DNA of 64,000 nucleotides, from contig CANSRH010000009.1 of assembly GCA_947649365.1 (NCBI GenBank), positions 1,417 to 65,416 on the forward strand. Reading direction: 5' to 3'. Every line of letters begins with the position of its first letter. Position 1 is the stretch's first letter. Positions 1 to 64,000 of the stretch are shown piece by piece. The translations under genes and the position numbers were made by a program. The notes under the pieces are model-generated. The model ran no database searches, was not told the origin of the DNA, and saw only the letters and a program-made list of their open reading frames with translations. The stretch comes from an uncultured Mycoplasmatota bacterium. GTDB lineage: Bacteria; Bacillota_I; Bacilli_A; RF39; UBA660.

Positions 1-142
1 CTTCTTTTGCTTTGCTTGAAACCAAAGAACAATTAATTCACGAATCGCTATTTCTACTGCAGTTTTTGTATTTATAGGAAGAAGATTTTCCACATACAAA
101 ATTTTATGCCACTCATCAATTACACTAATTTCAAAATATTTC
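1..142 (-). CDS. hypothetical protein (partial, runs off window start)
   Basis: ATG at 142..140 lies two codons after the TAG of the 148..378 ORF, in the same frame. The frame stays open to position 1 (MKYFEISVIDEWHKILYVENLL...). No recognisable motif. Confidence 0.25.
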
Positions 143-147
143 ATAAC

Positions 148-378
148 CTATCGCCCTGGAACTACATCGTTTTCTGCAAAACTAAAATCATCATTGGCAA
201 CAGACTTTGTTTTTTCTTTAATACTGTAACCTTTTCTATTAGCAATAGCAAGTTTTCCTTCAAAAGTAAGTTTAGCACGTCTAGCTTCTAAACTACCTGC
301 TGTAAACGTTCTTTTTTCAATATAACAAACCTTATCTTCCTCTAAAACACCTACAAATACATATACAACTTCACACAT
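148..378 (-). CDS. hypothetical 76-aa protein
   Basis: ORF directly downstream of the sigH-like gene. No motif recognised. Confidence 0.35.
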   Translation of the reverse strand: MCEVVYVFVGVLEEDKVCYIEKRTFTAGSLEARRAKLTFEGKLAIANRKGYSIKEKTKSVANDDFSFAENDVVPGR

Positions 379-442
379 AAAAAACCACTCCCCTAACTAA
401 ATAATGTTTATTATTTTATTAAAAAAAGAAACAATTGTCAAA

Positions 443-1066
443 TTACATTTGTTCTTCTCTTTCCTTTAATATTTCTTTAATCTTACCTTTCAAGCGTTGA
501 ATTGCATTGTCTATTTGTTTAGGGGTCTTATGAAGAATTTCCGCAATTTCATGATAAGACATACCAGAAATCAATAACTTATAAACCTCATATTCATTTG
601 TAGATAAAGTCTTTTCAATAAAAGAAATTAACTCATCCAACGTTTCATCCTTAGTAATATTTAACAAAGGATCATTATCACTATGATCACTAATAATATC
701 TTTTAAAGGGATCTCATATTGTTCATAAACATGATCCAAAGAAAGACTTTCCAAAAGAATACGATTTTTCACTCTACCTGCTTTATGAATAATATTCTGT
801 AATCTTCTCTCCACACAAAGCGTAATAAAAGTAGCCATACTTGTATTTTTATCTTCCTTATAAGAATTAAGTGCATCGGAAAAACCTACCAAAGCTTCTT
901 GATACAAATCTTTATATTCAAAACCATACTTCTTCGCATTAAAAGCATATTTTTTGATAACTATATCAATAATATACTTATACTTTTCAAACAAAATATC
1001 CTTTACCTCTTCACTCTCGCAAATCATAGAATAAAGTTCACTATCTGAATACACATCATAATTCAT
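443..1066 (-). CDS. sigH: RNA polymerase sigma factor, SigH-like
   Basis: Region-2-like DLYQEALVGFSDALNSYKEDKNTSMATFITLCVERR and C-terminal HTH MSYHEIAEILHKTPKQIDNAIQRLKGKI. It sits directly downstream of rlmB, as in B. subtilis (yacO-yacP-sigH). Confidence 0.75.
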   Translation of the reverse strand: MNYDVYSDSELYSMICESEEVKDILFEKYKYIIDIVIKKYAFNAKKYGFEYKDLYQEALVGFSDALNSYKEDKNTSMATFITLCVERRLQNIIHKAGRVKNRILLESLSLDHVYEQYEIPLKDIISDHSDNDPLLNITKDETLDELISFIEKTLSTNEYEVYKLLISGMSYHEIAEILHKTPKQIDNAIQRLKGKIKEILKEREEQM

Positions 1067-1076
1067 TATATTTCCC

Positions 1077-1748
1077 CTATCTCATAGCAAAAATCAAAAT
1101 ACCCGCTGCAACACTTGCATTCAAACTATTCACACATCCCGTCATCGGAATACCTACTCGAACATCAGTAATATTTTCTACAACTTTACTAACCCCTTTT
1201 CCTTCATTTCCAATCACTAAAATTTTCTTCCCAGAAAAATCGATTTTTTGATAATCTTCTCCATCCATAAAAGAAGAATAAACAAAATAATTTTGTTTTT
1301 GTAATTTTTTTAAAGCTTCACATAAATTCGATACCATAACAATGCGAACACGGTCCAAAGCTCCAGCACTTGTTTTCATAACCACATCATTAATTCTAAC
1401 ACTTCTATCTTTAGGAATAAGAATCGTTTTTACCCCTGCCGCCTCACAAGTTCTTATAATGGCACCAAAATTATGAACATCTTCCAAATGATCAAGAGCA
1501 ACAACAAAATCATCATCCAAAATAGCATCCAAAGAAAAATAAGAATAATCATCTATTTCTAAAACCACGCCTTGATGATTTCCACTAACCATTTTATCTA
1601 ACTGACTTTTAGGACACAAAAAATAACGAATTCCATTTTCCTTCAAATAAGCAAAAATCTCTTGCTGATGCAAAGTCTGAGAAAGATACACTTTTCGAAT
1701 TTTCTTTGCATCCATATCCATTAAAACATTTTTACCATAAACAAGCAT
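1077..1748 (-). CDS. rlmB: TrmH/SpoU-family 23S rRNA 2'-O-methyltransferase (RlmB/YacO-like)
   Basis: SpoU methylase C-terminal motifs (ILVIGNEGKGVS, SLNASVAAGI), an N-terminal substrate-binding domain, and synteny with sigH. Confidence 0.85.
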   Translation of the reverse strand: MLVYGKNVLMDMDAKKIRKVYLSQTLHQQEIFAYLKENGIRYFLCPKSQLDKMVSGNHQGVVLEIDDYSYFSLDAILDDDFVVALDHLEDVHNFGAIIRTCEAAGVKTILIPKDRSVRINDVVMKTSAGALDRVRIVMVSNLCEALKKLQKQNYFVYSSFMDGEDYQKIDFSGKKILVIGNEGKGVSKVVENITDVRVGIPMTGCVNSLNASVAAGILIFAMR

Positions 1749-1804
1749 AACAATCCCCTCCTAATGAGGACTATTATAACACAAAATAAAAAAACAAAGA
1801 AAAA

Positions 1805-2074
1805 TTATTCTTTATTTTGTATAGGAAATGGCGTATTAGGCCTTCCAAACCCATTTCGAGGTTTTCTTTGATACCCAACATACTTTCCTGAGGAATTTAT
1901 ATCTTTGTTTCCTTTTTTTCTACTCAATGTTCTAGCATAGTCTTCTTCATGACTTTCAAGAGAATAAGTAAAACAAACTTCTGGCAAAAAAGGTTGAGGA
2001 TTTAAAAACAACATAGCTCCTGACTTAACCACTGCAAGAGTCTCTTGATTTCTTTTTAAAACAAATTTTTTCAT
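1805..2074 (-). CDS. hypothetical 89-aa protein
   Basis: ORF with an AAAGG Shine-Dalgarno about 9 nt upstream of the ATG. No family recognised. Confidence 0.3.
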   Translation of the reverse strand: MKKFVLKRNQETLAVVKSGAMLFLNPQPFLPEVCFTYSLESHEEDYARTLSRKKGNKDINSSGKYVGYQRKPRNGFGRPNTPFPIQNKE

Positions 2075-2136
2075 AAATAATACCTTTCTTAATAAATAGT
2101 ATATATAGCTTAAAAATAAACTTCCATTTTGTCAAC

Positions 2137-2160
2137 AAAAAAGGAACAAATACGTTCCTT
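2137..2160 (-). terminator. rho-independent terminator after the yihY-like gene
   Basis: Stem AAGGAAC/GTTCCTT with a 6-nt loop, followed on the minus strand by a T-run. Confidence 0.5.
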
Positions 2161-2262
2161 CTAAGTATTATCCTTCAATATCGTTTAATACCTATTGTAT
2201 TAGATTGATATCAAAACAACCGTGTACCTAATAATACTTGTGTACACAATAATTAATATGAA

Positions 2263-3108
2263 CTATTTTATCACTTTTATTACTCCTGTTTTTTCCAATT
2301 TTATTACTTCCTCCTTGTAATTAAGAGCCATACCAATCACAAAAATATAAGCCAAAAAATAAACCCAAAGCATCAACATCACAATATTCGCAAGGCCACC
2401 ATAAAAAACAGCGTAATTAGCAAAATGATTAATATAATAGGAATACCCAGCTGTAACAATAACCCACATAATTGTCGTAAATATTGCCCCAAAATTGACA
2501 TTCGCACTCGATACCTTTCGATCTGGCGCCATCGTATACAAAATTTTAATAAAGCAAAACATAATAAACCAAGCAATAGGACCTTTAAGCAAGCGAAAGG
2601 CAAAAACCAAAGTATTCGTAATAGCATTATTCATATTCACATACTTAATCATATCAATAATGTTTTGTCCAAACAAAGGAACAATTAAAATAAAGAGAAA
2701 CAAAAAAACAATGAGAATGGTCATCATCATAGCTTTTATTCTACGATGCAAAAAATCAGAATCAGGAATACCATAAATCGCATTGGAAGTAACAATAATG
2801 GATGCCGCTCCATTACTAGCAATATGATAACCTATAAGCAAAGTAAAGAAAAAACGGAAATCAACATTAGAGACTGAAATCATAGGTACAATCAAACTAG
2901 CCACTTCACTCCCAAAAGCTTTTCCAATAAAATTACTAATAAAATCCAAAGATAAATTTAAGAATGATGCTCCATAGGTAATCAAAGTAACAATAGGAAC
3001 AACAGACAAAACAAAAAAGAAGGCCAGTTGTCCAGGAAGAACTGCCATCTCTGGTCTAGAAACTACTTGAATTACTTTCTCTACAAATTCTTTAAATCGT
3101 TTCTTCAT
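2263..3108 (-). CDS. YihY/BrkB (virulence factor BrkB) family membrane protein
   Basis: N-terminal LPGQLAFFFVLSVVPIV signature and multiple TM helices typical of the family. Confidence 0.8.
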   Translation of the reverse strand: MKKRFKEFVEKVIQVVSRPEMAVLPGQLAFFFVLSVVPIVTLITYGASFLNLSLDFISNFIGKAFGSEVASLIVPMISVSNVDFRFFFTLLIGYHIASNGAASIIVTSNAIYGIPDSDFLHRRIKAMMMTILIVFLFLFILIVPLFGQNIIDMIKYVNMNNAITNTLVFAFRLLKGPIAWFIMFCFIKILYTMAPDRKVSSANVNFGAIFTTIMWVIVTAGYSYYINHFANYAVFYGGLANIVMLMLWVYFLAYIFVIGMALNYKEEVIKLEKTGVIKVIK

Positions 3109-5195
3109 TACTTTTCCTCTTTTTTATTCTCTTTTTGTTTTTTAACCTCTTCTACCGCTTCATTAATAGCATCCTCAATGGTTTTAATATCATCCTCTAT
3201 CATACTATAACCAATAGCAGCTCCTTGTTCATAAGGCAAACGTTTAAACTCCTTATTCAATTTATGAATATAACTAATAATTTGTTTCGTTTGGTATCCA
3301 ATCAAATACAAAACAAACTCATTCCCATCTGTCCTTATAATATCACTATTATCCAGTTGTGTTTTCACTAAAATATTAGCGGCCGCTTTGATTTGCTCAT
3401 CGCCCTTTTCATACCCCATGGTATCATTAATATATTGCAAATTATTCAAATCAATCACAATTACTGCTTGTGGATAAATACGATTTTGACTCCAATTTTC
3501 TAAATTTTCAGTCAAATAATTACGATTTTTCAAAGAAGTCAACTGATCAATATACTTTAACTTATCCTCTTTTTTTATCTTTTTAGAAAGTTTTACCTTT
3601 TTTGTCAAACGATACACATACAAGAAAACAAGGACAAACACAATCAAAATATACATAAAATAACGAGCAATCGTTCCTGTGATCGTACCAGCTTTAAAAG
3701 TCAAATCGTAATTATAAATTCCTTTATTGATAGTCACATGAGAATCTTTCATATTCACAAACTTAGTAAATAATTTATTAAATGTTTCATTAGTAGAAAT
3801 TCGAAATGAATAATCCATATTTAATACACTAGAATAACGAATCGTATAATCGTGATACATTCCATGTTGATTTGCTGCATATACATTAGCATCTACAATA
3901 ATAATCTGTTCATCTTTGATTAATTTTTCTAATTCTTTATCTGTTTCATAGGTTTTGATAGTGGCTTTCAAATTTGTTTTTAAATAAGAATACAAAGCTG
4001 AATTTTTTAATACATACACTTCTTCATCTGAAATAGCTTTTAAAGAATGAACAACCATCGGATTCTTTTTAGATACAAGCACATGATAAGAAAGACCAAT
4101 GCCAGAAGGAACAGAATTAAAATTAGCATCTATATCGTAATAACCAAAATAAAGATGAAGTTTATTATTTTTAATAGCATTCTCAAACTTTGTTAAATTT
4201 TTGTATTTTGTAAAAGTTAATTCTGTATTACTAAAATCTGAAAACTCTTTCAAATATTGCGCTATGATACCACCATAATTACCTCCGCTTAAAATTTCAT
4301 AAGGACTATTATTCATAAAACCATATTCATAAGAAACTGCTCGCATGGCATCCACATCTTTTAAAGGAATTTCTAAAGATTTTATATACAAATTAAACAT
4401 ATGATCTTTATAAGAATCATGAAATTGCTCTTCCCAAGAATGAAAATATTTTTCTAAAATGGTCCCAAGAACTACATTATCACTTTTATTGATTTTATAA
4501 TAATAAGGCAAATCGCTATAGTGGCTAACAACAGAATAATCGTTTTTCAAAATTTCTTCCATATAAAGAGAAAGAGGAACAACTATATATTGAATATCAT
4601 TTTGCTTTTGAAAATGATCTAACATTTCTTCTCTTGTTTCAAAGGATTGCAATTGTAAACTAGAAGGATTTATATAAGACTGAACATAAGAAAAATGTTC
4701 TTTCAAAACTCCAATTTTTTGTGTTGTCAAATAAGTCACATTACTTATGTACTCTTGTTTTTTACCAAGTAGCACAAAATGTTCTTCATAAAAAACAAAC
4801 TCTGAGTCCGTTACACTCGTTCCAGCAGTAAAGGAAAGACCTTTAGGATTCTCTCCTAAATTATAAGTAACAGGATTCGTTTTTAATTCATGTTCCTTAG
4901 AAAAATCATCTAAAAAATCAAAGAACACACCTGTTCCATTTTCTCCAAACAAATGAACATTATTTAAAATACTAATATTTTGAACTACACTAGAATTTTC
5001 TGCTAAATAACGTTTTTCTTTTGCTGTTAAACGATTAGGATTGGTAAAATAAAAATACAAGAAAAGACCCAAAGCAACAACAAAAATAAAAATAACCATT
5101 GTAATTAAAATCGATTTTTTCTTACTTTTCATACTATCACTACTCACTATCCGCATCAATTGGGGTATTGTTATTCCAAACCAAACCACTGCCAT
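3108..5195 (-). CDS. membrane protein with large extracytoplasmic domain and C-terminal degenerate GGDEF domain
   Basis: Two TM segments flank a roughly 450-aa domain. The C-terminus reads LTSLKNRNYL...IDLNNLQYINDTMGYEKGD...RTDGNEF. The likely true start is MKSKKK at 5132. Confidence 0.75.
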   Translation of the reverse strand: MAVVWFGITIPQLMRIVSSDSMKSKKKSILITMVIFIFVVALGLFLYFYFTNPNRLTAKEKRYLAENSSVVQNISILNNVHLFGENGTGVFFDFLDDFSKEHELKTNPVTYNLGENPKGLSFTAGTSVTDSEFVFYEEHFVLLGKKQEYISNVTYLTTQKIGVLKEHFSYVQSYINPSSLQLQSFETREEMLDHFQKQNDIQYIVVPLSLYMEEILKNDYSVVSHYSDLPYYYKINKSDNVVLGTILEKYFHSWEEQFHDSYKDHMFNLYIKSLEIPLKDVDAMRAVSYEYGFMNNSPYEILSGGNYGGIIAQYLKEFSDFSNTELTFTKYKNLTKFENAIKNNKLHLYFGYYDIDANFNSVPSGIGLSYHVLVSKKNPMVVHSLKAISDEEVYVLKNSALYSYLKTNLKATIKTYETDKELEKLIKDEQIIIVDANVYAANQHGMYHDYTIRYSSVLNMDYSFRISTNETFNKLFTKFVNMKDSHVTINKGIYNYDLTFKAGTITGTIARYFMYILIVFVLVFLYVYRLTKKVKLSKKIKKEDKLKYIDQLTSLKNRNYLTENLENWSQNRIYPQAVIVIDLNNLQYINDTMGYEKGDEQIKAAANILVKTQLDNSDIIRTDGNEFVLYLIGYQTKQIISYIHKLNKEFKRLPYEQGAAIGYSMIEDDIKTIEDAINEAVEEVKKQKENKKEEK

Positions 5196-5631
5196 TTACA
5201 TTTTTAGCACCCATTATAAGAAATCCTTCACTTGTCTCAGTTGCATTGCTTTTTAACGTAAAATGAAAATCATAAAAATCCAAATACTTTTGTTCAAAAA
5301 ATTGCAAAGACTCTATAGCTCTACTTTGTGCTTCTTCTAAACTTGCCGTTTCTATAAACGTTAAATAAATATAAACAATCTTACCTCGAACCTCTAATTT
5401 AGCATCATTTATAAGTTCATTTTCTTTTATAGAAGAAAGAAAATCATTTTTCATTGTATCTGTTACTTCCACAGTTTCAATACCTTTTAAACGATCCCCA
5501 TAACTTGATTTCGTAGCACCAAAAAAATATTTAAATAAAACCCCTAATATAATAAATGCACAAACAATTATAATAAGAAACAAAACAAATAAAACACGAT
5601 TTTCCATCCATAGTTTTTTTATTTTTTTCAT
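5140..5631 (-). CDS. hypothetical membrane-anchored protein
   Basis: N-terminal TM helix (VLFVLFLIIIVCAFIILGVLF). No known motif. Confidence 0.5.
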   Translation of the reverse strand: MKKIKKLWMENRVLFVLFLIIIVCAFIILGVLFKYFFGATKSSYGDRLKGIETVEVTDTMKNDFLSSIKENELINDAKLEVRGKIVYIYLTFIETASLEEAQSRAIESLQFFEQKYLDFYDFHFTLKSNATETSEGFLIMGAKNVNGSGLVWNNNTPIDADSE

Positions 5632-5715
5632 AGCTCACCTCGTCTATTTAAGATTGTTATCATTATACTACATTCTATACAAGAATGCTAGTTTTTTACA
5701 CAAACAAAAACATCG

Positions 5716-8623
<2,908 letters not shown>

Positions 8624-8648
8624 AAAAACTTTTCCTTTCTAAAAAAAA

Positions 8649-10766
8649 TCAATTCATTTTCTTTAAACTTTTATGATTCTTCATTAATTTCTTAATACCT
8701 ATTTTATTATTAAAAGCAACAGTTACTAACATTTTATCAACCGAAACGACCACTCCACGGCCATACGTATCATGTAACACAACATCTCCATTTTGCCAAT
8801 CAATGTCTTCATTACTATAAACCTTATCTTTATTAAACAAAGGCTTTTCTTCTCTCACACTACTATTCGTCACTTCAAGTAAATCTTCATCTATCTCCTC
8901 AATAAAACGACTCGGAAGATTCATGCTTTCTTTTCCATATAGCATTCTCCGTTTCGCATTTGTTAAATAAAGTAAATCTCTTGCCCTTGTAATCCCTACA
9001 TACATCAGTCGTCTTTCTTCTTCTATTCCATCTGCTTCCATAATAGAATTGGCATGAGGAAAAATTCCTTCTTCCATTCCAATCAAAAAGACAACATCAA
9101 ACTCTAAGCCTTTTGCACTATGAATCGTCATCAATGTTACTGCATCTTCATATTCCTTGTGTTCCGTCATATCTGCAATCAAACTAATCTCTTCCAAAAA
9201 ATCTCCTAAATTCACACTACCCGTTCTTTCTTCAAAAGAAGCAGTGATACTCTTAAACTCCATCAAGTTCTCTAATCGAAGTTCACTTTCCAAAGAAGCT
9301 TCCAACTCCAACTCTTTTTTCATACCAGATTTTTCTAACACGACATCAATTAACTCAGTCAAAGACAAAGATTCACTTTCCTTCATCAATTCCAAAATCA
9401 AATGTTTAAATTCAAGTTCCTTACCCCATGAAATAGCATCAAACATAGAAATTCCATTCGTCATTGCTTCCGTTTCAATACGAGTAATGGTACTCGGTCC
9501 AATTTTTCGTTTCGGTACATTAATCACTCGTCTTAAACTTATTTCGTCATGAGGATTAAGTAACAACCTTAAATAACTAATCAAATCTTTAATTTCTTTT
9601 CGTTGATAAAAATAATAACTTCCAATTACTTTATAAGGTAAGTTAGACTTTATAAACATTTCTTCCACAACACGCGCTTGACCATTCGTTCGATAAAATA
9701 TAGCAATATCGCTTGTTTTGTATCCATCATTTACTAATTTTTTTATTTCTTCAATACACAAAGTAATTTCATGTTTTTCATCATAACTACGAAAATATTG
9801 TACTCTTGCACCAAGCATTTTATTACTACGTAAATTCTTTTCTTTCCTATCCTTATTATTCTTAATAACAGAATTAGCAGCATCCAAAATCATTTTCGTA
9901 CTACGATAATTTTCTTCCAATGGAATAACTTTCGCATTTTTATAATCACGTTCAAAATTTAAAATATTCTTATAATTGGCTCCCCTAAATTGATAGATAG
10001 ATTGGTCTGGATCTCCAACAACAAATAAATTGCTGTATTTTCTTCCAAGTAATTTCGTCATCTTATACTGTACTTCATTTGTATCTTGATATTCATCAAT
10101 TAATATATAAGGAAACTTTTCTTGATAACGATTTAATACTTCTTCATTGTTCGTAAAAAGTTGAACAGGCAAAAGTAACAAATCATCAAAATCAACTGAA
10201 TTATTTTTCTTTAAAACTTGAACATACTCTTGATACACTCGATAAGCGATTTGCTCCGGTTCTGTATTAAAAAACTTTTCAATATCTGAAGCACTCAACA
10301 TCTCATTTTTTATAAAACTAATACGATTTCGAATATAAGAAGGTGCACATTCTTCTTTTGCAATTCCTAAATCTTTCATTATTTTTTTTATTAAACTTAA
10401 AACATCATCACTATCTAAAATGGTGAAGTTTCTTTCCAAACCCAAATGCATATAATTTTCACGCAAAATCCGTACACCAAAAGAGTGAAAAGTTCCTACA
10501 AAAACATCATTATCAGAAACTAACACATTCAATCGTTCGCGCATTTCCTTTGCTGCCTTATTAGTAAAAGTAATTGCCAAAATATTCCAAGAAGGAATTC
10601 CTTCTTCAATCAAATATGCAATACGAGTTGTTAACACTTTTGTCTTCCCGCTACCTGCTCCAGCGATTACCAAACATGGACCATCTTTATGAAGCACCGC
10701 CTCTTTTTGTTGTTCATTCAATTTATCTAAATAGTCCATCATAACCACCCATCCTATAAACAACAT
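8649..10766 (-). CDS. pcrA: ATP-dependent DNA helicase PcrA (UvrD family)
   Basis: Walker A AGAGSGKT, TFTNKAA, DEYQDT and VGDPDQSIY motifs. The likely true start is MDYLDKL at 10739. Confidence 0.95.
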   Translation of the reverse strand: MLFIGWVVMMDYLDKLNEQQKEAVLHKDGPCLVIAGAGSGKTKVLTTRIAYLIEEGIPSWNILAITFTNKAAKEMRERLNVLVSDNDVFVGTFHSFGVRILRENYMHLGLERNFTILDSDDVLSLIKKIMKDLGIAKEECAPSYIRNRISFIKNEMLSASDIEKFFNTEPEQIAYRVYQEYVQVLKKNNSVDFDDLLLLPVQLFTNNEEVLNRYQEKFPYILIDEYQDTNEVQYKMTKLLGRKYSNLFVVGDPDQSIYQFRGANYKNILNFERDYKNAKVIPLEENYRSTKMILDAANSVIKNNKDRKEKNLRSNKMLGARVQYFRSYDEKHEITLCIEEIKKLVNDGYKTSDIAIFYRTNGQARVVEEMFIKSNLPYKVIGSYYFYQRKEIKDLISYLRLLLNPHDEISLRRVINVPKRKIGPSTITRIETEAMTNGISMFDAISWGKELEFKHLILELMKESESLSLTELIDVVLEKSGMKKELELEASLESELRLENLMEFKSITASFEERTGSVNLGDFLEEISLIADMTEHKEYEDAVTLMTIHSAKGLEFDVVFLIGMEEGIFPHANSIMEADGIEEERRLMYVGITRARDLLYLTNAKRRMLYGKESMNLPSRFIEEIDEDLLEVTNSSVREEKPLFNKDKVYSNEDIDWQNGDVVLHDTYGRGVVVSVDKMLVTVAFNNKIGIKKLMKNHKSLKKMN

Positions 10767-10771
10767 TATAC

Positions 10772-10798
10772 AAAAAAAAAGGAACTTTTAAAAGCTCC
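10772..10798 (-). terminator. rho-independent terminator upstream of pcrA
   Basis: GGAGCTTTT/AAAAGTTCC hairpin followed by T9 on the minus strand. Confidence 0.45.
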
Positions 10799-10807
10799 AA
10801 TTGCATT

Positions 10808-11095
10808 TTATAAAAATTCTACAATCTCGTAATTTGCATCAATTTTTTCAACCAAATCAGATAAATCATACTTATTAAAAACATTTACAAAATTACTATT
10901 ATCCATCAAAAACATATCATAAAATTTTAAAAATATATTTTTATAACTTTGAATTCCCATCTGTTTCATTGATTCTATATTTTTAGAAACCAACAAATAG
11001 GAACTAGTTAATTTATCCAGTAGCAAAGGTGGAACATTTGCAGTAAAGTTTTCAATATCCAAGTCACTAAATCCATATTCTAACAAAAACTTCAT
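10808..11095 (-). CDS. hypothetical 95-aa protein
   Basis: ORF abutting the previous gene. Shares a helical pattern with the C-termini of the two upstream proteins. Confidence 0.45.
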   Translation of the reverse strand: MKFLLEYGFSDLDIENFTANVPPLLLDKLTSSYLLVSKNIESMKQMGIQSYKNIFLKFYDMFLMDNSNFVNVFNKYDLSDLVEKIDANYEIVEFL

Positions 11096-11910
11096 TATAC
11101 TTCCTCCTTAAACAAAACATTTTCAACAATTTCAGAAATTTCTAAAGGAGTCAAATTTGTTTTATAAAACAATACCAAAAGCAAAGCATCATTAAAAGTA
11201 ACAGATAAATTTAATTTTGTAATCGTATTAATCGTATTTTTCACTTCTTGAAAAGAATTCACTTCTTTATTGTTGATAACTATTTTCCAGCCATCATCAA
11301 CAGGAAATAAAAATTCTTCACAAATTTTATTTTCCACTTTTTGAAGTTCCAAAGCAATATTGAAATCTTCTTCACCTTCCGTTGCTTCTCCATTTGCTAA
11401 ACGATCTATTAACGTTACATCTTTTAGATATTTTTTTAAAAATTCATTAACATCCAAAATCTCTTCTTCATTCATTTGAATAGCATAATCACTATCTGGA
11501 AGAATACTACTCATAATATAACCATTACTAGTTTTATAACGTGTTCCATCATTTTGACATTGTTTAATTGCATCCAACGCATTTTTTACATTTTTAGGTT
11601 CTGCTATTAATTCTGGATAGCATCTTAAAAAGTCTAACTCATTGATACTGCGAAATGCGTCAATTACCTGTCTTAAATCTGCTTCTTGCACAGCAAAAAT
11701 TCGTAAAACATAAATCCCATTTGCTTTTTGTAGAGGAATCTCGTTTTCTCTTAAAACATCTACAATTTGATTAAATTTATTCTCATCATTTAGTAAAAGT
11801 AAACTTATACCAAACTTAGTAAAACAATCAGAAAATAAACTCATACTTTCTTCGGCATCAGAAATCATATTGCTTTCTTTCAATTTATTTAATATTGTTA
11901 CTATGTTCAT
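11095..11910 (-). CDS. hypothetical 271-aa protein
   Basis: Tightly packed ORF. No motif recognised. Confidence 0.5.
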   Translation of the reverse strand: MNIVTILNKLKESNMISDAEESMSLFSDCFTKFGISLLLLNDENKFNQIVDVLRENEIPLQKANGIYVLRIFAVQEADLRQVIDAFRSINELDFLRCYPELIAEPKNVKNALDAIKQCQNDGTRYKTSNGYIMSSILPDSDYAIQMNEEEILDVNEFLKKYLKDVTLIDRLANGEATEGEEDFNIALELQKVENKICEEFLFPVDDGWKIVINNKEVNSFQEVKNTINTITKLNLSVTFNDALLLVLFYKTNLTPLEISEIVENVLFKEEV

Positions 11911-11922
11911 GAATTCACCCCA

Positions 11923-13083
11923 TTAATATGCCATTAACGGAACATTTTTTGGGTCCATTCCATTATCTCTTAAACTAGCAATCGCAATATCTAAAGAATC
12001 TTTTGTATATTTTTCTAAAACATTAGGATTTAGATAAATATCAATTGGTTCTTTTCCAACTTGTAATAAAGTATCCACTTTTGCTTTCAATTCATGATCC
12101 AACATTAAACTAGCATGATTCACAAAAATTTCTGTTCCAATATCACTATTTTTAACAAACTGAATATTTTCTTCTATTAATGCTTCATCATAATTATTAA
12201 TCAAAACGTCTAATTCTTGTCCAGTAAAATCTAAATAATTGATGCCATTACGTTCAAATAAATTCATAAGTTGCTCTTTCGGCGTTTCTATAACAACCTC
12301 TGGCTCTACATCATATTCAAACTCCACTCTTTCAGGATCCTCACTTACAATCTTCACAGAATCTTCTACAATAGAATCAGCATTTTTTGCTTCATTGAAA
12401 ACATCACTGAAAGACTTGCCACTTTTTTCTTTTTCTTGTAATTTCTCATCATAGGTAAACAAAGCATCTTCTGGAAACATTAAAATTTTAGCAGCTTCTC
12501 TTTGTTCTTCTGGAGTAAAATTAAACTGTTCTAATAAAGAAGCAATAGAATCTCTAGTAATACTAATTCTTCCTGACAATGCCAAATCAAAATACTCATT
12601 CAATTTTTCTTGATTGGCCATAGCAGCATCACGACGAATACTTAACTCCTCAATTTTTGAAATTGCCGTATTCATTTCCTCTTCAACCTTTGCAAGTTGC
12701 TTTTCAGCCTTTTTCGTATCCATTACAACAGAGTCAATAGTACGTGGCAAAGATTTATTCAATTTTTCTACTAAATTCTGAGGGTCAAAATCAAGATTCA
12801 AACGAGTTAAAACAGTCAAATAATCATTTCTATTAATTCCAGATAATAAATCTGCAAGTCTTTCTCCTTGTTCTGTAAGCTCATCATGCAATTTTTCTAA
12901 ATTCGCAATTTTACCCTGTAATTCTTTTTTTTCTACTGTTGTTCTCGTTTTTGTTTCAACTGCTTTGTTTTTTTGACGATCCATCTCAACTAATAAGACG
13001 CTATCTTCCCCTCTTAAATTATACAATTTGTCTAGCAAAGCACTAACTTCTGGCGATAATGCCTTCATACTAATCACTCCCAT
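11923..13083 (-). CDS. hypothetical coiled-coil protein
   Basis: Long heptad-like E/K/L-rich N-terminal half and an acidic linker. No motif recognised. Confidence 0.5.
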   Translation of the reverse strand: MGVISMKALSPEVSALLDKLYNLRGEDSVLLVEMDRQKNKAVETKTRTTVEKKELQGKIANLEKLHDELTEQGERLADLLSGINRNDYLTVLTRLNLDFDPQNLVEKLNKSLPRTIDSVVMDTKKAEKQLAKVEEEMNTAISKIEELSIRRDAAMANQEKLNEYFDLALSGRISITRDSIASLLEQFNFTPEEQREAAKILMFPEDALFTYDEKLQEKEKSGKSFSDVFNEAKNADSIVEDSVKIVSEDPERVEFEYDVEPEVVIETPKEQLMNLFERNGINYLDFTGQELDVLINNYDEALIEENIQFVKNSDIGTEIFVNHASLMLDHELKAKVDTLLQVGKEPIDIYLNPNVLEKYTKDSLDIAIASLRDNGMDPKNVPLMAY

Positions 13084-13133
13084 ATTCTACTCACGATTAT
13101 AACAAAAGAATTTTGAATTGTAAATAAGTAATT

Positions 13134-13328
13134 TTATATTTCATTTTCCCCTATTTTTACTATATTTATCTTATAATTACACACATCCAATATTTTTAAA
13201 AACATTTTTAAAGATATTTCATTGACTCCTCTTTCATACCTTTGGTATTGTTGTTGTTTAATTCCAAGCAAACTTGCAAGTTTTTCCTGCGTTAATCTCT
13301 TACTTTTTCTTATTTCTTTTAAGTTCAT
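13134..13328 (-). CDS. XRE-family HTH transcriptional regulator
   Basis: LTQEKLASLLGIKQQQYQRYERG is a classic Cro/C1 HTH. Confidence 0.75.
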   Translation of the reverse strand: MNLKEIRKSKRLTQEKLASLLGIKQQQYQRYERGVNEISLKMFLKILDVCNYKINIVKIGENEI

Positions 13329-13365
13329 AAAAATCCCTAAAACAAATCAATCAAATATAATCCAT

Positions 13366-14319
13366 TTAAATGCCAAGAGAAAACATTTTAAAAACTCCCT
13401 TGGCTGTTACACCAGTTGTCCTAAACCAAACTTTACCATGACCACTCGGAACTTGATACAAAAAAACATCTACATAAAAATTATTAACACTTACATGACC
13501 CGTAGTGAATGTTGTAGTAGAAGAATTACACAAATCGCCATACAACATATGCACATCCAAAAAAGAATAAAGGCAAGCGCGTGCATCTCCATTTCCTAAA
13601 GAAGCAATAGCAATAAGCACATACTCTCCTTCTTTACCAGTGCCTATAGACATAAATTCGTCAGTAACATAATTATCACTTCTTTCAATAATAGACAAAG
13701 TGGGAGTACCACCTATTACAGAAGTCTGAATTTTAGAATTTGTGCCATAATAACCTTCTAAAGGTATATCAATTAAAAGTTGATTCCCAGAAACCACTTG
13801 GTGAGTCGCAACTACCGTTTTGCCAGAATGGTTTTCTATTGTTCCTGTAATTTTATTCCCATTAACATAGGCTGTTTTGTCTTTTATCATATCCGATGCT
13901 AATGCATTTGCATCACTTGTATAAACTCCTTCAATCCCAAAAATTGTCTTTCCTGCTGCTATATTGGCAGACGTTAAATTGGCATCGCCACGAATTGTTT
14001 GCACTCCACTTAAATATTGTCCTTCTAAAATAGTTTGATTACTTGTTCCTGGTGTATAAGTAGTGGCTTGTTTACTTGGTATTGTTCCCGTTACCAATAA
14101 TCCTCTCGAATATCCTGTCGTTCCTTCAAGCATTTGATTCGGTTGCACGGAACCACCTGTTTTATATTTTTTTAGCTCTCCATAAAGAATATCTAAAGAA
14201 TCTGTCAAACTTTCAGTAGTACCATTATTATTATAAGTCACATCGTCGCTTGTAATTGCGTACACTTGATTTACCATGCAAAAAACAAGTAACAATAAAA
14301 TTAAAAACTTTCTTTTCAT
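13366..14319 (-). CDS. secreted repeat protein (tail-fibre-like G-x-TGTI repeats)
   Basis: Signal peptide (LLLLVFCMVNQVYA) and repeated segments ending in ...TGTI / ...GIEG. Confidence 0.55.
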   Translation of the reverse strand: MKRKFLILLLLVFCMVNQVYAITSDDVTYNNNGTTESLTDSLDILYGELKKYKTGGSVQPNQMLEGTTGYSRGLLVTGTIPSKQATTYTPGTSNQTILEGQYLSGVQTIRGDANLTSANIAAGKTIFGIEGVYTSDANALASDMIKDKTAYVNGNKITGTIENHSGKTVVATHQVVSGNQLLIDIPLEGYYGTNSKIQTSVIGGTPTLSIIERSDNYVTDEFMSIGTGKEGEYVLIAIASLGNGDARACLYSFLDVHMLYGDLCNSSTTTFTTGHVSVNNFYVDVFLYQVPSGHGKVWFRTTGVTAKGVFKMFSLGI

Positions 14320-14329
14320 TTTTTCTCCC

Positions 14330-14716
14330 TTAACCTTCTATATTGTATTCAAATAGTTGTACATTAGATAAATCGCCTCCATACGAACAATTTACTTCTA
14401 TTTTTTCTCCACTTTTTATTTCTTGATTAATAACTCCTAATAAAGAAACAATGCTGTTTCCTAAATCATCTTTGGCTTTAGCAAGAATTTCTTTTAAATA
14501 TTTTGATTCGTTAGATAGATTAGTAACAGAAAAAGTAAATGTACTCGTTCCATTTTCTACTTTTTTATCCTTTAATTCAATTTGAAAATCATTTAAAGTC
14601 ACCATGCTCTTTATAGGTTCTTTGTTTTCTTCATAATTTATTTGCTCTTCTTTTCCACATCCACACAAACACAAAAAAACAAGCAGAAAAAGAATTATTT
14701 TTTTATTCTTTGTCAT
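14330..14716 (-). CDS. lipoprotein
   Basis: Signal peptide with a lipobox-like LCLCGC. Confidence 0.6.
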   Translation of the reverse strand: MTKNKKIILFLLVFLCLCGCGKEEQINYEENKEPIKSMVTLNDFQIELKDKKVENGTSTFTFSVTNLSNESKYLKEILAKAKDDLGNSIVSLLGVINQEIKSGEKIEVNCSYGGDLSNVQLFEYNIEG

Positions 14717-14719
14717 TTT

Positions 14720-16411
14720 TTATTCTCCTATCCATTTTGCTTTAATGAAATCAATAACCTCTTGTACACTTTTTATACCAGCATTATCAGCAAGTGTATA
14801 TTCCACTGAACTAGCCTTATAAAATATATTTACTTCTTCATAAGCACTCCAACTACTTCTATTTCCTTGACTGGATACAGTCCGGTAATAAATATACCAT
14901 GTACCTTCTTCTGTTATTGTTACTGTCTCATCAGTGCCACCAATTGTGACATCACTTGCCGGAGTATCCTTACTATTCGACACATAATATTCATACCCTT
15001 TAATACCTGTATCGGCTGTTCCAGAAGTTTCGATTGTTACTATTCTACTTGCTGCAAACTCTTTACCTCCGCCTTTTAAACTAGGAGCAGTAACAACTTC
15101 CTTAGAACTAATACTACCTGTCTTTTTAGTTGTATTTCCTACTTTATCTTTTGCTTCAATCGCATAATAATACGTTTGATCAACTAAAAAATTTATTAAT
15201 TCACATGTATCATTTGAAATGATTCCATCTAAATTCAAATCATTTTCATTTAGTCCATATTTACATGTGACATTTTCTAAACCAGACTCCAAATCATTTG
15301 CAGTAAAAGAAATTGTTGCACCTTGATAATTCGAGTTTATAGTTAGTACATCTATCGTAGGAGATGTTTTATCTTGGGAAGCTAAAGTATACTTTTCTTT
15401 TTCACTACATTCCATTCCTATACACGTTTTTCCTACAATTCCTACTTCATTGGTTTCAGTTTCTTTAGATTTAATTTGAATATTATTTTTAATCTTATAC
15501 CAAGTATTTGCTTCTATTTCACTTTTCTCTGGAAAAAGAATACAATTCTCTGGATTTTCACCATTTCCACAGATTTCCAAAATAGTTCCAGTTATATCAA
15601 CTTCACTCATCACTTTAAAATAACAACTCATCTTTTCTTCACAAAAAATCATACCCGTAGAAGAATAAGCATATCCATTTGTACTTTCCAAATCAGTTAT
15701 TTTCTCTCCATTCGCATACTTATGATTTATAGTGATATTGCCACCTACTGCAATAACATCATTCATTGTTCCCTCTATAACCACTTTACTTAAAAAAATC
15801 GTATTTTGACTTCCATTATCTGCAGTTTCATCCATCCATAATCTTAGCTCATGTTCTTTACTTTCATAAGGTTCTAAATAACTACTCGCCAAAGTATAAC
15901 TTTCTACTCCTTCATATTTATCATCTTTATAATGAGGGTTTGCTTTTTTATAACTAGACAATATTTCTTTTTCTTGCTTATCAAGATAAACCGCTATATA
16001 TTTACTATCCATTCGTTTCTCACTATTTAATACTTCTAAATTAATATTATAATCAATCAAAATTTCACAATTATTTTTTACCACAAAGATATAAGGCTTA
16101 GTAGTCTTACCTGACTCAGTACCCAATGGATAACTATTTGCAAGAGTAATAGCTTCACTTTCATTTTCTAAATGAATACTTAAACATTCTGTCTTTGCAA
16201 CATTCAACTTTTTTTGGCTACTTTCATATTTTAGATATGCAAAACTTACTCCTAAAACGAAAACAATAGTAAAAATAACTCCTATTATTAAAAAGATTCT
16301 ATTATTCTTGCTTCCCATAAATCGCCTCATCATTCTTCCCATCCATACAAAATATCTATTGTATATAGTCGAATTATACAAAAGATGTTTTGTACTGTCA
16401 ATACAAAACAA
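14720..16411 (-). CDS. N-terminally anchored large surface protein
   Basis: TM anchor IFLIIGVIFTIVFVLGVSFAYLKY followed by beta-rich, Ig/Fn3-like sequence. The start is probably one of the internal Met codons near 16340. Confidence 0.55.
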   Translation of the reverse strand: MFCIDSTKHLLYNSTIYNRYFVWMGRMMRRFMGSKNNRIFLIIGVIFTIVFVLGVSFAYLKYESSQKKLNVAKTECLSIHLENESEAITLANSYPLGTESGKTTKPYIFVVKNNCEILIDYNINLEVLNSEKRMDSKYIAVYLDKQEKEILSSYKKANPHYKDDKYEGVESYTLASSYLEPYESKEHELRLWMDETADNGSQNTIFLSKVVIEGTMNDVIAVGGNITINHKYANGEKITDLESTNGYAYSSTGMIFCEEKMSCYFKVMSEVDITGTILEICGNGENPENCILFPEKSEIEANTWYKIKNNIQIKSKETETNEVGIVGKTCIGMECSEKEKYTLASQDKTSPTIDVLTINSNYQGATISFTANDLESGLENVTCKYGLNENDLNLDGIISNDTCELINFLVDQTYYYAIEAKDKVGNTTKKTGSISSKEVVTAPSLKGGGKEFAASRIVTIETSGTADTGIKGYEYYVSNSKDTPASDVTIGGTDETVTITEEGTWYIYYRTVSSQGNRSSWSAYEEVNIFYKASSVEYTLADNAGIKSVQEVIDFIKAKWIGE

Positions 16412-16449
16412 GTTTTGTATGAAATATAATTGCTAGAGGTGTTTGCTAT

Positions 16450-16686
16450 ATGAATATACAAAGACTAAAAGAAATTCGTGAAGATAGAGACTTATTACAA
16501 AAAGAAGTTGCTGATTTTTTGGAAATCAAGCAACAGCAATATAGTGAATATGAAATCGGAAAACGCTTAATTCCTATAAACTATTTAAGCAAATTAGCAG
16601 ACTTCTATAACACATCCATTGATTATTTAATTTGTAAAACAGACGAAAGAAAACCTTACCCAAAAAGTATACTTTCTAAAAAATAA
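16450..16686 (+). CDS. XRE-family HTH transcriptional regulator
   Basis: LLQKEVADFLEIKQQQYSEYEIGKR. Divergent from the surface-protein operon. Confidence 0.8.
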   Translation: MNIQRLKEIREDRDLLQKEVADFLEIKQQQYSEYEIGKRLIPINYLSKLADFYNTSIDYLICKTDERKPYPKSILSKK

Positions 16687-16734
16687 ATTGGCGAAAATAA
16701 GAAAACATGTTATCATAATAAAAGAATAAGGTGA

Positions 16735-17307
16735 TTGACTTTGAAACGAATTATGATAGATATGGATGATACAATAACTATAGATGGATATATAAATATA
16801 GTAAATAAATTTTTAAAAACAAACTATACCTATGAAGACATTCCTGCGTATTGGGTCGATGAAATTGTCCCAGAAAAAAAACTTCCAAAATATTTAGACT
16901 ACTTTTACAACAAAGTAAATATATACGATTATGTAAAAATAAATGAAGGAGCTATAGAAGTTATTAATGAACTAACAAAATATTATGAGATAGTCATCTG
17001 CAGCGCTTACACTGATTATCGATATATAGAAGACTGTGTAAATATTATCACTTATAAACACAAATGGTTATTAAAAAATCTACCCTCTGTTAATCCAGAT
17101 AATTTTATATTTACGAGTAATAAGTCATGCATCAAAGCAGAAATAAAAATTGATGATAAAATAAGCAATTTAGAAGGAGATGCTGAAGTAAAACTTTTAA
17201 TGACCGCTTACCATAATAAAAAGATAACTAATGAAGAACTAAAAGAAAAAAACATCATCCGTGTCAATACATGGAATGATGTCGCTGAAATATTATTAAA
17301 CCATTAA
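16735..17307 (+). CDS. HAD-superfamily 5'(3')-deoxyribonucleotidase-like protein
   Basis: DMDDT (DxDxT) motif at the N-terminus. Size and pattern are typical of the NT5C family. Confidence 0.6.
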   Translation: MTLKRIMIDMDDTITIDGYINIVNKFLKTNYTYEDIPAYWVDEIVPEKKLPKYLDYFYNKVNIYDYVKINEGAIEVINELTKYYEIVICSAYTDYRYIEDCVNIITYKHKWLLKNLPSVNPDNFIFTSNKSCIKAEIKIDDKISNLEGDAEVKLLMTAYHNKKITNEELKEKNIIRVNTWNDVAEILLNH

Positions 17308-17858
17308 TAAATATCTATAAGTTCAAAAATAAAAATCAATTGGAATTCCTTCTTTTTTTTATCACAAGTAATTAAAGTCAAATGACTTTTATTTTTTTCT
17401 CGATGAATGGTTATGGTTCCATCTTTTTCTTCTTGATAAACAGAAACAAGTTGATAAGTATATTGCACATGATTTATTGTAACCAAAACAATATCTTTAA
17501 GTGATAATCGGTCTAAATTACGAAAGTAAGAAACTTCACTATACCCACTATGAGCTGCCAAAATAAGATTACTATATTTAACAGTAGGCAAGGTGGAACC
17601 AGGTACAAAATACACATGCTGATTTACATCATTTAAATTCGAATTTTCTTCATAAAAATATTGTTTTAAAGACAACTTTGGAATCTCTATTACTCCTAAG
17701 AAATTCTCCTTATCTTTGTTCTTATAATCTGCATAAGAAAAAATAACATTTTGAACATCAAAAACTTGATTGAATCCACTAAAAGAATGTTTCAATAGAA
17801 AATAGACTCCTAAAAAAAAGAAAATCAAGATTAAGCACTTATATTTTTTTCTTCGCAT
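17304..17858 (-). CDS. sortase family transpeptidase
   Basis: N-terminal TM, LILAAHSG (His) and TLITC (Cys) motifs. Overlaps the adhesin 3' end. Confidence 0.85.
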   Translation of the reverse strand: MRRKKYKCLILIFFFLGVYFLLKHSFSGFNQVFDVQNVIFSYADYKNKDKENFLGVIEIPKLSLKQYFYEENSNLNDVNQHVYFVPGSTLPTVKYSNLILAAHSGYSEVSYFRNLDRLSLKDIVLVTINHVQYTYQLVSVYQEEKDGTITIHREKNKSHLTLITCDKKKKEFQLIFIFELIDIY

Positions 17859-18564
17859 ATAAAATACTTATTGTTCCTAAAGAAAAACATAAAATAGATA
17901 AAAATAAGTAAACAGGAAAAGAAATTTTATTTGTACTTGGTACAACAACCTCTTGTTCATTTTCAAGTTCCAGTGAAACAACTTGTCCTGCCTCATTAAT
18001 TTCAAAATAGTTTTTCCCTACACTTAATGCATAGCCCTTTGGAGCTTGTTTTTCTTTTAAATAATATTTCCCATAATCCAAGTTATTAACAATCAATTTT
18101 CCAAATTCATCTGTTTTTCCTTGAAAGACTAAAACATCTTCTTCACTATAAATTTCAATAAAAGCATCTTTTAAACCCTTTCTAGTTGCTGCATCTAGCT
18201 TTAAAAATTCTAATTTCCCTTGGTAAGGAAAATTAACTAATTGAATCTCCTTTTTCTCTCGATTTTTCTTTTCATTCACAGAAAATACTACATCTTCTTG
18301 CAAATAATAGCCAGTCTTCCCTGACACTTGTTTTAAGATATATTCTCCATAAGGAAGCAAAACTTCTGCATAACCTTCCTCATTTGTAGTTAAAGTAGCC
18401 ATTGTTTTATTATCTTTTTTTCGATAAATAACAAACTCTGCTTTATCCTCAGCTCGTAAGCCTAAAAATGAAGAAAAAAAACGTTTAGAAAGAACAACAT
18501 TTGTTTCAAAAATTTTATTTTCCACTATCAATGATATAACTTCAGAAGCATTCTCCTTTGTCAC
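17839..18564 (-). CDS. surface adhesin, C-terminal part (SpaA/Cna-B-like domains plus cell-wall sorting signal)
   Basis: Repeated G.Y.L.E..AP.GY pattern. The C-terminal VPSTN motif is followed by a hydrophobic stretch and a KKKI tail. It is in frame with 18577..19926 across a single TGA. Confidence 0.7.
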   Translation of the reverse strand: MTKENASEVISLIVENKIFETNVVLSKRFFSSFLGLRAEDKAEFVIYRKKDNKTMATLTTNEEGYAEVLLPYGEYILKQVSGKTGYYLQEDVVFSVNEKKNREKKEIQLVNFPYQGKLEFLKLDAATRKGLKDAFIEIYSEEDVLVFQGKTDEFGKLIVNNLDYGKYYLKEKQAPKGYALSVGKNYFEINEAGQVVSLELENEQEVVVPSTNKISFPVYLFLSILCFSLGTISILYAKKKI

Positions 18565-18576
18565 AGAAAAATAATA

Positions 18577-19926
18577 TCACTTGGTATCTAAATTATAACC
18601 TTTGGGGGCTTGCAATTCTTGAATATAATAATCACCTAATAACAAATTACGCTCCGACAAAGCACTACAATCTTTAAGAATAGTTAATTTTTCTATCAAA
18701 GTCCCATTACTCTTATAAAGACCATAAATGGCACCATTTAAAGTAGCATAAGGAGTTATAGACTGACATGTTTTTGTCTTGCTATCTCTTTTCTCAATTT
18801 TTAATTGCCCTAAGTACATCCTATCATACACCACTAATTCTTGATTGGGACGATCTAAACTCAAATCAAAGAAATACTTCGTTTCATCAATTTCATAATT
18901 TTCTCCCGCTTTTTGTTCTTGAACATAATATCTTCCCAGTTCCAAACCTGAAATCGAAGCATTACAATTCTCATCAATAACAAGTTCTTTTACAAAGGTT
19001 CCATTTTCAGTAAATACGTGATAAATACTTCCTTTTAAAGTTCCTCCCTTCTTTGGTTCACAAGATTTTGAATCCATATCATATTTATGCAAATGCAAAC
19101 TTCCAGAAACAACCTCAAAAGAAATTTTTTGTTCCATCGGCGTTACATCTCCTGGAACAATAACATTTTGACCACTACTAGAATAATACACAATAAAATC
19201 TCTTTCCCAAAAAAGATTCTGCTTTTTTAGAAATAAAGAACCATTTTGATTATCAATAGGGCGAATTTGTATTGTATCTTCATTGATAGAATAATGACAT
19301 TGCTCACAAGAAACAATAAATTCACGCAATTGATGATTGGTATCTTCCAAAGAAACAGAACCATTCCAAGGAATTTTGACAATAGAATGACCAAAAGAAA
19401 CTCCTTTTTTATATTCCATAATATTTTTTTCTATTTCTTTCATATGCTCAACAATCTCTTTTGGCGTACTGATAACATATTTCCAAGGGTCACTTGGATA
19501 ATACTTACTAGTAAATTGAAATTCTGTGCCAAGTTCTTTCCATATAGCAGATTGTGTTGCTACAATCCAATCATTACCTGAATGTCCTTTATACCCCCAA
19601 CCAAAATGAGCAATCAACGAAATTTTTTCTAACTGTTCTTTCGTCAGGTGAACAGCATTCGCCTTTTCTTCTAGAGACAAATGATAAAATCCCTCATAAT
19701 CATTTTTAGATAAAGAGATGCCAGGTTCAATGCAATATGCTATTTCTCCATCATTAATCCTTCGAAAATATTGAAAATTTCCAAAATGTTTAATGGATTC
19801 TACAAAACCATATTCTGCTATAAAACTACTTTTAAACGTATCTTTTCTTGTTTCTGCATAAACATCTAAACAAAAGAATGTACAGACAAGAAAAAGTACT
19901 AAAAAGAAAACTTTTTTTAAATTCAT
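18577..19926 (-). CDS. surface adhesin, N-terminal part (signal peptide, thioester domain, SpaA-like domains)
   Basis: Signal peptide, AYCIEPG (thioester Cys) and VATQSAIW (TQxA Gln), then prealbumin-like repeats. Ends at a TGA in frame with the next ORF. Confidence 0.75.
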   Translation of the reverse strand: MNLKKVFFLVLFLVCTFFCLDVYAETRKDTFKSSFIAEYGFVESIKHFGNFQYFRRINDGEIAYCIEPGISLSKNDYEGFYHLSLEEKANAVHLTKEQLEKISLIAHFGWGYKGHSGNDWIVATQSAIWKELGTEFQFTSKYYPSDPWKYVISTPKEIVEHMKEIEKNIMEYKKGVSFGHSIVKIPWNGSVSLEDTNHQLREFIVSCEQCHYSINEDTIQIRPIDNQNGSLFLKKQNLFWERDFIVYYSSSGQNVIVPGDVTPMEQKISFEVVSGSLHLHKYDMDSKSCEPKKGGTLKGSIYHVFTENGTFVKELVIDENCNASISGLELGRYYVQEQKAGENYEIDETKYFFDLSLDRPNQELVVYDRMYLGQLKIEKRDSKTKTCQSITPYATLNGAIYGLYKSNGTLIEKLTILKDCSALSERNLLLGDYYIQELQAPKGYNLDTK

Positions 19927-20008
19927 AAATTCCTCCTTCTCTCTATATGTACAAGAGGAATTAGGAATTTCCTTTATTTTTTTATAAATTCAAGAAAAAA
20001 AGTATATT

Positions 20009-20671
20009 TTATTTTCCTTTTAAAATTGGAAATTTATTATACATATACTCATTATTATAATGCTTGTCATAAAACTCTCCTATAAAGGTTTTGGGCGCAA
20101 TCCCACGATTTCGATACACCATTCGAACAAACACAGTATAAGAAAGCGACATATCTACAATAAAAAATAAAAGAAGAAGAACATACAAAACATTGCCAAT
20201 CCTTTTTGGAATTTTTTCTATCCATTTAGACAAAAAAGGATAAAGCACTTTTAAAACGAAAGTTCCCATAGCTCCCCACACAAGCAAAAAAGGAACAGTT
20301 GTTCTACCAGAAATATTTAAAAACATTCCCGAATAATCCCAAAACTTCATTCCCAAAAACAACTCTAAAAAAAAACTGGCCAAATACTCAAAGAGTCCAC
20401 CAAGAAAAGAAGCATACAAAAAAGTTTTTACCACACCTCTTTTTTTATTTCTCCACCCTAAAAAAAGCAAAAACAAAAGCAAACCAAAGCCATAAAGTGT
20501 ACTAAAAGGCCCATAAAGCAAATCATGTCGAACCGTCCATTCCTTATACTGAACAAAAAAAACAATTTCTTCGTAAAAACTACCAACCAAACTTCCTAAC
20601 ACAAACAAAAGAAAAAACTTTTTAAAACACAAACCCTCTGCAAAATCTTTCGCATCATTTTTTTGATTCAT
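20009..20671 (-). CDS. polytopic membrane protein (PF06541-like, 'putative ABC transporter type IV')
   Basis: HDLLYGPFSTLYGFG motif and 5-6 TM helices. Confidence 0.55.
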   Translation of the reverse strand: MNQKNDAKDFAEGLCFKKFFLLFVLGSLVGSFYEEIVFFVQYKEWTVRHDLLYGPFSTLYGFGLLLFLLFLGWRNKKRGVVKTFLYASFLGGLFEYLASFFLELFLGMKFWDYSGMFLNISGRTTVPFLLVWGAMGTFVLKVLYPFLSKWIEKIPKRIGNVLYVLLLLFFIVDMSLSYTVFVRMVYRNRGIAPKTFIGEFYDKHYNNEYMYNKFPILKGK

Positions 20672-20712
20672 AGCTATTCCCTCAAAAAATAGTATAACCC
20701 CAAAAAAAAGAG

Positions 20713-21540
20713 TTATGCACTGATAGACTCTCCAATTTTCTCTCCCATTTTTACAGAATGCTCTAACCCTTTTGCAGTATCTTGAAAAAACTTCTCTGGA
20801 ATTTGAACTTTGTTATTTAAAAACAACAAAACAATCGTACTACCACCAAACAAAAAAGTTCCCTTTTCTTCCCCCTTAGTAAAAGAATACTCTTCATGAA
20901 AATTTTGAATCTTTCCAACAAACAAAGCACCAACCTCTACTTGTATCACATCACCAAAGGTTTGAGTATGTAAAACAGTATACTCTCGAGCATTCTCTGT
21001 AAATACTGGATACTTTTCTAAAGCAATAGGACGCACAGTATGTAATTTCCCTGGAATAGAAATATTTTTCTCCTTCACACCATCGCAAAAATAACAATAA
21101 CGATGGTAATGTTCTACACACAAACGAAGAACCAAACATACACCATTCTTATATTTAGAAGCAAGATTTTCATTTTGCAACAAAGACGATATAGAATACT
21201 CACTATGCTTCACCGGCAAAACCAAACCATCTTCTATTTTATATGCACTTAGATAACCATCGGAAGGAGAAACCAAAAAATGATTTTCCTTAGCAATAGG
21301 ACGAAATTCTTCACGTATTTTTCTTGAAAAAAAATCATTAAAACTATGGAAATCTGTATAATATTCTTCCAAAGGAATATGATTTTTCTTCACAAAAGAC
21401 TTTATGAATACTTTAGAAAAACGAGTATTCAAAAACGCACCAACCCAAACAGACACAAATCGCATAGTAAGAAATTTTAAAATCACTCTTCCTAAAAAGG
21501 TATGATACAAAAAACGAATTCCAAAACTTTCTTTTTGCAC
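20713..21540 (-). CDS. psd: phosphatidylserine decarboxylase proenzyme
   Basis: VSPSDG motif and the FGGSTIV self-cleavage (G-S-T) site. Adjacent to pssA. Confidence 0.9.
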   Translation of the reverse strand: MQKESFGIRFLYHTFLGRVILKFLTMRFVSVWVGAFLNTRFSKVFIKSFVKKNHIPLEEYYTDFHSFNDFFSRKIREEFRPIAKENHFLVSPSDGYLSAYKIEDGLVLPVKHSEYSISSLLQNENLASKYKNGVCLVLRLCVEHYHRYCYFCDGVKEKNISIPGKLHTVRPIALEKYPVFTENAREYTVLHTQTFGDVIQVEVGALFVGKIQNFHEEYSFTKGEEKGTFLFGGSTIVLLFLNNKVQIPEKFFQDTAKGLEHSVKMGEKIGESISA

Positions 21541-21555
21541 ACCAACAACTCCCTT

Positions 21556-22227
21556 TTACATAAACTTTAACACAAATAAGATTACAAACTCAAGTATTCC
21601 AAACAAAACCAAAATAAATATGCTCTTCATTCCTAATTTTTTAATTCGCAACTTATAAATAAACAAAAAAGACATAAGAAAAATAACAACAAAATATAGT
21701 AAACTTAAATCCATTGGAGTCAAAAATTGTATAAGTTGAACCACAGGTAAAAGAACAGATGCCGAAGTAACCGGAAGTCCTGTATAATACTTTCGAACCC
21801 CTTCTTCCACCTTTTGTCGTTCCTCCTCGGTAACATTAAAATGAGCAAGACGAATCAAAGCAGCAAGGGCATAAAGAAGTAAAACTGCATACAAAAAAAC
21901 AGTTACAAAAGGAAAGTCTATTGTAAAACTCTGCAAAAACGGAGAAGTACGATAAATAGAAACACCAATGGCAAGAGGTAAAACACCAAAAGCCACTAAA
22001 TCCGATAAAGAATCAATTTGTACACCATACGTTTTCTCATAGGAACTACGATTTTTCTTCATACTAGCTACTTTTCCATCAAAAGCATCACAAAAACCAC
22101 AAAAAAGTAAAAAGCTAATACCTAAACTAGGGCACCCCCCCCCCGAAAGTGTTAGAACAATTCCTAAACAACTAGACAACAAAGAAAAATAGGTCAAAAG
22201 CACTGTATAATTATAAATTCCGATCAT
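21556..22227 (-). CDS. pssA: CDP-diacylglycerol--serine O-phosphatidyltransferase
   Basis: CDP-alcohol phosphatidyltransferase motif DAFDGKVA...G...DSLSD. Upstream of psd. Confidence 0.85.
   Translation of the reverse strand: MIGIYNYTVLLTYFSLLSSCLGIVLTLSGGGCPSLGISFLLFCGFCDAFDGKVASMKKNRSSYEKTYGVQIDSLSDLVAFGVLPLAIGVSIYRTSPFLQSFTIDFPFVTVFLYAVLLLYALAALIRLAHFNVTEEERQKVEEGVRKYYTGLPVTSASVLLPVVQLIQFLTPMDLSLLYFVVIFLMSFLFIYKLRIKKLGMKSIFILVLFGILEFVILFVLKFM
22135..22144 (-). repeat. G10 homopolymer inside pssA
   Basis: Ten consecutive C on the plus strand. Read on the minus strand as TCG GGG GGG GGG T (Ser-Gly-Gly-Gly). Confidence 0.95.
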
Positions 22228-23296
22228 GTTTACTACTCCTTTTCAAACGAAAATAACGAACTCCTATTACCAATCCACAAACAAAAATACAAAAATAGAA
22301 AGACAAACCTCGACTCACAAGTTCCAAATGAACCGCTGCTTCAAGAGGTAGAAGTTTTCCAAATCCTTGAATCATTAAATAATCTGTGACTCCTATTGCT
22401 CCTGGTATTGGCACCGCATAAGCACCAGTAATAACAAAACTTTGAAGAGCAAAAATAGAAAACACATCCATAGAAGGACCATTTGTTGCTAGAAAAACAA
22501 ACACGACCACTCCAATTTGACACAACCTTTGCAATAAATTACAAAAGAATACACGAAACAATACTTTTCTTTTTCCTTTAAGCATTTGTGCAGCATCTTG
22601 ATACTTTCCTATTCCTTCCTCAAGCTGATTCAGTTTTTCATCCAAAGAACGCAACAAATGAATTTTAGAAAGTATTTTCAGAAACCATGTACAAATTCGA
22701 TATAACAATTTTTCTTTATAAAGCAAACAATAAAAAATAAAAATAAGTCCTATTTGAAATAAAAGTCCAACTCCAATAATAATCTTTGCTAACAAATCAA
22801 ATTGAAAAAAGAAAGTAGGAGACAAAAGAAAACTGATAAGAACAACTGCTACTATAGAAACAGAATACATAAGTAAAGTATACACTAAAGAAATAGTAAC
22901 AATCGGAAACGAAATACCATCTTTTAGCATAAAATAAGCACTAGCTGGCTGACCGCCCGACGCAGATGGAGTAATTGCTGAAAAATAAATATCTGCTGCT
23001 GAATAAACAAAACTAGAACCTTTCTTAAGGTGATAACCAAAAGAAGAATAAATAGATTGTAAAGACAATCCTTCAAATAAAATAAAGAAAAACACACACA
23101 AAACTGCACATCCAAGAAAGAATACATTGGCACGTTTCAAATAAGAAACAAAAAAAGAAAAAGAAAAATCTTTATTAAAAGATACAACAGCAACAACACT
23201 TAAAACTGCAATAAAAAGAAAGGCAACACCCCAAAGGATTCTACTCTTTTTATTGGTTACAATCGTATTTTCTTTACTCTCACAACTTACTTTCAT
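22211..23296 (-). CDS. flippase-like / lysylphosphatidylglycerol-synthase TM-region family protein (UPF0104)
   Basis: Multi-TM protein with ITPSASGGQPASAYF, matching the family's P-x-x-GG-x-P loop. Confidence 0.7.
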   Translation of the reverse strand: MKVSCESKENTIVTNKKSRILWGVAFLFIAVLSVVAVVSFNKDFSFSFFVSYLKRANVFFLGCAVLCVFFFILFEGLSLQSIYSSFGYHLKKGSSFVYSAADIYFSAITPSASGGQPASAYFMLKDGISFPIVTISLVYTLLMYSVSIVAVVLISFLLSPTFFFQFDLLAKIIIGVGLLFQIGLIFIFYCLLYKEKLLYRICTWFLKILSKIHLLRSLDEKLNQLEEGIGKYQDAAQMLKGKRKVLFRVFFCNLLQRLCQIGVVVFVFLATNGPSMDVFSIFALQSFVITGAYAVPIPGAIGVTDYLMIQGFGKLLPLEAAVHLELVSRGLSFYFCIFVCGLVIGVRYFRLKRSSKHDRNL

Positions 23297-23305
23297 AACA
23301 ACTAC

Positions 23306-23977
23306 CTAAAACTTTTTCTCTATTTTTTGATTTAATTTTCTAAAAAAGCATCCTAAATTCCATTTTTTAGAAAGATACAAACCGAATTCAACAACAGCAA
23401 TTCCACCTAGAATATCTACAAAAACATGTTGTTTTACCAATACGGTCGAAAAACAAACCAAAACTGCAAAAACAAACATAAACCATTTATAAAATTTAGA
23501 AACATGGTTTAACTGCATAGTTCCTCGAAAAACCATCCAACTTTCCAAACAGTGAATAGAAGGAAATAAATTCACAGGTTCATCGACAGAATAAATAAAT
23601 TGAGTCAAAAATCCCCATATTCCTGATCCAACTACTTCAGGACGAACCATGATTGTTGGAAAAAACAGAAAGAAAAATAAACACAAAAGTTTAGCAATTG
23701 TCTCTGCCATTAAAATACGATAACAAATTTCTTCATTTTCACGAGAAATAACAATATGGCCAACAATCCAATGCAAATAAGCCAAAATATAAATACTGAT
23801 AAAAAAAGGAAAAAACGGAATCAAAGTATCCATAAAAGTAGAAAAATCAAAATGCACCAAATGAGAAGATATAATCTTTGAGCCATTGTATACGAAAGTA
23901 TTTAAAACAACAACCATTATAAGTGGTAAAATAGCATACTTAGGAACAAGCGTTTTTATTTTTTTCATAAAAAACAT
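23306..23977 (-). CDS. PAP2-superfamily phosphatase/transferase
   Basis: PSIHC and KQHVFVDILGG match PAP2 motifs C2/C3. Multi-TM. Confidence 0.65.
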   Translation of the reverse strand: MFFMKKIKTLVPKYAILPLIMVVVLNTFVYNGSKIISSHLVHFDFSTFMDTLIPFFPFFISIYILAYLHWIVGHIVISRENEEICYRILMAETIAKLLCLFFFLFFPTIMVRPEVVGSGIWGFLTQFIYSVDEPVNLFPSIHCLESWMVFRGTMQLNHVSKFYKWFMFVFAVLVCFSTVLVKQHVFVDILGGIAVVEFGLYLSKKWNLGCFFRKLNQKIEKKF

Positions 23978-24125
23978 CCTCTCTATATGAATACAATCTT
24001 ATAACAAGAAAGTGACAAAGAAATGACTCACATATTTATTATAACACATATCAAAAAAACCAAAAATTACATTTTTGAAAGAAAACGAAAAATTTATGGT
24101 AAAATAAAACAAATTTGGTGATAGA

Positions 24126-25949
24126 ATGAAAAAAATTATAAAAATACTACTAGCTTTTATAAAAAAAATAATTCTTTGGTTCTTACAACTTTTTGGTATT
24201 TCATTCAAAACAAACAATAGATACAAAGAAAAAAAGTTGATAAACAAAAAGAAGAATCTAGCAAAACAAACACACAAAGAAATACTAACCAGTACAAAGG
24301 AAAGTGCATCAGATACCGCAAGAACCTTAAAAAAAGAAGATTTTATAAAAGATAATGTTTTTCTCCCAACAAAAGAAGATTTAGAAAAAATTTTTTATAC
24401 GTTCATAGAAAAAACTTTCAAAAGAAAAGTAAGTGATTTACAAAATGAAGAACGAGAAAAACTAATACAATATGAAAAGAAAACAATTCAAAAAATAATT
24501 CCTAAAATAGCTCGGCAAGAAATAACAACAGAAGAAGCAGTAGAAAAAATATTAGAAGAAAACTTAAAAAAAGATTTACAAAAAAAGAATCTAAATTTAG
24601 AAAGTTTATTACTATCCACAAAACCTTCGTTAGAAACAAAACAAGAAACTTTTGAAGAAAATCAAAAAAGAAACGATAAAAATACGGAAAAGAAAAAAGA
24701 AAACATAACTAATTTATTTGAAAAGAACACATCATTGAAACCTATAGAACTAATAGAAATACAAAGGGAAATAAACCAAAAAAATTCACTATCCTCTAGC
24801 CCCAAATCTTTAGAATTCCTTGTTCAAGAAACAAAAGATAGAACTTCTCAAAATGAAGAAAATAGGAAGGAAACAATATTCAACTCATCAGAACCCAAAA
24901 CAGAATCAAATCCTAATAATGATGAAAAAATAAATAATGAAGTTGATGTAAAAGCAAATCAAATAAAAAAAGAGATGCCTGAACCTATTAAAATTTCACC
25001 GGTTGAAAATAAAATAACTGAAAAACAAAAAAAGAAAGAAAACAAAGATTTAGAAAAAAACTCAGAGAAATATCAGCTTATTTTAAACATTGCAACTATA
25101 GAACTAGAAAACAACATTCTAATAGAAGAAGCAAAACAAGAATATAATAAAGAAGAGCTAATAGATAAAAATTATGAAGAAATAGAAGAGTTACTAGAGA
25201 AAAAAATCAAAGAAATAGAAACAATGTTAGAAAAACCATTAAATGAATTACAAAAAAATAAATTAAAAAGAGAATTAGAGAAATTAAAAGAATCAGAAAA
25301 AAATTTACTTCTCTTCAAAGAAAAAGATTTAGAAGAACTGAGAAAATCATTAGAAGAAAACATTCCTTTAGAAGAACTAATGATAATCACTGAGAAATTA
25401 AATCAATTTAGTAAAAATGAAGAAATAAAAAGAAAAGAAAACTTATACAAAGATATAGAGAAGAAAACGCAAAGAGAAATACAAGAAATGGAAAAAGTCC
25501 TTATCAAAGAAGCTTTTAAACAATCGTTAAGAAAATTAGAAATTGCATTTTTTTTTAGTTTTCCATTTATAAAAAACAAACACTTGAAAAGATTCATTTC
25601 TGGATTATTTATATTTAGAACGTTTGGATTTATAAAAAATATATTATTTGGATTTCCAGAAAGTTATGAACCAATAGATTTATCTTACATTCAAAAAGGG
25701 AGTGATGCTTTAGAACAATCGATTGCGCTAACAGAACAAAACATTTTTTCTTTTAAAAATTTAAAACAAAACACTTTATTAAAGTATCCTGAATTAATAG
25801 AAGATGAATTATTTATGAAAGACTTAAACAAATTAGAAGAACAATTAAAAAAGAATCATGAAAAATTATTGCAACAAGAACAATTAGTAAACAAATATTT
25901 TGATAAATCAAAAATTCTAATAAGAAAAAGAAAAAGGAGCAACTTTTAA
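24126..25949 (+). CDS. K/E/N-rich low-complexity membrane-anchored protein
   Basis: 607-aa ORF with an N-terminal TM, a long charged coiled-coil-like region and C-terminal hydrophobic segments. Confidence 0.45.
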   Translation: MKKIIKILLAFIKKIILWFLQLFGISFKTNNRYKEKKLINKKKNLAKQTHKEILTSTKESASDTARTLKKEDFIKDNVFLPTKEDLEKIFYTFIEKTFKRKVSDLQNEEREKLIQYEKKTIQKIIPKIARQEITTEEAVEKILEENLKKDLQKKNLNLESLLLSTKPSLETKQETFEENQKRNDKNTEKKKENITNLFEKNTSLKPIELIEIQREINQKNSLSSSPKSLEFLVQETKDRTSQNEENRKETIFNSSEPKTESNPNNDEKINNEVDVKANQIKKEMPEPIKISPVENKITEKQKKKENKDLEKNSEKYQLILNIATIELENNILIEEAKQEYNKEELIDKNYEEIEELLEKKIKEIETMLEKPLNELQKNKLKRELEKLKESEKNLLLFKEKDLEELRKSLEENIPLEELMIITEKLNQFSKNEEIKRKENLYKDIEKKTQREIQEMEKVLIKEAFKQSLRKLEIAFFFSFPFIKNKHLKRFISGLFIFRTFGFIKNILFGFPESYEPIDLSYIQKGSDALEQSIALTEQNIFSFKNLKQNTLLKYPELIEDELFMKDLNKLEEQLKKNHEKLLQQEQLVNKYFDKSKILIRKRKRSNF

Positions 25950-25972
25950 TATCATTGTTCCTTTTTTCTTAT

Positions 25973-26143
25973 TTATTGTTTTTTAATACAATTTTCGCCA
26001 TATAAATCTTGTAACATAAGGGAATATCCATCATATAACATATCATATTCAATTTCATTTAAGTAATTAGGCAAATATTGAAGATATAATTGATATAGAT
26101 GAGTATAAGGAGAAAAACTTCCACGTTCAAAAATATACCTCAT
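25973..26143 (-). CDS. hypothetical 56-aa protein (below ORF-track cut-off)
   Basis: ATG overlaps the TGA of the upstream 80-aa ORF (ATGA). Translation starts MRYIFERGSFSPYTHLYQLYLQYL... Confidence 0.3.
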   Translation of the reverse strand: MRYIFERGSFSPYTHLYQLYLQYLPNYLNEIEYDMLYDGYSLMLQDLYGENCIKKQ

Positions 26144-26382
26144 AACAAAGATTTTCTCTTCAATAAATAATCACGTAAATCTTTTTTTTCATCATCCAAA
26201 TCTAATCCAAAACGAAACAATTCATCTTGATTATTCTTTTTAATCATTACTACCCTTTGAGCAAATTTGTCCATTGACTGAAATTTCACCCATACAATAA
26301 TATCTAAGAAAAACTCACCAAACTCATAATTAGTAAGCCACAACATTAACAATTCCACTTTTGTTAAAGTACAATCTTTCAC
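26140..26382 (-). CDS. hypothetical 80-aa protein
   Basis: ORF only. No motif. Confidence 0.4.
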   Translation of the reverse strand: MKDCTLTKVELLMLWLTNYEFGEFFLDIIVWVKFQSMDKFAQRVVMIKKNNQDELFRFGLDLDDEKKDLRDYLLKRKSLL

Positions 26383-26437
26383 TAATTTTTTTATATAGCT
26401 TCACCTAAATAAATTCATTTTTCTAATACAAGATTAA

Positions 26438-27091
26438 TTATTTTATTCCAAAATTTTCAATATCCTCCGATAATGTTGTAAATAATTCATCGTCTTTATA
26501 ATATCTTCTATCGAATAATATCCAACCATCACTCGCATTTTTCATTTGTGGAAGAATCTCACTTGAAAGCGGTTCCCCATAATTTTTAACATCAGCAATT
26601 GCATTTTCCATATGGAATTGTCCATTCAAATCAAAAACTTTTGCTTGTAAATCAGACTCTATTTTACATAATTTTTCTACAAATATTGCCTCTTTTGAAC
26701 TCTTTGAATTCATTTCATCATATAGAGCAATTAACTCTTCTTTATCTGTTAAAAAACTAATTACTGATAAAAGTGTTTGTCTTTCTTCTTCGCTTATGGA
26801 AATCTTGCCAGCAGGTGTCACTTCCTTATCAATATTTATCTTATATACTTCTTTTGAAAATATCATTTTAAAAATTTTAAGTAGGTCTAAACCTAGTTTA
26901 TATTCACTCTCTATTCCAATAGCCAATACAAAACAGCCATAAATATGTTCAGCTACAGACTCAATTCTTTCACTTGAAATCTTCACTTCTTTCCATCCAG
27001 TACGTATTACGTTTTTTAATTTATTAGCAAGTACATAAAAATTTATAATATTTTGGTTCATAATAATTCCTCCTAAAAAATATATAAACAA
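26438..27091 (-). CDS. HD-domain hydrolase (YfbR-like 5'-nucleotidase family)
   Basis: ESVAEHIYG (the H of HD) and overall pattern. The likely start is 27061, after AGGAGG. Confidence 0.7.
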   Translation of the reverse strand: MFIYFLGGIIMNQNIINFYVLANKLKNVIRTGWKEVKISSERIESVAEHIYGCFVLAIGIESEYKLGLDLLKIFKMIFSKEVYKINIDKEVTPAGKISISEEERQTLLSVISFLTDKEELIALYDEMNSKSSKEAIFVEKLCKIESDLQAKVFDLNGQFHMENAIADVKNYGEPLSSEILPQMKNASDGWILFDRRYYKDDELFTTLSEDIENFGIK

Positions 27092-27115
27092 ACATTAATG
27101 TTTGATTCATTCTAC

Positions 27116-27189
27116 TGGCAGGGGATGAGAGAATCGAACTCCCAACTAAAGTTTTGGAGACTCCTATTATACCATTTAACTAATCCCCT
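27116..27189 (-). tRNA. trnW: tRNA-Trp (anticodon CCA)
   Basis: 74-nt cloverleaf: acceptor AGGGGAT/ATCCCCT, anticodon loop CTCCAAA, T-arm GGGAGTTCGATTCTC, encoded 3' CCA. Confidence 0.9.
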
Positions 27190-27268
27190 AATTGGCTTTT
27201 TCAAAAAAGCAACTTTATTATATCATAATTTATAACCATTTAGCAAATATTTTCATATACTACTTTAG

Positions 27269-27700
27269 GTGATATATATGCTAATCAATTATACGCAAAA
27301 AGAACTCGAATTATTAGCAAGAATAATGCGAGCCGAAGCACTTGCTGAAGGAAACTTAGGTATGCTTATGGTAGGAAACGTAGTAGTAAATCGAAGTATT
27401 GCCAATTGTTTAACTTTTAAAAATATAAGGAATATAACTGATGCAGTCTACCAAAAAAATCAATTTGCAGGAACGCAAGGTTCTTTATTTCAAGCCTCTC
27501 CAACAGCACTTGAAAAAGATTTAGCACTAAGAGCTTTAAGAGGAGAATACTATTATCCTGCAACACACGCTTTATGGTTTTATGCACCAGCCAAAAATAC
27601 TTCCTGTACAAAAACATGGTATGACCAACAATTAGCAGGGAGTTACAAAAATCATTGTTTCTACAGACCTGACCCAGGAGAATGCCAAGAATTATATTAA
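27269..27700 (+). CDS. spore cortex-lytic / cell wall hydrolase, SleB/CwlJ (Hydrolase_2) family
   Basis: LLARIMRAEA...VGNVVVNR...QFAGT pattern of the family. Confidence 0.85.
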   Translation: MIYMLINYTQKELELLARIMRAEALAEGNLGMLMVGNVVVNRSIANCLTFKNIRNITDAVYQKNQFAGTQGSLFQASPTALEKDLALRALRGEYYYPATHALWFYAPAKNTSCTKTWYDQQLAGSYKNHCFYRPDPGECQELY

Positions 27701-27755
27701 ACCAGAAATGGTTTTTTATTTTTGCAAACAAAAAAATACTTCCTAAGAAGCATTT

Positions 27756-28350
27756 TTATGGAATTAACAATTGTTGCCCTATAGACAAATTACTTGTTGC
27801 TAAATTATTTAAACTTTGTAAAGCACTAACCGTTGTATTATTATCTCTAGCTATGCTATATAAAGTATCGCCTTTTTTTACTGTATAAGTTTTATAATTT
27901 GATGTTGAATTTGGCACTATAAGACGTTGACCAATACTTAATAAATTACTTGATAAATTATTTAAACGTTTTAATTCATCAACGGTAGTATTGTATTGAC
28001 TTGCTATTTTATATAAACTATCTCCACTTTTCACAATATAATAATTAGTATCTGTCGGGCTTGTGCTACCACTAATTTTTAATACTTGACCAATGGATAG
28101 ATTATTAGAAGTAAGATTGTTTAATTTTTTCAACTCATCCACGCTAAGATTAAATTCACGTGCAATCCCATACAAAGTATCTCCAGATTTTACAACATAT
28201 GTATCACCTGTAAATTCATTAGACCCTGTATTTTCTTTCAATTGCAAAACTTGACCAATAGACAATGAGTTAGAAGTCAAATTATTGATACGTTTTAGCT
28301 CATCAACAGACAACCCATTATTCTTAGCAATACTCCATAATGTATCTCCA
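27756..28350 (-). CDS. 3' segment of split cwlC-like N-acetylmuramoyl-L-alanine amidase (four LysM repeats)
   Basis: Repeats of Y.VK.GDTL..IA.......L..LN.L....L..GQ.L. The frame is open upstream to the element-1 junction (KKVSGDTLWSIAKNNG...), so it has no start of its own. Confidence 0.85.
28341..28350. repeat. 10-bp junction repeat TGTATCTCCA (element 1, left)
   Basis: Identical to 35838..35847. Lies in the codons GGA GAT ACA (G-D-T) of a LysM repeat. Confidence 0.9.
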
Positions 28351-28360
28351 GATACTTTTT

Positions 28361-29911
28361 TTATGTAACATTTTTAAATGTAAATAGAATATCTATCGTT
28401 TTGTCTTGATAAATATAAATCTTTTCTACCAAATTGATTATTAATTCTCTAGTTAAATTTTCTAAGGATAAAAATTCATTTATATAGTTTTCTATTTTTT
28501 TACTATCTTGTCTTTGATCATTTTTTTGTTCATTTTTAAGATGATCAATATTTGATTTATTCTTTTCCATTTCTTGTTTTAGATTTTCACTTATTCTTAT
28601 GTATTGTTCTTCTTCAATAATTCCTTTCAACATATTTATATAATTTTTATCTAAAGTTTCAGTTATTTTGTTATTTGCTATTTCTAAAGTTTCAATTTGT
28701 TTTTTTATTTTTATTGTATTGTCTTCAAACTCGATATCACCAATAGAATCTTTTATTTTATTCTTATCTAAATATTTCTTACATACATCTTTAATGTTAT
28801 CTAAAATAACACTTTCTAATACTTCGTAATTATTTGTATGAGTTGTACAAACATGATATTTTGAGTATGTCCTATAATAATCACAACTCGTATAACTCCT
28901 ACCAGTTTTATTTTGATATCTAATAGTTATACGATGTTTGCAATCTCCACAATATAAGAGTCCATCTAATAAATAAAATCTTTTCTTTTCTGGTCTTTTA
29001 ACATTTTTAGGTAAAAGTGTTTGAACATAATGAAAAGTATCTCTATCTATAATTGCTTCATGGGTGTTTTCAACGATAATATAATCTTTTGGATTATTCT
29101 TAACTGTCTTTTTAAGTTTATAATTAATCTTTTTAGTTTTACCTTGTACCGAATCTCCAACATATATCCTATTTGTAAGAATTGTTTTAATAGTTGTATC
29201 AACCCATACTCCATACTCTTGTGATATACACTTTGTATTCCATACATAATTATAATAAGACGCTGGTGTTTTAATTTTTCTTTTGGTAAGTTCTTGTGCT
29301 ACAAAGTGATATGTATTACCTTTAAGCGCTAAATCAAAAATTAGTCTAACAGTTTTTGCTTGTTCTTCATTGATAACTAAATGATTTTTATTATTAGGAT
29401 TTTTCATATATCCAAAAGGACATCTTCCCGATACATAAAGTCCATCTTTCATTCTTGAATGGAGACTTGTCTTCACTTTCTTAGAAATATCTTTAGCATA
29501 CATATCATTCATTATAGCTTTAAAAGGCGCTATATCATTATTAGTAGTATCTATGAAGGTATCAATACCATCATTAATTGCAATATACCTTATATTTTTA
29601 TTTGGAAAGTACTTTTCAATTAGCTCACCAGTTCCAATATAATCTCTGCCTAGTCTTGACATATCTTTTGTAATAATCATATTAATTTTACCAATTTCAA
29701 CATCTCTAATCATTCTTTTAAATGCTGGTCTTTCAAAATTAGTTCCAGTAAACCCATCATCTACATATTCATCTACTATTTTATAATTATTTTCATTAAC
29801 ATATTGATTTAATAAACTTCTTTGACTAACAATACTATCTGATTCAATATTTCCATCCTCTCTTGACAATCTTATATAGATTCCTACTCTAAAACTACTA
29901 TTTCCTATCAT
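28361..29911 (-). CDS. large serine recombinase
   Basis: VGIYIRLSRED catalytic-Ser motif, a resolvase domain, a recombinase domain, a Cys-rich zinc-ribbon (CGDC...C...C) and a coiled-coil tail. Confidence 0.92.
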   Translation of the reverse strand: MIGNSSFRVGIYIRLSREDGNIESDSIVSQRSLLNQYVNENNYKIVDEYVDDGFTGTNFERPAFKRMIRDVEIGKINMIITKDMSRLGRDYIGTGELIEKYFPNKNIRYIAINDGIDTFIDTTNNDIAPFKAIMNDMYAKDISKKVKTSLHSRMKDGLYVSGRCPFGYMKNPNNKNHLVINEEQAKTVRLIFDLALKGNTYHFVAQELTKRKIKTPASYYNYVWNTKCISQEYGVWVDTTIKTILTNRIYVGDSVQGKTKKINYKLKKTVKNNPKDYIIVENTHEAIIDRDTFHYVQTLLPKNVKRPEKKRFYLLDGLLYCGDCKHRITIRYQNKTGRSYTSCDYYRTYSKYHVCTTHTNNYEVLESVILDNIKDVCKKYLDKNKIKDSIGDIEFEDNTIKIKKQIETLEIANNKITETLDKNYINMLKGIIEEEQYIRISENLKQEMEKNKSNIDHLKNEQKNDQRQDSKKIENYINEFLSLENLTRELIINLVEKIYIYQDKTIDILFTFKNVT

Positions 29912-30102
29912 TAATTACTACTCCCTTCATTTTGGGAATAATGCTTGGATGGAAACTCCTTTTTTAATAGGTTGCAAGTCGTATTTACTCTTCTTTCTAG
30001 TTCAATTTTTAATACATTAGTTATTGTTTCATTTAAAGATTTTCCATTTTCTTTAAAATTCAAATTAACTTTGTATTTAACCATAGAGTTTAATACCTCC
30101 AA
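29911..30102 (-). CDS. small protein translationally coupled to the recombinase
   Basis: Its stop overlaps the recombinase ATG (TAATG). 63 aa. Confidence 0.5.
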   Translation of the reverse strand: MEVLNSMVKYKVNLNFKENGKSLNETITNVLKIELERRVNTTCNLLKKEFPSKHYSQNEGSSN

Positions 30103-30230
30103 TAAATTCTATGGTTTTAAATTTGTTTTAGTAATATTATTTAGTTGCATACAACAAACTCAACAATATGACTTATTACCATAAACCTCCATTAATTTTA
30201 AAATTATTATAATATCGTAAATAATTGTAT

Positions 30231-30275
30231 AAAAAAAACATCCATATAGTGATAATCACTAATTTATTATGGATG
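30231..30275 (-). terminator. putative terminator of the defence-like operon
   Basis: Stem CATCCATA/TATGGATG followed by T8 on the minus strand. The long 21-nt loop contains its own palindrome. Confidence 0.4.
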
Positions 30276-31233
30276 CTTTAATTTTTTTATATTTACCATT
30301 TCCTAAAAATTCAACATATCCTTCCTCTCTTAAAAATTGCAATTGTTGTCTTATTTTATCACGGATGTGATTATTTTCAGGATGATTTTTTTGCAACTCA
30401 TCTTCATATACATAAATATCTTCAAGTGAAAATTCATTTTTAGATATTTTTTTGATGATATTTTTTATGTCATTCTTCCACCCATTACTTTTTTGAATAA
30501 AAATTATTCTCTCAGATATTATTTTATATAAATCTTCGCTAGATAACTGATCAATAAGAATTTTCCCACTTAATCTATATAAATATGTTTTTAACATTCC
30601 AAATTGCTCACGTGATAATTTTATATCGTTATCTTCTTCATATTTTTTAACTGCTTTAATAATATTTTTAAAAACATCCTTATTATTAGCAAAAACACAA
30701 GACAATAAAGGAAATATCTTACCATTGATATCATTGTTACAAATATATTTAGTCAGCTCATAGGGATCATCTAATTCTTCATCATAAGTAAATCTTGCAT
30801 ACCACCACAATCTAGATAATCCATTTAGAAAAGGTGCCTTCGTACTATTCCAAAAGAAATAATTATTTAAAATATGACTATTTAAATCATCTTTATTTTT
30901 AGGTACTGACCATCTTTTTTGCATGTAATCCCAAAATATTGTATGAGCCATACCAGCCCATAGTCTTTCATCGCTTGCTTGAGAATCTGTCAAAAATTTT
31001 AAATTTTCATACATTATAACCATATTGTCGTAATCATCTTTTACGCCATTTTCAGTTTTTAATGAAAAATCGTTAACTTCAGCTATATTAAATGGTAAAA
31101 ATAAATTATGTTTAATATATTTCTTATCTATCCATGTACTATCTTTCTCATAATAAAATTTTGAATTAATACGCAAATCACTTTTTTTAAGCAAATCTAC
31201 TGAATTTTCTTTTAAATAAAATATTTGCATCAT
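30259..31233 (-). CDS. hypothetical 324-aa protein with C-terminal winged-helix-like tail
   Basis: The ATG overlaps the upstream stop (ATGA). The C-terminus reads NHIRDKIRQQLQFLREEGYVEFLGNGKYKK. Confidence 0.65.
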   Translation of the reverse strand: MMQIFYLKENSVDLLKKSDLRINSKFYYEKDSTWIDKKYIKHNLFLPFNIAEVNDFSLKTENGVKDDYDNMVIMYENLKFLTDSQASDERLWAGMAHTIFWDYMQKRWSVPKNKDDLNSHILNNYFFWNSTKAPFLNGLSRLWWYARFTYDEELDDPYELTKYICNNDINGKIFPLLSCVFANNKDVFKNIIKAVKKYEEDNDIKLSREQFGMLKTYLYRLSGKILIDQLSSEDLYKIISERIIFIQKSNGWKNDIKNIIKKISKNEFSLEDIYVYEDELQKNHPENNHIRDKIRQQLQFLREEGYVEFLGNGKYKKIKASIIN

Positions 31234-32114
31234 TTACCACCACTTTCATCAATATGATCTCTTATCCACTCTAATCCTGATGACAAAGGGAATTCTAATA
31301 ACTTTTGAGCAATATCTATAGATCCTGCACGTTCAACTAAACTTGGTAAAAATTTTGCATCATAAATTTTTTCTATCTTCTTTTTAAATACTCTAAACCA
31401 TTTGGAAGTTTCATAGGAATAGAAATTATTATCCTCTTTACACTCACTTGTAACCATATCTAAAACATAAACAATAGTAGGAATAATAATCATAGAATTA
31501 GCTACATCTAAAAAATGTTTTGCATATTTATTATAAATTATGTAATCTTCTTTATTCAAAATAATATATATTATATCTCCACTAAAATCTATTTTCATCC
31601 CTTCATCCTCGTCATCCTTCATTCTAACTTTTATAACAGATGAAAGTTTAGTGAATTCATGGATATCTTTTTCTATAAATACGTTTTCTTTTGAACCAAT
31701 AGCAAGTATACTTCCTTTTTGCAAATTGAACTTTGTATCTCCGTAGTCTTTATTAAAATTTTCACAATGATAATCCACTATATCTTCCAAAAGAATGATA
31801 TATGACGAAAGCTCAATTCTATTATTAACATCTTTATTATTTAAAACTATTTCATTATTTCCATAATTTAAATTATAAATTTCTCTAAATTTAGTAGAAG
31901 AACAATATATTTTTACTATAGCTTGAGCTTTACCAGTATTTATTAATTTTTTTAAATCACAATCATCTATATTAAATATATAATTAATTATTGAGTTTTT
32001 TTTCTTTTTCAATAAAGTTTTTGTTGTTTCAGAAGTGTAACTGACATTTATAAAATCATCAGTATTATTATCCAATACAGGATAAGCAAATAACTTATTT
32101 TGGTTCATTGCCAT
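31230..32114 (-). CDS. hypothetical ~295-aa protein
   Basis: The likely start is MAMNQNKLFAYPVL at 32114, overlapping the ATPase gene end. The track ORF extends to 32180. Confidence 0.6.
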   Translation of the reverse strand: MAMNQNKLFAYPVLDNNTDDFINVSYTSETTKTLLKKKKNSIINYIFNIDDCDLKKLINTGKAQAIVKIYCSSTKFREIYNLNYGNNEIVLNNKDVNNRIELSSYIILLEDIVDYHCENFNKDYGDTKFNLQKGSILAIGSKENVFIEKDIHEFTKLSSVIKVRMKDDEDEGMKIDFSGDIIYIILNKEDYIIYNKYAKHFLDVANSMIIIPTIVYVLDMVTSECKEDNNFYSYETSKWFRVFKKKIEKIYDAKFLPSLVERAGSIDIAQKLLEFPLSSGLEWIRDHIDESGGK

Positions 32115-34008
32115 ATAAAGCGACCTCCATAGTCCAATTTTCATCACTATCAAGCTCATAGGAAATTGTATAAATTTCATTAGCTTTTACATTTTTAATA
32201 ATTATATAATTATCACTATATTCATAATCAATAGCATTTGTATTATCATTATTTTTTATCACTAGAACACTAGTTAAATCAGCTTTTTCTTTATATCCTT
32301 CACCACTTATATTCAAATCTATTTTTATTATATCTTCGTCTTCATTTGAAGATAATATTATATTTCTATTTATCATTCTTATCTTATTTGGAATAATTCT
32401 TCTCTTAATTTGTGAATACTTTTCCTTTTGACGAGGATTTGGATTTGGATCAGGTGATGGAGTAGGATTTGGTTTTGGTTTTTTATTTTTTATAATATTG
32501 CCTTCTGGATCTAACTCGATATCATCCTCACCATCATCAGATTTTTTAGTTGGATTTTTCTTTTGTATCAGTGGAGTGTCTTGAATTTCTATCTTTGATA
32601 CATTATCATTAGCTAAAGTTTCTAAATTTTCATCATTATACGAATCAAAAATATATTCATCTGGTAAAAGTTCCCCAATTCCCTCAGCATCCATTTCTTC
32701 TTTTATTTCTGTTGTCAAATATTCTCTTATCGATTTCTTTACAAAATTTGTTAATTGGTCAATTTTATTTTGTGCGTCTTCTGGATTTGAGCTTCTCTTG
32801 GCTGACCATTTGTTATGTGTGGCATTTTCTAATTTTCTAAAATAATCATTAATCTCCATCCCAGTCATTTCCAGAATACCATGGTAACATCCCAATTTCG
32901 GTAAATATTTAATATCTAAAATTTTCATCCCTGTTGATCTTATAGCAGCAACAGTATTAAGAGAAGAAAAGTTTTCTTTGCTATCATCTACTCTCAATTT
33001 TAAAATCAAATCATTTTCGCTAAAGAATGTATAGGGTATTTCTATAACATCATTCTTGTAATTATTTAATATTTCATAATAATATGCAGTTGCATTATTT
33101 AAGTATTTAGAGATAGATTCATTTTTAATATATTCTTCTACATTAGAAAAGTTTAAAATATATTCATCATGACATATGCTTATTTTTAATTCATTTTTAA
33201 ACAGTGCTAAAAAGAAATTATCTATGATTGACGCAATTATTTGTTTTTTCCATTCTTCAGTTTCTTCCTTAAAGCCAATTATATAAATATCAGTTCCATA
33301 TTCTGTTCGTGGATAATTCTTTTCTAAATTTAATAGTTTTGGTATTCTAAATAATTCACCATCATTCTCATAATATCCTTCTCCAATGGCTCTATTACCA
33401 TCTTTTAAATCGAATCCCGATAATCTTGATATTCCACAATAGGCCTTTAATTCATCCTTTGCATATGTACTGTAAAAAACTGTATATAAAGACGAACACA
33501 CAAATGATGCGAATTTCCCCTTGCCCTTGCTACCTCCAGAACCTTCTGGTTTATCTGAAACACCTGCATTCTTTGTTAAATTACACCATGGAGATGATTT
33601 TGTTTTATTGGATCCTAATAAACCAGTAGTATTATAGTCTGCGATACGTAAACATCTAATATTATCTTTTTTTAATACCCCTAGTCCGTTTTCATAAAAC
33701 TTTGGTACTTCTTTATCATGTTCATAAAAAGAATTATTAAAATCATATTCATTTTTAAAAACCTCAACAAAATCTTCATATCCAGGGATGTCAGTATTCT
33801 TAATCCAAAATTCATCAAACGTTACCTTTATTGTTTTACTACTACTATCATTATATTCTGTTATAAATTTCGTATCTAAAGAATTTTGACAAATCTCTTT
33901 CGCTAAAGAAATAATAGGATTATCTTTAAATTCTTCACCTATATTATTAAAACCTTGTATACTTATTCCAGACGCACTGGGGAAATTCCATTTTCCATCT
34001 TCTTGCAT
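32095..34008 (-). CDS. GHKL (Bergerat-fold, HSP90/MutL/MORC-like) ATPase-domain protein
   Basis: N-box-like EICQNSLD, RIADYNTTG and G-rich lid GSGGSKGKGKFASF. A P/N/D-rich linker (PKPNPTPSPDPNPNP) precedes a small C-terminal domain. Confidence 0.65.
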   Translation of the reverse strand: MQEDGKWNFPSASGISIQGFNNIGEEFKDNPIISLAKEICQNSLDTKFITEYNDSSSKTIKVTFDEFWIKNTDIPGYEDFVEVFKNEYDFNNSFYEHDKEVPKFYENGLGVLKKDNIRCLRIADYNTTGLLGSNKTKSSPWCNLTKNAGVSDKPEGSGGSKGKGKFASFVCSSLYTVFYSTYAKDELKAYCGISRLSGFDLKDGNRAIGEGYYENDGELFRIPKLLNLEKNYPRTEYGTDIYIIGFKEETEEWKKQIIASIIDNFFLALFKNELKISICHDEYILNFSNVEEYIKNESISKYLNNATAYYYEILNNYKNDVIEIPYTFFSENDLILKLRVDDSKENFSSLNTVAAIRSTGMKILDIKYLPKLGCYHGILEMTGMEINDYFRKLENATHNKWSAKRSSNPEDAQNKIDQLTNFVKKSIREYLTTEIKEEMDAEGIGELLPDEYIFDSYNDENLETLANDNVSKIEIQDTPLIQKKNPTKKSDDGEDDIELDPEGNIIKNKKPKPNPTPSPDPNPNPRQKEKYSQIKRRIIPNKIRMINRNIILSSNEDEDIIKIDLNISGEGYKEKADLTSVLVIKNNDNTNAIDYEYSDNYIIIKNVKANEIYTISYELDSDENWTMEVALYGNEPK

Positions 34009-34009
34009 A

Positions 34010-34237
34010 TTAATTACCTCTCAAACTAAATTTATTATCCTTTTTTTCAAATTTTATTTTTGTTGATTTTAATTCACTTTCAATTGCACTAAATATCATT
34101 TTTACTTGTTGATTAGTATACTTATAATTGTTTGTATTTGCACAGTTACCTAAAAGTCTTAATGTTTGCAAAATCGTGTTTGTTCGATTTTCAGCTATTT
34201 TCAAAAACCTTTCTTCTTTTTTTTTATCATTATCCAT
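34010..34237 (-). CDS. small 75-aa helical protein
   Basis: Start MDNDKKKEERF with a GAGGTG Shine-Dalgarno. The track's longer N-terminus covers a consensus promoter and is unlikely to be coding. Confidence 0.55.
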   Translation of the reverse strand: MDNDKKKEERFLKIAENRTNTILQTLRLLGNCANTNNYKYTNQQVKMIFSAIESELKSTKIKFEKKDNKFSLRGN

Positions 34238-34259
34238 AAAAGCACCTCGCTTACTACAT

Positions 34260-34287
34260 ATTATACATATATAAGAAAACATGTCAA
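34260..34287 (-). promoter_or_regulatory. sigma-A-type promoter (TTGACA-16-TATAAT)
   Basis: Exact -35 and -10 hexamers on the minus strand, about 20 nt upstream of the Shine-Dalgarno of the 75-aa gene. Confidence 0.55.
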
Positions 34288-34344
34288 CTATATTTTCAAA
34301 ATGTAGTATTGTTTTTTGATATATAGTACAAAAAAAGATAATCA

Positions 34345-35502
34345 TTATGTATTATTTTGATTATCTTCTATTTTGTAATTTGTTATTAATAGATGTTCTA
34401 CGCCTTTTGCATTTCTATTCATAAAACTAACTAAATACTTTTTTTCAAATATTTCAATATTAAATCCTTTATCTTTATATAAATTTAAAATAAAGTCTGT
34501 ATTTTTTATAATTAACATAAATTTTGCTTTTGTTTTAGAAAGATAATTAGCTAGTCTAATTTGATCATCTTTATTAAATTTATTTTTAGAATAGGTAGAA
34601 AATTCTGTATCATACGGTGGGTCTAAAAAAACAAAGTCGTCTTCTTTAAGTTTTACTTTATCACAAAAATCTTCAAAGTCCATATTATAAATCTCTGTCT
34701 TTTCCATATACTTTCTTAATGTACTTGATTCAATATATTCAATTTTTTTTAAAAAATCTTTTCTATTATAGCTGATTCCTCCATATGGCACATTAAATTT
34801 ACCTTGCGAATTGTATCTAAACATAGATGAGTAACAATATTCTCTAATAAAATAAAATATGGCAGTAGCAAATTTACTTGATAAATTTAATTCTTCCTTA
34901 TAATTATATAAATATCTAAAATGAACATAAAAGGCGCTTTTTAATGAACACTCAATATTTTGTAATATATCTGTTTCATTCATGGTACCTTTTTTGCATT
35001 CAATAATATACATTCTTTTTATTTTGTCATACAATTTTTTTTGAATTTCATGAATAAAATTTTCAATATTTATATTAAAATTATTTGTTAAAACACCATT
35101 AAATTCTTTTGAATGCTTTATTACAAACTCACATATTATATTAGTATATTCTATTTTAATTTGTTTAGCATCACCATTCAAAGAATCATTGCAATAGTTT
35201 TTATATAAATTTAATAATTCTTCAGAATTATTTTCAACCACTTTTTTTAACAAAGTCCAATTATGATATAAATCGGTAACCTTCTTAAAAAATTCTTCAT
35301 CACCATCTTTGATACACTCATATAAATGTATAAGTTCTTCACATCTATCATTTATTATTGCTTCTTTAAAACTTACATTAAAATATACTGCTCCACCACC
35401 AACAAAAGGTTCAATATATCTATTATATTTTTGTGGTAAATTTGATAAAATATATGAAAGCTCTTTTTCTTTTCCACCTGCCCATTTTATAAATGTTTTC
35501 AT
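34345..35502 (-). CDS. D12-class (Dam-like) N6-adenine DNA methyltransferase
   Basis: FIKWAGGKEKEL, FVGGGAV (SAM binding) and FLDPPY (catalytic DPPY). Confidence 0.88.
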   Translation of the reverse strand: MKTFIKWAGGKEKELSYILSNLPQKYNRYIEPFVGGGAVYFNVSFKEAIINDRCEELIHLYECIKDGDEEFFKKVTDLYHNWTLLKKVVENNSEELLNLYKNYCNDSLNGDAKQIKIEYTNIICEFVIKHSKEFNGVLTNNFNINIENFIHEIQKKLYDKIKRMYIIECKKGTMNETDILQNIECSLKSAFYVHFRYLYNYKEELNLSSKFATAIFYFIREYCYSSMFRYNSQGKFNVPYGGISYNRKDFLKKIEYIESSTLRKYMEKTEIYNMDFEDFCDKVKLKEDDFVFLDPPYDTEFSTYSKNKFNKDDQIRLANYLSKTKAKFMLIIKNTDFILNLYKDKGFNIEIFEKKYLVSFMNRNAKGVEHLLITNYKIEDNQNNT

Positions 35503-35807
35503 ATCAAATCTACCTCGATTCTCTATTTAGATTTTATCATAAAAAAAGACTATATAAAATACTTTATGTAATTAATTACTTTGATTTTTTAAAATGTAAA
35601 TTTTTGTATTTTTAAATTATTCCACTTTTAATAAACAAGTAATATAATTAATTTCTAAATCCTTATCGAAAGTTAATATTACTTTAGGAGTAGGATTTTT
35701 TTCTTATAATGAATTAAATTCTTTTTCAAGTCCCTAATAATTTCGAACGAATAGAGATACTTAATAGTATATTAAGCCATATCTATTATCTACAACAAAG
35801 TCAACTT

Positions 35808-36437
35808 TTACTTATACTCATTATTCCCCATAAATATTGTATCTCCACTTTTCACAATATATGTTCCTTCTTTAATCACAGGTTTATAAGGAACTCCTAT
35901 GTATTGTGCTAAAGATTTAACCACTGCTTCTGCTAAATCTTGCCAATTATTTTTTAGTTGACTTACGTCATCCCCTGTACTATCAGCAAAACCATATTCT
36001 ACAATAATGGATTCATTATTTGGCGTTTCTCTTAAAATATAATAATAATCTAAATCTGGATTGCTTGGTAAACGTCTTTGATAATATTTACGAACATTTT
36101 GTCCAGCTTTACTTAAATTATCACTTATGATACTTGATAAACGATCACTATTACGTAAGGAATAAATGACTTCCGCACCATCCCCACCTCCTGCATTTAT
36201 GTGATTAGAAACAACTATTACATCACTACTAGGCCCATAAAAACTCTGTACTCTTTCAGGTCTAATATCTGGTCCAAGTGTTTCATCACCAGTTCTAGAC
36301 ATACGATTGTCTATTCCCAAATCATTTAACCGTTTATTCATATATTGACTTATTTTTAAAGTATAATCTTTCTCTGTAATTCCATTCGCTATTGTGCCGG
36401 GGTCATTCCCTCCATGGCTGGCACCTGTTATACCCAA
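35808..36437 (-). CDS. middle segment of split cwlC-like amidase (Amidase_3 catalytic domain)
   Basis: SHGGNDPG...EKDYTL...SNHINAGGG...E.GF. It lacks the native N-terminus. Its end runs out of a LysM repeat (YIVKSGDT) into element-derived codons. Confidence 0.88.
   Translation of the reverse strand: MGITGASHGGNDPGTIANGITEKDYTLKISQYMNKRLNDLGIDNRMSRTGDETLGPDIRPERVQSFYGPSSDVIVVSNHINAGGGDGAEVIYSLRNSDRLSSIISDNLSKAGQNVRKYYQRRLPSNPDLDYYYILRETPNNESIIVEYGFADSTGDDVSQLKNNWQDLAEAVVKSLAQYIGVPYKPVIKEGTYIVKSGDTIFMGNNEYK
35838..35847. repeat. 10-bp junction repeat TGTATCTCCA (element 1, right)
   Basis: Identical to 28341..28350. Confidence 0.9.
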
Positions 36438-36472
36438 AAACTATATTTCTTTTATTTTTTATAGGTTATATT

Positions 36473-38077
36473 TTATAAATCAAGATTCCACTCAATCTTA
36501 ATTTCTCTTGTCTTGGTATCTTTATCTAATGCACCAACATATATTTTTTCTATAAACTCATCCACAATTATTCTAGTTAGTTTATCAATTTTCTTATATT
36601 TTTTTAGTATGCTTTCTATATCTTTTGAATTTTCTTTTCTAGTTTCAGTTTCATTAAGTTGTTTTTCTATATCTTCAAGTCTTGTTTGATAAGATTCAAC
36701 ATCTTTTGTATATTCTTCTCGAAGCATTGAAAAGTCTTCTTCTGATATAATACCTTTCATCTTATCCATATAAAGATTTTTAAAGTACAGCTTGCATTCA
36801 TTTAACTTCTTTTCAAGATTAGCTTTCTCTTTATTTAAATTAGTAATTAATGTATCTTGTCTATTTTGTCTTTCTAATGTTTCATTAAATTCTTCTTTTA
36901 GTAATTTTTGATTACATTTTTTTAATAAACCATTTATAGCATCAAGGACATATTGTTCTATAATATCATATCTTATTGATTTATTATTATCACAAGTATG
37001 ATATTTTTTATTGCCTTTGCATTGTAGATATGCTCTTTTTTCCATAACTCCACCAGCACATTTAATATTACATTGATTTTTCATAAATATTCTTCCACAT
37101 TCAGCACAATAAACTTTACTACTTAAAATGTGTACTTTTCCATCTTTTGCTGGTCTATGATGATTTTTTAATCTTCTCTGAACTAAATACCATGTTTCAC
37201 TATCAATAATAGGTTCATGGGCATTTTCAGTAACACTCCATTCTGATTTAGGAACACTTTTAGATTTATGATTTTTATAACTAATGTTTGTTCTTTTTCC
37301 TTGCACTAAATTACCCATATAGGTTTCGTTTCGTAACATTGTTGCGATTGTGTCTGGTGTCCATATTCCAGTAGTATCATAATCAAAGTTGCAACATACG
37401 AAATTACTTCCAATAGATTTTTTATAAAGAGATGGGCATAATATTTTTCTTTCATTTAAACTTGCACATATTTTATGATAGCCAAATCCATTTTTATATT
37501 TTTCAAATATCTCTCTAACAATAGGTGCAACATTTTCATCAATAATAAGTTTATGTTTATTATTAGGATCTTTCATATATCCATAAGGAGCAAAACTCCC
37601 CATAAATAAACCATCTTCTCTTTTATTTTTGAGTGACTTTTTAACATTGTTAGATAAATCTTCTAGATACCATTCATTAACAAGTCCATTGATTTGTCTA
37701 GATTTTTTATTTGCTTCATTATTAGTATCAGCATTATCAACTATACTTACAAATCTAACTCCCCATTCAATAAACTTATTATGTAAATATCTTTCTATTA
37801 CTTCCATATCTCTTGAAAATCTACTTTGCGTTTTACATAGTACAATATTTATTTTTCCATTTTCACAATCATTAATTAACCTATTGAAATCTGGTCTTTC
37901 AACCCCTGCTCCAGAATAATCATCATCTGAATAAATATCTACAACTTCCCAATCTTGATCCAACGCATATTTTAAAAGCATACTTTTTTGATTAGCGATT
38001 GACTCACTATCATCATTCTTATTTTTTTTGAATCTATCTTCATCAGATAGTCTGCAATATACACCTACCTTTTCCAT
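36473..38077 (-). CDS. large serine recombinase
   Basis: VGVYCRLSDED catalytic-Ser motif, a recombinase domain, a zinc-ribbon (CAECG...C) and a coiled-coil tail. Confidence 0.92.
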   Translation of the reverse strand: MEKVGVYCRLSDEDRFKKNKNDDSESIANQKSMLLKYALDQDWEVVDIYSDDDYSGAGVERPDFNRLINDCENGKINIVLCKTQSRFSRDMEVIERYLHNKFIEWGVRFVSIVDNADTNNEANKKSRQINGLVNEWYLEDLSNNVKKSLKNKREDGLFMGSFAPYGYMKDPNNKHKLIIDENVAPIVREIFEKYKNGFGYHKICASLNERKILCPSLYKKSIGSNFVCCNFDYDTTGIWTPDTIATMLRNETYMGNLVQGKRTNISYKNHKSKSVPKSEWSVTENAHEPIIDSETWYLVQRRLKNHHRPAKDGKVHILSSKVYCAECGRIFMKNQCNIKCAGGVMEKRAYLQCKGNKKYHTCDNNKSIRYDIIEQYVLDAINGLLKKCNQKLLKEEFNETLERQNRQDTLITNLNKEKANLEKKLNECKLYFKNLYMDKMKGIISEEDFSMLREEYTKDVESYQTRLEDIEKQLNETETRKENSKDIESILKKYKKIDKLTRIIVDEFIEKIYVGALDKDTKTREIKIEWNLDL

Positions 38078-38143
38078 CTACTACAACACCTCAATTCTGA
38101 TTGGTTGTAGCAAATATAAATCTACAAAGATATTATATATCAT

Positions 38144-38287
38144 ATTAAGAATTATTTAAAGCCACACTATCTTCTTCACTTGCTAATATAACTCGTAGTA
38201 ATTTTTTTGCTATAATATCTTCTAAATCTTTTTCTTCAATAATTACATTATTTTTATTTACATATATTACATTATAATTTACCTCCA
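38144..38287 (-). CDS. small 47-aa protein upstream of recombinase (below ORF-track cut-off)
   Basis: MEVNYNVIYVNKNNVIIEEKDLEDIIAKKLL..., with a GGGGG Shine-Dalgarno about 10 nt upstream. Same position as the 63-aa ORF of element 1. Confidence 0.35.
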
Positions 38288-38347
38288 TTTTATCCATACC
38301 CCCTTTTTTATTCTCTATAAAGAATATCCTCCTAATTTAATCATATA

Positions 38348-38851
38348 TCAATCCTCCTTATACTTACTTAATAATTCTTCCATATATGCTTGTTCTTCAG
38401 GACTAGCTTCTTCTGATTTACAAACTTCTGGATGTTCCATCCAATATGGAATTATACTAGTTAAATTCTTATTATTATTTCTTGTATATTCTTTTCTTTT
38501 ATATTGGTAATTTTTTACTATGTTTTTATCCTCATTTTTTTCTAATACTTTAGAATTTTCATTACTTACGATTGTCTCGTTTAAATAAATTCTTCTTTGA
38601 CTATTAATAAATTTAACATCTATATACTTCTTTCTTTTTAAATTATTAATAGAATTTGATATTGTTTTTTCTTTAACACTTAACTGATTAGCAAAGTAAC
38701 TATTACTAGCGTAGCAATACTCCTTATTATTTGATAATGAGTTAATCATACCATAAACTAACTTATCTGTTTGGGAACAAGTTTGGTCATTTAATATTAT
38801 TCTTGGTACAGCTATAAAATACCTTATAAAAGCCATAAATCCCACTTTCAA
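38348..38851 (-). CDS. HTH-domain protein (replication/organizer-like)
   Basis: N-terminal winged-helix pattern (YCYASNSYFANQLSVKEKTISNSINNLKRKKYI). Confidence 0.5.
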   Translation of the reverse strand: MKVGFMAFIRYFIAVPRIILNDQTCSQTDKLVYGMINSLSNNKEYCYASNSYFANQLSVKEKTISNSINNLKRKKYIDVKFINSQRRIYLNETIVSNENSKVLEKNEDKNIVKNYQYKRKEYTRNNNKNLTSIIPYWMEHPEVCKSEEASPEEQAYMEELLSKYKED

Positions 38852-39028
38852 AATATAGCTTCTAAGTATTGGTTAAGCCACTTTTGGGCGCAATATCCCT
38901 AGGAGAATGTTTTATATCTATCCCCCAAAGATATTGTTTTGATTCATTCTATATCTTATATAGAATAGGTACTAACATAAGCCTTTAATCTTACTGTACC
39001 TCTTATAACTAACGTTCTATAAACTTTT

Positions 39029-39286
39029 TTAGTTAAGTGTTATTGTATACATTCCTGTATCATATTCTTGAAATACTAGATATTTCAATTTCTCTAATAC
39101 TTCAAGATTTTTTCTTAAACCCTCATTTTTAATTTTGATGGTTTGTTGTATTTCTCCTATATTTATATCTGTGATAATTCTTTCATTACCTTTAGCATAT
39201 ATATAAGAGTAAATATATTTTGCTTCCTTTGGAATATTTTTATCTTTCCAAATTATTGTTGGTATTTGAAACTTTGTAATCTTCAT
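39029..39286 (-). CDS. small winged-helix-like protein
   Basis: The pattern PKEAKYIYSYIYA...IGEIQQTIKIKNEGLRKNLEVLEKLKYL parallels the N-terminus of the 167-aa protein. Confidence 0.45.
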   Translation of the reverse strand: MKITKFQIPTIIWKDKNIPKEAKYIYSYIYAKGNERIITDINIGEIQQTIKIKNEGLRKNLEVLEKLKYLVFQEYDTGMYTITLN

Positions 39287-39451
39287 TCATATCTTTTCCT
39301 CCTCTCTTTTTCGATGAGTTTTACATCAATTTCAAACTGAGTATATCATTTAATATTGAGTTTGTCAACATAGTAATTACAAATTTGTTGACTTTTTCAT
39401 CACTTTATGATATATTTATATCAGTTGAAACGAAGAAAGGTGGTTACTTTA

Positions 39452-40057
39452 ATGAAAAAGAATACTACTGAATTAGGAAAAACTATAAGTGAAGCAAGAG
39501 AAAAATTAGGAATATCACAAAGAGAACTTGCTCGTAAATCAAATATGGATTGTGCCGAAGTTTCTCGTATTGAAGCTGGTAAAAGATTAAAACCTAATGT
39601 TTTATATTTAAAAGGAATTGCTGAAACATTAAATTTAAGTATGGTTGATTTAATGAAACTTGCTGGATATAATGATATAGAAATAAATTGGGGGCAAGAT
39701 TTCTCTGATAGAAGATCTACTGCTGACTATCAAAAACAAATAAAAAGTTATGAACAATTTTATTTTGACATTTTAGAAGAATTAGAAACAAGAAGAAAAA
39801 CTGATTTTACAATTAAAGGTGGTATTGCTGATTTAATTGATAAATTAGAACTTGCTAAAATAGAAAATAAGGAAATATCAAATGATGAAATATTAGATAG
39901 ACTAAAAGAATTAATTCCTATGATTAGACCTAATTTGGAAAAATTCGATAAATCAAAATATCCATCTTTTGATTCTGGTGTATTTCCTAAAATGGAAATA
40001 AAATCTGATGTAAAGTATCCTACTATACCAAAAGAATTAATTGATAAGAAAGATTAA
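39452..40057 (+). CDS. XRE-family HTH regulator with C-terminal extension
   Basis: LGISQRELARKSNMDCAEVSRIEAGKR. The start MKKNTTEL follows AAAGGTGG. The track ORF begins at 39407. Confidence 0.75.
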   Translation: MKKNTTELGKTISEAREKLGISQRELARKSNMDCAEVSRIEAGKRLKPNVLYLKGIAETLNLSMVDLMKLAGYNDIEINWGQDFSDRRSTADYQKQIKSYEQFYFDILEELETRRKTDFTIKGGIADLIDKLELAKIENKEISNDEILDRLKELIPMIRPNLEKFDKSKYPSFDSGVFPKMEIKSDVKYPTIPKELIDKKD

Positions 40058-40356
40058 AATTACTTTTGCTATGCAAAAGAAAAAAATAACCTTTTTGATT
40101 TATTCGTTAGACTTTAGCATTAAGGTTATTTTCATATAAAGAATACGTGGCACGTTTTGTCAGCTATGCTGATGAAAGTGGCGATAGTATTCTTTCTTTT
40201 TATTTAAACTTGATTTAAATAAAAAGGCAACAATATTACTTACGATATAGTTTGTAATATGTTGCTCATTGGGGTATCAAAAGGGGTATAATCCCTTTGC
40301 CCACTGATATTGGCTCAGCCAATATCGTAGTGGGTTACTATAATGGAATTATAGTT

Positions 40357-40400
40357 AAAAACAGAAATCCATTAGTTACGATATTTCCTTTGGATTTCTG
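40357..40400 (-). terminator. rho-independent terminator after the hydrolase gene
   Basis: 10-bp stem CAGAAATCCA/TGGATTTCTG followed by T5 on the minus strand. Confidence 0.55.
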
Positions 40401-40407
40401 AAAATTT

Positions 40408-41616
40408 TTACTCATATATTTGTTTTATTTTATTTTCTAATAATTCGGCTAATTTCTTATGGCTTTCTTTAGTTAAGTGTACACCATCTATGCCAGTTTT
40501 TAAATCTTTATTTTCTAAAAAATAACAATCATATTTTTCAGCTATGCTCTTATAAATATTATTTAAGTCTTTTGATTTCTGTGTAGCTCCTAAATATTTA
40601 TCATTTTCTTTGCAATAAATGGTATTTTCATTAACAATTGGTGGAGCAATTAATAATAATTTTGGATAGCTATTTTTTATTTGTGATTTCCTATTTAATA
40701 TTGTTTTAACAAAGTATTGTTCCAATAAAGTACCAATTTCTTGTGCTGTTTTATTATAAGCACTTTTTAATTCATTAGTTCCTAGCATTATTATGACTAA
40801 GTCAATAGGATCATGTGTATCCAAACAAGGAATTAAATATTCATAACCATTTTTTCCTTCTTTTCCTGGTCGAGTGTCATTTGAAATTAAAGTTCTACTA
40901 TTTAAGCCTTCCTCTATTATTTCAAAACCATTACCTAATAATTCTGATAGTATTTTTGTCCATCTTTCATTATTTCCATATCTTTTATGATCAGTACCAG
41001 AGATATAGCCCCAAGTATTAGAATCTCCATAACATAAAATTCTTGTTTGTCTATTAACATCATTGATAATTTTCATAACTTCAGGTAATTCCTTTATTCC
41101 TGATGATCTTCCTAAATGACCTATATTTGGAATAAAAACTTTAGTAGCATTAAATCTTTCGGCATAGTATTCAAGTTCACTTTGTGGATTCATATGATCA
41201 TTATTACTATATATTGCAAATCTTTTTTTACATAATTTAATAAAAGAATCGATTTGCTTATCATTAGGTTTAAAGTCTTCAACTATTTTTTGCAAATCAT
41301 CTCTACCACTATGATCATTTAAAAATCCAGCACAACTTATATATAATTTTATTTCTATGTTTTTATCTGAAATATATTTAGGAATAAAATGTGTTCCAAG
41401 ACTATGAGCAACTATTATGGAATTTTCATTCAATTGACCATTTTCAAAATATTTATCCATTATATTACTCCATTTTTGATAGGTTGCCTCTTGTCTAATC
41501 GGAAAATCAGGAAATATTACATTAAAACCATTCTTTTTTGCTTCATTTTCCAAAAATGGGCCAAATGATTCCTTTGTGTCTGCATTATAACTATGAATTA
41601 TAAATAAATTATTCAT
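40408..41616 (-). CDS. fusion of alpha/beta serine hydrolase (YdeN/RBBP9-like) and SGNH/GDSL hydrolase
   Basis: AHSLG nucleophile elbow in the N-terminal half. CYGDSNTWGY, GTNE and DGVHLT blocks in the C-terminal half. The start at 41616 follows GAGAGGAGA (alternative ATG at 41634). Confidence 0.75.
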   Translation of the reverse strand: MNNLFIIHSYNADTKESFGPFLENEAKKNGFNVIFPDFPIRQEATYQKWSNIMDKYFENGQLNENSIIVAHSLGTHFIPKYISDKNIEIKLYISCAGFLNDHSGRDDLQKIVEDFKPNDKQIDSFIKLCKKRFAIYSNNDHMNPQSELEYYAERFNATKVFIPNIGHLGRSSGIKELPEVMKIINDVNRQTRILCYGDSNTWGYISGTDHKRYGNNERWTKILSELLGNGFEIIEEGLNSRTLISNDTRPGKEGKNGYEYLIPCLDTHDPIDLVIIMLGTNELKSAYNKTAQEIGTLLEQYFVKTILNRKSQIKNSYPKLLLIAPPIVNENTIYCKENDKYLGATQKSKDLNNIYKSIAEKYDCYFLENKDLKTGIDGVHLTKESHKKLAELLENKIKQIYE

Positions 41617-41630
41617 ACAAAGGTCTCCTC

Positions 41631-42806
41631 TCATTTTCTTATTTTTTTCGTATCAATATCTTCATTTTCTTTAAGATTGAATATTCTCGAAAGTTCTTCT
41701 AAATGCCTTTCTCCTTTTTCAATCATACTTTTTAAAAATGGGGTTTGTTCATAAGTATATCTTTTAATTCTTAAAGCCATTTTTGATATTGTATATCTTA
41801 ATCTCATTAATTGAAACAACTCATCAAAATTATCATATATTGGAGTTTCACTAAAATATCCCTTTAAAAATGGTGTAATTCGTTTTGGATCAAAGAATGT
41901 AGACCAACAAGCTATTTCTTGAATAGGATTCCCTGCAACACATTCATCCCAATCTATAACACCAGTTATAGTATTACCATCAGTAAGTAAATTCCAATCA
42001 GCAAAATCATTATGAATTAGAACTGACATATCTAAATTAAGTAATTCATTATCATCAAATAATGTTTTCATTTTATCTGCTACTTCTTTTGTTAAAATAT
42101 TATACTTAACTAATCTTTCAAGGTTCTCCTCTAATCCTGCATTTATAGAATCTTTTAGTGATTTATGTTTCCCTACAAGCTTACCATTTTTAGCTTGTTC
42201 ATTGTCAAAAGGGCCAAATCCAGTAACTTTTATTTTGTGTAACAATGCCATAGTTTTTCCCATTTCAATAACAAGTTGTTCTTCTTTTTCAGGAGTTTTC
42301 TTTAAATAAAATTGAACAGTATCTCCATTTAACTTTTCTATAACTTGATAAGAAATATCATCTTCACTACCTAATTCATGAATACAATAGGTTTTATAAG
42401 CAGGGATCCCATTTTCTAAAGCTATATTTGAAGCTAAACTTTCAGCATAAAAATACCCATTTCTAACACCTTTTGGGTGGCACCTTATTATTACTTCTTT
42501 TCCGCTTTCTAAGATACCAACTCTTATTGAATTGACATTTCCTAAACTTGTTTGAGCATTTTCATCGAATTGTTTGATATAAGCTAATTTATCATCTTTT
42601 AGTTCTAAATTGATTTTATCTAACAATTCTTCATTAGTTATAGCTGAATGTCTATCTTTCCATATCATCGCTGCTTCTTCTGCACTTATTTTTCTATCAG
42701 TTTGCCAATAAAAGCAATCCGATCTATCGCTAATTCTTTGATTTATTTCATTTAAATTCATAGTTCTTAAATCTCCTTTCTTTTTGAACTTCTTTTGTTG
42801 ATTCAA
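41631..42806 (-). CDS. aminoglycoside/choline-kinase-type phosphotransferase (APH family)
   Basis: Brenner motif HNDFADWN and IDWDE metal-binding motif. Confidence 0.75.
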   Translation of the reverse strand: MNQQKKFKKKGDLRTMNLNEINQRISDRSDCFYWQTDRKISAEEAAMIWKDRHSAITNEELLDKINLELKDDKLAYIKQFDENAQTSLGNVNSIRVGILESGKEVIIRCHPKGVRNGYFYAESLASNIALENGIPAYKTYCIHELGSEDDISYQVIEKLNGDTVQFYLKKTPEKEEQLVIEMGKTMALLHKIKVTGFGPFDNEQAKNGKLVGKHKSLKDSINAGLEENLERLVKYNILTKEVADKMKTLFDDNELLNLDMSVLIHNDFADWNLLTDGNTITGVIDWDECVAGNPIQEIACWSTFFDPKRITPFLKGYFSETPIYDNFDELFQLMRLRYTISKMALRIKRYTYEQTPFLKSMIEKGERHLEELSRIFNLKENEDIDTKKIRK

Positions 42807-42831
42807 TTATACTACAAATTCCATTTCTTTA

Positions 42832-44118
42832 CTACAAACTCAGCTCATAATCATCTTTTTCTTTATCATCGTAAGTCTTTTTACTTGTTTTCAAATAACT
42901 AGGTATATCAGCATAATCAAACAATTCATTCTCTTTAATAGTTCCTTTAGAAATATCATAAACATCATCAGAATTAAAATCTTGATTATCATAATACTCT
43001 TTTATTTCGTTTGTAGTAGCTTCTTTTGTAGGTTCATTACCAATTTGTAGTAGTTTTCTAAAAAACCTCTTTATAACCTTTAAAATAGTATCTAGATACG
43101 ATTTTAATTTGTTGTTTTCTTGTAAAAGATTACTATTCCTAGTTTTTAATGATTTGATTTCACGTTTGTATTTTTGATTATCTTTTTCTAGTGAATTATA
43201 ACTTGTAACATAACTATCTACTTCATTAAATATCTCATTTATTTTTGGTTGTAATTCCATAATCTTTTTAGACTCTTTAATAACTTTATTCATAGTATCA
43301 AGAGTATCCTTTTCTACAACTATATGTTTCTTATCAAAAGGAATAGTTTTAGTAGTTTTCATCTGACTCTCAAACTCATTCATAACTTTATCAAGTCTAT
43401 CATTTCTAGTATTTAAATTTTGTTCTAGTTTTCTATTTATCTTTTTATAATCTTTGATTTTAATATGTTTTCTATCACTACCTTTGATTCCTCTTTCTAA
43501 ATCGTAACCTTTATCAGTTAATCGTTTATGATATTTATCTTGTAGTTCAGACAAATGTATCTTATCTCTAATGTATTGTTTTTTAGAAATAGTGTATCGT
43601 TCTGTATTAGTTCTTTTATCTAACTTTTTAACAAGAGGTACAACTACGCAATGAATATGTGGTGTCTTTTCATCTAAATGAATAACACTATGAAGAACTT
43701 GTTCTTTGGTATAACCTAAATCTTCATAAACAAACTCCATACAAGTATTAGCCCAATCAAGTATATCTTCTCTTGTCATATCTTTAAAAAATTCATTTGT
43801 TGCAGTAAATAATAACTCATCAGCAACAACATTTTTAGATTTATCTAACATTTGGTTAAAAGTTCTTTTTCTGTCATCTCGTTCTGTTTTCATTCTTTCT
43901 TTATGTTCTTTCTCATACTCTTTTACAAGCATTTTAAAACCTTTAACATATTTTTCTGCTAAAGGCACTAGTTCTATATTATCTTTGCTTAATTCTACCT
44001 TAATATCCGGATTAGAATTATAAGCTTTCTTTTCTCTTTTATTATGTGATCCAATTTGTGCTAAATCATTTAAAGTATAAATTGGTTCACTTCTAAATAT
44101 TGCATAATTTAAATTCAT
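42832..44118 (-). CDS. MobV-family relaxase (Mob_Pre / plasmid recombination enzyme)
   Basis: N-terminal NYAIFR...GSHNKREKK and HIHCVVVPLV (the HxH-type motif of MobV). Coiled-coil C-terminus. Confidence 0.85.
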   Translation of the reverse strand: MNLNYAIFRSEPIYTLNDLAQIGSHNKREKKAYNSNPDIKVELSKDNIELVPLAEKYVKGFKMLVKEYEKEHKERMKTERDDRKRTFNQMLDKSKNVVADELLFTATNEFFKDMTREDILDWANTCMEFVYEDLGYTKEQVLHSVIHLDEKTPHIHCVVVPLVKKLDKRTNTERYTISKKQYIRDKIHLSELQDKYHKRLTDKGYDLERGIKGSDRKHIKIKDYKKINRKLEQNLNTRNDRLDKVMNEFESQMKTTKTIPFDKKHIVVEKDTLDTMNKVIKESKKIMELQPKINEIFNEVDSYVTSYNSLEKDNQKYKREIKSLKTRNSNLLQENNKLKSYLDTILKVIKRFFRKLLQIGNEPTKEATTNEIKEYYDNQDFNSDDVYDISKGTIKENELFDYADIPSYLKTSKKTYDDKEKDDYELSL

Positions 44119-44147
44119 ATATCAATCCTCTCTTTCTTTTTTTAGGC

Positions 44148-44190
44148 AAAATAAAAATACTTCTGTTAAAAAGTATCTTATTTTAATTAT
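44148..44190 (+). other. oriT-like hairpin copy A (degenerate)
   Basis: AAAATAAAAATACTTCTGTTAAAAAGTATCTTATTTTAATTAT. Near-identical to 45731..45775. Immediately upstream of the relaxase gene. Confidence 0.45.
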
Positions 44191-44192
44191 CC

Positions 44193-44759
44193 TTACTCTT
44201 CCTTTGTGCTTTCCTCTGGTTCTTGCAATCCAGTCAATTGATAATATCTTTTAGTTGCTTCTTCACTATTTGCTAATGTTGCCATTGCTAAAGCATAGTT
44301 CGCATTCGTTTTTGAATCCATAGGTATTTTTGATTCAATAATTTTTCTCAATAATAAAGTTAATGGTTCTCCTATAGCTTGTTTATAATTAAATCCTATT
44401 AATTGCATTATAGTTAATGTTTCAACAGATAAAACTTTTTTTAATTGATCGAATTGTTCTTTATCCTTTTCAGGAATAAACTCTGCTATTATAGGTAATA
44501 AATTATCTGTAATATATTTAATATCTCCTTCAGTTATTTTCTGAGATACTAATTCTTGTTCATATGCTTGAGCAATTCTTTGAATTTCTGCTTTATCAGT
44601 TAATAAATCATATATAATTTCTTCAAGTTCACTAATTGTTTCTTTATACTCTTTTTTTGTTTTAGCTGTTTTAATCTTATCACTAATTATACTAGCACCA
44701 TTTCTAGCAGTTGCTTCAACTAAATTTGCAGCCAATTGTGTCATAATTTGATTATCCAT
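44193..44759 (-). CDS. hypothetical helical protein
   Basis: ORF only. Confidence 0.45.
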   Translation of the reverse strand: MDNQIMTQLAANLVEATARNGASIISDKIKTAKTKKEYKETISELEEIIYDLLTDKAEIQRIAQAYEQELVSQKITEGDIKYITDNLLPIIAEFIPEKDKEQFDQLKKVLSVETLTIMQLIGFNYKQAIGEPLTLLLRKIIESKIPMDSKTNANYALAMATLANSEEATKRYYQLTGLQEPEESTKEE

Positions 44760-44785
44760 ATCAATAATTCCTCCCAGTTTTAAAT

Positions 44786-45457
44786 TTAATTTTCTATAAA
44801 TTTCTTTAACTCATCAGAACAATAAATATTTATATACTCTAATCTTTCTTCTTCACTTAAATTATGACTATTGCTTTTAAACATATCTTTTAATTTTTTA
44901 TAATCTCCATTAATACTTTCATGACTAGCAATAATCATATCTATTTTAGATACATTTGTTAAATCAAGATATATGCCATTTATTTTGGCAAGTGATTCTA
45001 TAAATACTCTTTGACTTCTGCCATTGCCTTCTCTAAAAGGGTGCAAAGCATTAATATCTGCAAATAATTCTACTAACTTTTCTAGTGTTGTTTCATTGTC
45101 ATAATCTACAAAGTACTTTTCTTTTTTTAATTTACTAAATACATCTGTGCCAAATGATTCTATATGCTCTGTTAAACAAAATAAGTCTTGCTTAGCAATA
45201 TTACAATTTCTTATATCTCCAGCCCATCTATAAACATCTTGAAACAAATATTTATGAATATCTTTTAAGTATTTAAAGTCGAAGTTACCTTTTAAAGGGC
45301 TATCATTAAATGCTGAAACTCTAAGAGAAACCAATTCTCTTTCAGCATTAAATAAATCTTCATCATTGGTAATATTAAGTTTATTTATTAAAACATCAGT
45401 TCCTTTATAGCAATAATCTGCTGTTCGCTCATAGGTATATTTATATTTGTTATCCAT
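44786..45457 (-). CDS. Fic-family protein (toxin-type AMP transferase)
   Basis: HPFREGNGRSQR matches HxFx(D/E)GNGRxxR. Confidence 0.88.
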   Translation of the reverse strand: MDNKYKYTYERTADYCYKGTDVLINKLNITNDEDLFNAERELVSLRVSAFNDSPLKGNFDFKYLKDIHKYLFQDVYRWAGDIRNCNIAKQDLFCLTEHIESFGTDVFSKLKKEKYFVDYDNETTLEKLVELFADINALHPFREGNGRSQRVFIESLAKINGIYLDLTNVSKIDMIIASHESINGDYKKLKDMFKSNSHNLSEEERLEYINIYCSDELKKFIEN

Positions 45458-45650
45458 AAATTCTCCTATATTTCTCTAGAATTTTTTCTCGCTCTTTATC
45501 ATACGTAGACTTTCCAGTTATACAATTATAAAGTTTTTGTTTTATTTCTTTAGTTAATGGCATGCCTTCTTGAGCCATAGCACCATCAACTTTTCTTATT
45601 TTTTCTTGAATTTCTTTTTCAGTTAATTTTTTATTGTTCATTAAAATCAC
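45450..45650 (-). CDS. VbhA-like antitoxin of Fic
   Basis: Small ORF overlapping the Fic start. AMAQEG sits at the position of the (S/T)xxxE(G/N) inhibitory motif. Confidence 0.6.
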   Translation of the reverse strand: MILMNNKKLTEKEIQEKIRKVDGAMAQEGMPLTKEIKQKLYNCITGKSTYDKEREKILEKYRRIYG

Positions 45651-45730
45651 TCGCTTTCTTTAAGAACTTTGATATACTTATTATACCACAAAAGCCCTTA
45701 TAAATCATTAGTTTCACAGTATTTAATTTC

Positions 45731-45775
45731 AAATAAAAATACTTTCGTTAAAAAGTATCTTAGTGTAATTATTAT
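45731..45775 (+). other. oriT-like hairpin copy B
   Basis: AAATACTTTCGTTAAAAAGTATCTTAGTGTAATTAT. The hairpin plus AGTGT resembles the pMV158-family oriT nick region (AAAGTATAGTGTG/TTAT). Confidence 0.5.
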
Positions 45776-45839
45776 TAAATTATATAGATTGTTATTTGCT
45801 ACAACTCATGTTTATTACATTGGGTTTATCCAAACTCGG

Positions 45840-45872
45840 GTGGCCAGCATCCAAAACAACTTTTTTAGCCAT
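45840..45872 (-). CDS. 5' segment (codons 1-11) of split cwlC-like amidase
   Basis: GAGGAGGGG Shine-Dalgarno, then ATG GCT AAA AAA GTT GTT TTG GAT GCT GGC CAC = MAKKVVLDAGH, which is the start of the Amidase_3 D.GHGG motif. After the junction it runs 15 unrelated codons to a stop. Confidence 0.75.
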
Positions 45873-45892
45873 ATTTTTCCCCTCCTCGTTAA

Positions 45893-45919
45893 TAGTTTAT
45901 GACACAAAAAAGATATGGT
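45893..45919 (-). promoter_or_regulatory. sigma-K-like promoter (AC-16-CATAAACTA)
   Basis: Minus strand reads AC, 16 nt, then CATAAACTA, matching AC-N16/17-CATAnnnTA. It lies about 20 nt upstream of the amidase Shine-Dalgarno. Confidence 0.4.
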
Positions 45920-45940
45920 TACTTATCACCATATCATTAA

Positions 45941-47050
45941 TTAACTCGCCGCTTTAGACAAATGAATTTCAGTAGTTTTCAACTCTTCACCACGATAATA
46001 ACTAATTACTACTGTATCTCCAACATTATGTTTATACAATTGATATTTAAGATAAGCAAGACTCTTAATCTCTGCATCACCAAGTTTCGTAATGATATCA
46101 CCACTCTTTAACCCAGCTTCCTCTGCAGGACTTCCCTTCTCCACACTATCTACATAAACACCATTAGAAACAGGTGCATCCACACGAATAATCAAATCAG
46201 ACAAATTATACATCGAAACTCCCAAATAAGGTCGTTTTATAGTTTCACCTTTTTCAAAACGTTCTGCATATTCTAAAGCATCCTCAATAGGAATTGCAAA
46301 CCCCATTCCTTCAATCGAACTTCCAGATAAACCACTACTTCCAAGCTTCATAGAAGTAATACCAATCACCTGTCCATTCGAATTCGAAAGAGGTCCTCCA
46401 CTATTTCCCGAATTAATAGCTGCATCCGTCTGCATAACACTCATCACCCAATCAGAAACAGAATTTCCAGTCAAACTTACTTCAACCATTCTATCCTTTC
46501 CTGACAGAATTCCACGAGTCACAGTCCAAGAATAAGCACTACTATCAATCGGAGCACCAACAGCAAAAACGGTATCTCCAATTCTTGAATCTTTGCTAGA
46601 GCCAATTTCAGCAACATGAATCACTTTATCGCTAGAAACGGTTAAAACTGCAATATCTGCATATTTATCCCCGCCAAGAATACTTGCCTCAACAGAACTT
46701 CCATTAGTAAACACCACGCGAACACTATCGCCACTTTCAATAACATGATTATTTGTAAGAACATAACCTTTTCCATTTTCATTCTTATAAACAAAACCAG
46801 TCCCCGTCGCATAGAGTTTCTCTTTTTTATAAGTTTCAATCGTAACAACAGAATCATAAACTTTTTCAACTGCATCCGCTATCCCATTTTCTGTCACTGT
46901 TACATCCTTAATCGTTTTTGTCACATTCTCTGTCACTGTCATAGGATAATACTTAACCAAAGCAAGCATTAAAAGAGCTCCCAAGAAAAAAGCAACTAAC
47001 AAAATCACACCATTTCTTAACTTCAAATTCATATCATTCTCTTTTTGCAT
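45941..47050 (-). CDS. HtrA/DegP-family serine protease with PDZ domain
   Basis: TM anchor, GTGFVY...TNNHV, GNSGGPL catalytic Ser and a C-terminal PDZ. Confidence 0.9.
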   Translation of the reverse strand: MQKENDMNLKLRNGVILLVAFFLGALLMLALVKYYPMTVTENVTKTIKDVTVTENGIADAVEKVYDSVVTIETYKKEKLYATGTGFVYKNENGKGYVLTNNHVIESGDSVRVVFTNGSSVEASILGGDKYADIAVLTVSSDKVIHVAEIGSSKDSRIGDTVFAVGAPIDSSAYSWTVTRGILSGKDRMVEVSLTGNSVSDWVMSVMQTDAAINSGNSGGPLSNSNGQVIGITSMKLGSSGLSGSSIEGMGFAIPIEDALEYAERFEKGETIKRPYLGVSMYNLSDLIIRVDAPVSNGVYVDSVEKGSPAEEAGLKSGDIITKLGDAEIKSLAYLKYQLYKHNVGDTVVISYYRGEELKTTEIHLSKAAS

Positions 47051-47052
47051 CT

Positions 47053-47982
47053 CTAATCCATCCTTTCCAACTCTAAATAATTCACTGGGAATCCCATTTT
47101 ATCCATAATTTTTCCAATGCTAATACTTGATAATTTACTATCAAGTAAATTCAACTCGTATTCAATTTCTTTAATCATTTCCTTAAAATCATCAGGTCGT
47201 AATAACTGCTTTAAAATAAGAAGCAAAGCAAACACGTCGTTCTTACCATAAATGTATTCACTATCCAACTTTGGTATTTCTAGCAATTCATGAAATCTTG
47301 TATCCTCAATACTTCTTTGAACCCTATGATCAAATAAAACCTCTTCATGCGCACACAAATTTCTAAAATTTGCTAATATAGGCAAATAAGTCACCAAATC
47401 ATCAGCATCTGTTTTAAAAAGCTCTGCTACTTCCTGTTGATCACGTGACTTTAAAATAATATAAAGTTCACTCACAATTCCAAAAGACAATACTTTCACA
47501 GCAATCCATAATGGAATATATCCATAATTATTTCGATAATGGCTTGTCGCTGTATGACTATCTGCATTTGCTCGTATCTGTCGTTTCATCTTATTAAGCA
47601 AATCATTTACCTGTCGTTTTCTATCTGGAGCCTGATTAAAATTTTCTGGATTCAAATAATCATTTTCTCGAATACCATAGGATTTAGACAACTGATAAGA
47701 CAAAATACTCTTCAAATTATTTTCAACAATCAACAAGTTTTTAAACAAGATATTTCTTAACTGACGATCAAAATTGAACATGCCATAAAGTTCACGAAAC
47801 GATGCTCCTGCTACAAACTTTTTCTCCATTGAGGACTTCATAAACAAAGTTCGATAACCATTTAAAAAGAAATAATTTTCACGAAGCAACACTTCCTTAG
47901 CCAAATAATCATCCTCAACAATTAAACCTTTTTCCTTTAAAATAGCAACTTGTTCGTCTAGAGTTTTAAATATCTTATTCAT
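47053..47982 (-). CDS. Abi-like protein (Abi_2, AbiD/AbiF family)
   Basis: N-terminal LDEQVAILKEKGLIVED...LLRENYFFLNGY and C-terminal NLCAHEE pattern. Confidence 0.75.
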   Translation of the reverse strand: MNKIFKTLDEQVAILKEKGLIVEDDYLAKEVLLRENYFFLNGYRTLFMKSSMEKKFVAGASFRELYGMFNFDRQLRNILFKNLLIVENNLKSILSYQLSKSYGIRENDYLNPENFNQAPDRKRQVNDLLNKMKRQIRANADSHTATSHYRNNYGYIPLWIAVKVLSFGIVSELYIILKSRDQQEVAELFKTDADDLVTYLPILANFRNLCAHEEVLFDHRVQRSIEDTRFHELLEIPKLDSEYIYGKNDVFALLLILKQLLRPDDFKEMIKEIEYELNLLDSKLSSISIGKIMDKMGFPVNYLELERMD

Positions 47983-48078
47983 AGTTTCACCTTAAATCAT
48001 TATAACATACCGACAAAATAGAGTATATATTTTTTGCGTGTTCCTTATGTTATAATAATGTGAAAAGGATGTGAAAAT

Positions 48079-49044
48079 ATGCCTTTAATCACAACACACA
48101 ACATATTTGCAAACGAAGTATTAAAACAAACTGAAAAAAAAATCGCCGATAAAATTAAAGTAAAACAAAACATTTACGAATTATTTGCTCAAGGATTCGA
48201 TCCATTCTTTTTCTACGAACTATTACCAGGAACAAAAAAAATAGCAAATTATTGTCATACCCATCATACAGATGAATTTTTTTTAAACTTCATAGACTAC
48301 ATAAAAAAAGAAAACGCACAAAAGAATGCCACTATATTAGCAGCACTCTATGGACATCTAACACATTATTGTTTAGATAGTACATGTCATCCATATATTA
48401 TTTATAAAACCGGAGAATACGACAAAAAGAAACCAAAAACATTAAAATACAATGGAAAGCACACAGAAATGGAATGGCAAATTGATGCTTATTACTACGA
48501 ACAAACCACTCATCAGGAATTTAGAAAATTTAAAATTCACAAAAACTTAATCACCAAAGAAAAATTTACCAAAGAATTAGTAGAAATAGGGAACAAAACC
48601 TATCAAAAAACATTTAAAATCAAAAAAGGAACAACTAAATACCAAATAGGATGCAAAATAATGTATTATGCATACAAATTTCTAATCACTGATACAACAG
48701 GTAAAAAGAAAAAATGGTACAAATGGATAGATAAATTCACTCCAAAAAAATATGGGATTTATGAAAACTATAGCGCACACATTACTACTATAAATAAATC
48801 CATTTTCAATCTTGAACACAAAATTTGGTACAATCCATGGGACAACAAAATAAAAAGTACAGAATCTTTCTTCGATCTCTACAACAAAGCATTAAAAATT
48901 TGCCTAACCCTTTTTACTGCTACTCATCAATATCTAAATGATGAAATAGAAACAGAAGAATACAAAAAAATTTTACAAGACAAAGCTTACACTACCGGTT
49001 TCTCTTGGAAAATAAAAAAAGAAATGAAATACTTAGAATTTTAA
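48079..49044 (+). CDS. zinc-dependent phospholipase C-like family protein
   Basis: N-terminal ITTHNIFA and His-rich motifs (CHTHHTDEFF, GHLTHYCLDSTCHP). Confidence 0.65.
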   Translation: MPLITTHNIFANEVLKQTEKKIADKIKVKQNIYELFAQGFDPFFFYELLPGTKKIANYCHTHHTDEFFLNFIDYIKKENAQKNATILAALYGHLTHYCLDSTCHPYIIYKTGEYDKKKPKTLKYNGKHTEMEWQIDAYYYEQTTHQEFRKFKIHKNLITKEKFTKELVEIGNKTYQKTFKIKKGTTKYQIGCKIMYYAYKFLITDTTGKKKKWYKWIDKFTPKKYGIYENYSAHITTINKSIFNLEHKIWYNPWDNKIKSTESFFDLYNKALKICLTLFTATHQYLNDEIETEEYKKILQDKAYTTGFSWKIKKEMKYLEF

Positions 49045-49692
49045 ACGAGCAACAGAACTTGCAATAATAGAAGCAAGTTTTTTTTGATACTCTTTTGTCA
49101 CCAACAATCCTCGTTCTCTTGCATTTGACAAAAATCCACACTCTATTAAAACACCTGTTGTTTTAAGACGACTATACATATAAGTACTTGTAGGAATCGT
49201 TTTTACTTCTCGATTGGTTTTCAATGATCCATTTAAATCACTCTGAATTTGTTCTGCCATTGCTTTATTATATTCGCTCTTATTATTATAAAAAACTTGA
49301 GGGCCATAATAAGAACTATCTCCCAAATAATTCAAATGAATGGACAAATAATAATCTGCTCCACTGGTATTAATAATTTGAATCCGATTATCAAAATCAC
49401 TTTTCTTACGCCAAGAAGATTTTGGCTTCGATAAATCATAGTCTCCATAACGAATCAAAACGACTTCTGCTCCTAGTTTTTTCAACTCTTCTTCCAATGC
49501 CAAAGAAATCGAAAGATTAATATCTTTTTCATAAATGGTTTTATACATGGTTCCTGGATCCAACCCACCATGACCACTATCTATAACTACTTTTTTTCCA
49601 GCCAAAGGAAGACTCGCAAAAACAATTTTCTCTGACAAAAAAGAAAGCAATACTATAAACACAATTCCAACTTTTACAAAATACATTTTCAT
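49033..49692 (-). CDS. cwlD: germination-specific N-acetylmuramoyl-L-alanine amidase CwlD
   Basis: Signal anchor plus VIDSGHGGLDPG...ISIHLN...ECGF. Position after rpsI as in B. subtilis. Confidence 0.85.
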   Translation of the reverse strand: MKMYFVKVGIVFIVLLSFLSEKIVFASLPLAGKKVVIDSGHGGLDPGTMYKTIYEKDINLSISLALEEELKKLGAEVVLIRYGDYDLSKPKSSWRKKSDFDNRIQIINTSGADYYLSIHLNYLGDSSYYGPQVFYNNKSEYNKAMAEQIQSDLNGSLKTNREVKTIPTSTYMYSRLKTTGVLIECGFLSNARERGLLVTKEYQKKLASIIASSVARLKF

Positions 49693-49722
49693 AATAAAGT
49701 ATATGCAACTAAGAAAAAATGA

Positions 49723-50055
49723 TTATCTTAATTGAAAAGAACCCATAGAAATCTTTTCTCCTGTTTCCTTATTAAATGCTATTACCCGATTCATAAATAA
49801 TTCTTTAATAACAGAAGAAACTCTTATACTAAGAATATCTTTACCCGAAAGAATAACATCAGAAAAATAAGTATTGCCATCTAGATAACCAAATCGATAC
49901 CACAAAGGCGTTACATCTTCTTCTTTTTGAAAATCTAACCCTACTCCCAATTTAGTAAATTCTATTAATTTTTCCTTCCCTGCTACAAATCCCGTTTTGT
50001 ATTGAATAAATTCATCACTAACAATTTCTTTTATCAAAAAACCATCTTTCCTCAT
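49723..50055 (-). CDS. hypothetical 110-aa protein
   Basis: ORF between rpsI and cwlD, where B. subtilis has ybaJ/ybaK. Confidence 0.45.
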   Translation of the reverse strand: MRKDGFLIKEIVSDEFIQYKTGFVAGKEKLIEFTKLGVGLDFQKEEDVTPLWYRFGYLDGNTYFSDVILSGKDILSIRVSSVIKELFMNRVIAFNKETGEKISMGSFQLR

Positions 50056-50092
50056 TTTTTAATTATTCATAATTATAGCATATATAAAAAAC

Positions 50093-50118
50093 AAAAAAAA
50101 CCTCGCCCAAAGGCAAGG
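50093..50118 (-). terminator. rho-independent terminator after rpsI
   Basis: CCUUGCC/GGCGAGG stem with a 4-nt loop, then U8 on the minus strand. Confidence 0.7.
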
Positions 50119-50132
50119 TGAGAAAATATTTT

Positions 50133-50552
50133 TTAACGTTTACTAAATTGTGGTGCTCTACGTGCTTTCTTAAGTCCTGGTTTCTTACGTTCTTTCACTC
50201 TTGGATCTCTAGTAACAAAACCTTGAGTTTTAAGAATTTTACGATAAGAATCTTCTCTTGTTTGATCAGAATTTGCGTCATATGCAAGAAGCGCTCTTGT
50301 AATACCCAAACGGATTGCTCCAGTTTGTCCAGAAAAACCTCCACCTTTAACAGTAACGGTAATATCGAATTTATTTTCGTTATTTGTTGCAACTAAAGGT
50401 TGTTTTAAATCCATTACAAGTGTAGCATAAGGCATATAATCATTTACATCTACACCATTAACTGTAATTTTTCCTGTTCCGCTAACAAGTGTAACTTGTG
50501 CACTAGAACGTTTTCTACGTCCAGTAGCAGACCAACTTTGTTTTGTAGCCAT
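50133..50552 (-). CDS. rpsI: 30S ribosomal protein S9
   Basis: GGGFSGQTGAIRLGITRAL and C-terminal KKARRAPQFSKR. Confidence 0.97.
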   Translation of the reverse strand: MATKQSWSATGRRKRSSAQVTLVSGTGKITVNGVDVNDYMPYATLVMDLKQPLVATNNENKFDITVTVKGGGFSGQTGAIRLGITRALLAYDANSDQTREDSYRKILKTQGFVTRDPRVKERKKPGLKKARRAPQFSKR

Positions 50553-50561
50553 AATACCCTC

Positions 50562-50993
50562 CTAATCAACTTTCATTTCTGTAGGTTGTTGAGCTGTATG
50601 CATGTGTTCACTACCTGCATAAACAAATAATTTCTTAGCCATTTGTCTACCAAGTCTATTATGAGGAAGCATTCCTTTAACAGCACGTTCAACCATTTCT
50701 TCTGGATAATGTTCAATCATAGTTTTAGCATTACGTTCACGTAATCCTCCAGTATATCCACTATGATTATAATACATCTTATCGTTTAACTTATTACCAG
50801 TTAAGTTTACCTTAGAAGCATTCACTAAAATAACATAATCTCCACAATCAACATGAGGAGTATAAGTCACTTTATGTTTACCTCTTAAAATAGTAGCAGC
50901 ACGAGTTGCAATACGACCTAAATTTTTACCTTCACAATCGATTACATACCATTTACGTTCAATATTTTCTTTTTTTTGCATGAATGTTTTCAT
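50562..50993 (-). CDS. rplM: 50S ribosomal protein L13
   Basis: [27 protein letters not shown] is a typical L13 N-terminus. The track ORF extends into the 5' UTR up to 51056. Confidence 0.95.
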
Positions 50994-51079
50994 TGCATAC
51001 TTTCCTTTCATTAGTTTTTCAAACCATCTGCTTTCCCAGGGCATTTGGTCTTTCAAACAAATAAAATGTACCAGTTAAA

Positions 51080-51108
51080 ATTATATGCAACAAACCCCCA
51101 AAAGTCAA
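51080..51108 (-). promoter_or_regulatory. sigma-A-type promoter of rplM-rpsI (TTGACT-17-TATAAT)
   Basis: Hexamers read on the minus strand. Leaves a 5' UTR of about 80 nt. Confidence 0.55.
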
Positions 51109-51123
51109 ACAAAAAACACAAAT

Positions 51124-51444
51124 TTAACGTGAATTTACGTACTTTTCCTCCAATTTGTCAAATTCTTCTTTATTGTATCCTAATATTTCAGGAATTCTAA
51201 CACTTCTAGCAAGCTTTATACAATTGAAGACCATATATAAATCTTCTCTAGAAAGTTTATGAACATTTTCCCAATGTGTATCAATAAGTAAGACAATTTC
51301 TCCTAAAATAAAGGTTATTTTCCATTTTGACTTTCGAATAGCACGACATAAATCATTATATAAAGCATTCAATCGAATAGAAAATTCTAAATCTTTATCA
51401 AGTAAATAACCATTCCCTAATAATTCTAATTCCTCATTCGTCAT
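51124..51444 (-). CDS. hypothetical ~106-aa protein
   Basis: The likely start MTNEELELL overlaps the truA end. Confidence 0.4.
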   Translation of the reverse strand: MTNEELELLGNGYLLDKDLEFSIRLNALYNDLCRAIRKSKWKITFILGEIVLLIDTHWENVHKLSREDLYMVFNCIKLARSVRIPEILGYNKEEFDKLEEKYVNSR

Positions 51445-52162
51445 AACAAACCTCCTCCAAATATAACCCCTGTGATTTTGCAGTACGTAACTGATAATCA
51501 AAATTTTTAACCTTTAACATTTTCTCTAACAAAAGTATATCACAATTTCCTTCGTTATAGTCTAACATAGCTCCAACCAAATTACGAACCATATACCGAT
51601 AAAAACTCTTACCTACAAAACGAATAGTAATTACATTCTCACTTTCTAAAATATTCACATCATAAATCGTTCCATTAGAATTATCCCGAAAACCAGAAAC
51701 AAAATTATGAAAATCGTATTGTCCTACAAAAAGACATGCGCATTCTTTTAATTTCTCTATATCTATCGGATTATCATATTGCAAAAAATAATCTTCTTTA
51801 AAAGGAGAAAAGTCCCCTCTCCATATTTTATAAACATAGCTTTTCTTTTGAGCAGAAAAACGAGCATGAAAATCATCACTTACTTTTTTACACAATACAA
51901 CATGAATATATGGATGAACAATCGAATTAATCGCTCGTTTTAAACGTTCTGCTGGAACAATTACATCTAAATCAAAATGCACCCCTTGCCCATAAGCATG
52001 CACCCCTACATCTGTTCTACCAGCTCCCTTAACTACAACAGGACTTTTATTAATTAAAGACAAAGCACTTTCTAATTCCCCTTGAATAGTTTTTTTATGA
52101 CTTTGTCTTTGAAATCCGAAAAACTTGCTCCCATCATATTGAATCTTAATAAAATAACGCAT
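51434..52162 (-). CDS. truA: tRNA pseudouridine(38-40) synthase
   Basis: YDGSKFFGFQRQ and GAGRTDVGVHA catalytic-Asp motif. Confidence 0.95.
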   Translation of the reverse strand: MRYFIKIQYDGSKFFGFQRQSHKKTIQGELESALSLINKSPVVVKGAGRTDVGVHAYGQGVHFDLDVIVPAERLKRAINSIVHPYIHVVLCKKVSDDFHARFSAQKKSYVYKIWRGDFSPFKEDYFLQYDNPIDIEKLKECACLFVGQYDFHNFVSGFRDNSNGTIYDVNILESENVITIRFVGKSFYRYMVRNLVGAMLDYNEGNCDILLLEKMLKVKNFDYQLRTAKSQGLYLEEVCYDE

Positions 52163-52164
52163 AA

Positions 52165-52803
52165 TTACACTTCCCTATAAATAGCCTTAATTAGCTCTCT
52201 CATATCTGTATAAGGAAGTAATTTTTTACCAGTAGCATTCACATACTTAACAAACTCTACAATTTTTGGTGTCCCTAAAAGTTCCAACAATCTTTCCTCA
52301 TAAAAAGTAGGAGAAACAAACACTTCCAATTCATCTTTTTCATTCTTCACAACAATACGATCTACTAAATCAAACAAAAACTCTAACTTACTATCAAGAA
52401 GTACAATAGTCTTTCCATACTTAGAAACCAACTTCTTAAACAATTTTTTAAAATAAGCAAGTTCTTTCTCCATAAAATAAGAATCAAATTTATAGAACAC
52501 AAACATATCCACATTTTTAATTAACAAAATAGCAAATTCTACCTTAACAATTTCTGATTTAGAAAGAACACTCATTTTTCTATCAAGAACAATTAGAGAT
52601 AAGGAAACCAACTTCAAACTATCAAAAAGTCTTTTCTCCTCACAAGAAGTTGCTTTTAAAATATAATCCTTCACCAAAATATCTTTATAATAATCCTCTA
52701 TATGCAAAAAACAAGAGGAATCATTAGAAACTAAGAAAGAATCTATATGCAAATGATTAAAAGCATTTACTTTTCCCTTTTTCACAAAACAATTTACTTC
52801 CAT
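52165..52803 (-). CDS. degenerate ABC/ECF ATPase-like protein lacking Walker A
   Basis: Retains a signature-to-Walker-B-like region (LSKSEIVKVEFAILL...FVFYKFDSY) and an EcfA-like C-terminal tail. No P-loop. Confidence 0.5.
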   Translation of the reverse strand: MEVNCFVKKGKVNAFNHLHIDSFLVSNDSSCFLHIEDYYKDILVKDYILKATSCEEKRLFDSLKLVSLSLIVLDRKMSVLSKSEIVKVEFAILLIKNVDMFVFYKFDSYFMEKELAYFKKLFKKLVSKYGKTIVLLDSKLEFLFDLVDRIVVKNEKDELEVFVSPTFYEERLLELLGTPKIVEFVKYVNATGKKLLPYTDMRELIKAIYREV

Positions 52804-53528
52804 AAAGCATCCACCAATTCTTTCTTCGTTACATATATAGAATCCAAAAGCCCATATAACTTCAATTGAATAGACAAATCTACATAAAAAGGCAAACCAA
52901 TTCCCAAACGTTTCAATAATTTTTCCTCTTGCAAAACTTGCATGGTCTTTCCTTCTATAGCAATCTTTCCTTGATCCAACACCATCATATAATCATAAGC
53001 TAAAGCTTCCTCAATAGTTTTAGAAACAGTAACCAAAGTAATATTTTTTTTCTTAATAAAACTAAAAACTTTTTTTCTATTCTTTTCACTTAAATAAGAA
53101 AAAACTTCATCAACAAAAAGCAAATCCGGACTGGTAAGAAAAGCTTGACAAAAAAGGACTAGTTTTTTTTCTTCGATGGAAAGGTCATTGGGATTCTTAT
53201 GCATCAACTTTTTAGGCAAAAAAGTAAAAACAATTTTTTGATCTTCCTCTTCCAGTGTAACCAATTTCAATTCATCTTCCACTGTATTTGTATAAAAGAA
53301 ATTTTTATCAAACACCACAGCAATTTTTCCTTTACGATTCATTTTACCACGATACTTAATTTGTTTAGCAATTGCTTTTAACAACATGCTCTTTCCGCTG
53401 GCATTCGTTCCACATAAAAAGACATTTACTTTTTCATAAAAATCTATAGAATCAATAGAAAGCAAAGTTTCATTATTCGTTTCGATATGCAAATCCTTAA
53501 TTTCCAATAACTTCTTCATAACCATCAC
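52794..53528 (-). CDS. ABC transporter ATP-binding protein, EcfA-like, with degenerate catalytic motifs
   Basis: Walker A GTNASGKS and Walker B LLFVDE. The signature is LSIEEKK instead of LSGGQ, and there is no H-loop His. Confidence 0.65.
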   Translation of the reverse strand: MMVMKKLLEIKDLHIETNNETLLSIDSIDFYEKVNVFLCGTNASGKSMLLKAIAKQIKYRGKMNRKGKIAVVFDKNFFYTNTVEDELKLVTLEEEDQKIVFTFLPKKLMHKNPNDLSIEEKKLVLFCQAFLTSPDLLFVDEVFSYLSEKNRKKVFSFIKKKNITLVTVSKTIEEALAYDYMMVLDQGKIAIEGKTMQVLQEEKLLKRLGIGLPFYVDLSIQLKLYGLLDSIYVTKKELVDALWK

Positions 53529-53593
53529 TTAACTTACTATTATAAAAAAGAAATCAAAAAAAGCAATTCTTTTTTAGCAAATAAAAAAAGGAA

Positions 53594-53902
53594 TTACTCC
53601 TCCGAACCATTTGGCAACTTAATAATCACTTCATTAGGCAAAGAATATAAATACTTCTCTCTGGCATAACGAGCTACATAATTTTGGTCTTGTAACTTTG
53701 TAATTTCCGATTGCAAAGACTCTTCTTCATGCAATAAATCCTTGTATTGATTAGACAATAAAACAATTTCATTTCTATTTTTTAAAATTTGACAAAAATC
53801 TTGAAAGACACTTGTAATAATAGTTGCCACAAGTAATAAAATCAAGCATGATAAAAAAGTCAAACGTCTTTTCACTTTTTTAGTAATCATTTTACTCTTC
53901 AT
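53594..53902 (-). CDS. divIC: septum formation initiator (DivIC/FtsB family)
   Basis: TM plus a leucine-zipper-like coiled coil plus YVARYAREKY. Follows yabQ as in B. subtilis. Confidence 0.75.
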   Translation of the reverse strand: MKSKMITKKVKRRLTFLSCLILLLVATIITSVFQDFCQILKNRNEIVLLSNQYKDLLHEEESLQSEITKLQDQNYVARYAREKYLYSLPNEVIIKLPNGSEE

Positions 53903-53942
53903 GACAACACTCCTATCCTATGGGAATTATAGCATTAATGAG

Positions 53943-54248
53943 TTATCGTTTCAATTTCTTTCCTAAAACTTTACATATTTTTCGAAATCTTTTACAATAC
54001 CTCCAACCAAACAAAAATCCTCCAGCCAAAAGAAGAAGAAAATACGCATGAATGATTCCATAATTAATTTTGTACATAAGCAAAACATACAACAAAGCAA
54101 TATCAAAGATATATACAAAAGTAATTCCATATTTAATAAAAAGAGAATGTTTCTTTATCATTTTATAATTTAACAAACTTGAAAAATAAAAGAATATACC
54201 AAAAAGAAAAGAAAAAAATAAAGAAAGTAATTGAAGTTTATAATTCAT
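53943..54248 (-). CDS. yabQ: spore cortex biosynthesis protein YabQ
   Basis: Small multi-TM protein immediately after yabP. Confidence 0.65.
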   Translation of the reverse strand: MNYKLQLLSLFFSFLFGIFFYFSSLLNYKMIKKHSLFIKYGITFVYIFDIALLYVLLMYKINYGIIHAYFLLLLAGGFLFGWRYCKRFRKICKVLGKKLKR

Positions 54249-54547
54249 TACTTAAATAGTTTTGTAAAAAAACTTTCCTTATCTTGTTTATTTTCACCAT
54301 CCAAATAAGTAAAACTATTAATCTTTCCTTTTATTTTTACATTCCCATCATGAGTATCCAACCGTAATATCTCAAGACTACTTCCCTTTAATAAAATAAT
54401 TCCCATATTACTTTCCATCAAAAATTCTTCATTATCAAAACTAGTAATCTTTTTTATACCAGACAAAAATATTTCTCTACGGTCTGTAATTTTAAGTTCA
54501 TGTCCACCAATCAAAAGATTGTCCACTTCTCTATCCATAACTAACAC
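54248..54547 (-). CDS. yabP: sporulation protein YabP
   Basis: HELKITDRREIFLSGIKKITSFDNEEFLMESNMGIILLKG matches the YabP pattern. Confidence 0.8.
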   Translation of the reverse strand: MLVMDREVDNLLIGGHELKITDRREIFLSGIKKITSFDNEEFLMESNMGIILLKGSSLEILRLDTHDGNVKIKGKINSFTYLDGENKQDKESFFTKLFK

Positions 54548-54598
54548 GCTCCTAATAAAGAGTATGAATAGAAAAGAAAAAATATGACAGACGCCATA

Positions 54599-55774
54599 TT
54601 AGTTTATTTCAATTTTATATGGATTTTCTTGACTTCCATCTCCATCAGAAATATTTACATTAGAGGATAAATATAAAGCAGGAAATACACTATATTGATT
54701 TAAATATACCCCAGATTCTCCCACTCCAAATGAAGAAAGACAATAAGCATTCAATCCACTTGGCATTAAAGTCCATAAAGTTGTACTAGGAAGTAACCAA
54801 TTATTCTTACCGCAATCATTTATACTATAAGAAGTTCCTAAAGTTTCATTTAAACACACTTCTCTGCTTTGAGATTCACCTCCGCTTGTTGCAAAACCAT
54901 AATCACTTGGATACAACAATGCTATTTTACCTATCCATGTTTTAGGCCTTCCATTTAACGCTTCTCCTCTTTCTCTAGTATAGAATTCGCTTGTTGTAAT
55001 ATTCTTTGATGAACTTGCTCCTAAATTCCACACAATACTAGCTAGCATATCTTGAGAATTGCTTGATAATTCTTTATAAAAATCTATATTTAAAATTTGG
55101 GTATTTAAACTACTGTTTATCCAATTATTTGTAGAAGATGAACTACTTCTTCCACTCCAATAATAATCCCCTATACTCTCATTCCTTACTATCTTAACAA
55201 GTCTTCCAACATTACCTTCACTATCAGTAATATTATTCATAACCCCAATAATCCGCCATAACTCTCCATTGAATTCTACATAATTATTAGGATTCGCACC
55301 AACATATCTCAAATTATTATCAGCAGTTTCGTCATATACTAGTTCTGTACTATTATTAGCTATACTTATCAAATAATCGGAAGCATTATTTGAAGTATTT
55401 GTAACAAAAGACAATGTACAAGTTGTTTTACTATTAGATAAATTACTTACAAAAACACCCCATTTTTCATTATCCCATTCTCCTATGGCTTCATTATCAC
55501 AAACTACACTATCAAAATTATATCCTGCATTCTTTTTGGGTATAGTAGTTGAAGATGCGCCATCTAATAAAACAGCAAATTCTATATCTCCTTTGCTAAA
55601 ATGTGGCACTTTTCCTCTCAACACATTAAATGTTTTTTCTTCTTTATATAACGCATAACTTCTGTACAAAATTATACTTCCTATAAGAATTAGAATTCCT
55701 ATTATGGAGCCTACTATTATTTTCCTTTGTTTTCTCATTCCCTCAAACTTTTTTAATTTCATAGATTTTCCCAA
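54599..55774 (-). CDS. N-terminally anchored secreted protein
   Basis: TM anchor IIVGSIIGILILIGSIILYRSYALYKE. The C-terminus reads ...VFPALYLSSNVNISDGDGSQENPYKIE. Confidence 0.55.
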   Translation of the reverse strand: MGKSMKLKKFEGMRKQRKIIVGSIIGILILIGSIILYRSYALYKEEKTFNVLRGKVPHFSKGDIEFAVLLDGASSTTIPKKNAGYNFDSVVCDNEAIGEWDNEKWGVFVSNLSNSKTTCTLSFVTNTSNNASDYLISIANNSTELVYDETADNNLRYVGANPNNYVEFNGELWRIIGVMNNITDSEGNVGRLVKIVRNESIGDYYWSGRSSSSSTNNWINSSLNTQILNIDFYKELSSNSQDMLASIVWNLGASSSKNITTSEFYTRERGEALNGRPKTWIGKIALLYPSDYGFATSGGESQSREVCLNETLGTSYSINDCGKNNWLLPSTTLWTLMPSGLNAYCLSSFGVGESGVYLNQYSVFPALYLSSNVNISDGDGSQENPYKIEIN

Positions 55775-55888
55775 CTTTCATGTGGAATATCTCCACAGAT
55801 AATAATTACATTATACTCCGTATTTCTCCACATATCAAGAAATAAATTCGGAAAAATACGACAATTGCAAATAAGAGGTGCAAAAAAC

Positions 55889-56128
55889 ATGATTGGAAAA
55901 ATACTTAAAACTATGCGCAGAGAAAGTAAATTAACTCAAGAACAATTAGCAGAACAAGCCTATTTAGGAAGAACTACATTAAGTGATTATGAACGAATGA
56001 AAACAGACATAAATTTTGAAACTATAGAACGTATTGCAAACATTTGCGGATACGAAATATTATTTATCAATAAAAAAGACAAAACAAAAATTTTATCTTC
56101 AAACAATATTGAACGTAAAGAAATATAA
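55889..56128 (+). CDS. XRE-family HTH transcriptional regulator
   Basis: LTQEQLAEQAYLGRTTLSDYERMK. Divergent from 54599..55774. Confidence 0.8.
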   Translation: MIGKILKTMRRESKLTQEQLAEQAYLGRTTLSDYERMKTDINFETIERIANICGYEILFINKKDKTKILSSNNIERKEI

Positions 56129-56136
56129 AATTTCAT

Positions 56137-56164
56137 AAAAAAAATCTAGTTTCCTAGATTTTTT
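56137..56164. terminator. bidirectional terminator between XRE gene and spoVG
   Basis: ATCTAG/CTAGAT stem flanked by an A-run and a T-run. Confidence 0.5.
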
Positions 56165-56165
56165 C

Positions 56166-56435
56166 TTATTCAGCTTCTACTTCAGCTTTATTATATTCAT
56201 CTAATATAGCTTGTTGAAACATATTACGAACATCGGTATTGATTGGATGTGCAATATCTTTATACTCACCAGTAGCTGTTTTTCTACTTGGCATAGCTAT
56301 AAATAGACCATTATCTCCTTCAATAATTCGGATGTCATGAATAGCAAAAGAATTATCGATAACGACAGTTGCTATTCCTTTCATTCTGTTACCATCTCTT
56401 TCAAATTTACGTACGGTTACTGTTGTAATTTCCAT
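56166..56435 (-). CDS. spoVG: septation/sporulation protein SpoVG
   Basis: [11 protein letters not shown]...[32 protein letters not shown]. Confidence 0.95.
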
Positions 56436-56515
56436 GTGCTTACTCTCCTTCTAAAGTTTTATTTTTAGTAACTTAATACCATTGTAATCCATATTTTGGA
56501 AGTAATCAAGTATTT

Positions 56516-56728
56516 TTACAAGTACTTGATACTTATTTCACCTGTGGCAATATCGGAATAAGTAAAACTTTTCTCTACGCCATTCACATTTACCATAAAA
56601 ATACTTGGATAAACATTTGAAATATATCCTTTCACTTCATAATTTTTATTTCGAAGACCAAATACAGAAATGTCTACCATATCGTGCAAATGTTTTTTTA
56701 CTTCTTCCTTAATAGAATTTAAATTCAT
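56516..56728 (-). CDS. veg: Veg protein
   Basis: YPSIFMVNV...FTYSDI pattern. Between yabG and spoVG. Confidence 0.8.
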   Translation of the reverse strand: MNLNSIKEEVKKHLHDMVDISVFGLRNKNYEVKGYISNVYPSIFMVNVNGVEKSFTYSDIATGEISIKYL

Positions 56729-56737
56729 AACTCCCCC

Positions 56738-57517
56738 TTATCTTGGATAACCCACATACATAAGTCCATTACTAATTAAACCACCCATCCCATCGCTACC
56801 ATACTTCGTTTTTTCAAGCAAGGTAAACAAATCAACCATCTTACTTCTTTCCGTTAACGATAAAGTAGTTGCAATAATAGCTGGATCCAAACAATGAATG
56901 TTCACTCTTTTAGGACTTGATGCAAAATTTGCACCCGCTTTAATCAGTTCCTCATAATTACTTTGACATGCTCCAGCAATAATAACTAATTTTTCATGAC
57001 TTTTTTCATATCTTCGACATTCACGAACCGCTTTAATAAAATTTTCTGTATTCTTATAATTTCGCAGATCATGAACATCACCCTTTTTAGAATAATAAGC
57101 ATCATGTCCTGTAATAATCACAATATCCGGTTTATATTCTACAAGTAAATCCCTAATTTTAGTAGCAATCTCAACTTCGCTTATTTTTTTACCAATAGCT
57201 AAAATATTATGCTTCTTGTAATAATCCAAACAGCGTTTTAGATATTCAGCATCTCCATCAATATGCAATACTTTTCCTGGCAAATAAAAAAACTCACTTC
57301 GATCCAAAAAGTCATCTTCCAAAGAATCGCTATCATCTTCTAAACGTTCTTGTTCTTCTTTTGTAGCTATCACCAAATCTTCTTTCTCACTATCTGCATA
57401 CAATCGAACATCCATTCCCTTTAAATAACAAATATTGCCTTTAATATTCATTACTTTAAACAAAGTGTCATGATCATAACTCTTCCGCGTGACTAAGTCT
57501 CCTTTTTTAATAGGCAT
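56738..57517 (-). CDS. yabG: sporulation-specific protease YabG
   Basis: MPIKKGDLVTRKSYDHDTLFKV... and IITGHDAY, GACQS motifs. Confidence 0.88.
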   Translation of the reverse strand: MPIKKGDLVTRKSYDHDTLFKVMNIKGNICYLKGMDVRLYADSEKEDLVIATKEEQERLEDDSDSLEDDFLDRSEFFYLPGKVLHIDGDAEYLKRCLDYYKKHNILAIGKKISEVEIATKIRDLLVEYKPDIVIITGHDAYYSKKGDVHDLRNYKNTENFIKAVRECRRYEKSHEKLVIIAGACQSNYEELIKAGANFASSPKRVNIHCLDPAIIATTLSLTERSKMVDLFTLLEKTKYGSDGMGGLISNGLMYVGYPR

Positions 57518-57650
57518 TTTGCATCACCAATATAATATATGCAATTACAATTACTTTTTGTACTTATTAATAAAAAGAAGTCATTTCAAGACTTTCCATT
57601 TATCGAATTTATTAAATATACCTAGACTTTTCACAAAATGACTATTGAAA

Positions 57651-60278
57651 TTACTTCATTTGCCTTAATTTTTTCATTAACTCTACTGAAAAATTTTTTT
57701 CTACTTCATAATTATGAAGCACCTCTTCGATTGCTATCTCAATTCTACTATCTTGCATAAAAGGATATTTTGTTTTCATTTTTTTTACAAAAATATTATT
57801 AATATGCATAAGAATATTTAAAGATTCGTCACTATCTGGATCAATTTTATATTTATTTGCAAGAAAATTTAGAATAATAGCTTCAATCTTAAATTGACAA
57901 AAATAGTTTATATTAATACCTTCATCTTGAACATAACTATATATTACCTCACATATAATATTTTCTAATTCTTCAGAAGAAAATACTTCTCCATACAAAG
58001 CGTAAAAACGATTATATAATTCAATTTTTAAATTAATTGCTTTTTGATTCTCCATAACTTTTTGATGGTCTATTAATAGTGCTCTTTTCTTACTTATCGA
58101 TTGACTTTGGTCTTCTTCTAGTTTTATTTTTTGCTTTTTAGAAATAGTTTGTGGTTCTGTGTCTTTTACTTTTGATTTTATTTTCTCTTGTGATTCAATA
58201 GAAATACTAGTTGTATCCTTTAAATTGCTTTGCAATTTTGATTTCGTTAATTGATTTGTTCTATTTTCCAATAAACTATGAATCCTTTTGCAAATATTAT
58301 AATAACTATAAAAATAATAATTTTCTTTTTTACCTTTTGGTATTTCTGGCCATTCTAAAACCATATCTAAATTATTACCATGACGAGTATAAAGAATTTC
58401 CAGTTGATGTTTATTTAAATAAGTAATAGTCCACAACAAATCTTCCCTTGTTACTTCAGTTAATATATTTTTAGAATTGCTTTTGAATCCTCTTTTGGTC
58501 TTTTTCTTTGCTTCATCAGAAACCTCATTTACAATAACAGACGTTTTTATTTCATTATAAACAGAATCTGAAAAAACAAACGATTCTTCCAACTTCTTAA
58601 TAGATGTCTTTTTAGATGCTTCTTGAAGTTCTTTTTTTGCTATTAAAACTCGATCAATAAACGCATAACTTTGATAATAATTATTCCTATAAAAAGAAAG
58701 TGGTTTATCATCAAAATTTTCTATTTCCGTCCATGAAATAGTTCTATCTAAATCTTTTCCATGACGAAGATAAATGCTTTTTTGAATATTTTTAGAAATT
58801 TTTGGAAGAGCATAAAGTAAATCTTCTTTTGAATATTTATCTATTACACCTTTTTTATTTTCTCTTAAAATTATCCCTAACATAACTTGTTCTAACGCTT
58901 TAATTGCCTTTTGATACATTGCATAATAAGCACCATAACTTTTATTTTCTTGAAATTTATTATATTTATCCAAATTTTTTCCATGACGCAAATAAATTAC
59001 TTTTTGATACTGACTCGGTAATTTTTCAACATATGCATTTAATTGTTCAAAAGATAGAGAAGAATAAATTCCTCTTAGAGATTTTGGATGAATAATAACA
59101 GGCTTTTTTTCTAGTTCCTCTTTTAATTTTCGATAAGCCAGATATAATACAGATAAATTATCGTTTAATTCATTATAAGAAAGAAGATCTTTTCCATGAC
59201 GCATATATAAAATATTTTGAAGTTTAAAACTCAAATTTTGAACAGATCGATTAATTTTTTCTAAAGTATATTCTTCATAACGAAATCGTAAAAAATGTTT
59301 TTTACAATATTTTTTTATTTTTTTAGAGATATTTTTTTCATGTTTGTTCTTTAAATGAAAATAATAAATAAATATTTCTCGTAAATTATTTTCAATTAAT
59401 TCAAGATACTTATTCTCATAATTAGACCCCCCCCCCGACAAGGGCTTAGTATAGATATCATTTTCTCTCAACACAATTCCATTATGTTTTGTATAAAAGG
59501 TAATTTCATGTTTTGGAAAAAAGGAAATAATCATTCTAAATACTTCAGAAGTTAATTTTTCATGTATAGAATGTACATCAAATCTTCTGTAACGATTTTG
59601 ATATTCTTCTACTTCACTAATATGTTTATCTAACCTTATACGTAGTTTTTCTAAGGCTTTTATTTCAATTCTACTAACATAACTCTGAGAGATTCCTAAA
59701 ATTGTTGCCACTTCTCTTTGCGTTAAAATATCTCCGTTAAACCCATATAAGTAAGAAATCACATTATACTCATACTCATTCAGAATTTCCTTCATAGCAC
59801 CTCTAATTTTAGCATTATATCTTTTATTTATAATATGTTCTTCAAAAGCAGCATTAGAATCTTCCAATATATCTAATACCATCAAACCTTTTCCTTCATC
59901 ATCCGTAATAATTGACTCTTCTAAACAAATATCATTAGTGTATTTATTAATTTTTCTTAAAGCCATCAATATTTCATTTGTAATTACACGACCTGCATAA
60001 GTAGAAAATTGTACTTCTTTTTCCAATTTAAATGTATCAACACTTTTTATCAAACCAAATGTAGCAGCAGACATCATATCATCATAATAACATGCTAAAA
60101 CAGAATACTTTTTCATTGTATCGCCAACTTTTTTTATTGCAAATCGAAGATTGTGCTCAATTAGTTTTTCTCTAGCCTTCATATCTCCATTTTTAAATTT
60201 TTCATAATAATTTAAAAATTCTTCTTCTGTTAAATTTATAGGTAAATCTTTTAAATTTCTAAATAATTCTTTGTACAT
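57651..60278 (-). CDS. 875-aa sigma-70-family protein: complete sporulation-type sigma core plus tandem region-4-like repeats
   Basis: Residues 1-215 read GDMKAREKLIEHNLRFAIKKV, FGLIKSVDTF, TYAGRVITNEILMALRK and TQREVATILGISQSYVSRIE. Downstream are four repeats containing (I/L)Y(L/M/T)RHG(K/N).L. Confidence 0.8.
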   Translation of the reverse strand: MYKELFRNLKDLPINLTEEEFLNYYEKFKNGDMKAREKLIEHNLRFAIKKVGDTMKKYSVLACYYDDMMSAATFGLIKSVDTFKLEKEVQFSTYAGRVITNEILMALRKINKYTNDICLEESIITDDEGKGLMVLDILEDSNAAFEEHIINKRYNAKIRGAMKEILNEYEYNVISYLYGFNGDILTQREVATILGISQSYVSRIEIKALEKLRIRLDKHISEVEEYQNRYRRFDVHSIHEKLTSEVFRMIISFFPKHEITFYTKHNGIVLRENDIYTKPLSGGGSNYENKYLELIENNLREIFIYYFHLKNKHEKNISKKIKKYCKKHFLRFRYEEYTLEKINRSVQNLSFKLQNILYMRHGKDLLSYNELNDNLSVLYLAYRKLKEELEKKPVIIHPKSLRGIYSSLSFEQLNAYVEKLPSQYQKVIYLRHGKNLDKYNKFQENKSYGAYYAMYQKAIKALEQVMLGIILRENKKGVIDKYSKEDLLYALPKISKNIQKSIYLRHGKDLDRTISWTEIENFDDKPLSFYRNNYYQSYAFIDRVLIAKKELQEASKKTSIKKLEESFVFSDSVYNEIKTSVIVNEVSDEAKKKTKRGFKSNSKNILTEVTREDLLWTITYLNKHQLEILYTRHGNNLDMVLEWPEIPKGKKENYYFYSYYNICKRIHSLLENRTNQLTKSKLQSNLKDTTSISIESQEKIKSKVKDTEPQTISKKQKIKLEEDQSQSISKKRALLIDHQKVMENQKAINLKIELYNRFYALYGEVFSSEELENIICEVIYSYVQDEGININYFCQFKIEAIILNFLANKYKIDPDSDESLNILMHINNIFVKKMKTKYPFMQDSRIEIAIEEVLHNYEVEKNFSVELMKKLRQMK
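59427..59436 (-). repeat. G10 homopolymer inside the giant sigma gene
   Basis: Ten consecutive C on the plus strand. Read on the minus strand as TCG GGG GGG GGG T (Ser-Gly-Gly-Gly). Confidence 0.95.
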
Positions 60279-60360
60279 TTTGCATCACTTTCTATTTAAT
60301 AAATATTTAATTAAACAACGTATTGCTTATTCTATCATAAAAAATAGATAAAAAATTATA

Positions 60361-60993
60361 CTAATATTTAAAATCTTTCATTTCTCTTTGCATTTTAAGA
60401 AGTAAATCATCAATTTCTTCGACCTCAGAAGAAGCATCCTCTAATTGAAAATCAGATAATATTCGATTCAATCTTTCCATTAACGTCTCTTCTCTATTAT
60501 AATTAGGAGGATAAAATCCCAACTTCCCATTTAAAATATCTATGGCAGGCTTTACATGCTCCTCTTTTATTCCATCACAAGTTTCTATAAAAACCTGGTG
60601 CTCCACTAAACTACAAATAATATTATCATCTTCTATAATCACAAAATCTGTTATTTCGGGATGAGCATTTAAATAAGCATGGATTTCCAATTCTCTTTCC
60701 ATAAAAATATTATCTGTTCTAATAAAAGGCGTATAGCCATAAATATCAATACCCCTTTCTATTAAAGAACAAATATAACGCTTATAACAAAAAGAAGTTT
60801 CTAAATGAATTGAACCTTGCACCAAAGCATTATCTCTTTTTTGAGAAGAAACAACTACTTTTGAACCAGTAACATCTATAACTCGTTTCAATTCTTTTAC
60901 AAACTGTTCTTTTACAAACTGTTCTTTTACATAAATACCATCCAAAGAATTATCATTGACTACACCATCAAGATCTAAAAAAATCACTTTCAT
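60361..60993 (-). CDS. HAD-like phosphatase-domain protein
   Basis: VIFLDLDGVVN (DxDG) at the N-terminus. Confidence 0.6.
   Translation of the reverse strand: MKVIFLDLDGVVNDNSLDGIYVKEQFVKEQFVKELKRVIDVTGSKVVVSSQKRDNALVQGSIHLETSFCYKRYICSLIERGIDIYGYTPFIRTDNIFMERELEIHAYLNAHPEITDFVIIEDDNIICSLVEHQVFIETCDGIKEEHVKPAIDILNGKLGFYPPNYNREETLMERLNRILSDFQLEDASSEVEEIDDLLLKMQREMKDFKY
60894..60930. repeat. 15-bp tandem repeat (about 2.5 copies) in the HAD-like gene
   Basis: CTTTTACAAACTGTT repeated, giving VKEQFVKEQFVKE in the protein. Confidence 0.9.
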
Positions 60994-61784
60994 ACAATCG
61001 ATCCTTTATATTGATTCACTAACTTATAAAAATCACACTTTTTAATTTCTTCTGCTCGAACAATTTCACTATATCCTAATTTATTCAATATCTCCTTTAC
61101 TTTCTCCCAATCATAACCATTCAAATTATTCTTTAATGTTTTTCTTTTATTTTGAAAAGCATCATGAACAAATTGCAAGAAAAACTCCTTATCTTCTACT
61201 TCCATCTGGTCTTTTTTTCTTAAACGTATCAAAGCACTATCTACATTAGGAACAGGAACAAAATGATTTCGATCCACTAAAAACAAAAGTTCTGCATCAT
61301 AAAGATAAGAAATAGCCAAAGTAAAAGCATTGTAATCCCGAGTAGATGCCTCTGCTGTAATTCGTTTTGCAACCTCTTTTTGTACAAGCAAAACAATTTC
61401 TTTTGGTTTTTCTTCCAATTCTATTAACTTAGTAATAATGGGAGAAGTAATATAATAAGGAATATTTGCTACCACATAAATAGTTTGAAAAGGATAGTTT
61501 TTACTATCTTCTTTTATATCTCGTTTTAAAAAATCATCAAAAATAACATGACTTCTCTTTGTATTATACTTATCCAAATAACTTTTCATTCTTGGGTCAA
61601 TTTCATAGCATAACAAATAAGAGTCTTTTTTATACAAATATTCTGTTAAAGCTCCCATTCCTGGACCGATTTCAATCACCAAATCATCCGATTGACAAAC
61701 AATCGAACCCGCAATTCTCTCCAAAATTTCTTGTGTTTTTAAAAAATTTTGTCCATATTTTTTTTTCGCTTTTATATATTCCAC
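60990..61784 (-). CDS. rsmA: 16S rRNA (adenine1518/1519-N6)-dimethyltransferase
   Basis: YGQNFL and VIEIGPGMGALT. Confidence 0.95.
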   Translation of the reverse strand: MEYIKAKKKYGQNFLKTQEILERIAGSIVCQSDDLVIEIGPGMGALTEYLYKKDSYLLCYEIDPRMKSYLDKYNTKRSHVIFDDFLKRDIKEDSKNYPFQTIYVVANIPYYITSPIITKLIELEEKPKEIVLLVQKEVAKRITAEASTRDYNAFTLAISYLYDAELLFLVDRNHFVPVPNVDSALIRLRKKDQMEVEDKEFFLQFVHDAFQNKRKTLKNNLNGYDWEKVKEILNKLGYSEIVRAEEIKKCDFYKLVNQYKGSIV

Positions 61785-61813
61785 AAATTTTTCCTTCTTT
61801 CAAAAAAAATGGC

Positions 61814-62353
61814 TTATTGCCATCCATTTCTTAAAACATCGTAAGTAATCACAGAACGACCTACATACGTATTCGCATAACTTACCTCAGGTGTTAATAA
61901 ATCAATATCATTTCCTAAAACTCCACGATCGAGAACAATTGCTATAATTGGATCTTCTGAAATTCTTGCTTTTTGAAAACGAATAATACTACCACAAGGT
62001 AAATTTTTGCTAGAAGCAACAATACGTACATTCCCATAAGACAAATCTTGATAAGTATCTGTTCCATCCATAACATAATAATTAGGAAGACAAGCAAGAC
62101 GTCCACTACACAAAGGACAATCCGCAGTATAACCTGTTAAATCTCCTGTAAATGTATCTTTCGCACTATATAAATCATTTGCTATATCTTCTTTTAGTTT
62201 AAGAGCCATCGTAGACAAATCGATACTCTTATTATAATTATCATTCAAAACCTTTGTTTCTTTTATATTATTACTAGACTCTACAAAGAAAACCAAAAGG
62301 AGTAATAAAAACAATTGTATTAATTTTTTTATGCTCTTTAGTAAGTTTCGCAT
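61814..62353 (-). CDS. 3D-domain (YabE/MltA-like) secreted protein
   Basis: Signal anchor. C-terminal ...IVLDRGVLGNDIDLL is a 3D-domain pattern. Positioned like B. subtilis yabE. Confidence 0.65.
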   Translation of the reverse strand: MRNLLKSIKKLIQLFLLLLLVFFVESSNNIKETKVLNDNYNKSIDLSTMALKLKEDIANDLYSAKDTFTGDLTGYTADCPLCSGRLACLPNYYVMDGTDTYQDLSYGNVRIVASSKNLPCGSIIRFQKARISEDPIIAIVLDRGVLGNDIDLLTPEVSYANTYVGRSVITYDVLRNGWQ

Positions 62354-62401
62354 TACTTACTTCACCTCGCATTTGTGATAATTATTGTAACAAACAATCC
62401 T

Positions 62402-63163
62402 TTAAATGTCAAAAATACGCTTTATATTTTCATTGGTAATTTTAGCTAAATCTTCCATAGAAACTCCCTTTAATTCACAAATAAATTCTGCAATTGTCTT
62501 GACCTTACTTGGATCATTCTGCTTTCCCCGAAATGGCACAGGAGCAAGATAAGGAGAATCCGTTTCTAGTACAATAGTATGCAAATCAAGTTCTTTTATT
62601 ACTTCTTTTAAATTACAATTTTTAAAAGTAAGCACACCATTAATTCCTAATAAAAAGCCCATTTTTATAAAAATTTTTGCTGTCTCTAAACTTCCACTAA
62701 ACGAATGAATTACCCCTTTAACCTTATATTTTTCTAAACATTGAATCGTATCCAAAGTAGCTTCTCTAGAATGAACAACAACAGGCAAATGGTACTCCTC
62801 TGCTAAACCAAGCTGTGCTTCAAACAGCTTTTTTTGCTCCTCCTTATTTTCCTTATTGTAATAATAATCAAGACCTATTTCTCCTACACCTATAATTTTA
62901 GGGTGAGTTAGATTTTGTTTAATAAATCCCATATCTTTTAAAGTACTATTTCCTATTTCTTCAGGATGAATTCCTAATACTCCATATACTTCTTTTTTTA
63001 AAGTAAGTAACAACACTTCCTGATTGCTTTTTCCAGAACATCCAGCAACAATCATACGATGAACACCATTCTCTTTCGCATGCGCTATAACCTTATCTAT
63101 ATCATCATAATATTCTCGAAACAAATGACAATGTGTATCACAAAACATAAACATTCCCTCCAA
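62402..63163 (-). CDS. tatD: TatD-family metal-dependent hydrolase/DNase
   Basis: CDTHCHL, GEIGLDY, VVHSR and ETDSPY motifs. Confidence 0.92.
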   Translation of the reverse strand: MEGMFMFCDTHCHLFREYYDDIDKVIAHAKENGVHRMIVAGCSGKSNQEVLLLTLKKEVYGVLGIHPEEIGNSTLKDMGFIKQNLTHPKIIGVGEIGLDYYYNKENKEEQKKLFEAQLGLAEEYHLPVVVHSREATLDTIQCLEKYKVKGVIHSFSGSLETAKIFIKMGFLLGINGVLTFKNCNLKEVIKELDLHTIVLETDSPYLAPVPFRGKQNDPSKVKTIAEFICELKGVSMEDLAKITNENIKRIFDI

Positions 63164-63197
63164 AACTACTATAACAAAAAGAAAAGAAGAAGTAAAA

Positions 63198-64000
63198 CTA
63201 CCTCTTCAAAGAAAGTGCAACATCCTTATCACCAAGAGAAGTTCCATAACCAGAACAATTTACCAAATAATGACGTTCTAATGGTAAATAAAGATCTAAT
63301 TTTTTTATAACTTCTAAATCTTTTTTATACTCCTTTAAATCAAAAAATAACAAATTCAAAATACTTTTTGGATCTCCAGCAGCACCATATAAATAATGAA
63401 TAAACGCTTCTCCCTCTGATTTTAAAAGAGGAAAAATACGACTTAACACAAATTTACTATATTGTTTCGGTGAACATTTCAAATAATAATAAATATTTGA
63501 AAGATAAATAAAATCAAATTTTTCTTTATTATCAGAATTTATTTTTATATCCAAAAGATCAATAGTTTCGTATTGTATTTTTACTTTAGAAATTCTATCT
63601 TTAACTTGATAATATCCTTGTTTTGAATAAATAGAACAACAAAAATCTATTATTTCAGAATGATGTTTAGCATCAAAAAGGCTATAATAAATATCTTGAG
63701 AAAAAGAAAAATCAAACAAACTATCCCAAAATTGCAAATAATCTCCACTTAAACCTTCACGTACTTTATTATACAAATACATAGGAAACATCTTTTTATA
63801 AAAATCACAAAACTCTTCATACTCTAAAGTCATAATGGCTGCAAATTTTAATGCACTACCATATTTCGCTAAACAATTAATATCAAAAGAATAAATTTCC
63901 TTCGCACCATGAAAAATAGTTTCTAGCGATTGATCTCCACTTCCTGTTACAATAAAAGTTGTATCAAATGAATTTTCTACTTGTTTAAACAATTCGGAAC
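63198..64000 (-). CDS. DUF3419/BtaA-like SAM-dependent protein (5' end probably outside window)
   Basis: VTGSGDQSLE...YSFDIN pattern. The frame stays open to the window edge. Confidence 0.45.
   Translation of the reverse strand, partial: SELFKQVENSFDTTFIVTGSGDQSLETIFHGAKEIYSFDINCLAKYGSALKFAAIMTLEYEEFCDFYKKMFPMYLYNKVREGLSGDYLQFWDSLFDFSFSQDIYYSLFDAKHHSEIIDFCCSIYSKQGYYQVKDRISKVKIQYETIDLLDIKINSDNKEKFDFIYLSNIYYYLKCSPKQYSKFVLSRIFPLLKSEGEAFIHYLYGAAGDPKSILNLLFFDLKEYKKDLEVIKKLDLYLPLERHYLVNCSGYGTSLGDKDVALSLKR

Follow-up and report, generated by a model that had tools for sequence, protein, structure and literature searches.

A leaderless LysM amidase gene split by two different serine-recombinase elements in an uncultured RF39 bacterium

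In an uncultured RF39-type member of the Bacilli, three minus-strand fragments of one amidase gene are separated by two different elements, each carrying a large serine recombinase (LSR). We propose, with a probability of roughly 0.6, that a single conserved, leaderless Amidase_3 gene with four LysM repeats here holds two excisable elements which follow the mother-cell logic of skin, SPbeta and gin.

Results

Three fragments form one reading frame

The window (the whole 64,000-nt stretch analysed) contains the features listed in Table 1, and all coordinates and sequences of the initial annotation proved correct. Fragment 1 is preceded by a GGAGG Shine-Dalgarno sequence and its final four nucleotides (GCCA on the minus strand) are the core shared by both ends of the 5' interruption, i.e., TGGC at 36415-36418 and 45841-45844. 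Fragment 2 contains the remainder of Amidase_3 and ends in one copy of a 10-bp direct repeat, TGTATCTCCA, which is exact at 28341-28350 and 35838-35847, and fragment 3 starts with LWSIAKNNG and carries the rest of LysM repeat 1 together with repeats 2-4. In a Pfam search of the joined protein, Amidase_3 matched residues 5-180 over positions 1-173 of the 174-position profile (E=3.7e-27), and the match therefore bridges the 5' junction; four LysM repeats were also recovered (E=1.2e-69). The joined protein aligns with more than 50 intact homologues without indels at either junction. In each insert a full-length LSR with Resolvase, Recombinase and Zn_ribbon_recom domains lies at the 3'-proximal end in the orientation of the amidase gene. 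The join, the domain matches and the colinear homologues thus confirm a single gene that two different LSR elements have cut into three fragments. Both insertions fall within the best-conserved coding motifs of the gene, which means that elements meet the same target in many species.

Table 1. Features of the amidase gene and its two elements (window positions)
Feature	Position	Strand	Description
Amidase promoter	45893..45919	-	AC-N16-CATAAACTA, sigma-K-type consensus match
Amidase fragment 1	45841..45872	-	ATG and codons 1-11, MAKKVVLDAGH
Amidase fragment 2	35838..36414	-	codons 12-203; GGNDPG to ..YIVKSGDT, LysM repeat 1
Amidase fragment 3	27756..28340	-	codons 204-397 and stop (TAA)
Joined frame	45872..45841 + 36414..35838 + 28340..27756	-	1194 nt, 397 codons and stop, frame kept
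Element B	36415..45840	-	9,426 bp, 5' interruption after His-11 codon; edges set directly by the L162 empty site
LSR-B	36473..38077	-	534 aa, DUF4368 tail, 34% identical to TndX of Tn5397 over full length
47-aa ORF	38145..38288	-	directly upstream of LSR-B
Regulatory module of B	38348..40057	.	three genes
HTH_36 protein	38348-38851	-	
85-aa ORF	39029-39286	-	downstream of TTGACA-N17-TATACT
cI-like HTH_3 repressor	39407-40057	+	divergent
Cargo and transfer genes of B	40408..45650	-	
MobV (Mob_Pre) relaxase	42832-44118	-	
Fic protein	44786-45457	-	PADLOC PDC-S04
Element A	28341..35837	-	7,497 bp including one 10-bp repeat copy; 3' interruption in S-G-D-T codons, LysM repeat 1
LSR-A	28361..29911	-	516 aa, large serine recombinase
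57-aa ORF	29911-30084	-	overlaps LSR-A start
Promoter-like motif	30106-30132	-	AC-N17-CATAGAAT, upstream of LSR-A operon
Cargo of A	30259..35502	-	
PDC-M33 C/B/A	30259-31233, 31230-32180, 32095-34008	-	PADLOC candidate defence system
D12 methyltransferase	34345-35502	-	type II, N6-adenine

Element B is precisely absent from a related contig

Seven contigs from five independent assemblies contain the attL of element B or the attR of element A at 99.98-100% identity, and this recurrence shows that the fragment layout is no assembly artefact. Contig L162, which comes from another sample, matches window positions 52599..45841 at 99.97% identity and then 36418..36331 at 100%; since it runs from 45841 straight to 36418, element B is precisely absent at the predicted junction. 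L162 could be a never-occupied allele instead of an excision product, and no contig with the Fic gene of element B was found in its sample. The search for empty attB sites, and the proposal that exact excision restores the reading frame, thus succeeded for element B in a natural allele, whereas for element A the frame is restored in the joined sequence and none of the five assemblies held an allele of this species free of the element. IMG/VR yielded neither an attP nor a circle junction.

A decaying pseudogene, or a mis-assembly in which a clean join arose by chance, can be given virtually no credence. We found nothing in its favour, and it is refuted by the full Pfam domain and LysM repeat that the join restores, by homologue colinearity, by the recurring junctions, by the observed attB and by dozens of other genomes that use the same sites.

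The amidase resembles a late mother-cell lytic enzyme

We judged the amidase promoter against the B. subtilis sigma-K consensus, AC-N16/17-CATAnnnTA. All 56 alleles with an available 5' end carry this consensus, with CATAnnnTA 23-31 nt before the ATG, and a C sits 17 nt 5' of CATAnnnTA in 52 of 54 unique upstream sequences. The motif also precedes a convergent Hydrolase_2 (SleB/CwlJ-like) gene. The fit to the consensus suggests that the amidase resembles a late mother-cell lytic enzyme, functionally like CwlC, and that sigma-K probably reads its promoter. B. subtilis CwlC is a sigma-K-dependent amidase of mother-cell lysis, a role we infer for the present enzyme as well. The two are alike in that Amidase_3 begins at residue ~5 with no leader or signal peptide, that C-terminal repeats bind the cell wall and that the promoter fits the sigma-K consensus, but the present protein has four LysM repeats where CwlC has SPOR. 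No CwlC model was matched in NCBIfam, the best amidase model being CwlD at 66 bits, far under its cut-off. The label CwlC-like therefore holds for the leaderless N terminus and the sigma-K-type promoter, not for strict orthology.

The window further contains yabG (292 bits) and yabP (91.6 bits), each above the NCBIfam cut-off, and a cwlD-like gene after rplM-rpsI, the gene order of B. subtilis as well. The gut bacterium probably forms spores, and RF39, the order of the homologues, has been predicted to be spore-forming (PMC10868615).

The two elements differ in cargo and control

The attP sites reconstructed for both elements are imperfect palindromes with a 2-bp centre, that of element A reading CATAAAAAAAGTATCT-GG-AGATACAATATTTATG. 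Comparison of attL and attR of element B across its family suggests CA as its crossover dinucleotide. Besides its PDC-M33 and methyltransferase genes, element A carries a 111-aa ORF. The 57-aa ORF and the AC-N17-CATAGAAT motif are both kept in 23 of 23 LSR-A-family loci; the motif deviates from the sigma-K consensus at its last position and can also be read as a weak sigma-A promoter, TTACTA-N17-TAGAAT. The strict sigma-K pattern has no intergenic match within either element. A LysM repeat starts 12 nt on in every LSR-A-family locus having downstream sequence, and relatives of LSR-A also split a secreted GH25-LysM gene in another host of ~45% GC; that gene encodes a signal peptide and has a TATAAT-type region upstream. 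The LSR-A family therefore follows a LysM DNA motif, not sporulation genes as such.

Element B looks like an integrative mobilisable element or island in the style of Tn5397/Tn4451. Its cargo includes a Ser-hydrolase/GDSL protein, an APH-like kinase, a 188-aa and a 66-aa ORF. The 47-aa ORF occurs in every LSR-B relative examined and is a candidate accessory or directionality factor. TndX, the closest relative of LSR-B that has a name, works without a directionality factor. A conserved TATAAT-type box upstream of LSR-B, together with TTGACA-N17-TATACT and the divergent cI-like repressor, points to ICE/IME-like induction and not to control by a sporulation sigma factor. In L168 the left end of element B, 99.87% identical, follows the DAGH codon in the amidase gene of a different species, and in L006 LSR-B is 98% identical in amino acids while the amidase is only 77% identical; these identities indicate that element B has moved between species very recently.

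The amidase gene is a recurrent target under selection

The initial annotation knew of no described case of two independent elements in one short lytic-enzyme gene; both elements were borne out, but the claim understated the case, as the same gene is a recurrent target throughout the order. Of 80 species representatives, 24 have it interrupted, 19 of them at residue 10/11 and the other 5 at residue 81-87, and the interruptions comprise three fixed sites and three LSR families. The gene is interrupted twice in L015, L085, L108 and L136, with an extra insertion of L015 in a later LysM repeat. In an independent metagenome scan with LSR-B, relatives of at least 57% identity adjoined ..HGGxDxG at 7 of 10 loci.

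Interrupted copies are under purifying selection. None of 81 amidase alleles has an internal stop, the 25+ interrupted copies show neither stop nor frameshift, contrary to what a decayed pseudogene would look like, and the detached 33-nt 5' exons keep promoter and reading frame. Between interrupted alleles dN/dS is 0.028-0.046, versus 0.03-0.25 between intact ones, although such low values are equally expected if every insertion is recent.

These data bear on a rival explanation, in which the gene is a conserved and tolerably dispensable attB for ordinary mobilisable islands, excision serves element transfer only, there is no developmental role and other lysins cover for the amidase that carriers have lost. 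The relaxase, cI-like switch, sigma-A-type promoters and recent species jump of element B, its TndX-like recombinase, the secreted non-amidase target of LSR-A relatives and the variable cargo, with only the recombinase module conserved between relatives, all agree with such a harbour, as does the redundancy of CwlC and LytC in mother-cell lysis of B. subtilis. We nevertheless consider it rather unlikely: purifying selection is strong across the order (dN/dS 0.03-0.1, with interrupted alleles included at dS 0.45-1.2), the interrupted copies and their 5' exons are intact as described, the four nearest checkable relatives (82-90% identity) are all interrupted and still in frame, and a single 1.2-kb gene under a sigma-K-type promoter has become the target of three LSR families that are unrelated to one another.

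Discussion

A proposed mechanism

In the mother-cell reading, element B would have entered by attP x attB recombination at CA in the His codon of D-A-G-H-G-G, and element A at GG within the S-G-D-T codons of LysM repeat 1. With either element present a functional amidase could not be made and, as two unrelated elements share one gene, both must leave. Each LSR would reverse its own integration, restoring the reading frame to the base, probably with help from the small protein whose ORF directly precedes that of the LSR. Only the mother cell, on its way to terminal differentiation, would require the amidase. If the elements were excised in that cell, or in some of the cells, lysis and release of the spore would be restored, whereas both elements and their defence cargo would stay in the chromosome of the forespore. 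It is by analogy that we suggest excision to be timed to the mother cell and coupled to sporulation.

Alternatively, low-frequency excision and re-integration in vegetative cells might generate autolysin-positive and -negative subpopulations irrespective of sporulation, as in phase variation. Alleles with and without element B occur within one study on flanks that are 99.97% identical, several contigs stop at or near att sites, and TndX-type enzymes work in either direction and need no directionality factor. Such a switch is nonetheless improbable, as the promoter is of a sporulation and not a vegetative type, the enzyme without export signal fits lysis inside a dying mother cell, both states of one site were found in no sample, and dividing cells would lose the excised, non-replicating circles.

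Comparison with known systems

Sporulation genes are interrupted by skin in sigK (B. subtilis, C. difficile), SPbeta in spsM, vfbin in spoVFB and vrin in spoVR, and SprB and CD1234 act as directionality factors in such systems (PMC4191935, PMC5025042, PMC5499854). As in these systems, an element with an LSR beside one att site interrupts the coding sequence of a gene whose promoter is of mother-cell type, the reading frame is rebuilt by precise excision, and the recombinase adjoins the 3' gene segment in the same orientation, next to a small ORF in the position where SprB and CD1234 act. In contrast, the present host gene encodes a lytic amidase where the known ones serve regulation, the coat or DPA, neither element is prophage-like, two unrelated elements share one gene, three sites and three LSR families are used across an uncultured order, and the link of excision to sporulation is drawn by analogy. 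The gin element in gerE of Bacillus cereus ATCC 10987 is a single insertion of 28.6 kb with three recombinases (PMC5595907). It is likewise a non-phage element with restriction-modification/defence genes and serine recombinases, requires a recombinase and a small extra factor (GirC and GirX), and shares a short core (9 bp) with its gene. Here, in contrast, two small elements (7.5 and 9.4 kb) each have a single LSR, and one carries a relaxase and a cI-like switch.

Tn5397 and Tn4451-Tn4453 have the large resolvases TndX and TnpX, and TnpZ is a Mob/Pre relaxase. Element B resembles this family in its TndX-related LSR, its MobV/Mob_Pre relaxase, its comparable size, its precise excision and integration and its movement between species. 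It differs in its crossover dinucleotide (CA, not the GA reported for Tn5397/Tn4451), in targeting one fixed codon instead of sites like the transposon ends, and in cargo that is defence-like and not antibiotic resistance.

Heterocyst elements of cyanobacteria interrupt nif, fdxN and hupL, and Calothrix NIES-4101 has its nifBHDK divided into 13 parts (PMC4874684, PMC11249958). There too, genes for a terminal cell only are split, sometimes by several elements per gene or operon, and each element has a recombinase of its own that removes it; XisF is among the NCBIfam models matching both LSRs, below cut-off. Phylum and developmental programme differ, and most heterocyst elements no longer move, whereas movement between species is demonstrable for element B. 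By analogy, the case fits the paradigm of which gin, SPbeta and skinCd are precedents (PMC5595907, PMC4191935, PMC5025042), with a lytic amidase as a new host gene of intervening elements.

The amidase gene and its intervening elements

The initial annotation assigned three minus-strand fragments to a single gene divided by two large serine recombinase (LSR) elements, and the minus-strand readings at all three places match that description. Joining the fragments (see the table) gives 1194 nt, i.e., 397 codons plus a stop, and a Pfam search of the joined protein returned Amidase_3 at residues 5-180, covering positions 1-173 of the 174-position profile and spanning the 5' junction, together with four LysM repeats. 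The joined protein is colinear with intact homologues at both junctions, with no indel, as judged from more than 50 loci carrying the intact gene. The 10-bp direct repeat bounding element A, TGTATCTCCA, and the TGGC common to both ends of the 5' site are exact. The observation is thus confirmed, and the structural interpretation of the split gene is supported and extended below.

Coordinates of the features discussed, in window positions
Feature	Position	Strand	Description
Sortase/SpaA cluster	17304-19926	-	sortase gene and two SpaA-fold surface proteins
Hydrolase_2 promoter	27235-27262	+	AC-N17-CATATACTA
Hydrolase_2 gene	27278-27700	+	SleB/CwlJ-type, convergent with the amidase gene
Amidase fragment 3	28340..27756	-	
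Element A	28341..35837		7,497 bp
LSR-A	28361-29911		516 aa
Small ORF of LSR-A	29911-30084		57 aa, overlaps LSR-A
Amidase fragment 2	36414..35838	-	
Element B	36415..45840		9,426 bp
LSR-B	36473-38077		534 aa, DUF4368 tail
Small ORF of LSR-B	38145-38288		
Amidase fragment 1	45872..45841	-	
Accessory region	47053-49044		AbiD/Abi_2 abortive-infection gene and Zn-dependent phospholipase C, between cwlD and htrA
875-aa ORF	57651-60278	-	adjoins yabG

The likeness to Bacillus subtilis CwlC proposed earlier holds for the N terminus, since the protein has no hydrophobic leader and its Amidase_3 match begins at residue 5. It does not extend to orthology: CwlC carries C-terminal SPOR repeats in place of the four LysM repeats found here, none of the CwlC-type models matches the joined protein, and among amidase models the highest score, 66 bits, goes to CwlD, whose cut-off is 221. 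We describe the enzyme as CwlC-like in architecture and, probably, in role.

An LSR gene had been placed at the 3'-proximal end of each insert, co-oriented with the amidase gene; this proved correct for both, and both LSRs are full-length. LSR-A and LSR-B each match PF00239, PF07508, and PF13408, the resolvase, Recombinase, and zinc-ribbon domains by which LSRs are recognized, and lie within the expected length of ~450-700 aa. Their genes end 10 nt (LSR-A, catalytic-serine motif RLSRED) and 58 nt (LSR-B, RLSDED) from the 3' junctions of their elements. An exact look-up of the LSR-B protein found no record. The remaining cargo of element A comprises proteins A, B, and C of the PADLOC candidate defence system PDC-M33, the last fused to a DpnI-type HTH, as well as a 111-aa ORF and a D12 adenine methyltransferase. 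Element B encodes a conserved 47-aa ORF, an HTH_36 protein, an 85-aa ORF behind TTGACA-N17-TATACT, a divergent cI-like HTH_3 repressor, a hydrolase, an APH-like kinase, a MobV relaxase (111 bits on the NCBIfam MobV model, cut-off 100), and a Fic protein (PDC-S04). Neither element contains phage structural genes.

Two further regions of the window have an accessory character. The AbiD/Abi_2 and phospholipase C genes resemble a small defence or accessory islet outside elements A and B, and the sortase cluster, in which one of the SpaA-fold proteins has a thioester (TED) domain, is pilus- or adhesin-like, in a reduced genome.

Attachment sites and target choice

LSR attachment sites are ~40-50 bp long with imperfect dyad symmetry, a 2-bp crossover, and hybrid attL/attR, and the sites of both elements have these properties. 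The reconstructed attP of element A reads CATAAAAAAAGTATCT-GG-AGATACAATATTTATG. Members of the A family agree on the element side of attR as far as GTATC(T/A) and diverge on the host side from GG on, GG being the only bases common to all four att sites. AGATACA opens both the P' and the B' arm, which accounts for the 10-bp repeat in the window. The attP reconstructed for element B, TTGGGTATAAC..GC-CA-CC..GGATAAACCCAA, is imperfectly palindromic. The attL and attR sites of its family, from many hosts, have only CA in common, with which the His codon of DAGH|GG begins, and this CA is the crossover in every family member examined.

In nine genome loci a relative of LSR-B (57-98% identity) precedes ..HGGxDxG by 50-70 nt, an arrangement that recurs at L081-L086 and L088 in an independent metagenome scan queried with LSR-B. 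In three termite-gut metagenome loci (L087, L090, and L091), 60%-identity relatives of LSR-B are followed by near-perfect palindromes, for example GGGGCATTCCGATACCATCA-TG-TGATGGTATCGAAGTTCCCC, with no amidase, an arrangement resembling an un-recombined attP. The same scan returned more than 20 relatives of LSR-A (84-87% identity); wherever downstream sequence is present, a LysM repeat beginning at the same codons follows 12 nt on. Only the last 1.85 kb of the A family (promoter, small ORF, LSR, and attR) is kept, and the cargo is variable.

We considered whether LSR-A is specific for this amidase gene and rejected the idea, since its att logic tracks the LysM S-G-D-T codons and its relatives also occupy later LysM repeats (L015 and L107) and a GH25-LysM gene (L128). 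In the last case (L128, 6959-12021) the interrupted gene encodes a GH25 lysozyme-LysM protein with a signal peptide; the host has ~45% GC, and the inserted LSR-A element has 23-26% GC and an HNH endonuclease as cargo. What the LSR-A family follows is therefore the LysM DNA motif, not sporulation genes as such, and it targets LysM codons in several hydrolase genes of distant hosts.

Mobility of element B

An exact look-up of the HtrA protein of the window led to two contigs from other samples, L161 and L162. The former reproduces the occupied junction. The latter is 99.97% identical to window positions 52599..45841 and then continues with 36418..36331 at 100%, with a 4-nt overlap, and so contains the predicted empty site of element B, GCTGGCCA|TGGAGGG. 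Element A is retained in the sample of L162 (contig L164). Element B is thus subject to strain-level presence/absence polymorphism between L162 and the window. A look-up of the Fic protein identified a further contig, L168, in which the left 2.3 kb of element B, 99.87% identical, stands after the DAGH codon of another species' amidase, with MNERAIKGIVVDAGH as 5' exon and ABC transporter genes upstream. At locus L006, LSR-B is 98% identical and the amidase only 77%. Taken together, L162, L168, and L006 indicate that element B is active and is transferred between species, each time into the same codon. Neither attP nor circle junctions of A or B were found in IMG/VR.

Promoter and sporulation context

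A CATAnnnTA box lies 23-31 nt upstream of the amidase ATG in all 56 available 5' ends. Anchored on this motif, a C preceded by T-A-A stands 17 nt upstream of the box in 52 of the 54 unique sequences, which yields AC-N16-CATAnnnTA (N16/17 across alleles), the B. subtilis sigma-K consensus. The convergent Hydrolase_2 gene has a sigma-K-type motif like that of the amidase, and synteny of the two genes is kept in the sister species L172. Upstream of yabG we found CATATATTA, with AC 18 nt further upstream.

Sporulation genes of the window include yabG and yabP, both of which exceed their NCBIfam cut-offs, divIC, the Hydrolase_2 gene, and a cwlD-like amidase gene that lies downstream of rplM-rpsI, as in B. 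subtilis. The first ~220 aa of the 875-aa ORF resemble a SigK/SigE-like sigma factor (164-169 bits on NCBIfam SigK, under the cut-off), and the next ~650 aa contain four ..IYLRHGKDLD.. repeats resembling fragments of sigma region 4. For RF39 both a peptidoglycan wall and sporulation have been predicted (PMC10868615); on the strength of this prediction and of yabG, yabP, cwlD, and the sleB/cwlJ-like gene, we rejected a non-sporulating, Mollicutes-like host. A prophage endolysin was likewise discarded, given the conserved host synteny (Hydrolase_2, HD_3, and lipid genes, also in L172), the conserved sigma-K-type promoter, and the lack of phage genes nearby. The amidase gene is a candidate mother-cell-specific sporulation gene; the promoter motif and the leaderless protein together point to a late mother-cell lytic enzyme.

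Recurrence across RF39

A scan with the joined protein as query, run over species-representative genomes, gave 228 relatives, and interruptions were counted on the best 80 of these, all from uncultured gut Bacilli, "Tenericutes", or "Mycoplasma CAG" metagenome-assembled genomes (MAGs), including CAG:460 and CAG:776, genera which belong to RF39, family UBA660 (PMC13155120). Among these best 80 of 228, 19 representatives are interrupted at residue 10/11 and five at a third site, residues 81-87 in the N-A-G-G-G-D codons (core GGTGGCGAT). Double interruptions occur in L015 (5' site and a late LysM repeat) as well as in L085, L108, and L136. In L085 and L108, LSR genes related to the third-site recombinase are followed directly by arrays of ~30-bp imperfect palindromes (AACTT..CC.A..TTGG..AAGTT; L085 20500-20800, L108 4640-4900), which may represent multiple att-like sites.

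The gene is intact in more than 50 loci. The nearest checkable relatives of the window (82-90% identity) are all interrupted, three proteins (P0001, P0002, and P0003) at the 5' site and a fourth (P0104) at the third site with the same synteny. A protein search for a fully intact allele of the same species returned none above 90% identity, the closest relatives being themselves interrupted.

Contigs from eight species representatives (L004, L009, L022-L024, L055, L056, and L078) start 34-61 nt upstream of the 5' junction, and a same-strain contig (L167) stops within the 10-bp core of element A. The elements seem to be points at which assemblies break, probably because recombinase modules are common to co-resident genomes.

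Selection on the split gene and possible control of excision

None of 81 alleles contains an internal stop, and dN/dS for interrupted pairs is as low as the range for intact pairs (0.03-0.25): 0.028 for L024/L028 (dS 0.12), 0.034 for L006/L068 (dS 0.45), 0.044 for L004/L006 (dS 0.76), and 0.046 for L057/L068 (dS 0.80). The detached 5' exons of 33-45 nt keep promoter, Shine-Dalgarno, and frame in the window, L006, L082, L084, and L168; in L081 the exon and the CATAnnnTA box are kept and the upstream AC is missing. Low dN/dS and retained exons fit a gene that still works and would hence need excision; insertions that are all recent would produce this pattern too.

The control of excision is the least secure part of this account. 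Upstream of the LSR-A operon, ttAC-N17-CATAGAAT is present in 23 of 23 loci, even where flanks have diverged. The CATAGAAT box is one mismatch from a sigma-K -10 element; a reading of the motif as a weak sigma-A promoter is also possible. A TATAAT-type box is conserved at LSR-B, whose operon carries the consensus sigma-A promoter under the divergent cI-like repressor. A strict sigma-K pattern gave no intergenic site inside elements A and B, only matches in coding sequence or on the opposite strand, and the promoter regions of LSR-C, the third-site family, show no clear sporulation motif. Every LSR of the three families (window; L002-L138) is preceded by an ORF of 30-60 aa with the common pattern ..Y.V.LKFK....I(I/T)..LLK(I/V).L.. 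and no Pfam family match; these small proteins are candidate accessory or directionality factors.

Discussion

Excision of the elements timed to the mother cell is a plausible reading that fits most of the evidence, and we put its probability at roughly 0.6. That the amidase gene is instead a safe harbour, a landing site without a developmental role, seems less likely to us. Within the developmental reading, one could tentatively go further, with odds somewhat short of even, and regard the RF39 late mother-cell amidase gene as a common landing pad for at least three independent recombinase lineages, where spore release would need at least two independent excisions, timed by development, within one 1.2-kb gene, a multi-lock switch. 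Defence islands and a mobilisable element removed only in a cell about to die would impose no germ-line cost.

If this is true, a lytic enzyme gene and an uncultured, genome-reduced gut order would join the short list of excision-rebuilt sporulation genes. Convergent targeting (three families, three sites, ~30% of species, several of them double) would then reflect selection rather than accident, and the defence cargo (PDC-M33 with a methylase, Fic/PDC-S04, and HNH) would be tied to a low-cost genome niche. The LSR/attB/attP sets are natural ones whose sites are well defined and lie in conserved coding motifs, in one case with direct evidence of recent activity, and they are of interest for genome engineering. 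For annotation, the amidase gene is systematically mis-called in RF39 MAGs, starting at element-derived or internal codons (P0001-P0003 and P0104), and MAG contigs of this order tend to break at or beside the insertions.

Among known systems, element B resembles the Tn5397/Tn4451 family in its TndX-like LSR, 34% identical over 99% of its length to the annotated TndX of Tn5397, and in its Mob/Pre relaxase. Members of that family have a GA crossover dinucleotide and targets resembling the element ends, whereas element B uses CA at one fixed codon. The closer parallel is with the sporulation gene-intervening elements skin, SPbeta, vfbin, vrin, and the non-phage gin with its R-M genes (PMC4191935, PMC5025042, PMC5499854, PMC5595907). 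As in skin, SPbeta, and gin-type elements, a coding sequence is split, precise excision would restore the ORF, in line with the in-silico join and the natural empty site of element B, and each element carries its own recombinase beside the att site. Heterocyst nif genes offer a precedent for several elements in one gene (PMC4874684, PMC11249958). Our literature search turned up no account of a cwlC-like or amidase gene being interrupted. What is new here is the target gene and host order, the non-phage nature of the elements, the convergence of three LSR families on one gene, and its repeated double occupancy.

What the first reader, a model, noticed from the sequence alone, without database searches (positions are those of the whole stretch)
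30259..35502. Cargo of element 1 is a Dam-like methylase, small protein, GHKL ATPase and two unknown proteins: a candidate undescribed defence system
Apart from the recombinase pair, the 7.5-kb element is filled by five co-directional genes. The first is a D12-class N6-adenine methyltransferase (KWAGGK, FVGGGAV, DPPY). A 107-nt gap follows that contains an exact TTGACA-16-TATAAT promoter. Next is a 75-aa basic helical protein. Then comes a 637-aa protein with Bergerat-fold ATPase motifs (EICQNSLD, RIADYNTTG, GSGGSKGKGKFASF), a Pro/Asn/Asp linker and a small C-terminal domain. The last two proteins are about 295 aa and 324 aa, joined by overlapping stop/start codons (ATGA at 31230..31233, plus an overlap at 32095..32114). 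The last protein ends in NHIRDKIRQQLQFLREEGYVEFLGNGKYKK. From memory, that segment resembles the winged-helix DNA-binding tails of some restriction enzymes such as the DpnI C-terminal domain, but I have not verified this. I cannot find a nuclease, helicase, HNH or PLD motif. A modification methylase, a separately promoted ATPase-containing module and mobile-element carriage together look like an R-M-like or MORC-like immunity system. The gene content does not match BREX, DISARM, Dnd/Ssp, Mza or classical type I-IV systems as I know them.
Basis: partly seen in the sequence, partly recalled or inferred. Interest (0 to 1): 0.85.

Follow-up and report, generated by a model that had tools for sequence, protein, structure and literature searches.

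The report
Methylase-linked GHKL ATPase defence cassette
A 5.4-kb mobile cassette combines a Dam-type DNA methylase with an uncharacterised three-protein ATPase module (listed in PADLOC as candidate phage-defence system PDC-M33), one subunit of which carries a reader domain for the mark that methylase probably writes, so it looks like an untested restriction-modification-like immune system with no recognisable nuclease.

Summary
Five co-directional minus-strand genes are present: a Dam-family MTase, a 75-aa protein, a 637-aa GHKL ATPase, a 294-aa protein and a 324-aa protein. The exact TTGACA-16-TATAAT promoter is also there. The remembered DpnI resemblance is real (Pfam DpnI_C 1.2e-27; 4 of 5 methyl-pocket residues identical).

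The system is not wholly undescribed. The three large proteins match PADLOC candidate PDC-M33 A/B/C (1.5e-145, 1.1e-66, 9e-67). The last protein is Pfam DUF6339. The ATPase has the ExxxH signature and neighbourhood of Iyer and Aravind's paraMORC2 family. I found no paper on its function.

New points:
- The five genes move as one unit: a single 5,393-bp block, 90% identical, lies in an unrelated context elsewhere.
- DNA methylases sit beside the A-B-C core in 43 of 80 species, 31 of 44 within 1.5 kb. One C5-methylase type co-diverges with the ATPase (r=0.96).
- The DpnI-type reader on DUF6339 was found only next to one D12 methylase subfamily (9 of 9 loci).

Best reading: an R-M-like module of writer, reader and GHKL engine in which methylated GATC marks self. 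The effector is unknown and the mechanism is inferred. I class it as a new variant of a known candidate kind.

The parts
30221..35601 (-). Five-gene cassette as a discrete transferable block (MTase, small protein, A, B, C, with both promoters)
   Evidence: One colinear blastn block, 90.5% identity over 5,393 bp, to L090 6508-11892. The flanks there are unrelated: ABC transporters, an AP endonuclease and a transposase, with no recombinase and no amidase.
34345..35502 (-). Dam-family (D12 class) N6-adenine DNA methyltransferase, 385 aa, with an insertion of about 110 aa (aa 84-197); probable GATC specificity
   Evidence: PF02086 2.5e-38; TIGR00571 181 bits (cut-off 114.85); PADLOC MTase_II 2.7e-64. 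The best PDB matches are DpnM 2.3e-30 and E. coli Dam 4e-22. EcoDam K9, Y119, R124, P134 and Y138 are conserved; N120 is S and L122 is M (residue roles from PMC4417163).
35531..35558 (-). Promoter-like site upstream of the MTase (TTTATA-16-TAAAAT with TG before the -10), inside the conserved cassette block
   Evidence: Consensus scan only, 9 of 12 matches. It lies inside the 90% identical block.
34260..34287 (-). Sigma-70-type promoter TTGACA-16-TATAAT for the small-A-B-C operon
   Evidence: The only 12/12 match in 10.5 kb. TTGACA is invariant and the -10 is T(A/G)TAAT in the window and five relatives (L001, L002, L003, L083, L090).
34252..34308 (-). Inverted repeat bracketing that promoter (arms 34252-34271 and 34289-34308); candidate operator
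   Evidence: 20-nt arms, 80% complementary. The half-sites are ACTACAT/ATGTAGT in the window and L090, against ACTATAT/ATATAGT in L001, L002, L003 and L083. The DNA is AT-rich, so this is only suggestive.
34010..34237 (-). 75-aa basic helical protein; the first gene of the operon in most relatives
   Evidence: Homologue found by jackhmmer at 54 of 80 species loci, in most directly upstream of A. No family in Pfam, NCBIfam, PADLOC or PHROGs. In L012, L046 and L010 it precedes an inserted MTase (+REase) gene set, all co-directional with A-B-C.
32095..34008 (-). PDC-M33A: GHKL (Bergerat) ATPase plus S5/transducer domain (about aa 1-435), disordered Pro/Asn/Asp linker (436-528) and C-terminal beta-sandwich (540-637)
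   Evidence: PADLOC PDLC04582 1.5e-145 over aa 5-633. Invariant residues in 38 homologues: E38, N42, D45 (motif I), D124, G129 (motif II), G159-G164 (ATP lid), K362 (S5 lysine) and E394xxxH398. AF2 and Foldseek: Hsp90, Topo VI-B, GyrB.
31230..32114 (-). PDC-M33B: 294-aa protein of unknown fold, translationally coupled to A and C
   Evidence: PADLOC PDLC04583 1.1e-66. 2,593 cluster representatives at E<=1e-3; the best 150 listed are nearly all about 280-300 aa (three shorter, none longer), so none is a fusion. No PDB or Pfam relative even with a profile. No invariant acidic residue.
30499..31233 (-). PDC-M33C N-terminal part: DUF6339, an all-helical domain with invariant N70, E89, R90, W92, R107, W143, W144 and D228
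   Evidence: PF19866 1e-46; PADLOC PDLC04586 9e-67. AF2 pLDDT 92. No match in PDB or BFVD outside the winged helix. Invariants.
30280..30492 (-). PDC-M33C C-terminal DpnI-type winged helix (reader of fully methylated Gm6ATC in DpnI)
   Evidence: PF17726 1.2e-27; DpnI 4ESJ 8.8e-17, 71 aa without a gap. The DpnI pocket residues E228, K229, R231, Q232 and Q235 (EKIRQQLQ; PMC3424567) read DKIRQQLQ here.
28341..35847 (-). Carrier element 1 (7.5 kb), bounded by the 10-bp core TGGAGATACA and inserted in a LysM motif of an Amidase_3-LysM gene
   Evidence: Rejoining the halves gives YIVKSGDT|LWSIAKNNGLSVDEL.
28361..29911 (-). Large serine recombinase of element 1 (516 aa), preceded by an overlapping 63-aa ORF at 29911-30102
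   Evidence: PHROG 95 integrase 1.1e-104; ORFs.

Best explanation
The five genes form one mobile, methylation-linked immune cassette. It is R-M-like in logic and is built on the PDC-M33 / paraMORC-type three-protein core.

Shown:
1. The cassette is a discrete unit that includes the MTase.
2. The MTase is Dam-family and keeps five of the seven residues checked that EcoDam uses to read GATC (the other two are substituted).
3. A is a GHKL+S5 ATPase with all catalytic motifs.
4. C carries a DpnI-type winged helix with the m6A pocket residues.
5. Across the family, DNA MTases (C5 or D12) lie immediately next to A-B-C and co-diverge with it.

Inferred:
1. The MTase, expressed from its own promoter, marks host GATC sites.
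2. The small-A-B-C operon, driven by a consensus promoter flanked by a possible operator, makes an ATP-driven dimeric clamp (A) with two partner proteins (B and C).
3. C's winged helix reads fully methylated GATC as 'self' and keeps the ATPase complex off, or releases it.
4. DNA without the mark, such as incoming phage or plasmid DNA, stays engaged and is interfered with.

The effector step is unknown. No subunit has a recognisable nuclease. Interference could come from DNA entrapment or compaction by the GHKL clamp, from a novel catalytic site in DUF6339 (invariant D88/E89/R90/D228) or in B, or from a nuclease encoded elsewhere.
For: Unit: a single 5,393-bp block at 90.5% identity in an unrelated context.

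Core family: PADLOC PDC-M33 A/B/C. A, B and C (DUF6339) were found together in nearly all of 80 species loci: A 80, B 80, C 76.

ATPase: fold and invariant motifs.

MTase linkage:
- 43 of 80 loci have a C5 or D12 MTase nearby.
- 31 of 44 MTase genes lie within 1.5 kb of the module edge, and none lies beyond 4.5 kb in 408 kb surveyed.
- For the roughly 540-aa C5 MTase, identity between MTases tracks identity between A proteins with r=0.96 (Mantel p about 5e-4, 17 loci, two gene orders); no REase was evident in the four of these loci inspected.
- In L012, L046 and L010 the MTase sits inside the operon, between the small gene and A.

Writer and reader: the DpnI_C fusion occurs only where a D12 MTase of one subfamily (41-87% identity) is adjacent. 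This holds in 9 of 9 loci with enough flank, in two clades whose C proteins are only about 30% identical.

Specificity residues.

Defence context: GmrSD, Mrr, Thoeris TIR, AbiGI/GII, type I, II and IIL R-M genes, a prophage integrase-proximal locus and plasmids.

Precedent: paraMORC GHKL ATPases were predicted in R-M systems (PMC2292703), and a paraMORC3 protein, VcSduA, was validated as an ATPase-dependent defence (PMC12137116).

GATC is the most depleted 4-bp palindrome in the window (79 observed, 146 expected).
Against: - No phenotype data exist for any member, and 'defence' rests on context alone.
- No nuclease was found, so the restriction step is hypothetical.
- At least 35 of 86 loci show no C5 or D12 MTase in the DNA available (a crude motif screen for other amino-MTases flagged only L071), so the core can evidently exist without a linked MTase.
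- In about 13 loci the MTase comes with its own conventional REase (AlwI-like, FokI-like, HpaII, NOV_C, HNH). Part of the MTase adjacency may therefore be ordinary R-M systems parked next to, or inside, the operon.
- In the D12 group, MTase and A identities are only weakly correlated (r=0.32, p about 0.06).
- In L083 and L084 the MTase lies outside the recombinase element that carries small-A-B-C.
- A reader of the methylated state is an unusual way to build self-tolerance. Neither GATC specificity of the MTase nor Gm6ATC binding by this winged helix was measured.
Confidence: 0.45

Rival explanations
1. Two independent units lie side by side. One is an orphan or anti-restriction Dam MTase, possibly the remnant of a type II R-M. 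The other is an MTase-independent PDC-M33 system. In this reading C's winged helix targets Dam-methylated foreign DNA, as in type IV systems, or triggers abortive infection.
For: DpnI-type winged-helix fusions characterised so far are m6A-dependent type IV enzymes that usually lack a nearby MTase (PMC11037411). Many PDC-M33 loci have no MTase. MTases of this subfamily pair with conventional REases in L002, L006, L008 and L009, and with a weakly supported HNH protein in L081 and L082. D12 MTase and A identities are only weakly correlated.
Against: A reader of Gm6ATC beside a probable GATC MTase would target the host's own chromosome. The fusion is always next to this MTase subfamily (9 of 9 loci, two distant clades), which is the opposite of the conflict avoidance reported for winged-helix nucleases. 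The five genes transfer as one block. There is no nuclease domain on C.
Confidence: 0.2
2. A-B-C is an accessory engine for restriction systems rather than a system of its own. In this reading a paraMORC-type ATPase complex loops or remodels DNA for nucleases or helicases encoded next to it, or elsewhere in the genome. In this window the partner nuclease would lie outside the cassette.
For: Partners next to the core vary: type II REases, SNF2 helicases (L017, L070), an SFII helicase-HNH fusion (L066), Z1+ResIII (L074), Vsr, and an MmeI-like enzyme with a helicase and a GIY-YIG nuclease (L087). An R-M pair is embedded between the small gene and A. This is the model proposed by Iyer et al. 2008.
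Against: Many loci, including this window, L001, L003, L090 and the four inspected loci of the 17-locus C5-540 group, carry only an MTase plus small-A-B-C with no partner nuclease. The cassette moves without any nuclease.
Confidence: 0.2
3. The cassette does not act in defence. It would instead be an epigenetic or maintenance module of mobile elements: a Dam writer, an m6A reader and a MutL/Hsp90-like ATPase. Such a module might control element replication, excision, segregation or repair according to GATC methylation state.
For: The cassette is carried on integrative elements, plasmids and a prophage. GHKL ATPases and Dam act together in mismatch repair (established knowledge; discussed in PMC2292703). 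The fully versus hemi-methylated state reports replication status. No effector is evident.
Against: Neighbours are overwhelmingly restriction or abortive-infection genes, not replication or partition genes. The cassette also sits in a chromosomal context without element genes. The MTase type is interchangeable (C5 or D12), as in R-M-like systems. PADLOC lists the core as a defence candidate.
Confidence: 0.1

Closest known systems
PADLOC-DB v2 'phage defence candidate' PDC-M33 (A, B, C)
   Same: The 637-, 294- and 324-aa proteins match the three models almost end to end (1.5e-145, 1.1e-66, 9.1e-67), in the same order and orientation.
   Different: By its model names, PDC-M33 is a three-gene candidate. 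It has no published phenotype (no paper found). The window adds a Dam-family MTase, a conserved 75-aa first gene and a DpnI_C domain on C. The last matches a separate PADLOC model (mREase_II, 2.8e-22), not the M33C models.
paraMORC GHKL ATPases of R-M systems, especially paraMORC2 (Iyer, Abhiman and Aravind 2008, PMC2292703)
   Same: A GHKL N-terminal domain plus an S5-type domain. An invariant ExxxH at the C-terminal end of that domain (E394, H398). A mostly Gram-positive distribution. Neighbourhoods include C5 MTases, Vsr, SFII/SNF2 helicases, HNH and Z1.
   Different: No sequence of a named paraMORC2 member was available for comparison. The 2008 text does not describe the obligatory B and DUF6339 partners, the small protein or an m6A-reader fusion. 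A has no Pfam HATPase_c or HATPase_c_3 hit.
R.DpnI and the winged-helix-nuclease type IV enzymes (PMC3424567, PMC4117772, PMC11037411)
   Same: The C-terminal winged helix is homologous (8.8e-17, 71 aa without a gap) and keeps 4 of the 5 residues that line the methyl pockets.
   Different: There is no PD-(D/E)XK, HNH, GIY-YIG or PLD domain. The winged helix is fused to DUF6339 inside a GHKL operon. It sits next to a Dam-family MTase, whereas those enzymes avoid GATC methylases.
Shedu type I-D / VcSduA (paraMORC3: GHKL plus DUF4263 nuclease; PMC12137116)
   Same: A GHKL ATPase with a clamp-like middle domain in an experimentally validated anti-phage protein whose ATPase activity is required.
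   Different: VcSduA is a single polypeptide with a PD-(D/E)xK nuclease and no MTase. The window system has separate B and C partners, no recognisable nuclease and a linked MTase.
Gao Mza and MORC-containing R-M-like systems; BREX and DISARM as methylation-based non-classical systems
   Same: The logic is shared: a modification MTase together with an ATPase-containing multi-gene interference module carried on mobile DNA.
   Different: Apart from generic MTase models, PADLOC gave only one below-noise hit (a Cas10 model, E 0.011) and none to Mza, BREX or DISARM components. There is no Z1, PglZ, BrxC, DrmA or DrmB. A Z1-ResIII gene appears only as a neighbour in one relative (L074).

Membership tests
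PADLOC candidate system PDC-M33 | Proteins matching the PDC-M33A, B and C models, encoded adjacently | tested here: met
   1.5e-145 (aa 5-633 of 637), 1.1e-66 and 9.1e-67. The genes are contiguous and overlap.
PADLOC candidate system PDC-M33 | Anti-phage activity | not testable with these tools
   No paper mentions PDC-M33 or DUF6339.
GHKL (Bergerat-fold) ATPases | Motif I ExxxNxxD, motif II DxxxxG, a Gly-rich ATP lid, and the fold itself | tested here: met
   E38, N42, D45, D124, G129, G159, S160, G162 and G164 are invariant in 38 homologues. Foldseek matches Hsp90, TRAP1, Topo VI-B and GyrB at E 2.4e-9 to 1e-4.
GHKL (Bergerat-fold) ATPases | ATP hydrolysis and ATP-driven dimerisation | not testable with these tools
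   Inferred from the intact motifs and the invariant S5-domain lysine K362.
paraMORC2 (Iyer et al. 2008) | [quoted passage not shown] | tested here: met
   E394 and H398 are invariant (LENATHNKW). They lie at the end of the transducer-like domain in the model.
paraMORC2 (Iyer et al. 2008) | Neighbourhoods with DNA MTases, Vsr, SFII helicases and restriction-fold nucleases; mostly Gram-positive bacteria and cyanobacteria | tested here: met
   The loci are mostly Bacillota. No cyanobacteria were among the 80 best loci.
paraMORC2 (Iyer et al. 2008) | Sequence relationship to a named paraMORC2 member | not tested
   The member lists and alignments of that paper are not held as text.
MORC proper | HATPase_c_3-type GHKL domain and the GhXhhpXXRhl motif in S5 | tested here: not met
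   No Pfam family matched at E<=0.1. The motif is not among the conserved columns.
Dam family (D12 class) GATC methyltransferases | D12 fold with the FxGxG and DPPY motifs; a family model score above its cut-off | tested here: met
   TIGR00571 181 bits against 114.85; PF02086 2.5e-38; DpnM 2.3e-30.
Dam family (D12 class) GATC methyltransferases | GATC specificity (EcoDam K9, Y119, N120, L122, R124, P134, Y138) | tested here: inconclusive
   Five of seven residues are identical, including the key discriminator R124. N120 is S and L122 is M. The EcoDam equivalog model is far below its cut-off (91 bits against 441). A methylome is needed.
DpnI_C (Dam-replacing) winged helix, m6A reader | Domain homology and the methyl-pocket residues E228, K229, R231, Q232, Q235 | tested here: met
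   PF17726 1.2e-27; 4ESJ 8.8e-17; DKIRQQLQ against EKIRQQLQ; Foldseek to 4ESJ 5e-5.
DpnI_C (Dam-replacing) winged helix, m6A reader | Preferential binding of fully methylated Gm6ATC | not testable with these tools
   Inferred from residue conservation only.
Classical type II R-M | A cognate restriction endonuclease next to the MTase | tested here: not met
   No nuclease family or fold was found in the small protein, A, B or C. Relatives carry unrelated REases as insertions.
   The PD-(D/E)XK half of DpnI is absent: the alignment covers DpnI 187-257 only. A Dam-family MTase is adjacent in 9 of 9 loci.
Mza / BREX / DISARM / Dnd-Ssp | Signature components (Z1 with MutL-like ATPase; PglZ/BrxC; DrmA/B; DndA-E or SspA-D) | tested here: not met
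   The PADLOC scan returned PDC-M33 and generic MTase models plus one below-noise Cas10 hit (E 0.011), and no Mza, BREX, DISARM or Dnd/Ssp component.

The most novel reading that the evidence does not exclude
The cassette is a nuclease-free epigenetic immune system of writer, reader and engine. Dam marks self DNA. A DpnI-type winged helix on the DUF6339 subunit reads the mark. A MORC-like GHKL clamp, with B and C, entraps, compacts or silences DNA that lacks the mark. This would be a bacterial counterpart, and possible ancestor, of MORC-based silencing in eukaryotes. The same A-B-C engine would be re-coupled to C5 or D12 methylases in different lineages.
Probability: 0.15. Interest if true: 0.85.

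Novelty: new variant of a known kind. Interest (0 to 1): 0.62.

Why it matters
The A-B-C core is widespread. The ATPase has at least 1,559 clusters at 90% identity, and B has 2,593 representatives at 50% identity. It occurs in gut and oral Firmicutes, Veillonella and Fusobacteria, on dairy Lactococcus plasmids and in a prophage. Yet RefSeq annotates its proteins only as 'hypothetical' or 'DUF6339', and I found no paper on it.

This window gives the most interpretable version. It has a probable GATC writer and, in the same 5.4-kb unit, a reader domain whose structure and specificity are already known from DpnI. That yields a direct experimental test: compare Dam-methylated with unmethylated targets, and delete the MTase, the winged helix or the catalytic E38. 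It also reverses the rule seen for DpnI-type winged-helix proteins, which avoid GATC methylases.

If the system restricts DNA without a canonical nuclease, it would add a new mechanism to bacterial immunity. It would also bear on the proposed R-M origin of eukaryotic MORC ATPases. If instead it proves to be an ordinary helper of R-M systems, the finding still assigns a context to DUF6339 and to two unnamed protein families.

Tried and rejected
- Literature searches for 'PDC-M33' and 'DUF6339' returned no papers. The 'paraMORC' search gave only the 2008 analysis, an HEF_HK two-component-like family that is not this one, and VcSduA.
- PDB sequence searches found nothing meaningful for A (single sequence), for B (single sequence and profile) or for the DUF6339 profile.
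- A relaxed Pfam scan of 32 B homologues gave no family shared by more than one member.
- Foldseek of the high-confidence C model against PDB and BFVD matched only the winged helix. DUF6339 itself has no structural analogue in those libraries.
- PHROGs and NCBIfam gave nothing for the small protein, A, B or C.
- I looked for a PD-(D/E)xK-like signature in B (HIECxQT). I rejected it because the Glu is not conserved in the window's own clade and B has no invariant acidic residue.
- I suspected a DpnI-like winged helix in the 119-aa protein of L010 and in the N-terminus of the NOV_C proteins of L006 and L008. Neither BLASTP nor jackhmmer supports this.
- I guessed that the C-terminal extension of L043's DUF6339 protein was ParB-like. 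Pfam gives no support.
- I first read the MTase as a clade-specific add-on. I revised this after neighbour scans showed C5 MTases next to the core in many other lineages.

Full report
**1. What is there**

- MTase: 34345-35502, 385 aa.
- Small protein: 34010-34237, 75 aa.
- ATPase 'A': 32095-34008, 637 aa.
- 'B': 31230-32114, 294 aa. Homologues fix the start at MAMNQNK.
- 'C': 30259-31233, 324 aa.

A/B overlap by 20 nt and B/C overlap by ATGA. The exact TTGACA-16-TATAAT promoter at 34287..34260 is the only 12/12 match in 10.5 kb. Its -35 hexamer is invariant in five relatives. A weaker promoter-like site with an extended -10 lies upstream of the MTase at 35558..35531.

The carrier element is real. 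The 10-bp core TGGAGATACA occurs at 28341-28350 and 35838-35847, against 0.06 matches expected. It splits an Amidase_3-LysM gene inside a LysM motif. Joining the halves restores YIVKSGDT|LWSIAKNNGLSVDEL. A large serine recombinase sits at one end.

**2. Identity of the proteins**

*MTase.* It is Dam-family: TIGR00571 scores 181 bits against a cut-off of 114.85, and PF02086 gives 2.5e-38. The best solved relatives are DpnM and E. coli Dam. It keeps EcoDam K9, Y119, R124, P134 and Y138. N120 is replaced by S and L122 by M (residue roles from PMC4417163). From memory, T4 Dam has S and M at these two positions. GATC specificity is therefore likely but unproven.

*A.* It has no Pfam or NCBIfam family. 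Thirty-eight homologues share invariant Bergerat motifs: E38/N42/D45, D124/G129 and G159-G164. They also share a lysine in the second domain (K362) and E394xxxH398. The AF2 model (pLDDT 77.6) shows four parts:
- a GHKL domain;
- a transducer/S5-like domain;
- a disordered Pro/Asn/Asp linker (aa 436-528);
- a C-terminal beta-sandwich (aa 540-637).

Foldseek matches Hsp90, TRAP1, Topo VI-B and GyrB at E down to 2.4e-9.

*C.* It is Pfam DUF6339 (1e-46) followed by a genuine DpnI_C winged helix (1.2e-27). It aligns to DpnI 4ESJ at 8.8e-17 over 71 residues without a gap. The five DpnI residues within 5 A of the two m6A methyl groups form the motif EKIRQQLQ (PMC3424567). Here the motif reads DKIRQQLQ. 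The AF2 model of C is confident (pLDDT 92). Its all-helical DUF6339 part has no analogue in PDB or BFVD.

*B and the small protein.* Neither has a detectable relative of known function. B has no invariant acidic residue.

**3. It is already catalogued, but only as a candidate**

PADLOC-DB models PDC-M33A, B and C match A, B and C at 1.5e-145, 1.1e-66 and 9.1e-67. No paper in the library mentions PDC-M33 or DUF6339. RefSeq names the three proteins 'hypothetical', 'hypothetical' and 'DUF6339 family protein'.

Conceptually the ATPase fits the paraMORC radiation of Iyer, Abhiman and Aravind (PMC2292703). These are GHKL+S5 ATPases in R-M neighbourhoods. Their paraMORC2 family is defined by a conserved ExxxH at the end of S5 and occurs mainly in Gram-positive bacteria. 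A has exactly such an invariant motif. I could not compare it with a named member.

**4. Comparative genomics**

A scan of one genome per species found 315 loci, and I analysed the best 80.

*Core and small gene.* A, B and C occur together in essentially all 80 loci. The small gene was detected in 54 of 80, in most of them directly upstream of A.

*The D12 MTase and the DpnI_C fusion at first looked clade-specific.* I found them in 7 and 3 loci respectively.

*MTases are nevertheless a general neighbour.*
- Of 103 nearest neighbours, 23 are C5 MTases.
- In all, 43 of 80 loci hold a C5 or D12 MTase.
- Of 44 MTase genes, 31 lie within 1.5 kb of the module edge.
- None lies further than 4.5 kb away in 408 kb of flank surveyed.

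*Gene arrangements vary.*
- A C5 MTase of about 540 aa lies either convergent after C or co-directional before the small gene; no REase was evident in the four such loci I inspected. Pairwise identity between these MTases tracks that between their A proteins (r=0.96, Mantel p about 5e-4, 17 loci).
- R-M pairs are inserted between the small gene and A (a C5 MTase with a FokI-cleavage-domain protein in L012, L013 and L046) or downstream of C (HpaII).
- D12 MTases occur with AlwI-like, NOV_C or HNH partners.
- In other loci SNF2 or HNH helicases, Z1+ResIII and Vsr are adjacent.

*The core also occurs on other mobile DNA.*
- Lactococcus lactis dairy plasmids, next to an AlwI-family REase and AbiGI/GII.
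- Ligilactobacillus megaplasmids, inside an hsdS-hsdM ... MmeI-like-helicase-GIY-YIG array.
- Priestia plasmids, next to a Sau3AI-type R-M.
- A Clostridium innocuum prophage, beside the integrase.

**5. The window's variant**

Relatives about 90% identical carry the same five genes in a completely different context (L090-L092). The similarity is one colinear block, window 35601..30221, at 90.5% over 5,393 bp, with unrelated flanks. The MTase, both promoters and small-A-B-C therefore travel as one cassette.

The DpnI_C fusion to DUF6339 was found in two clades whose A and C proteins are only about 30% identical. The second clade (L081, L082) has weaker pocket conservation. In every locus with enough flank (9 of 9), a D12 MTase of one subfamily is adjacent (41-87% identity, sharing the same idiosyncratic motifs).

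This is the reverse of what is known for DpnI-type winged-helix proteins. Those are m6A-dependent nucleases that usually lack a nearby MTase (87% of cases had none within three genes) and rarely coexist with GATC methylation in the same genome (PMC11037411).

Two observations weaken a strict one-to-one coupling.
- In the D12 group, MTase and A identities are poorly correlated (r=0.32).
- In L083 and L084 the MTase lies just outside the recombinase element that carries small-A-B-C. That element is inserted at a different position of the same amidase gene.

**6. Mechanism**

*Shown.* The cassette is a single unit. The Dam-family writer retains the key GATC-contact residues. The GHKL+S5 ATPase has intact motifs. 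An m6A-type reader sits on the DUF6339 subunit. MTases are tightly linked to the core across the family. The context is typical of defence genes.

*Inferred.* The MTase marks host GATC sites. C reads fully methylated sites as self and thereby restrains or releases an ATP-driven A-B-C complex. Unmarked incoming DNA is acted upon.

*Unknown.* The effector step. Candidates are:
- clamp-mediated entrapment or compaction, as in MORC proteins;
- a new active site in DUF6339 (invariant D88/E89/R90/D228 and a cluster of invariant Trp/Tyr) or in B;
- a nuclease encoded elsewhere.

I give this reading 0.45. The rivals are:
- independent neighbours, with a type IV-like reader (0.2);
- an accessory engine for restriction systems (0.2);
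- a non-defence epigenetic or maintenance module (0.1).

GATC is the most depleted 4-bp palindrome in the window (79 observed, 146 expected). That fits long-term GATC-directed restriction pressure in this lineage, but it does not discriminate among the models.

**7. Verdict**

The cassette is a coherent, mobile, methylase-linked module of defence type. It is not undescribed at the level of its core, which corresponds to PADLOC PDC-M33, Pfam DUF6339 and the paraMORC concept.

What appears new is threefold:
- the five-gene writer-reader-GHKL variant;
- the evidence that MTases are integral partners of this family;
- the absence of any recognisable nuclease.

I class it as a new variant of a known (candidate) kind, with interest 0.62.

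Noticed in passing
window 27756-28350 and 35838-36437; L083 4499-4795 and 11833-12774: Element 1 interrupts an Amidase_3-LysM gene inside a LysM motif. A related serine-recombinase element carrying the same small-A-B-C cargo interrupts the orthologous gene at a different position (about aa 82) in L083 and L084. A SleB-like hydrolase gene lies next door (27269-27700; its L083 counterpart has Pfam Hydrolase_2). This resembles skin-type intervening elements that are excised from sporulation genes.
   Followed up: partly
window 36473-38077 and 46013-46022: A second large serine recombinase (534 aa) ends 36 bp upstream of the amidase start codon. A third copy of the core TGGAGATACA lies at 46013-46022 inside another ORF (45941-47050). 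That copy may simply encode the LysM motif SGDT, or it may mark a second element.
   Followed up: no
window 34252-34308; L001 9678-9704; L083 4940-4965: The consensus promoter of small-A-B-C is bracketed by an inverted repeat. Its half-sites differ in a matched way between relatives: ACTACAT/ATGTAGT in the window and L090, against ACTATAT/ATATAGT in L001, L002, L003 and L083. It may be an operator for tight control of the operon, as with controller proteins of R-M systems. AT-rich DNA gives many chance repeats.
   Followed up: partly
whole window: GATC is the most under-represented 4-bp palindrome: 79 observed against 146 expected from a Markov model, a ratio of 0.54. The ratio is 0.57 within the element.
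   Followed up: partly
L012 6859-13425, L013, L046 7040-13419; L010 8233-13483: In some relatives an MTase, with a FokI-cleavage-domain protein (L012, L013, L046) or a 119-aa protein (L010), is inserted between the small gene and A. All genes are co-directional and tightly packed. The small gene therefore heads a composite operon.
   Followed up: partly
L081 4792-6075, L082 8001-9284, L043 12734-13828, L055 12719-13741, L088 4922-5986: DUF6339 proteins carry variable C-terminal extensions. L081 and L082 appear to have two tandem winged-helix-like segments (the first judged by eye only), the second a weak DpnI_C match whose recognition helix lacks the RQxxQ residues. L055 has a weak HTH_6-like tail. 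L043 and the C. innocuum phage have unassigned extensions of about 100 aa.
   Followed up: partly
L044 7550-10345, L053 13461-16256, L012 13425-15832, L031 7327-9987: A large protein of 800-930 aa, whose only Pfam hits are short Sigma70_r4 or RNA_pol_A_CTD-like segments, lies directly next to the A-B-C core in several C5-MTase loci. Its start overlaps the end of C in L044. It may be a further component in those variants.
   Followed up: no
L083 12913-15724; L089 10718-14130: Sau3AI/MutH-family endonuclease genes with C5 MTases, that is GATC-type R-M systems, lie a few kb from the A-B-C core in two unrelated hosts.
   Followed up: no
window 29911-30102: A 63-aa ORF overlaps the start codon of the element's serine recombinase and has no family match. 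It may be a recombination directionality factor or a leader peptide.
   Followed up: no

What the first reader, a model, noticed from the sequence alone, without database searches (positions are those of the whole stretch)
57651..60278. A giant 875-aa sigma factor combines a complete sporulation-type sigma core with four to five tandem region-4-like modules
Residues 1-215 form a full group-3 sigma factor: region 2 (GDMKAREKLIEHNLRFAIKKV, FGLIKSVDTF, TYAGRVITNEILMALRK) and region 4 (LYGFNGDILTQREVATILGISQSYVSRIE). The protein then continues for 660 aa. Within 58269..59276 there are four repeats, spaced 70-130 aa apart, with the pattern L......Q..(I/L)Y(L/M/T)RHG(K/N).L........(W/Y).E(I/L). The instances are ILYMRHGKDLLSYNELN, VIYLRHGKNLDKYNKFQ, SIYLRHGKDLDRTISWTEIE and ILYTRHGNNLDMVLEWPEIP. 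A weaker fifth copy, ITFYTKHNGIVL, sits around residue 260. The pattern echoes the start of sigma region 4 (L..rE..vi.lRyG.d....t..Ei). The gene sits between rsmA and yabG, a slot that has no sigma gene in B. subtilis. I know of no described sigma factor with multiple sigma-4-like modules. Possible roles include auto-inhibition (an anti-sigma mimic), multivalent -35 or activator binding, or scaffolding.
Basis: partly seen in the sequence, partly recalled or inferred. Interest (0 to 1): 0.8.

Follow-up and report, generated by a model that had tools for sequence, protein, structure and literature searches.

The report
Giant sigma factor with sigma-4-derived repeats
This is a real, intact, selectively maintained gene for an RNA polymerase sigma factor whose 650-residue tail is built from degenerate copies of its own promoter-binding domain. 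It belongs to a family of more than 400 sequence clusters that I found described in no database or paper I could search.

Summary
ORF 57651..60278 (-) encodes 875 aa. Residues 1-219 are a complete SigK/SigE-like sigma core that scores below every curated cutoff and has no room for a pro-sequence.

The tail has one degenerate and four clear 62-68 aa repeats, basic spacers and an orphan 130-aa helical end domain (CTD). The repeats derive from sigma region 4:
- Profile-profile comparison gives 95% probability (P 3.5e-8; score 38.3 against 8.1 +/- 1.6 for 200 shuffled profiles).
- An AlphaFold model (pLDDT 92.8) finds almost only sigma-4 structures in the PDB.
- The first helix of the helix-turn-helix is replaced by a conserved loop.

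The gene is not a fusion artefact. Relatives at 77% and 62% identity keep one ORF in the same rsmA-HAD-sigma-yabG slot, and the repeats evolve as slowly as the sigma core or more slowly.

The repeat profile finds 424 clusters among 1.84 billion proteins. They carry up to about 18 copies, are fused to SigK/E-like or RpoD-like cores, and end in the CTD or a true sigma-4-like domain.

No Pfam, NCBIfam or PDB entry covers the repeat unit or the CTD, and I found no paper on them. Function is inferred: most likely a protein-binding regulatory arm projecting from sigma-4. Upstream DNA binding is the main rival.

The parts
57651..60278 (-). Whole gene, 875 codons plus stop
   Evidence: ORF list. The N-terminus matches the orthologs P0002 and P0003. 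Both are syntenic single ORFs.
59940..60194 (-). Sigma domain 2 (aa 29-113; regions 2.1-2.4)
   Evidence: Pfam Sigma70_r2, 33.7 bits against a cutoff of 24. The SigK/SigE NCBIfam models align through it. Session HMM E 7e-31.
59622..59813 (-). Canonical sigma domain 4 with intact HTH (aa 156-219)
   Evidence: Pfam Sigma70_r4, 45.7 bits against a cutoff of 24.1. Session HMM E 5e-23.
59283..59579 (-). Repeat 0 / 'link' domain (aa 234-332).
   Evidence: hhalign against the repeat profile: 73% probability, P 3e-5, 42 columns. Conserved in 22 family members. dN/dS 0.17-0.22. AF2 pLDDT about 70.
59112..59282 (-). Repeat 1 (aa 333-389, ILYMRHGKDL)
   Evidence: Repeat HMM E 1e-15.
58881..59069 (-). Repeat 2 (aa 404-466, VIYLRHGKNL). 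This is the unit modelled by AlphaFold.
   Evidence: Repeat HMM E 1e-24. AF2 pLDDT 92.8 with three helices. Foldseek returns sigma-4. dN/dS 0.09-0.14.
58644..58847 (-). Repeat 3 (aa 478-545, SIYLRHGKDL)
   Evidence: Repeat HMM E 1.5e-23.
58467..58643 (-). Basic spacer (aa 546-604). It marks where the close relatives carry one more repeat. It also contains the A5 run that is frameshifted in P0001.
   Evidence: Alignment shows a clean 70-codon gap against P0002/P0003. A5 run at about 58500-58505. Net charge +5.
58269..58466 (-). Repeat 4 (aa 605-670, ILYTRHGNNL)
   Evidence: Repeat HMM E 1e-24. dN/dS 0.09-0.18.
58044..58268 (-). K/S-rich spacer running into a long predicted helix (aa 671-745)
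   Evidence: Least constrained segment: 41-47% identity, dN/dS 0.5-0.8. Net charge +5 and no aromatic residues. Long helix in the AF2 model.
57654..58043 (-). Orphan C-terminal helical domain, CTD (aa 746-875)
   Evidence: Session HMM E 4e-50. AF2 pLDDT about 80 with five helices. In L001 it also occurs on sigma factors without repeats and twice in a sigma-less protein. No Pfam or PDB match.
60329..60337 (-). Extended -10-like motif TGaTAGAAT in the 82-bp gap upstream. This is a motif match only.
   Evidence: Read from the sequence. The promoter scan shows no enrichment over shuffles.
60361..60993 (-). HAD_SAK_2-family gene. It lies next to the sigma gene in all three syntenic loci and overlaps rsmA by 4 nt.
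   Evidence: Pfam PF18143, 57.9 bits. Same arrangement in L003 and L009.

Best explanation
The gene encodes a working alternative sigma factor of the SigK/SigE branch, fused to a long C-terminal arm.

Shown here:
- The core has intact sigma-2 and sigma-4 domains.
- The arm consists of one degenerate and four clear three-helix modules, basic spacers and an orphan helical end domain (CTD).
- The modules descend from sigma region 4. They keep its first two helices (region 4.1) and its last long helix. The first HTH helix is replaced by an ordered loop carrying a conserved L...(W/F/Y)-P motif.
- The arm is conserved at least as strongly as the core.

Inferred:
- The core binds RNA polymerase and reads promoters in the ordinary way.
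- The arm starts at the C-terminus of sigma-4. From what is known of holoenzyme structures, sigma-4 sits on the beta-flap at the -35 element, so the arm would project upstream of the promoter.
- The modules have lost the HTH scaffold helix, are much less basic than true sigma-4, and carry tyrosines where sigma-4 carries its DNA-reading residues. They therefore more likely bind proteins than read bases.
- The CTD is the likely docking or oligomerisation end.
- The arm would then be a multivalent regulatory and targeting arm. It could tether the holoenzyme to partners or gate sigma activity in cis, as the C-terminal extensions of some ECF sigma factors do.

My confidence that the anatomy and the sigma-4 ancestry are right is about 0.9. 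My confidence in the protein-binding regulatory-arm mechanism is about 0.35.
For: - Core: Pfam r2 and r4 pass their gathering scores. SigK and SigE models align over aa 10-219.
- Sigma-4 ancestry of the modules: hhalign 95%, P 3.5e-8, 58 columns, against controls of 0.6% and a maximum score of 15.1 in 200 shuffles. AF2 pLDDT 92.8 with helices at 9-17, 21-31 and 47-66 and a loop at 32-46. Foldseek returns sigma-4 domains in the PDB and in the viral library. Summed Pfam Sigma70_r4/r4_2 scores pass gathering in repeat-rich relatives, but only for profile positions 1-29.
- An evolutionary continuum: P0047, P0010 and P0034 carry extra intact sigma-4 copies in the same position.
- Selection: dN/dS is 0.09-0.33 for repeats 2-4 and 0.17-0.22 for repeat 0, against 0.22-0.34 for the sigma core and 0.5-0.8 for most spacer comparisons. 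Each repeat position has its own ortholog across proteins.
- Against base reading: repeats have net charge +1.7 and pI 8.8, against +4.8 and 9.7 for true sigma-4, and are 15-17% aromatic.
- Modularity: the same arm is attached to RpoD-like and SigK/E-like cores.
- CTD as an interaction end: it occurs on sigma factors without repeats and as a CTD-CTD protein beside them.
Against: - No experiment and no partner protein is known.
- The whole-tail model was poor (pLDDT 51.6), so how the modules pack is unknown.
- The sister subfamily ends in a true sigma-4-like HTH. The spacers are basic and the last helix keeps an A-I-K-K-L-type basic patch. All three leave DNA binding open.
- Foldseek E-values are weak (0.26-2) because the domain is short. 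The argument rests on the uniformity of the hits and on the profile comparison.
- Expression is not shown.
Confidence: 0.5

Rival explanations
1. Extended promoter reader. The tail lies along the DNA upstream of -35. The modules and basic spacers bind or wrap AT-rich upstream DNA, like built-in UP-element or activator contacts. The number of modules sets the reach.
For: - The modules descend from a DNA-binding domain.
- The tail is net basic, about +25 over aa 223-875, and the spacers have pI 9.6-10.3.
- The last helix keeps lysines at alignment columns 65, 66 and 68.
- In the sister subfamily the array ends in a sigma-4-like domain with an intact HTH (hhalign 97.6% to sigma-4; architectures).
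- All loci come from genomes of 25-29% GC.
Against: - The first HTH helix is missing.
- The repeats themselves are only weakly basic, and the positions aligned with the start of the sigma-4 recognition helix are mostly tyrosines.
- The window protein ends in an acidic CTD (pI 5.3), not an HTH.
Confidence: 0.25
2. Cis auto-inhibition or pro-protein. The tail or the CTD folds back on sigma-2/sigma-4 and keeps the factor inactive. A signal, a partner or a protease, for example the YabG protease encoded next door, then releases it. This would replace the N-terminal pro-sequence of SigK/SigE.
For: - The core aligns to SigK/SigE from residue 10-11 at model positions 24-36, so there is no room for a pro-sequence.
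- yabG is adjacent in all three syntenic loci.
- The CTD is an autonomous acidic helical domain.
- A stand-alone CTD-CTD protein sits beside CTD-bearing sigma factors.
- From general knowledge, cis regulation by a C-terminal extension is established for ECF41/42-type sigma factors.
Against: - From general knowledge, rsmA-yabG adjacency is ancestral (it is found in Bacillus subtilis), so the sigma gene may simply have landed there.
- Other family members sit at unrelated loci: tad-ruvA and rpsB.
- hhalign of the CTD against sigma-2 or sigma-4 shows no convincing relation.
- Simple auto-inhibition does not explain position-specific conservation of 4-18 modules.
Confidence: 0.15
3. Artefact or decaying gene. 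Either two genes were joined by a frameshift, or the tail is junk low-complexity sequence.
For: - A 99%-identical metagenomic copy (P0001) is truncated by a -1 frameshift in an A5 run.
- The gene has lower GC (23-27%) than its neighbours (29-32%).
- Some 'stand-alone' arrays elsewhere are frameshift splits (L013).
Against: - Single intact ORFs occur in the window and in relatives at 77% and 62% identity in the same locus.
- dN/dS in the repeats is as low as 0.09.
- The repeat model is confident.
- Hundreds of clusters share the architecture.
Confidence: 0.02

Closest known systems
Sporulation sigma factors SigK and SigE (group 3, Firmicutes)
   Same: These are the best-matching curated families for aa 10-219, aligned end to end through regions 2-4. 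The host is a spore former: yabG, spoVG, veg, yabP and a SigH-like gene lie in the window.
   Different: Scores are far below the curated cutoffs (169 against 252; 164 against 299; 132 against 339). There is no room for an N-terminal pro-sequence (inferred from the alignment start). A 650-aa tail is added.
ECF sigma factors with fused C-terminal regulatory extensions (ECF41/ECF42 type; from general knowledge)
   Same: A sigma-70-family factor that carries its own extra domain after sigma-4, where that domain modulates activity in cis.
   Different: Those are group 4 factors with SnoaL-like or TPR-type extensions of about 100-200 aa. Here a SigK/E-like (elsewhere RpoD-like) core carries 1-18 sigma-4-derived modules plus an orphan CTD. 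No regulatory role has been shown here.
Canonical sigma region 4 (Pfam Sigma70_r4 / Sigma70_r4_2; structures such as 3vep, 2h27, 5fgm)
   Same: The repeat matches in profile (95%) and in fold (TM 0.6-0.7). Shared motif: L..L...E..vi.LR(Y/H)G followed by a final A.xKL helix.
   Different: The first HTH helix is replaced by a 15-residue loop with a conserved W/F-P. The repeats are less basic. Single copies score below Pfam gathering.
Sigma factors with extra intact sigma-4 copies, or with one repeat plus a terminal sigma-4-like domain
   Same: The SigK/E-like or RpoD-like core is followed by sigma-4-related modules. P0025/P0027 carry one copy of the same repeat type.
   Different: They end in a true HTH (s4c) instead of the CTD and lack the 'link' domain. 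None is named or described by any source.
MzaA, the large sigma-70-family protein of the MZA anti-phage system
   Same: An unusually large sigma-70-family protein. There is a weak sigma-2 match (PADLOC E 5.5e-5; NCBIfam hits for relatives).
   Different: The extension is N-terminal and unrelated. Only the generic sigma core matches, and the window has no defence-gene context.

Membership tests
Sigma-70 family | Sigma-2 domain above the Pfam gathering score | tested here: met
   PF04542, 33.7 bits against 24
Sigma-70 family | Sigma-4 domain with HTH above the Pfam gathering score | tested here: met
   PF04545, 45.7 bits against 24.1, aa 166-213
Sigma-70 family | Binds core RNA polymerase and directs promoter-specific initiation | not testable with these tools
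   Needs biochemistry
SigK (sporulation sigma K) | Score at or above the curated NCBIfam cutoff | tested here: not met
   TIGR02846: 163.9 against 298.65. NF004471: 168.7 against 252
SigK / SigE | Cleavable N-terminal pro-sequence (about 20-27 aa; general knowledge) | tested here: not met
   The alignment starts at protein residue 10-11, at model positions 24-36, so only about 10 residues precede the mature-type core. This is inferred from the alignment.
SigE (sporulation sigma E) | Score at or above the curated NCBIfam cutoff | tested here: not met
   NF006158: 132 against 339. TIGR02835: 124.8 against 348.6
ECF (group 4) sigma factors with a C-terminal extension | An ECF-type core as the best match | tested here: not met
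   Only the generic TIGR02937 superfamily model passes (69.5 bits). The best matches are SigK/SigE at 125-169 bits.
Sigma region 4 domain (applied to each repeat) | Single-domain Pfam score above gathering | tested here: not met
   6 of 49 repeats hit Sigma70_r4_2 and 5 of 49 hit Sigma70_r4. The listed hit scores 14.9 bits against a gathering score of 25.7, and the best E-values are 0.002-0.006.
Sigma region 4 domain (applied to each repeat) | Profile-level homology over the whole domain | tested here: met
   hhalign 95%, P 3.5e-8, 58 columns. Controls.
Sigma region 4 domain (applied to each repeat) | Sigma-4 fold | tested here: met
   AF2 pLDDT 92.8. Almost all of the top 50 PDB matches are sigma-4, probability up to 0.98, TM 0.5-0.7, although E is only 0.26-2.
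Sigma region 4 domain (applied to each repeat) | Intact helix-turn-helix (two consecutive helices forming the DNA-reading unit) | tested here: not met
   DSSP shows a loop at residues 32-46, where sigma-4 has the first HTH helix.

The most novel reading that the evidence does not exclude
Arrays of sigma-4-derived modules may be an unrecognised class of transcription-machinery component in very low-GC spore-forming Firmicutes. In this reading each module keeps the helices that sigma-4 uses for protein contacts (beta-flap tip, activators, anti-sigma factors). An array of 4-18 modules would then act as a multivalent adaptor. It could cluster RNA polymerases or regulators, or capture nascent RNA or upstream DNA, giving a form of promoter control with no described precedent. 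The CTD would define a paralog network: sigma-CTD, sigma-repeats-CTD and CTD-CTD proteins encoded side by side.
Probability: 0.15. Interest if true: 0.85.

Novelty: new variant of a known kind. Interest (0 to 1): 0.68.

Why it matters
Sigma factors are among the best-studied bacterial proteins. Their known elaborations are N-terminal regions, pro-sequences, and the C-terminal sensor domains of some ECF factors. A family in which sigma-4 has been duplicated up to about 18 times, stripped of its HTH, and kept under strong purifying selection points to a function of the sigma-4 scaffold beyond -35 recognition.

The same arm is attached to housekeeping-like and sporulation-like cores. It also occurs as separate genes beside sigma genes. 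It therefore looks like an autonomous module that acts with RNA polymerase.

The family offers a clean experimental handle, full-length against tail-less protein. It also supplies two unannotated domain families (the repeat and the CTD) for Pfam-type curation. At present these proteins are recognised only as generic sigma-70-family factors.

Tried and rejected
- Whole-tail AlphaFold (aa 220-875, six-sequence alignment) gave pLDDT 51.6. Its Foldseek hits were meaningless. Only the CTD (about 80) and repeat 0 (about 70) were moderately confident.
- CTD as a degenerate sigma-2. There were weak hints only: hhalign 13%, P 0.002; low-probability sigma-2 Foldseek hits; a PDB profile hit to a sigma factor fragment at E 0.14. 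I did not accept this.
- CTD related to the N-terminal extensions of the RpoD-like members: no.
- A database search with the CTD profile returned one 73-aa fragment, which was uninformative.
- The repeat profile against PDB sequences with HMMER gave no sigma hit. Only profile-profile and fold comparison see the relation.
- Phage, plasmid or defence origin. No tblastn hit in phage or plasmid collections. No relative in IMG/VR (one search failed for lack of a conserved stretch). PADLOC gave only a generic sigma-2 match to MzaA.
- 'Stand-alone' arrays as a Rosetta-stone test. P0236 is a frameshift split inside a repeat. P0130 is a separate gene overlapping the end of a 1008-aa sigma gene by 8 nt. 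P0242 is truly separate and lies in a sporulation neighbourhood.
- Recent duplication. The DNA copies are only about 70% identical over 64 nt, so the repeats are old.
- Promoter and terminator scans gave no enrichment and no terminator.
- Source organism. An exact look-up found nothing. The genome scan found one MAG only. No paper mentions the sample accessions.
- Five literature searches found nothing describing such proteins. One search was a malformed query. Absence from that library is not proof of absence.
Full report
**1. The observation**

The ORF at 57651..60278 on the minus strand is real and encodes 875 aa.

Pfam places Sigma70_r2 at aa 64-110 and Sigma70_r4 at aa 166-213, both above their gathering scores. 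It finds nothing else apart from a weak Sigma70_r4_2 match at aa 411-434.

NCBIfam aligns aa 10-219 end to end with SigK (169 and 164 bits) and SigE (132 and 125 bits). All are well under the curated cutoffs of 252-349 bits. The alignment begins at protein residue 10-11 and model positions 24-36. There is therefore no room for the N-terminal pro-sequence that SigK and SigE carry; this is my inference from the alignment.

The neighbours, all on the minus strand, are:
- tatD
- a small protein with no family match, which I took as yabE-like from its position
- rsmA (60990..61784)
- a HAD_SAK_2-family gene (60361..60993)
- the sigma gene
- yabG (56738..57517)
- veg
- spoVG

The window also holds yabP and a SigH-like gene, so the host is a spore-forming Firmicute with 28.5% GC.

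**2. The repeats**

The motif [ILV][YF]x[RK]H[GN] occurs four times, at aa 357, 428, 502 and 629.

An HMM built from only these four copies recovers the same unit in eight relatives. It finds 4 to 12 copies per protein, with domain E-values down to about 1e-31. After iteration the units are 62-68 aa long and lie at aa 333-389, 404-466, 478-545 and 605-670.

Each position has its own ortholog in other proteins. For example, the 'EDLLYALPK' unit is always third. The copies are therefore old and individually specialised. At DNA level they are only about 70% identical over 64 nt.

The close relatives P0002 and P0003 have one more unit. The window protein lacks exactly that unit, through a clean 70-codon gap.

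It matches the first 42 columns of the repeat profile at 73% probability, so it is a degenerate copy. The count of 'four to five' is fair.

**3. Are the repeats sigma-4-like?**

Three independent lines say yes.

(a) Profile-profile comparison. The 49-repeat alignment A1 against 67 true sigma-4 sequences from the same protein set gives 95% probability, P 3.5e-8, over 58 columns spanning the whole domain. The same repeat profile against sigma-2 gives 0.6%. Against 200 column-shuffled sigma-4 profiles it scores 8.1 +/- 1.6 (maximum 15.1), compared with 38.3 for the real one.

(b) Structure. AlphaFold on one repeat with A1 as its alignment gives pLDDT 92.8. It shows helices at residues 9-17, 21-31 and 47-66 and an ordered loop at 32-46. 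Foldseek against the PDB returns almost only sigma region 4 domains among its top 50: SigD4, SigA r4, SigE r4 and SigR r4. Probabilities reach 0.98 and TM scores are 0.5-0.7. E-values are only 0.26-2 because the domain is short. The named matches in the viral library are also sigma-70 region 4 proteins.

(c) Pfam. Among the single repeats, the families hit by most members are Sigma70_r4_2 (6 of 49) and Sigma70_r4 (5 of 49), all below gathering. In repeat-rich relatives the summed scores pass gathering (for example 52, 48 and 42 bits). Only profile positions 1-29, the region 4.1 half, are matched.

The difference from true sigma-4 is clear. The first helix of the HTH is replaced by a loop with a conserved L...(W/F/Y)-P. 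The positions aligned with the start of the recognition helix are mostly tyrosines. The repeats are also much less basic: net +1.7 and pI 8.8, against +4.8 and 9.7.

Some relatives carry extra intact sigma-4 copies in the same place (P0047, P0010, P0034). This gives a plausible path from duplication to degeneration.

**4. Not an artefact**

P0002 (77% identity, 946 aa) and P0003 (62%, 942 aa) are single ORFs in the same rsmA-HAD-sigma-yabG-veg locus.

Nei-Gojobori estimates of dN/dS:

| Segment | dN/dS |
|---|---|
| Repeats 2-4 | 0.09-0.33 |
| Repeat 1 | 0.53-0.73 |
| Repeat 0 | 0.17-0.22 |
| CTD | 0.24-0.39 |
| Sigma core | 0.22-0.34 |
| Spacers | 0.5-0.8 in five of six comparisons, 0.27 in one |

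The repeats are mostly more conserved in amino-acid identity than the sigma core: 76-86% against 72% for the closer pair.

A 99%-identical metagenomic fragment (P0001) is truncated by loss of one A in an A5 run. That may be an assembly error or a real variant.

**5. The rest of the tail**

The last 130 aa (CTD) form a helical domain modelled at pLDDT about 80. It has no Pfam or PDB relative.

The CTD is separable. In one MAG contig (L001), five paralogs lie in tandem between a Tad-pilus operon and ruvAB:
- two with a SigK/E-like core, repeats and a CTD (P0005, P0004)
- two with an RpoD-like core and a CTD but no repeats (one of them split into two ORFs)
- one protein that is just two CTDs

P0006, P0009 and P0047 sit in the same tadB/C-sigma-ruvA position.

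**6. The family**

The repeat profile finds 424 representatives of 50%-identity clusters at E <= 1e-3 among 1.84 billion proteins. Of these, 199 reach E <= 1e-10. Proteins carry up to 18 matched stretches and reach 1862 aa.

Among the best 150:
- 68 have a sigma core N-terminal to the array. Of these, 46 are RpoD-like, 12 are SigK/E-like, and 10 had no sigma-4 call.
- The arrays end in the CTD (23), in a true sigma-4-like HTH domain (57), or in neither. Many of the last group are fragments.

Some arrays are separate genes. P0130 overlaps the end of a 1008-aa sigma gene by 8 nt. P0242 lies among sporulation genes. P0236 is merely a frameshift split.

All loci I could read have 25-29% GC. I found no relatives in phage, plasmid or IMG/VR collections. 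The species-level genome scan found only the one MAG, using two peptide patterns. No source gives these proteins a name, apart from one generic JGI label ('RNA polymerase sporulation-specific sigma factor', P0020) on a ~500-aa relative. Five literature searches found nothing.

**7. Mechanism**

Shown:
- an intact sigma core
- a conserved arm of sigma-4-derived modules lacking the first HTH helix
- an autonomous end domain
- modular reuse of the arm with two classes of sigma core

Inferred:
- The core works as an ordinary sigma factor.
- The arm leaves sigma-4 where that domain sits on the beta-flap at -35 (general knowledge of holoenzyme structures), so it points upstream.
- The lost HTH helix, the low charge and the aromatic surface favour protein binding over base reading.
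- The CTD-only and CTD-CTD paralogs suggest that the CTD mediates docking or oligomerisation.

I therefore favour a multivalent regulatory or targeting arm (about 0.35). The rivals are upstream DNA binding (0.25) and cis auto-inhibition or processing, possibly by YabG (0.15). The remainder is unassigned. An artefact is excluded (0.02).

**8. Comparison and verdict**

By test, the protein is a member of the sigma-70 family. By test, it is not a SigK or SigE equivalog and not an ECF factor.

The closest functional analogy is the ECF sigma factors with C-terminal regulatory extensions, but the domains involved are unrelated. The repeat is homologous to sigma-4 but fails the intact-HTH criterion.

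I rate it a new variant of a known kind, with interest 0.68. Three amendments apply: the modules are HTH-less, an orphan CTD completes the tail, and the protein represents a sizeable undescribed family rather than a singleton.

Noticed in passing
L001 7547-17662 (MAG contig CAYSFO010000006.1): Five tandem paralogs lie between a Tad-pilus operon and ruvAB. Two are sigma-repeat-CTD proteins. Two are RpoD-like sigma-CTD proteins without repeats (one split into 265 and 320 aa). One is a 327-aa protein made of two CTDs with no sigma domain. The contig has 27.8% GC but its record is labelled Muribaculaceae, which looks like a binning or labelling error.
   Followed up: partly
window 58495-58510: There is an A5 run inside the spacer between repeats 3 and 4. 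A 99%-identical metagenomic copy (P0001, 605 aa) has one A fewer, which shifts the frame and truncates the protein after repeat 3. This may be an assembly error or a natural on/off variant.
   Followed up: partly
window 60361-60993 (-): A HAD_SAK_2-family gene (the HAD domain of 'Swiss Army Knife' RNA repair proteins) overlaps rsmA by 4 nt. It accompanies the sigma gene in all three syntenic loci, so the two genes sit together in what is the rsmA-yabG junction in Bacillus subtilis.
   Followed up: partly
window 54599-55774 (-): A 391-aa protein with an N-terminal hydrophobic segment has no Pfam or PADLOC match. It lies between yabP and spoVG, next to a divergently oriented 87-aa XRE-type HTH gene (55865-56128, +) that matches PADLOC 'control protein' and RmrA-type HTH models.
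   Followed up: partly
window 443-1066 (-): A second sigma gene in the window, SigH-like, scores below all curated cutoffs (best 111.5 bits against 212). It sits next to rlmB, as in Bacillus.
   Followed up: partly
L015 2982-7725; L013 3924-7282: Repeat arrays also occur as separate ORFs just after giant sigma genes. In L015 the array is a real second gene with its own GGGGG ribosome-binding site and an 8-nt overlap. In L013 the split is a frameshift inside a repeat.
   Followed up: yes
L008 1009-3489; L015 2315-6008: RpoD-like members of the subfamily ending in the sigma-4-like domain lie beside the rpsB-tsf and frr translation-factor cluster. In Bacillus subtilis sigD occupies the position upstream of rpsB (from memory).
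   Followed up: no
L007 5706-9479: The ~500-aa type (sigma, one repeat and a terminal sigma-4-like domain; P0025) sits about 1 kb downstream of an integrase, relaxase and sortase block. This suggests it lies at the edge of an integrative element.
   Followed up: no
window 3108-5195 (-): A 695-aa GGDEF-domain protein (diguanylate cyclase type), upstream of pcrA.
   Followed up: no
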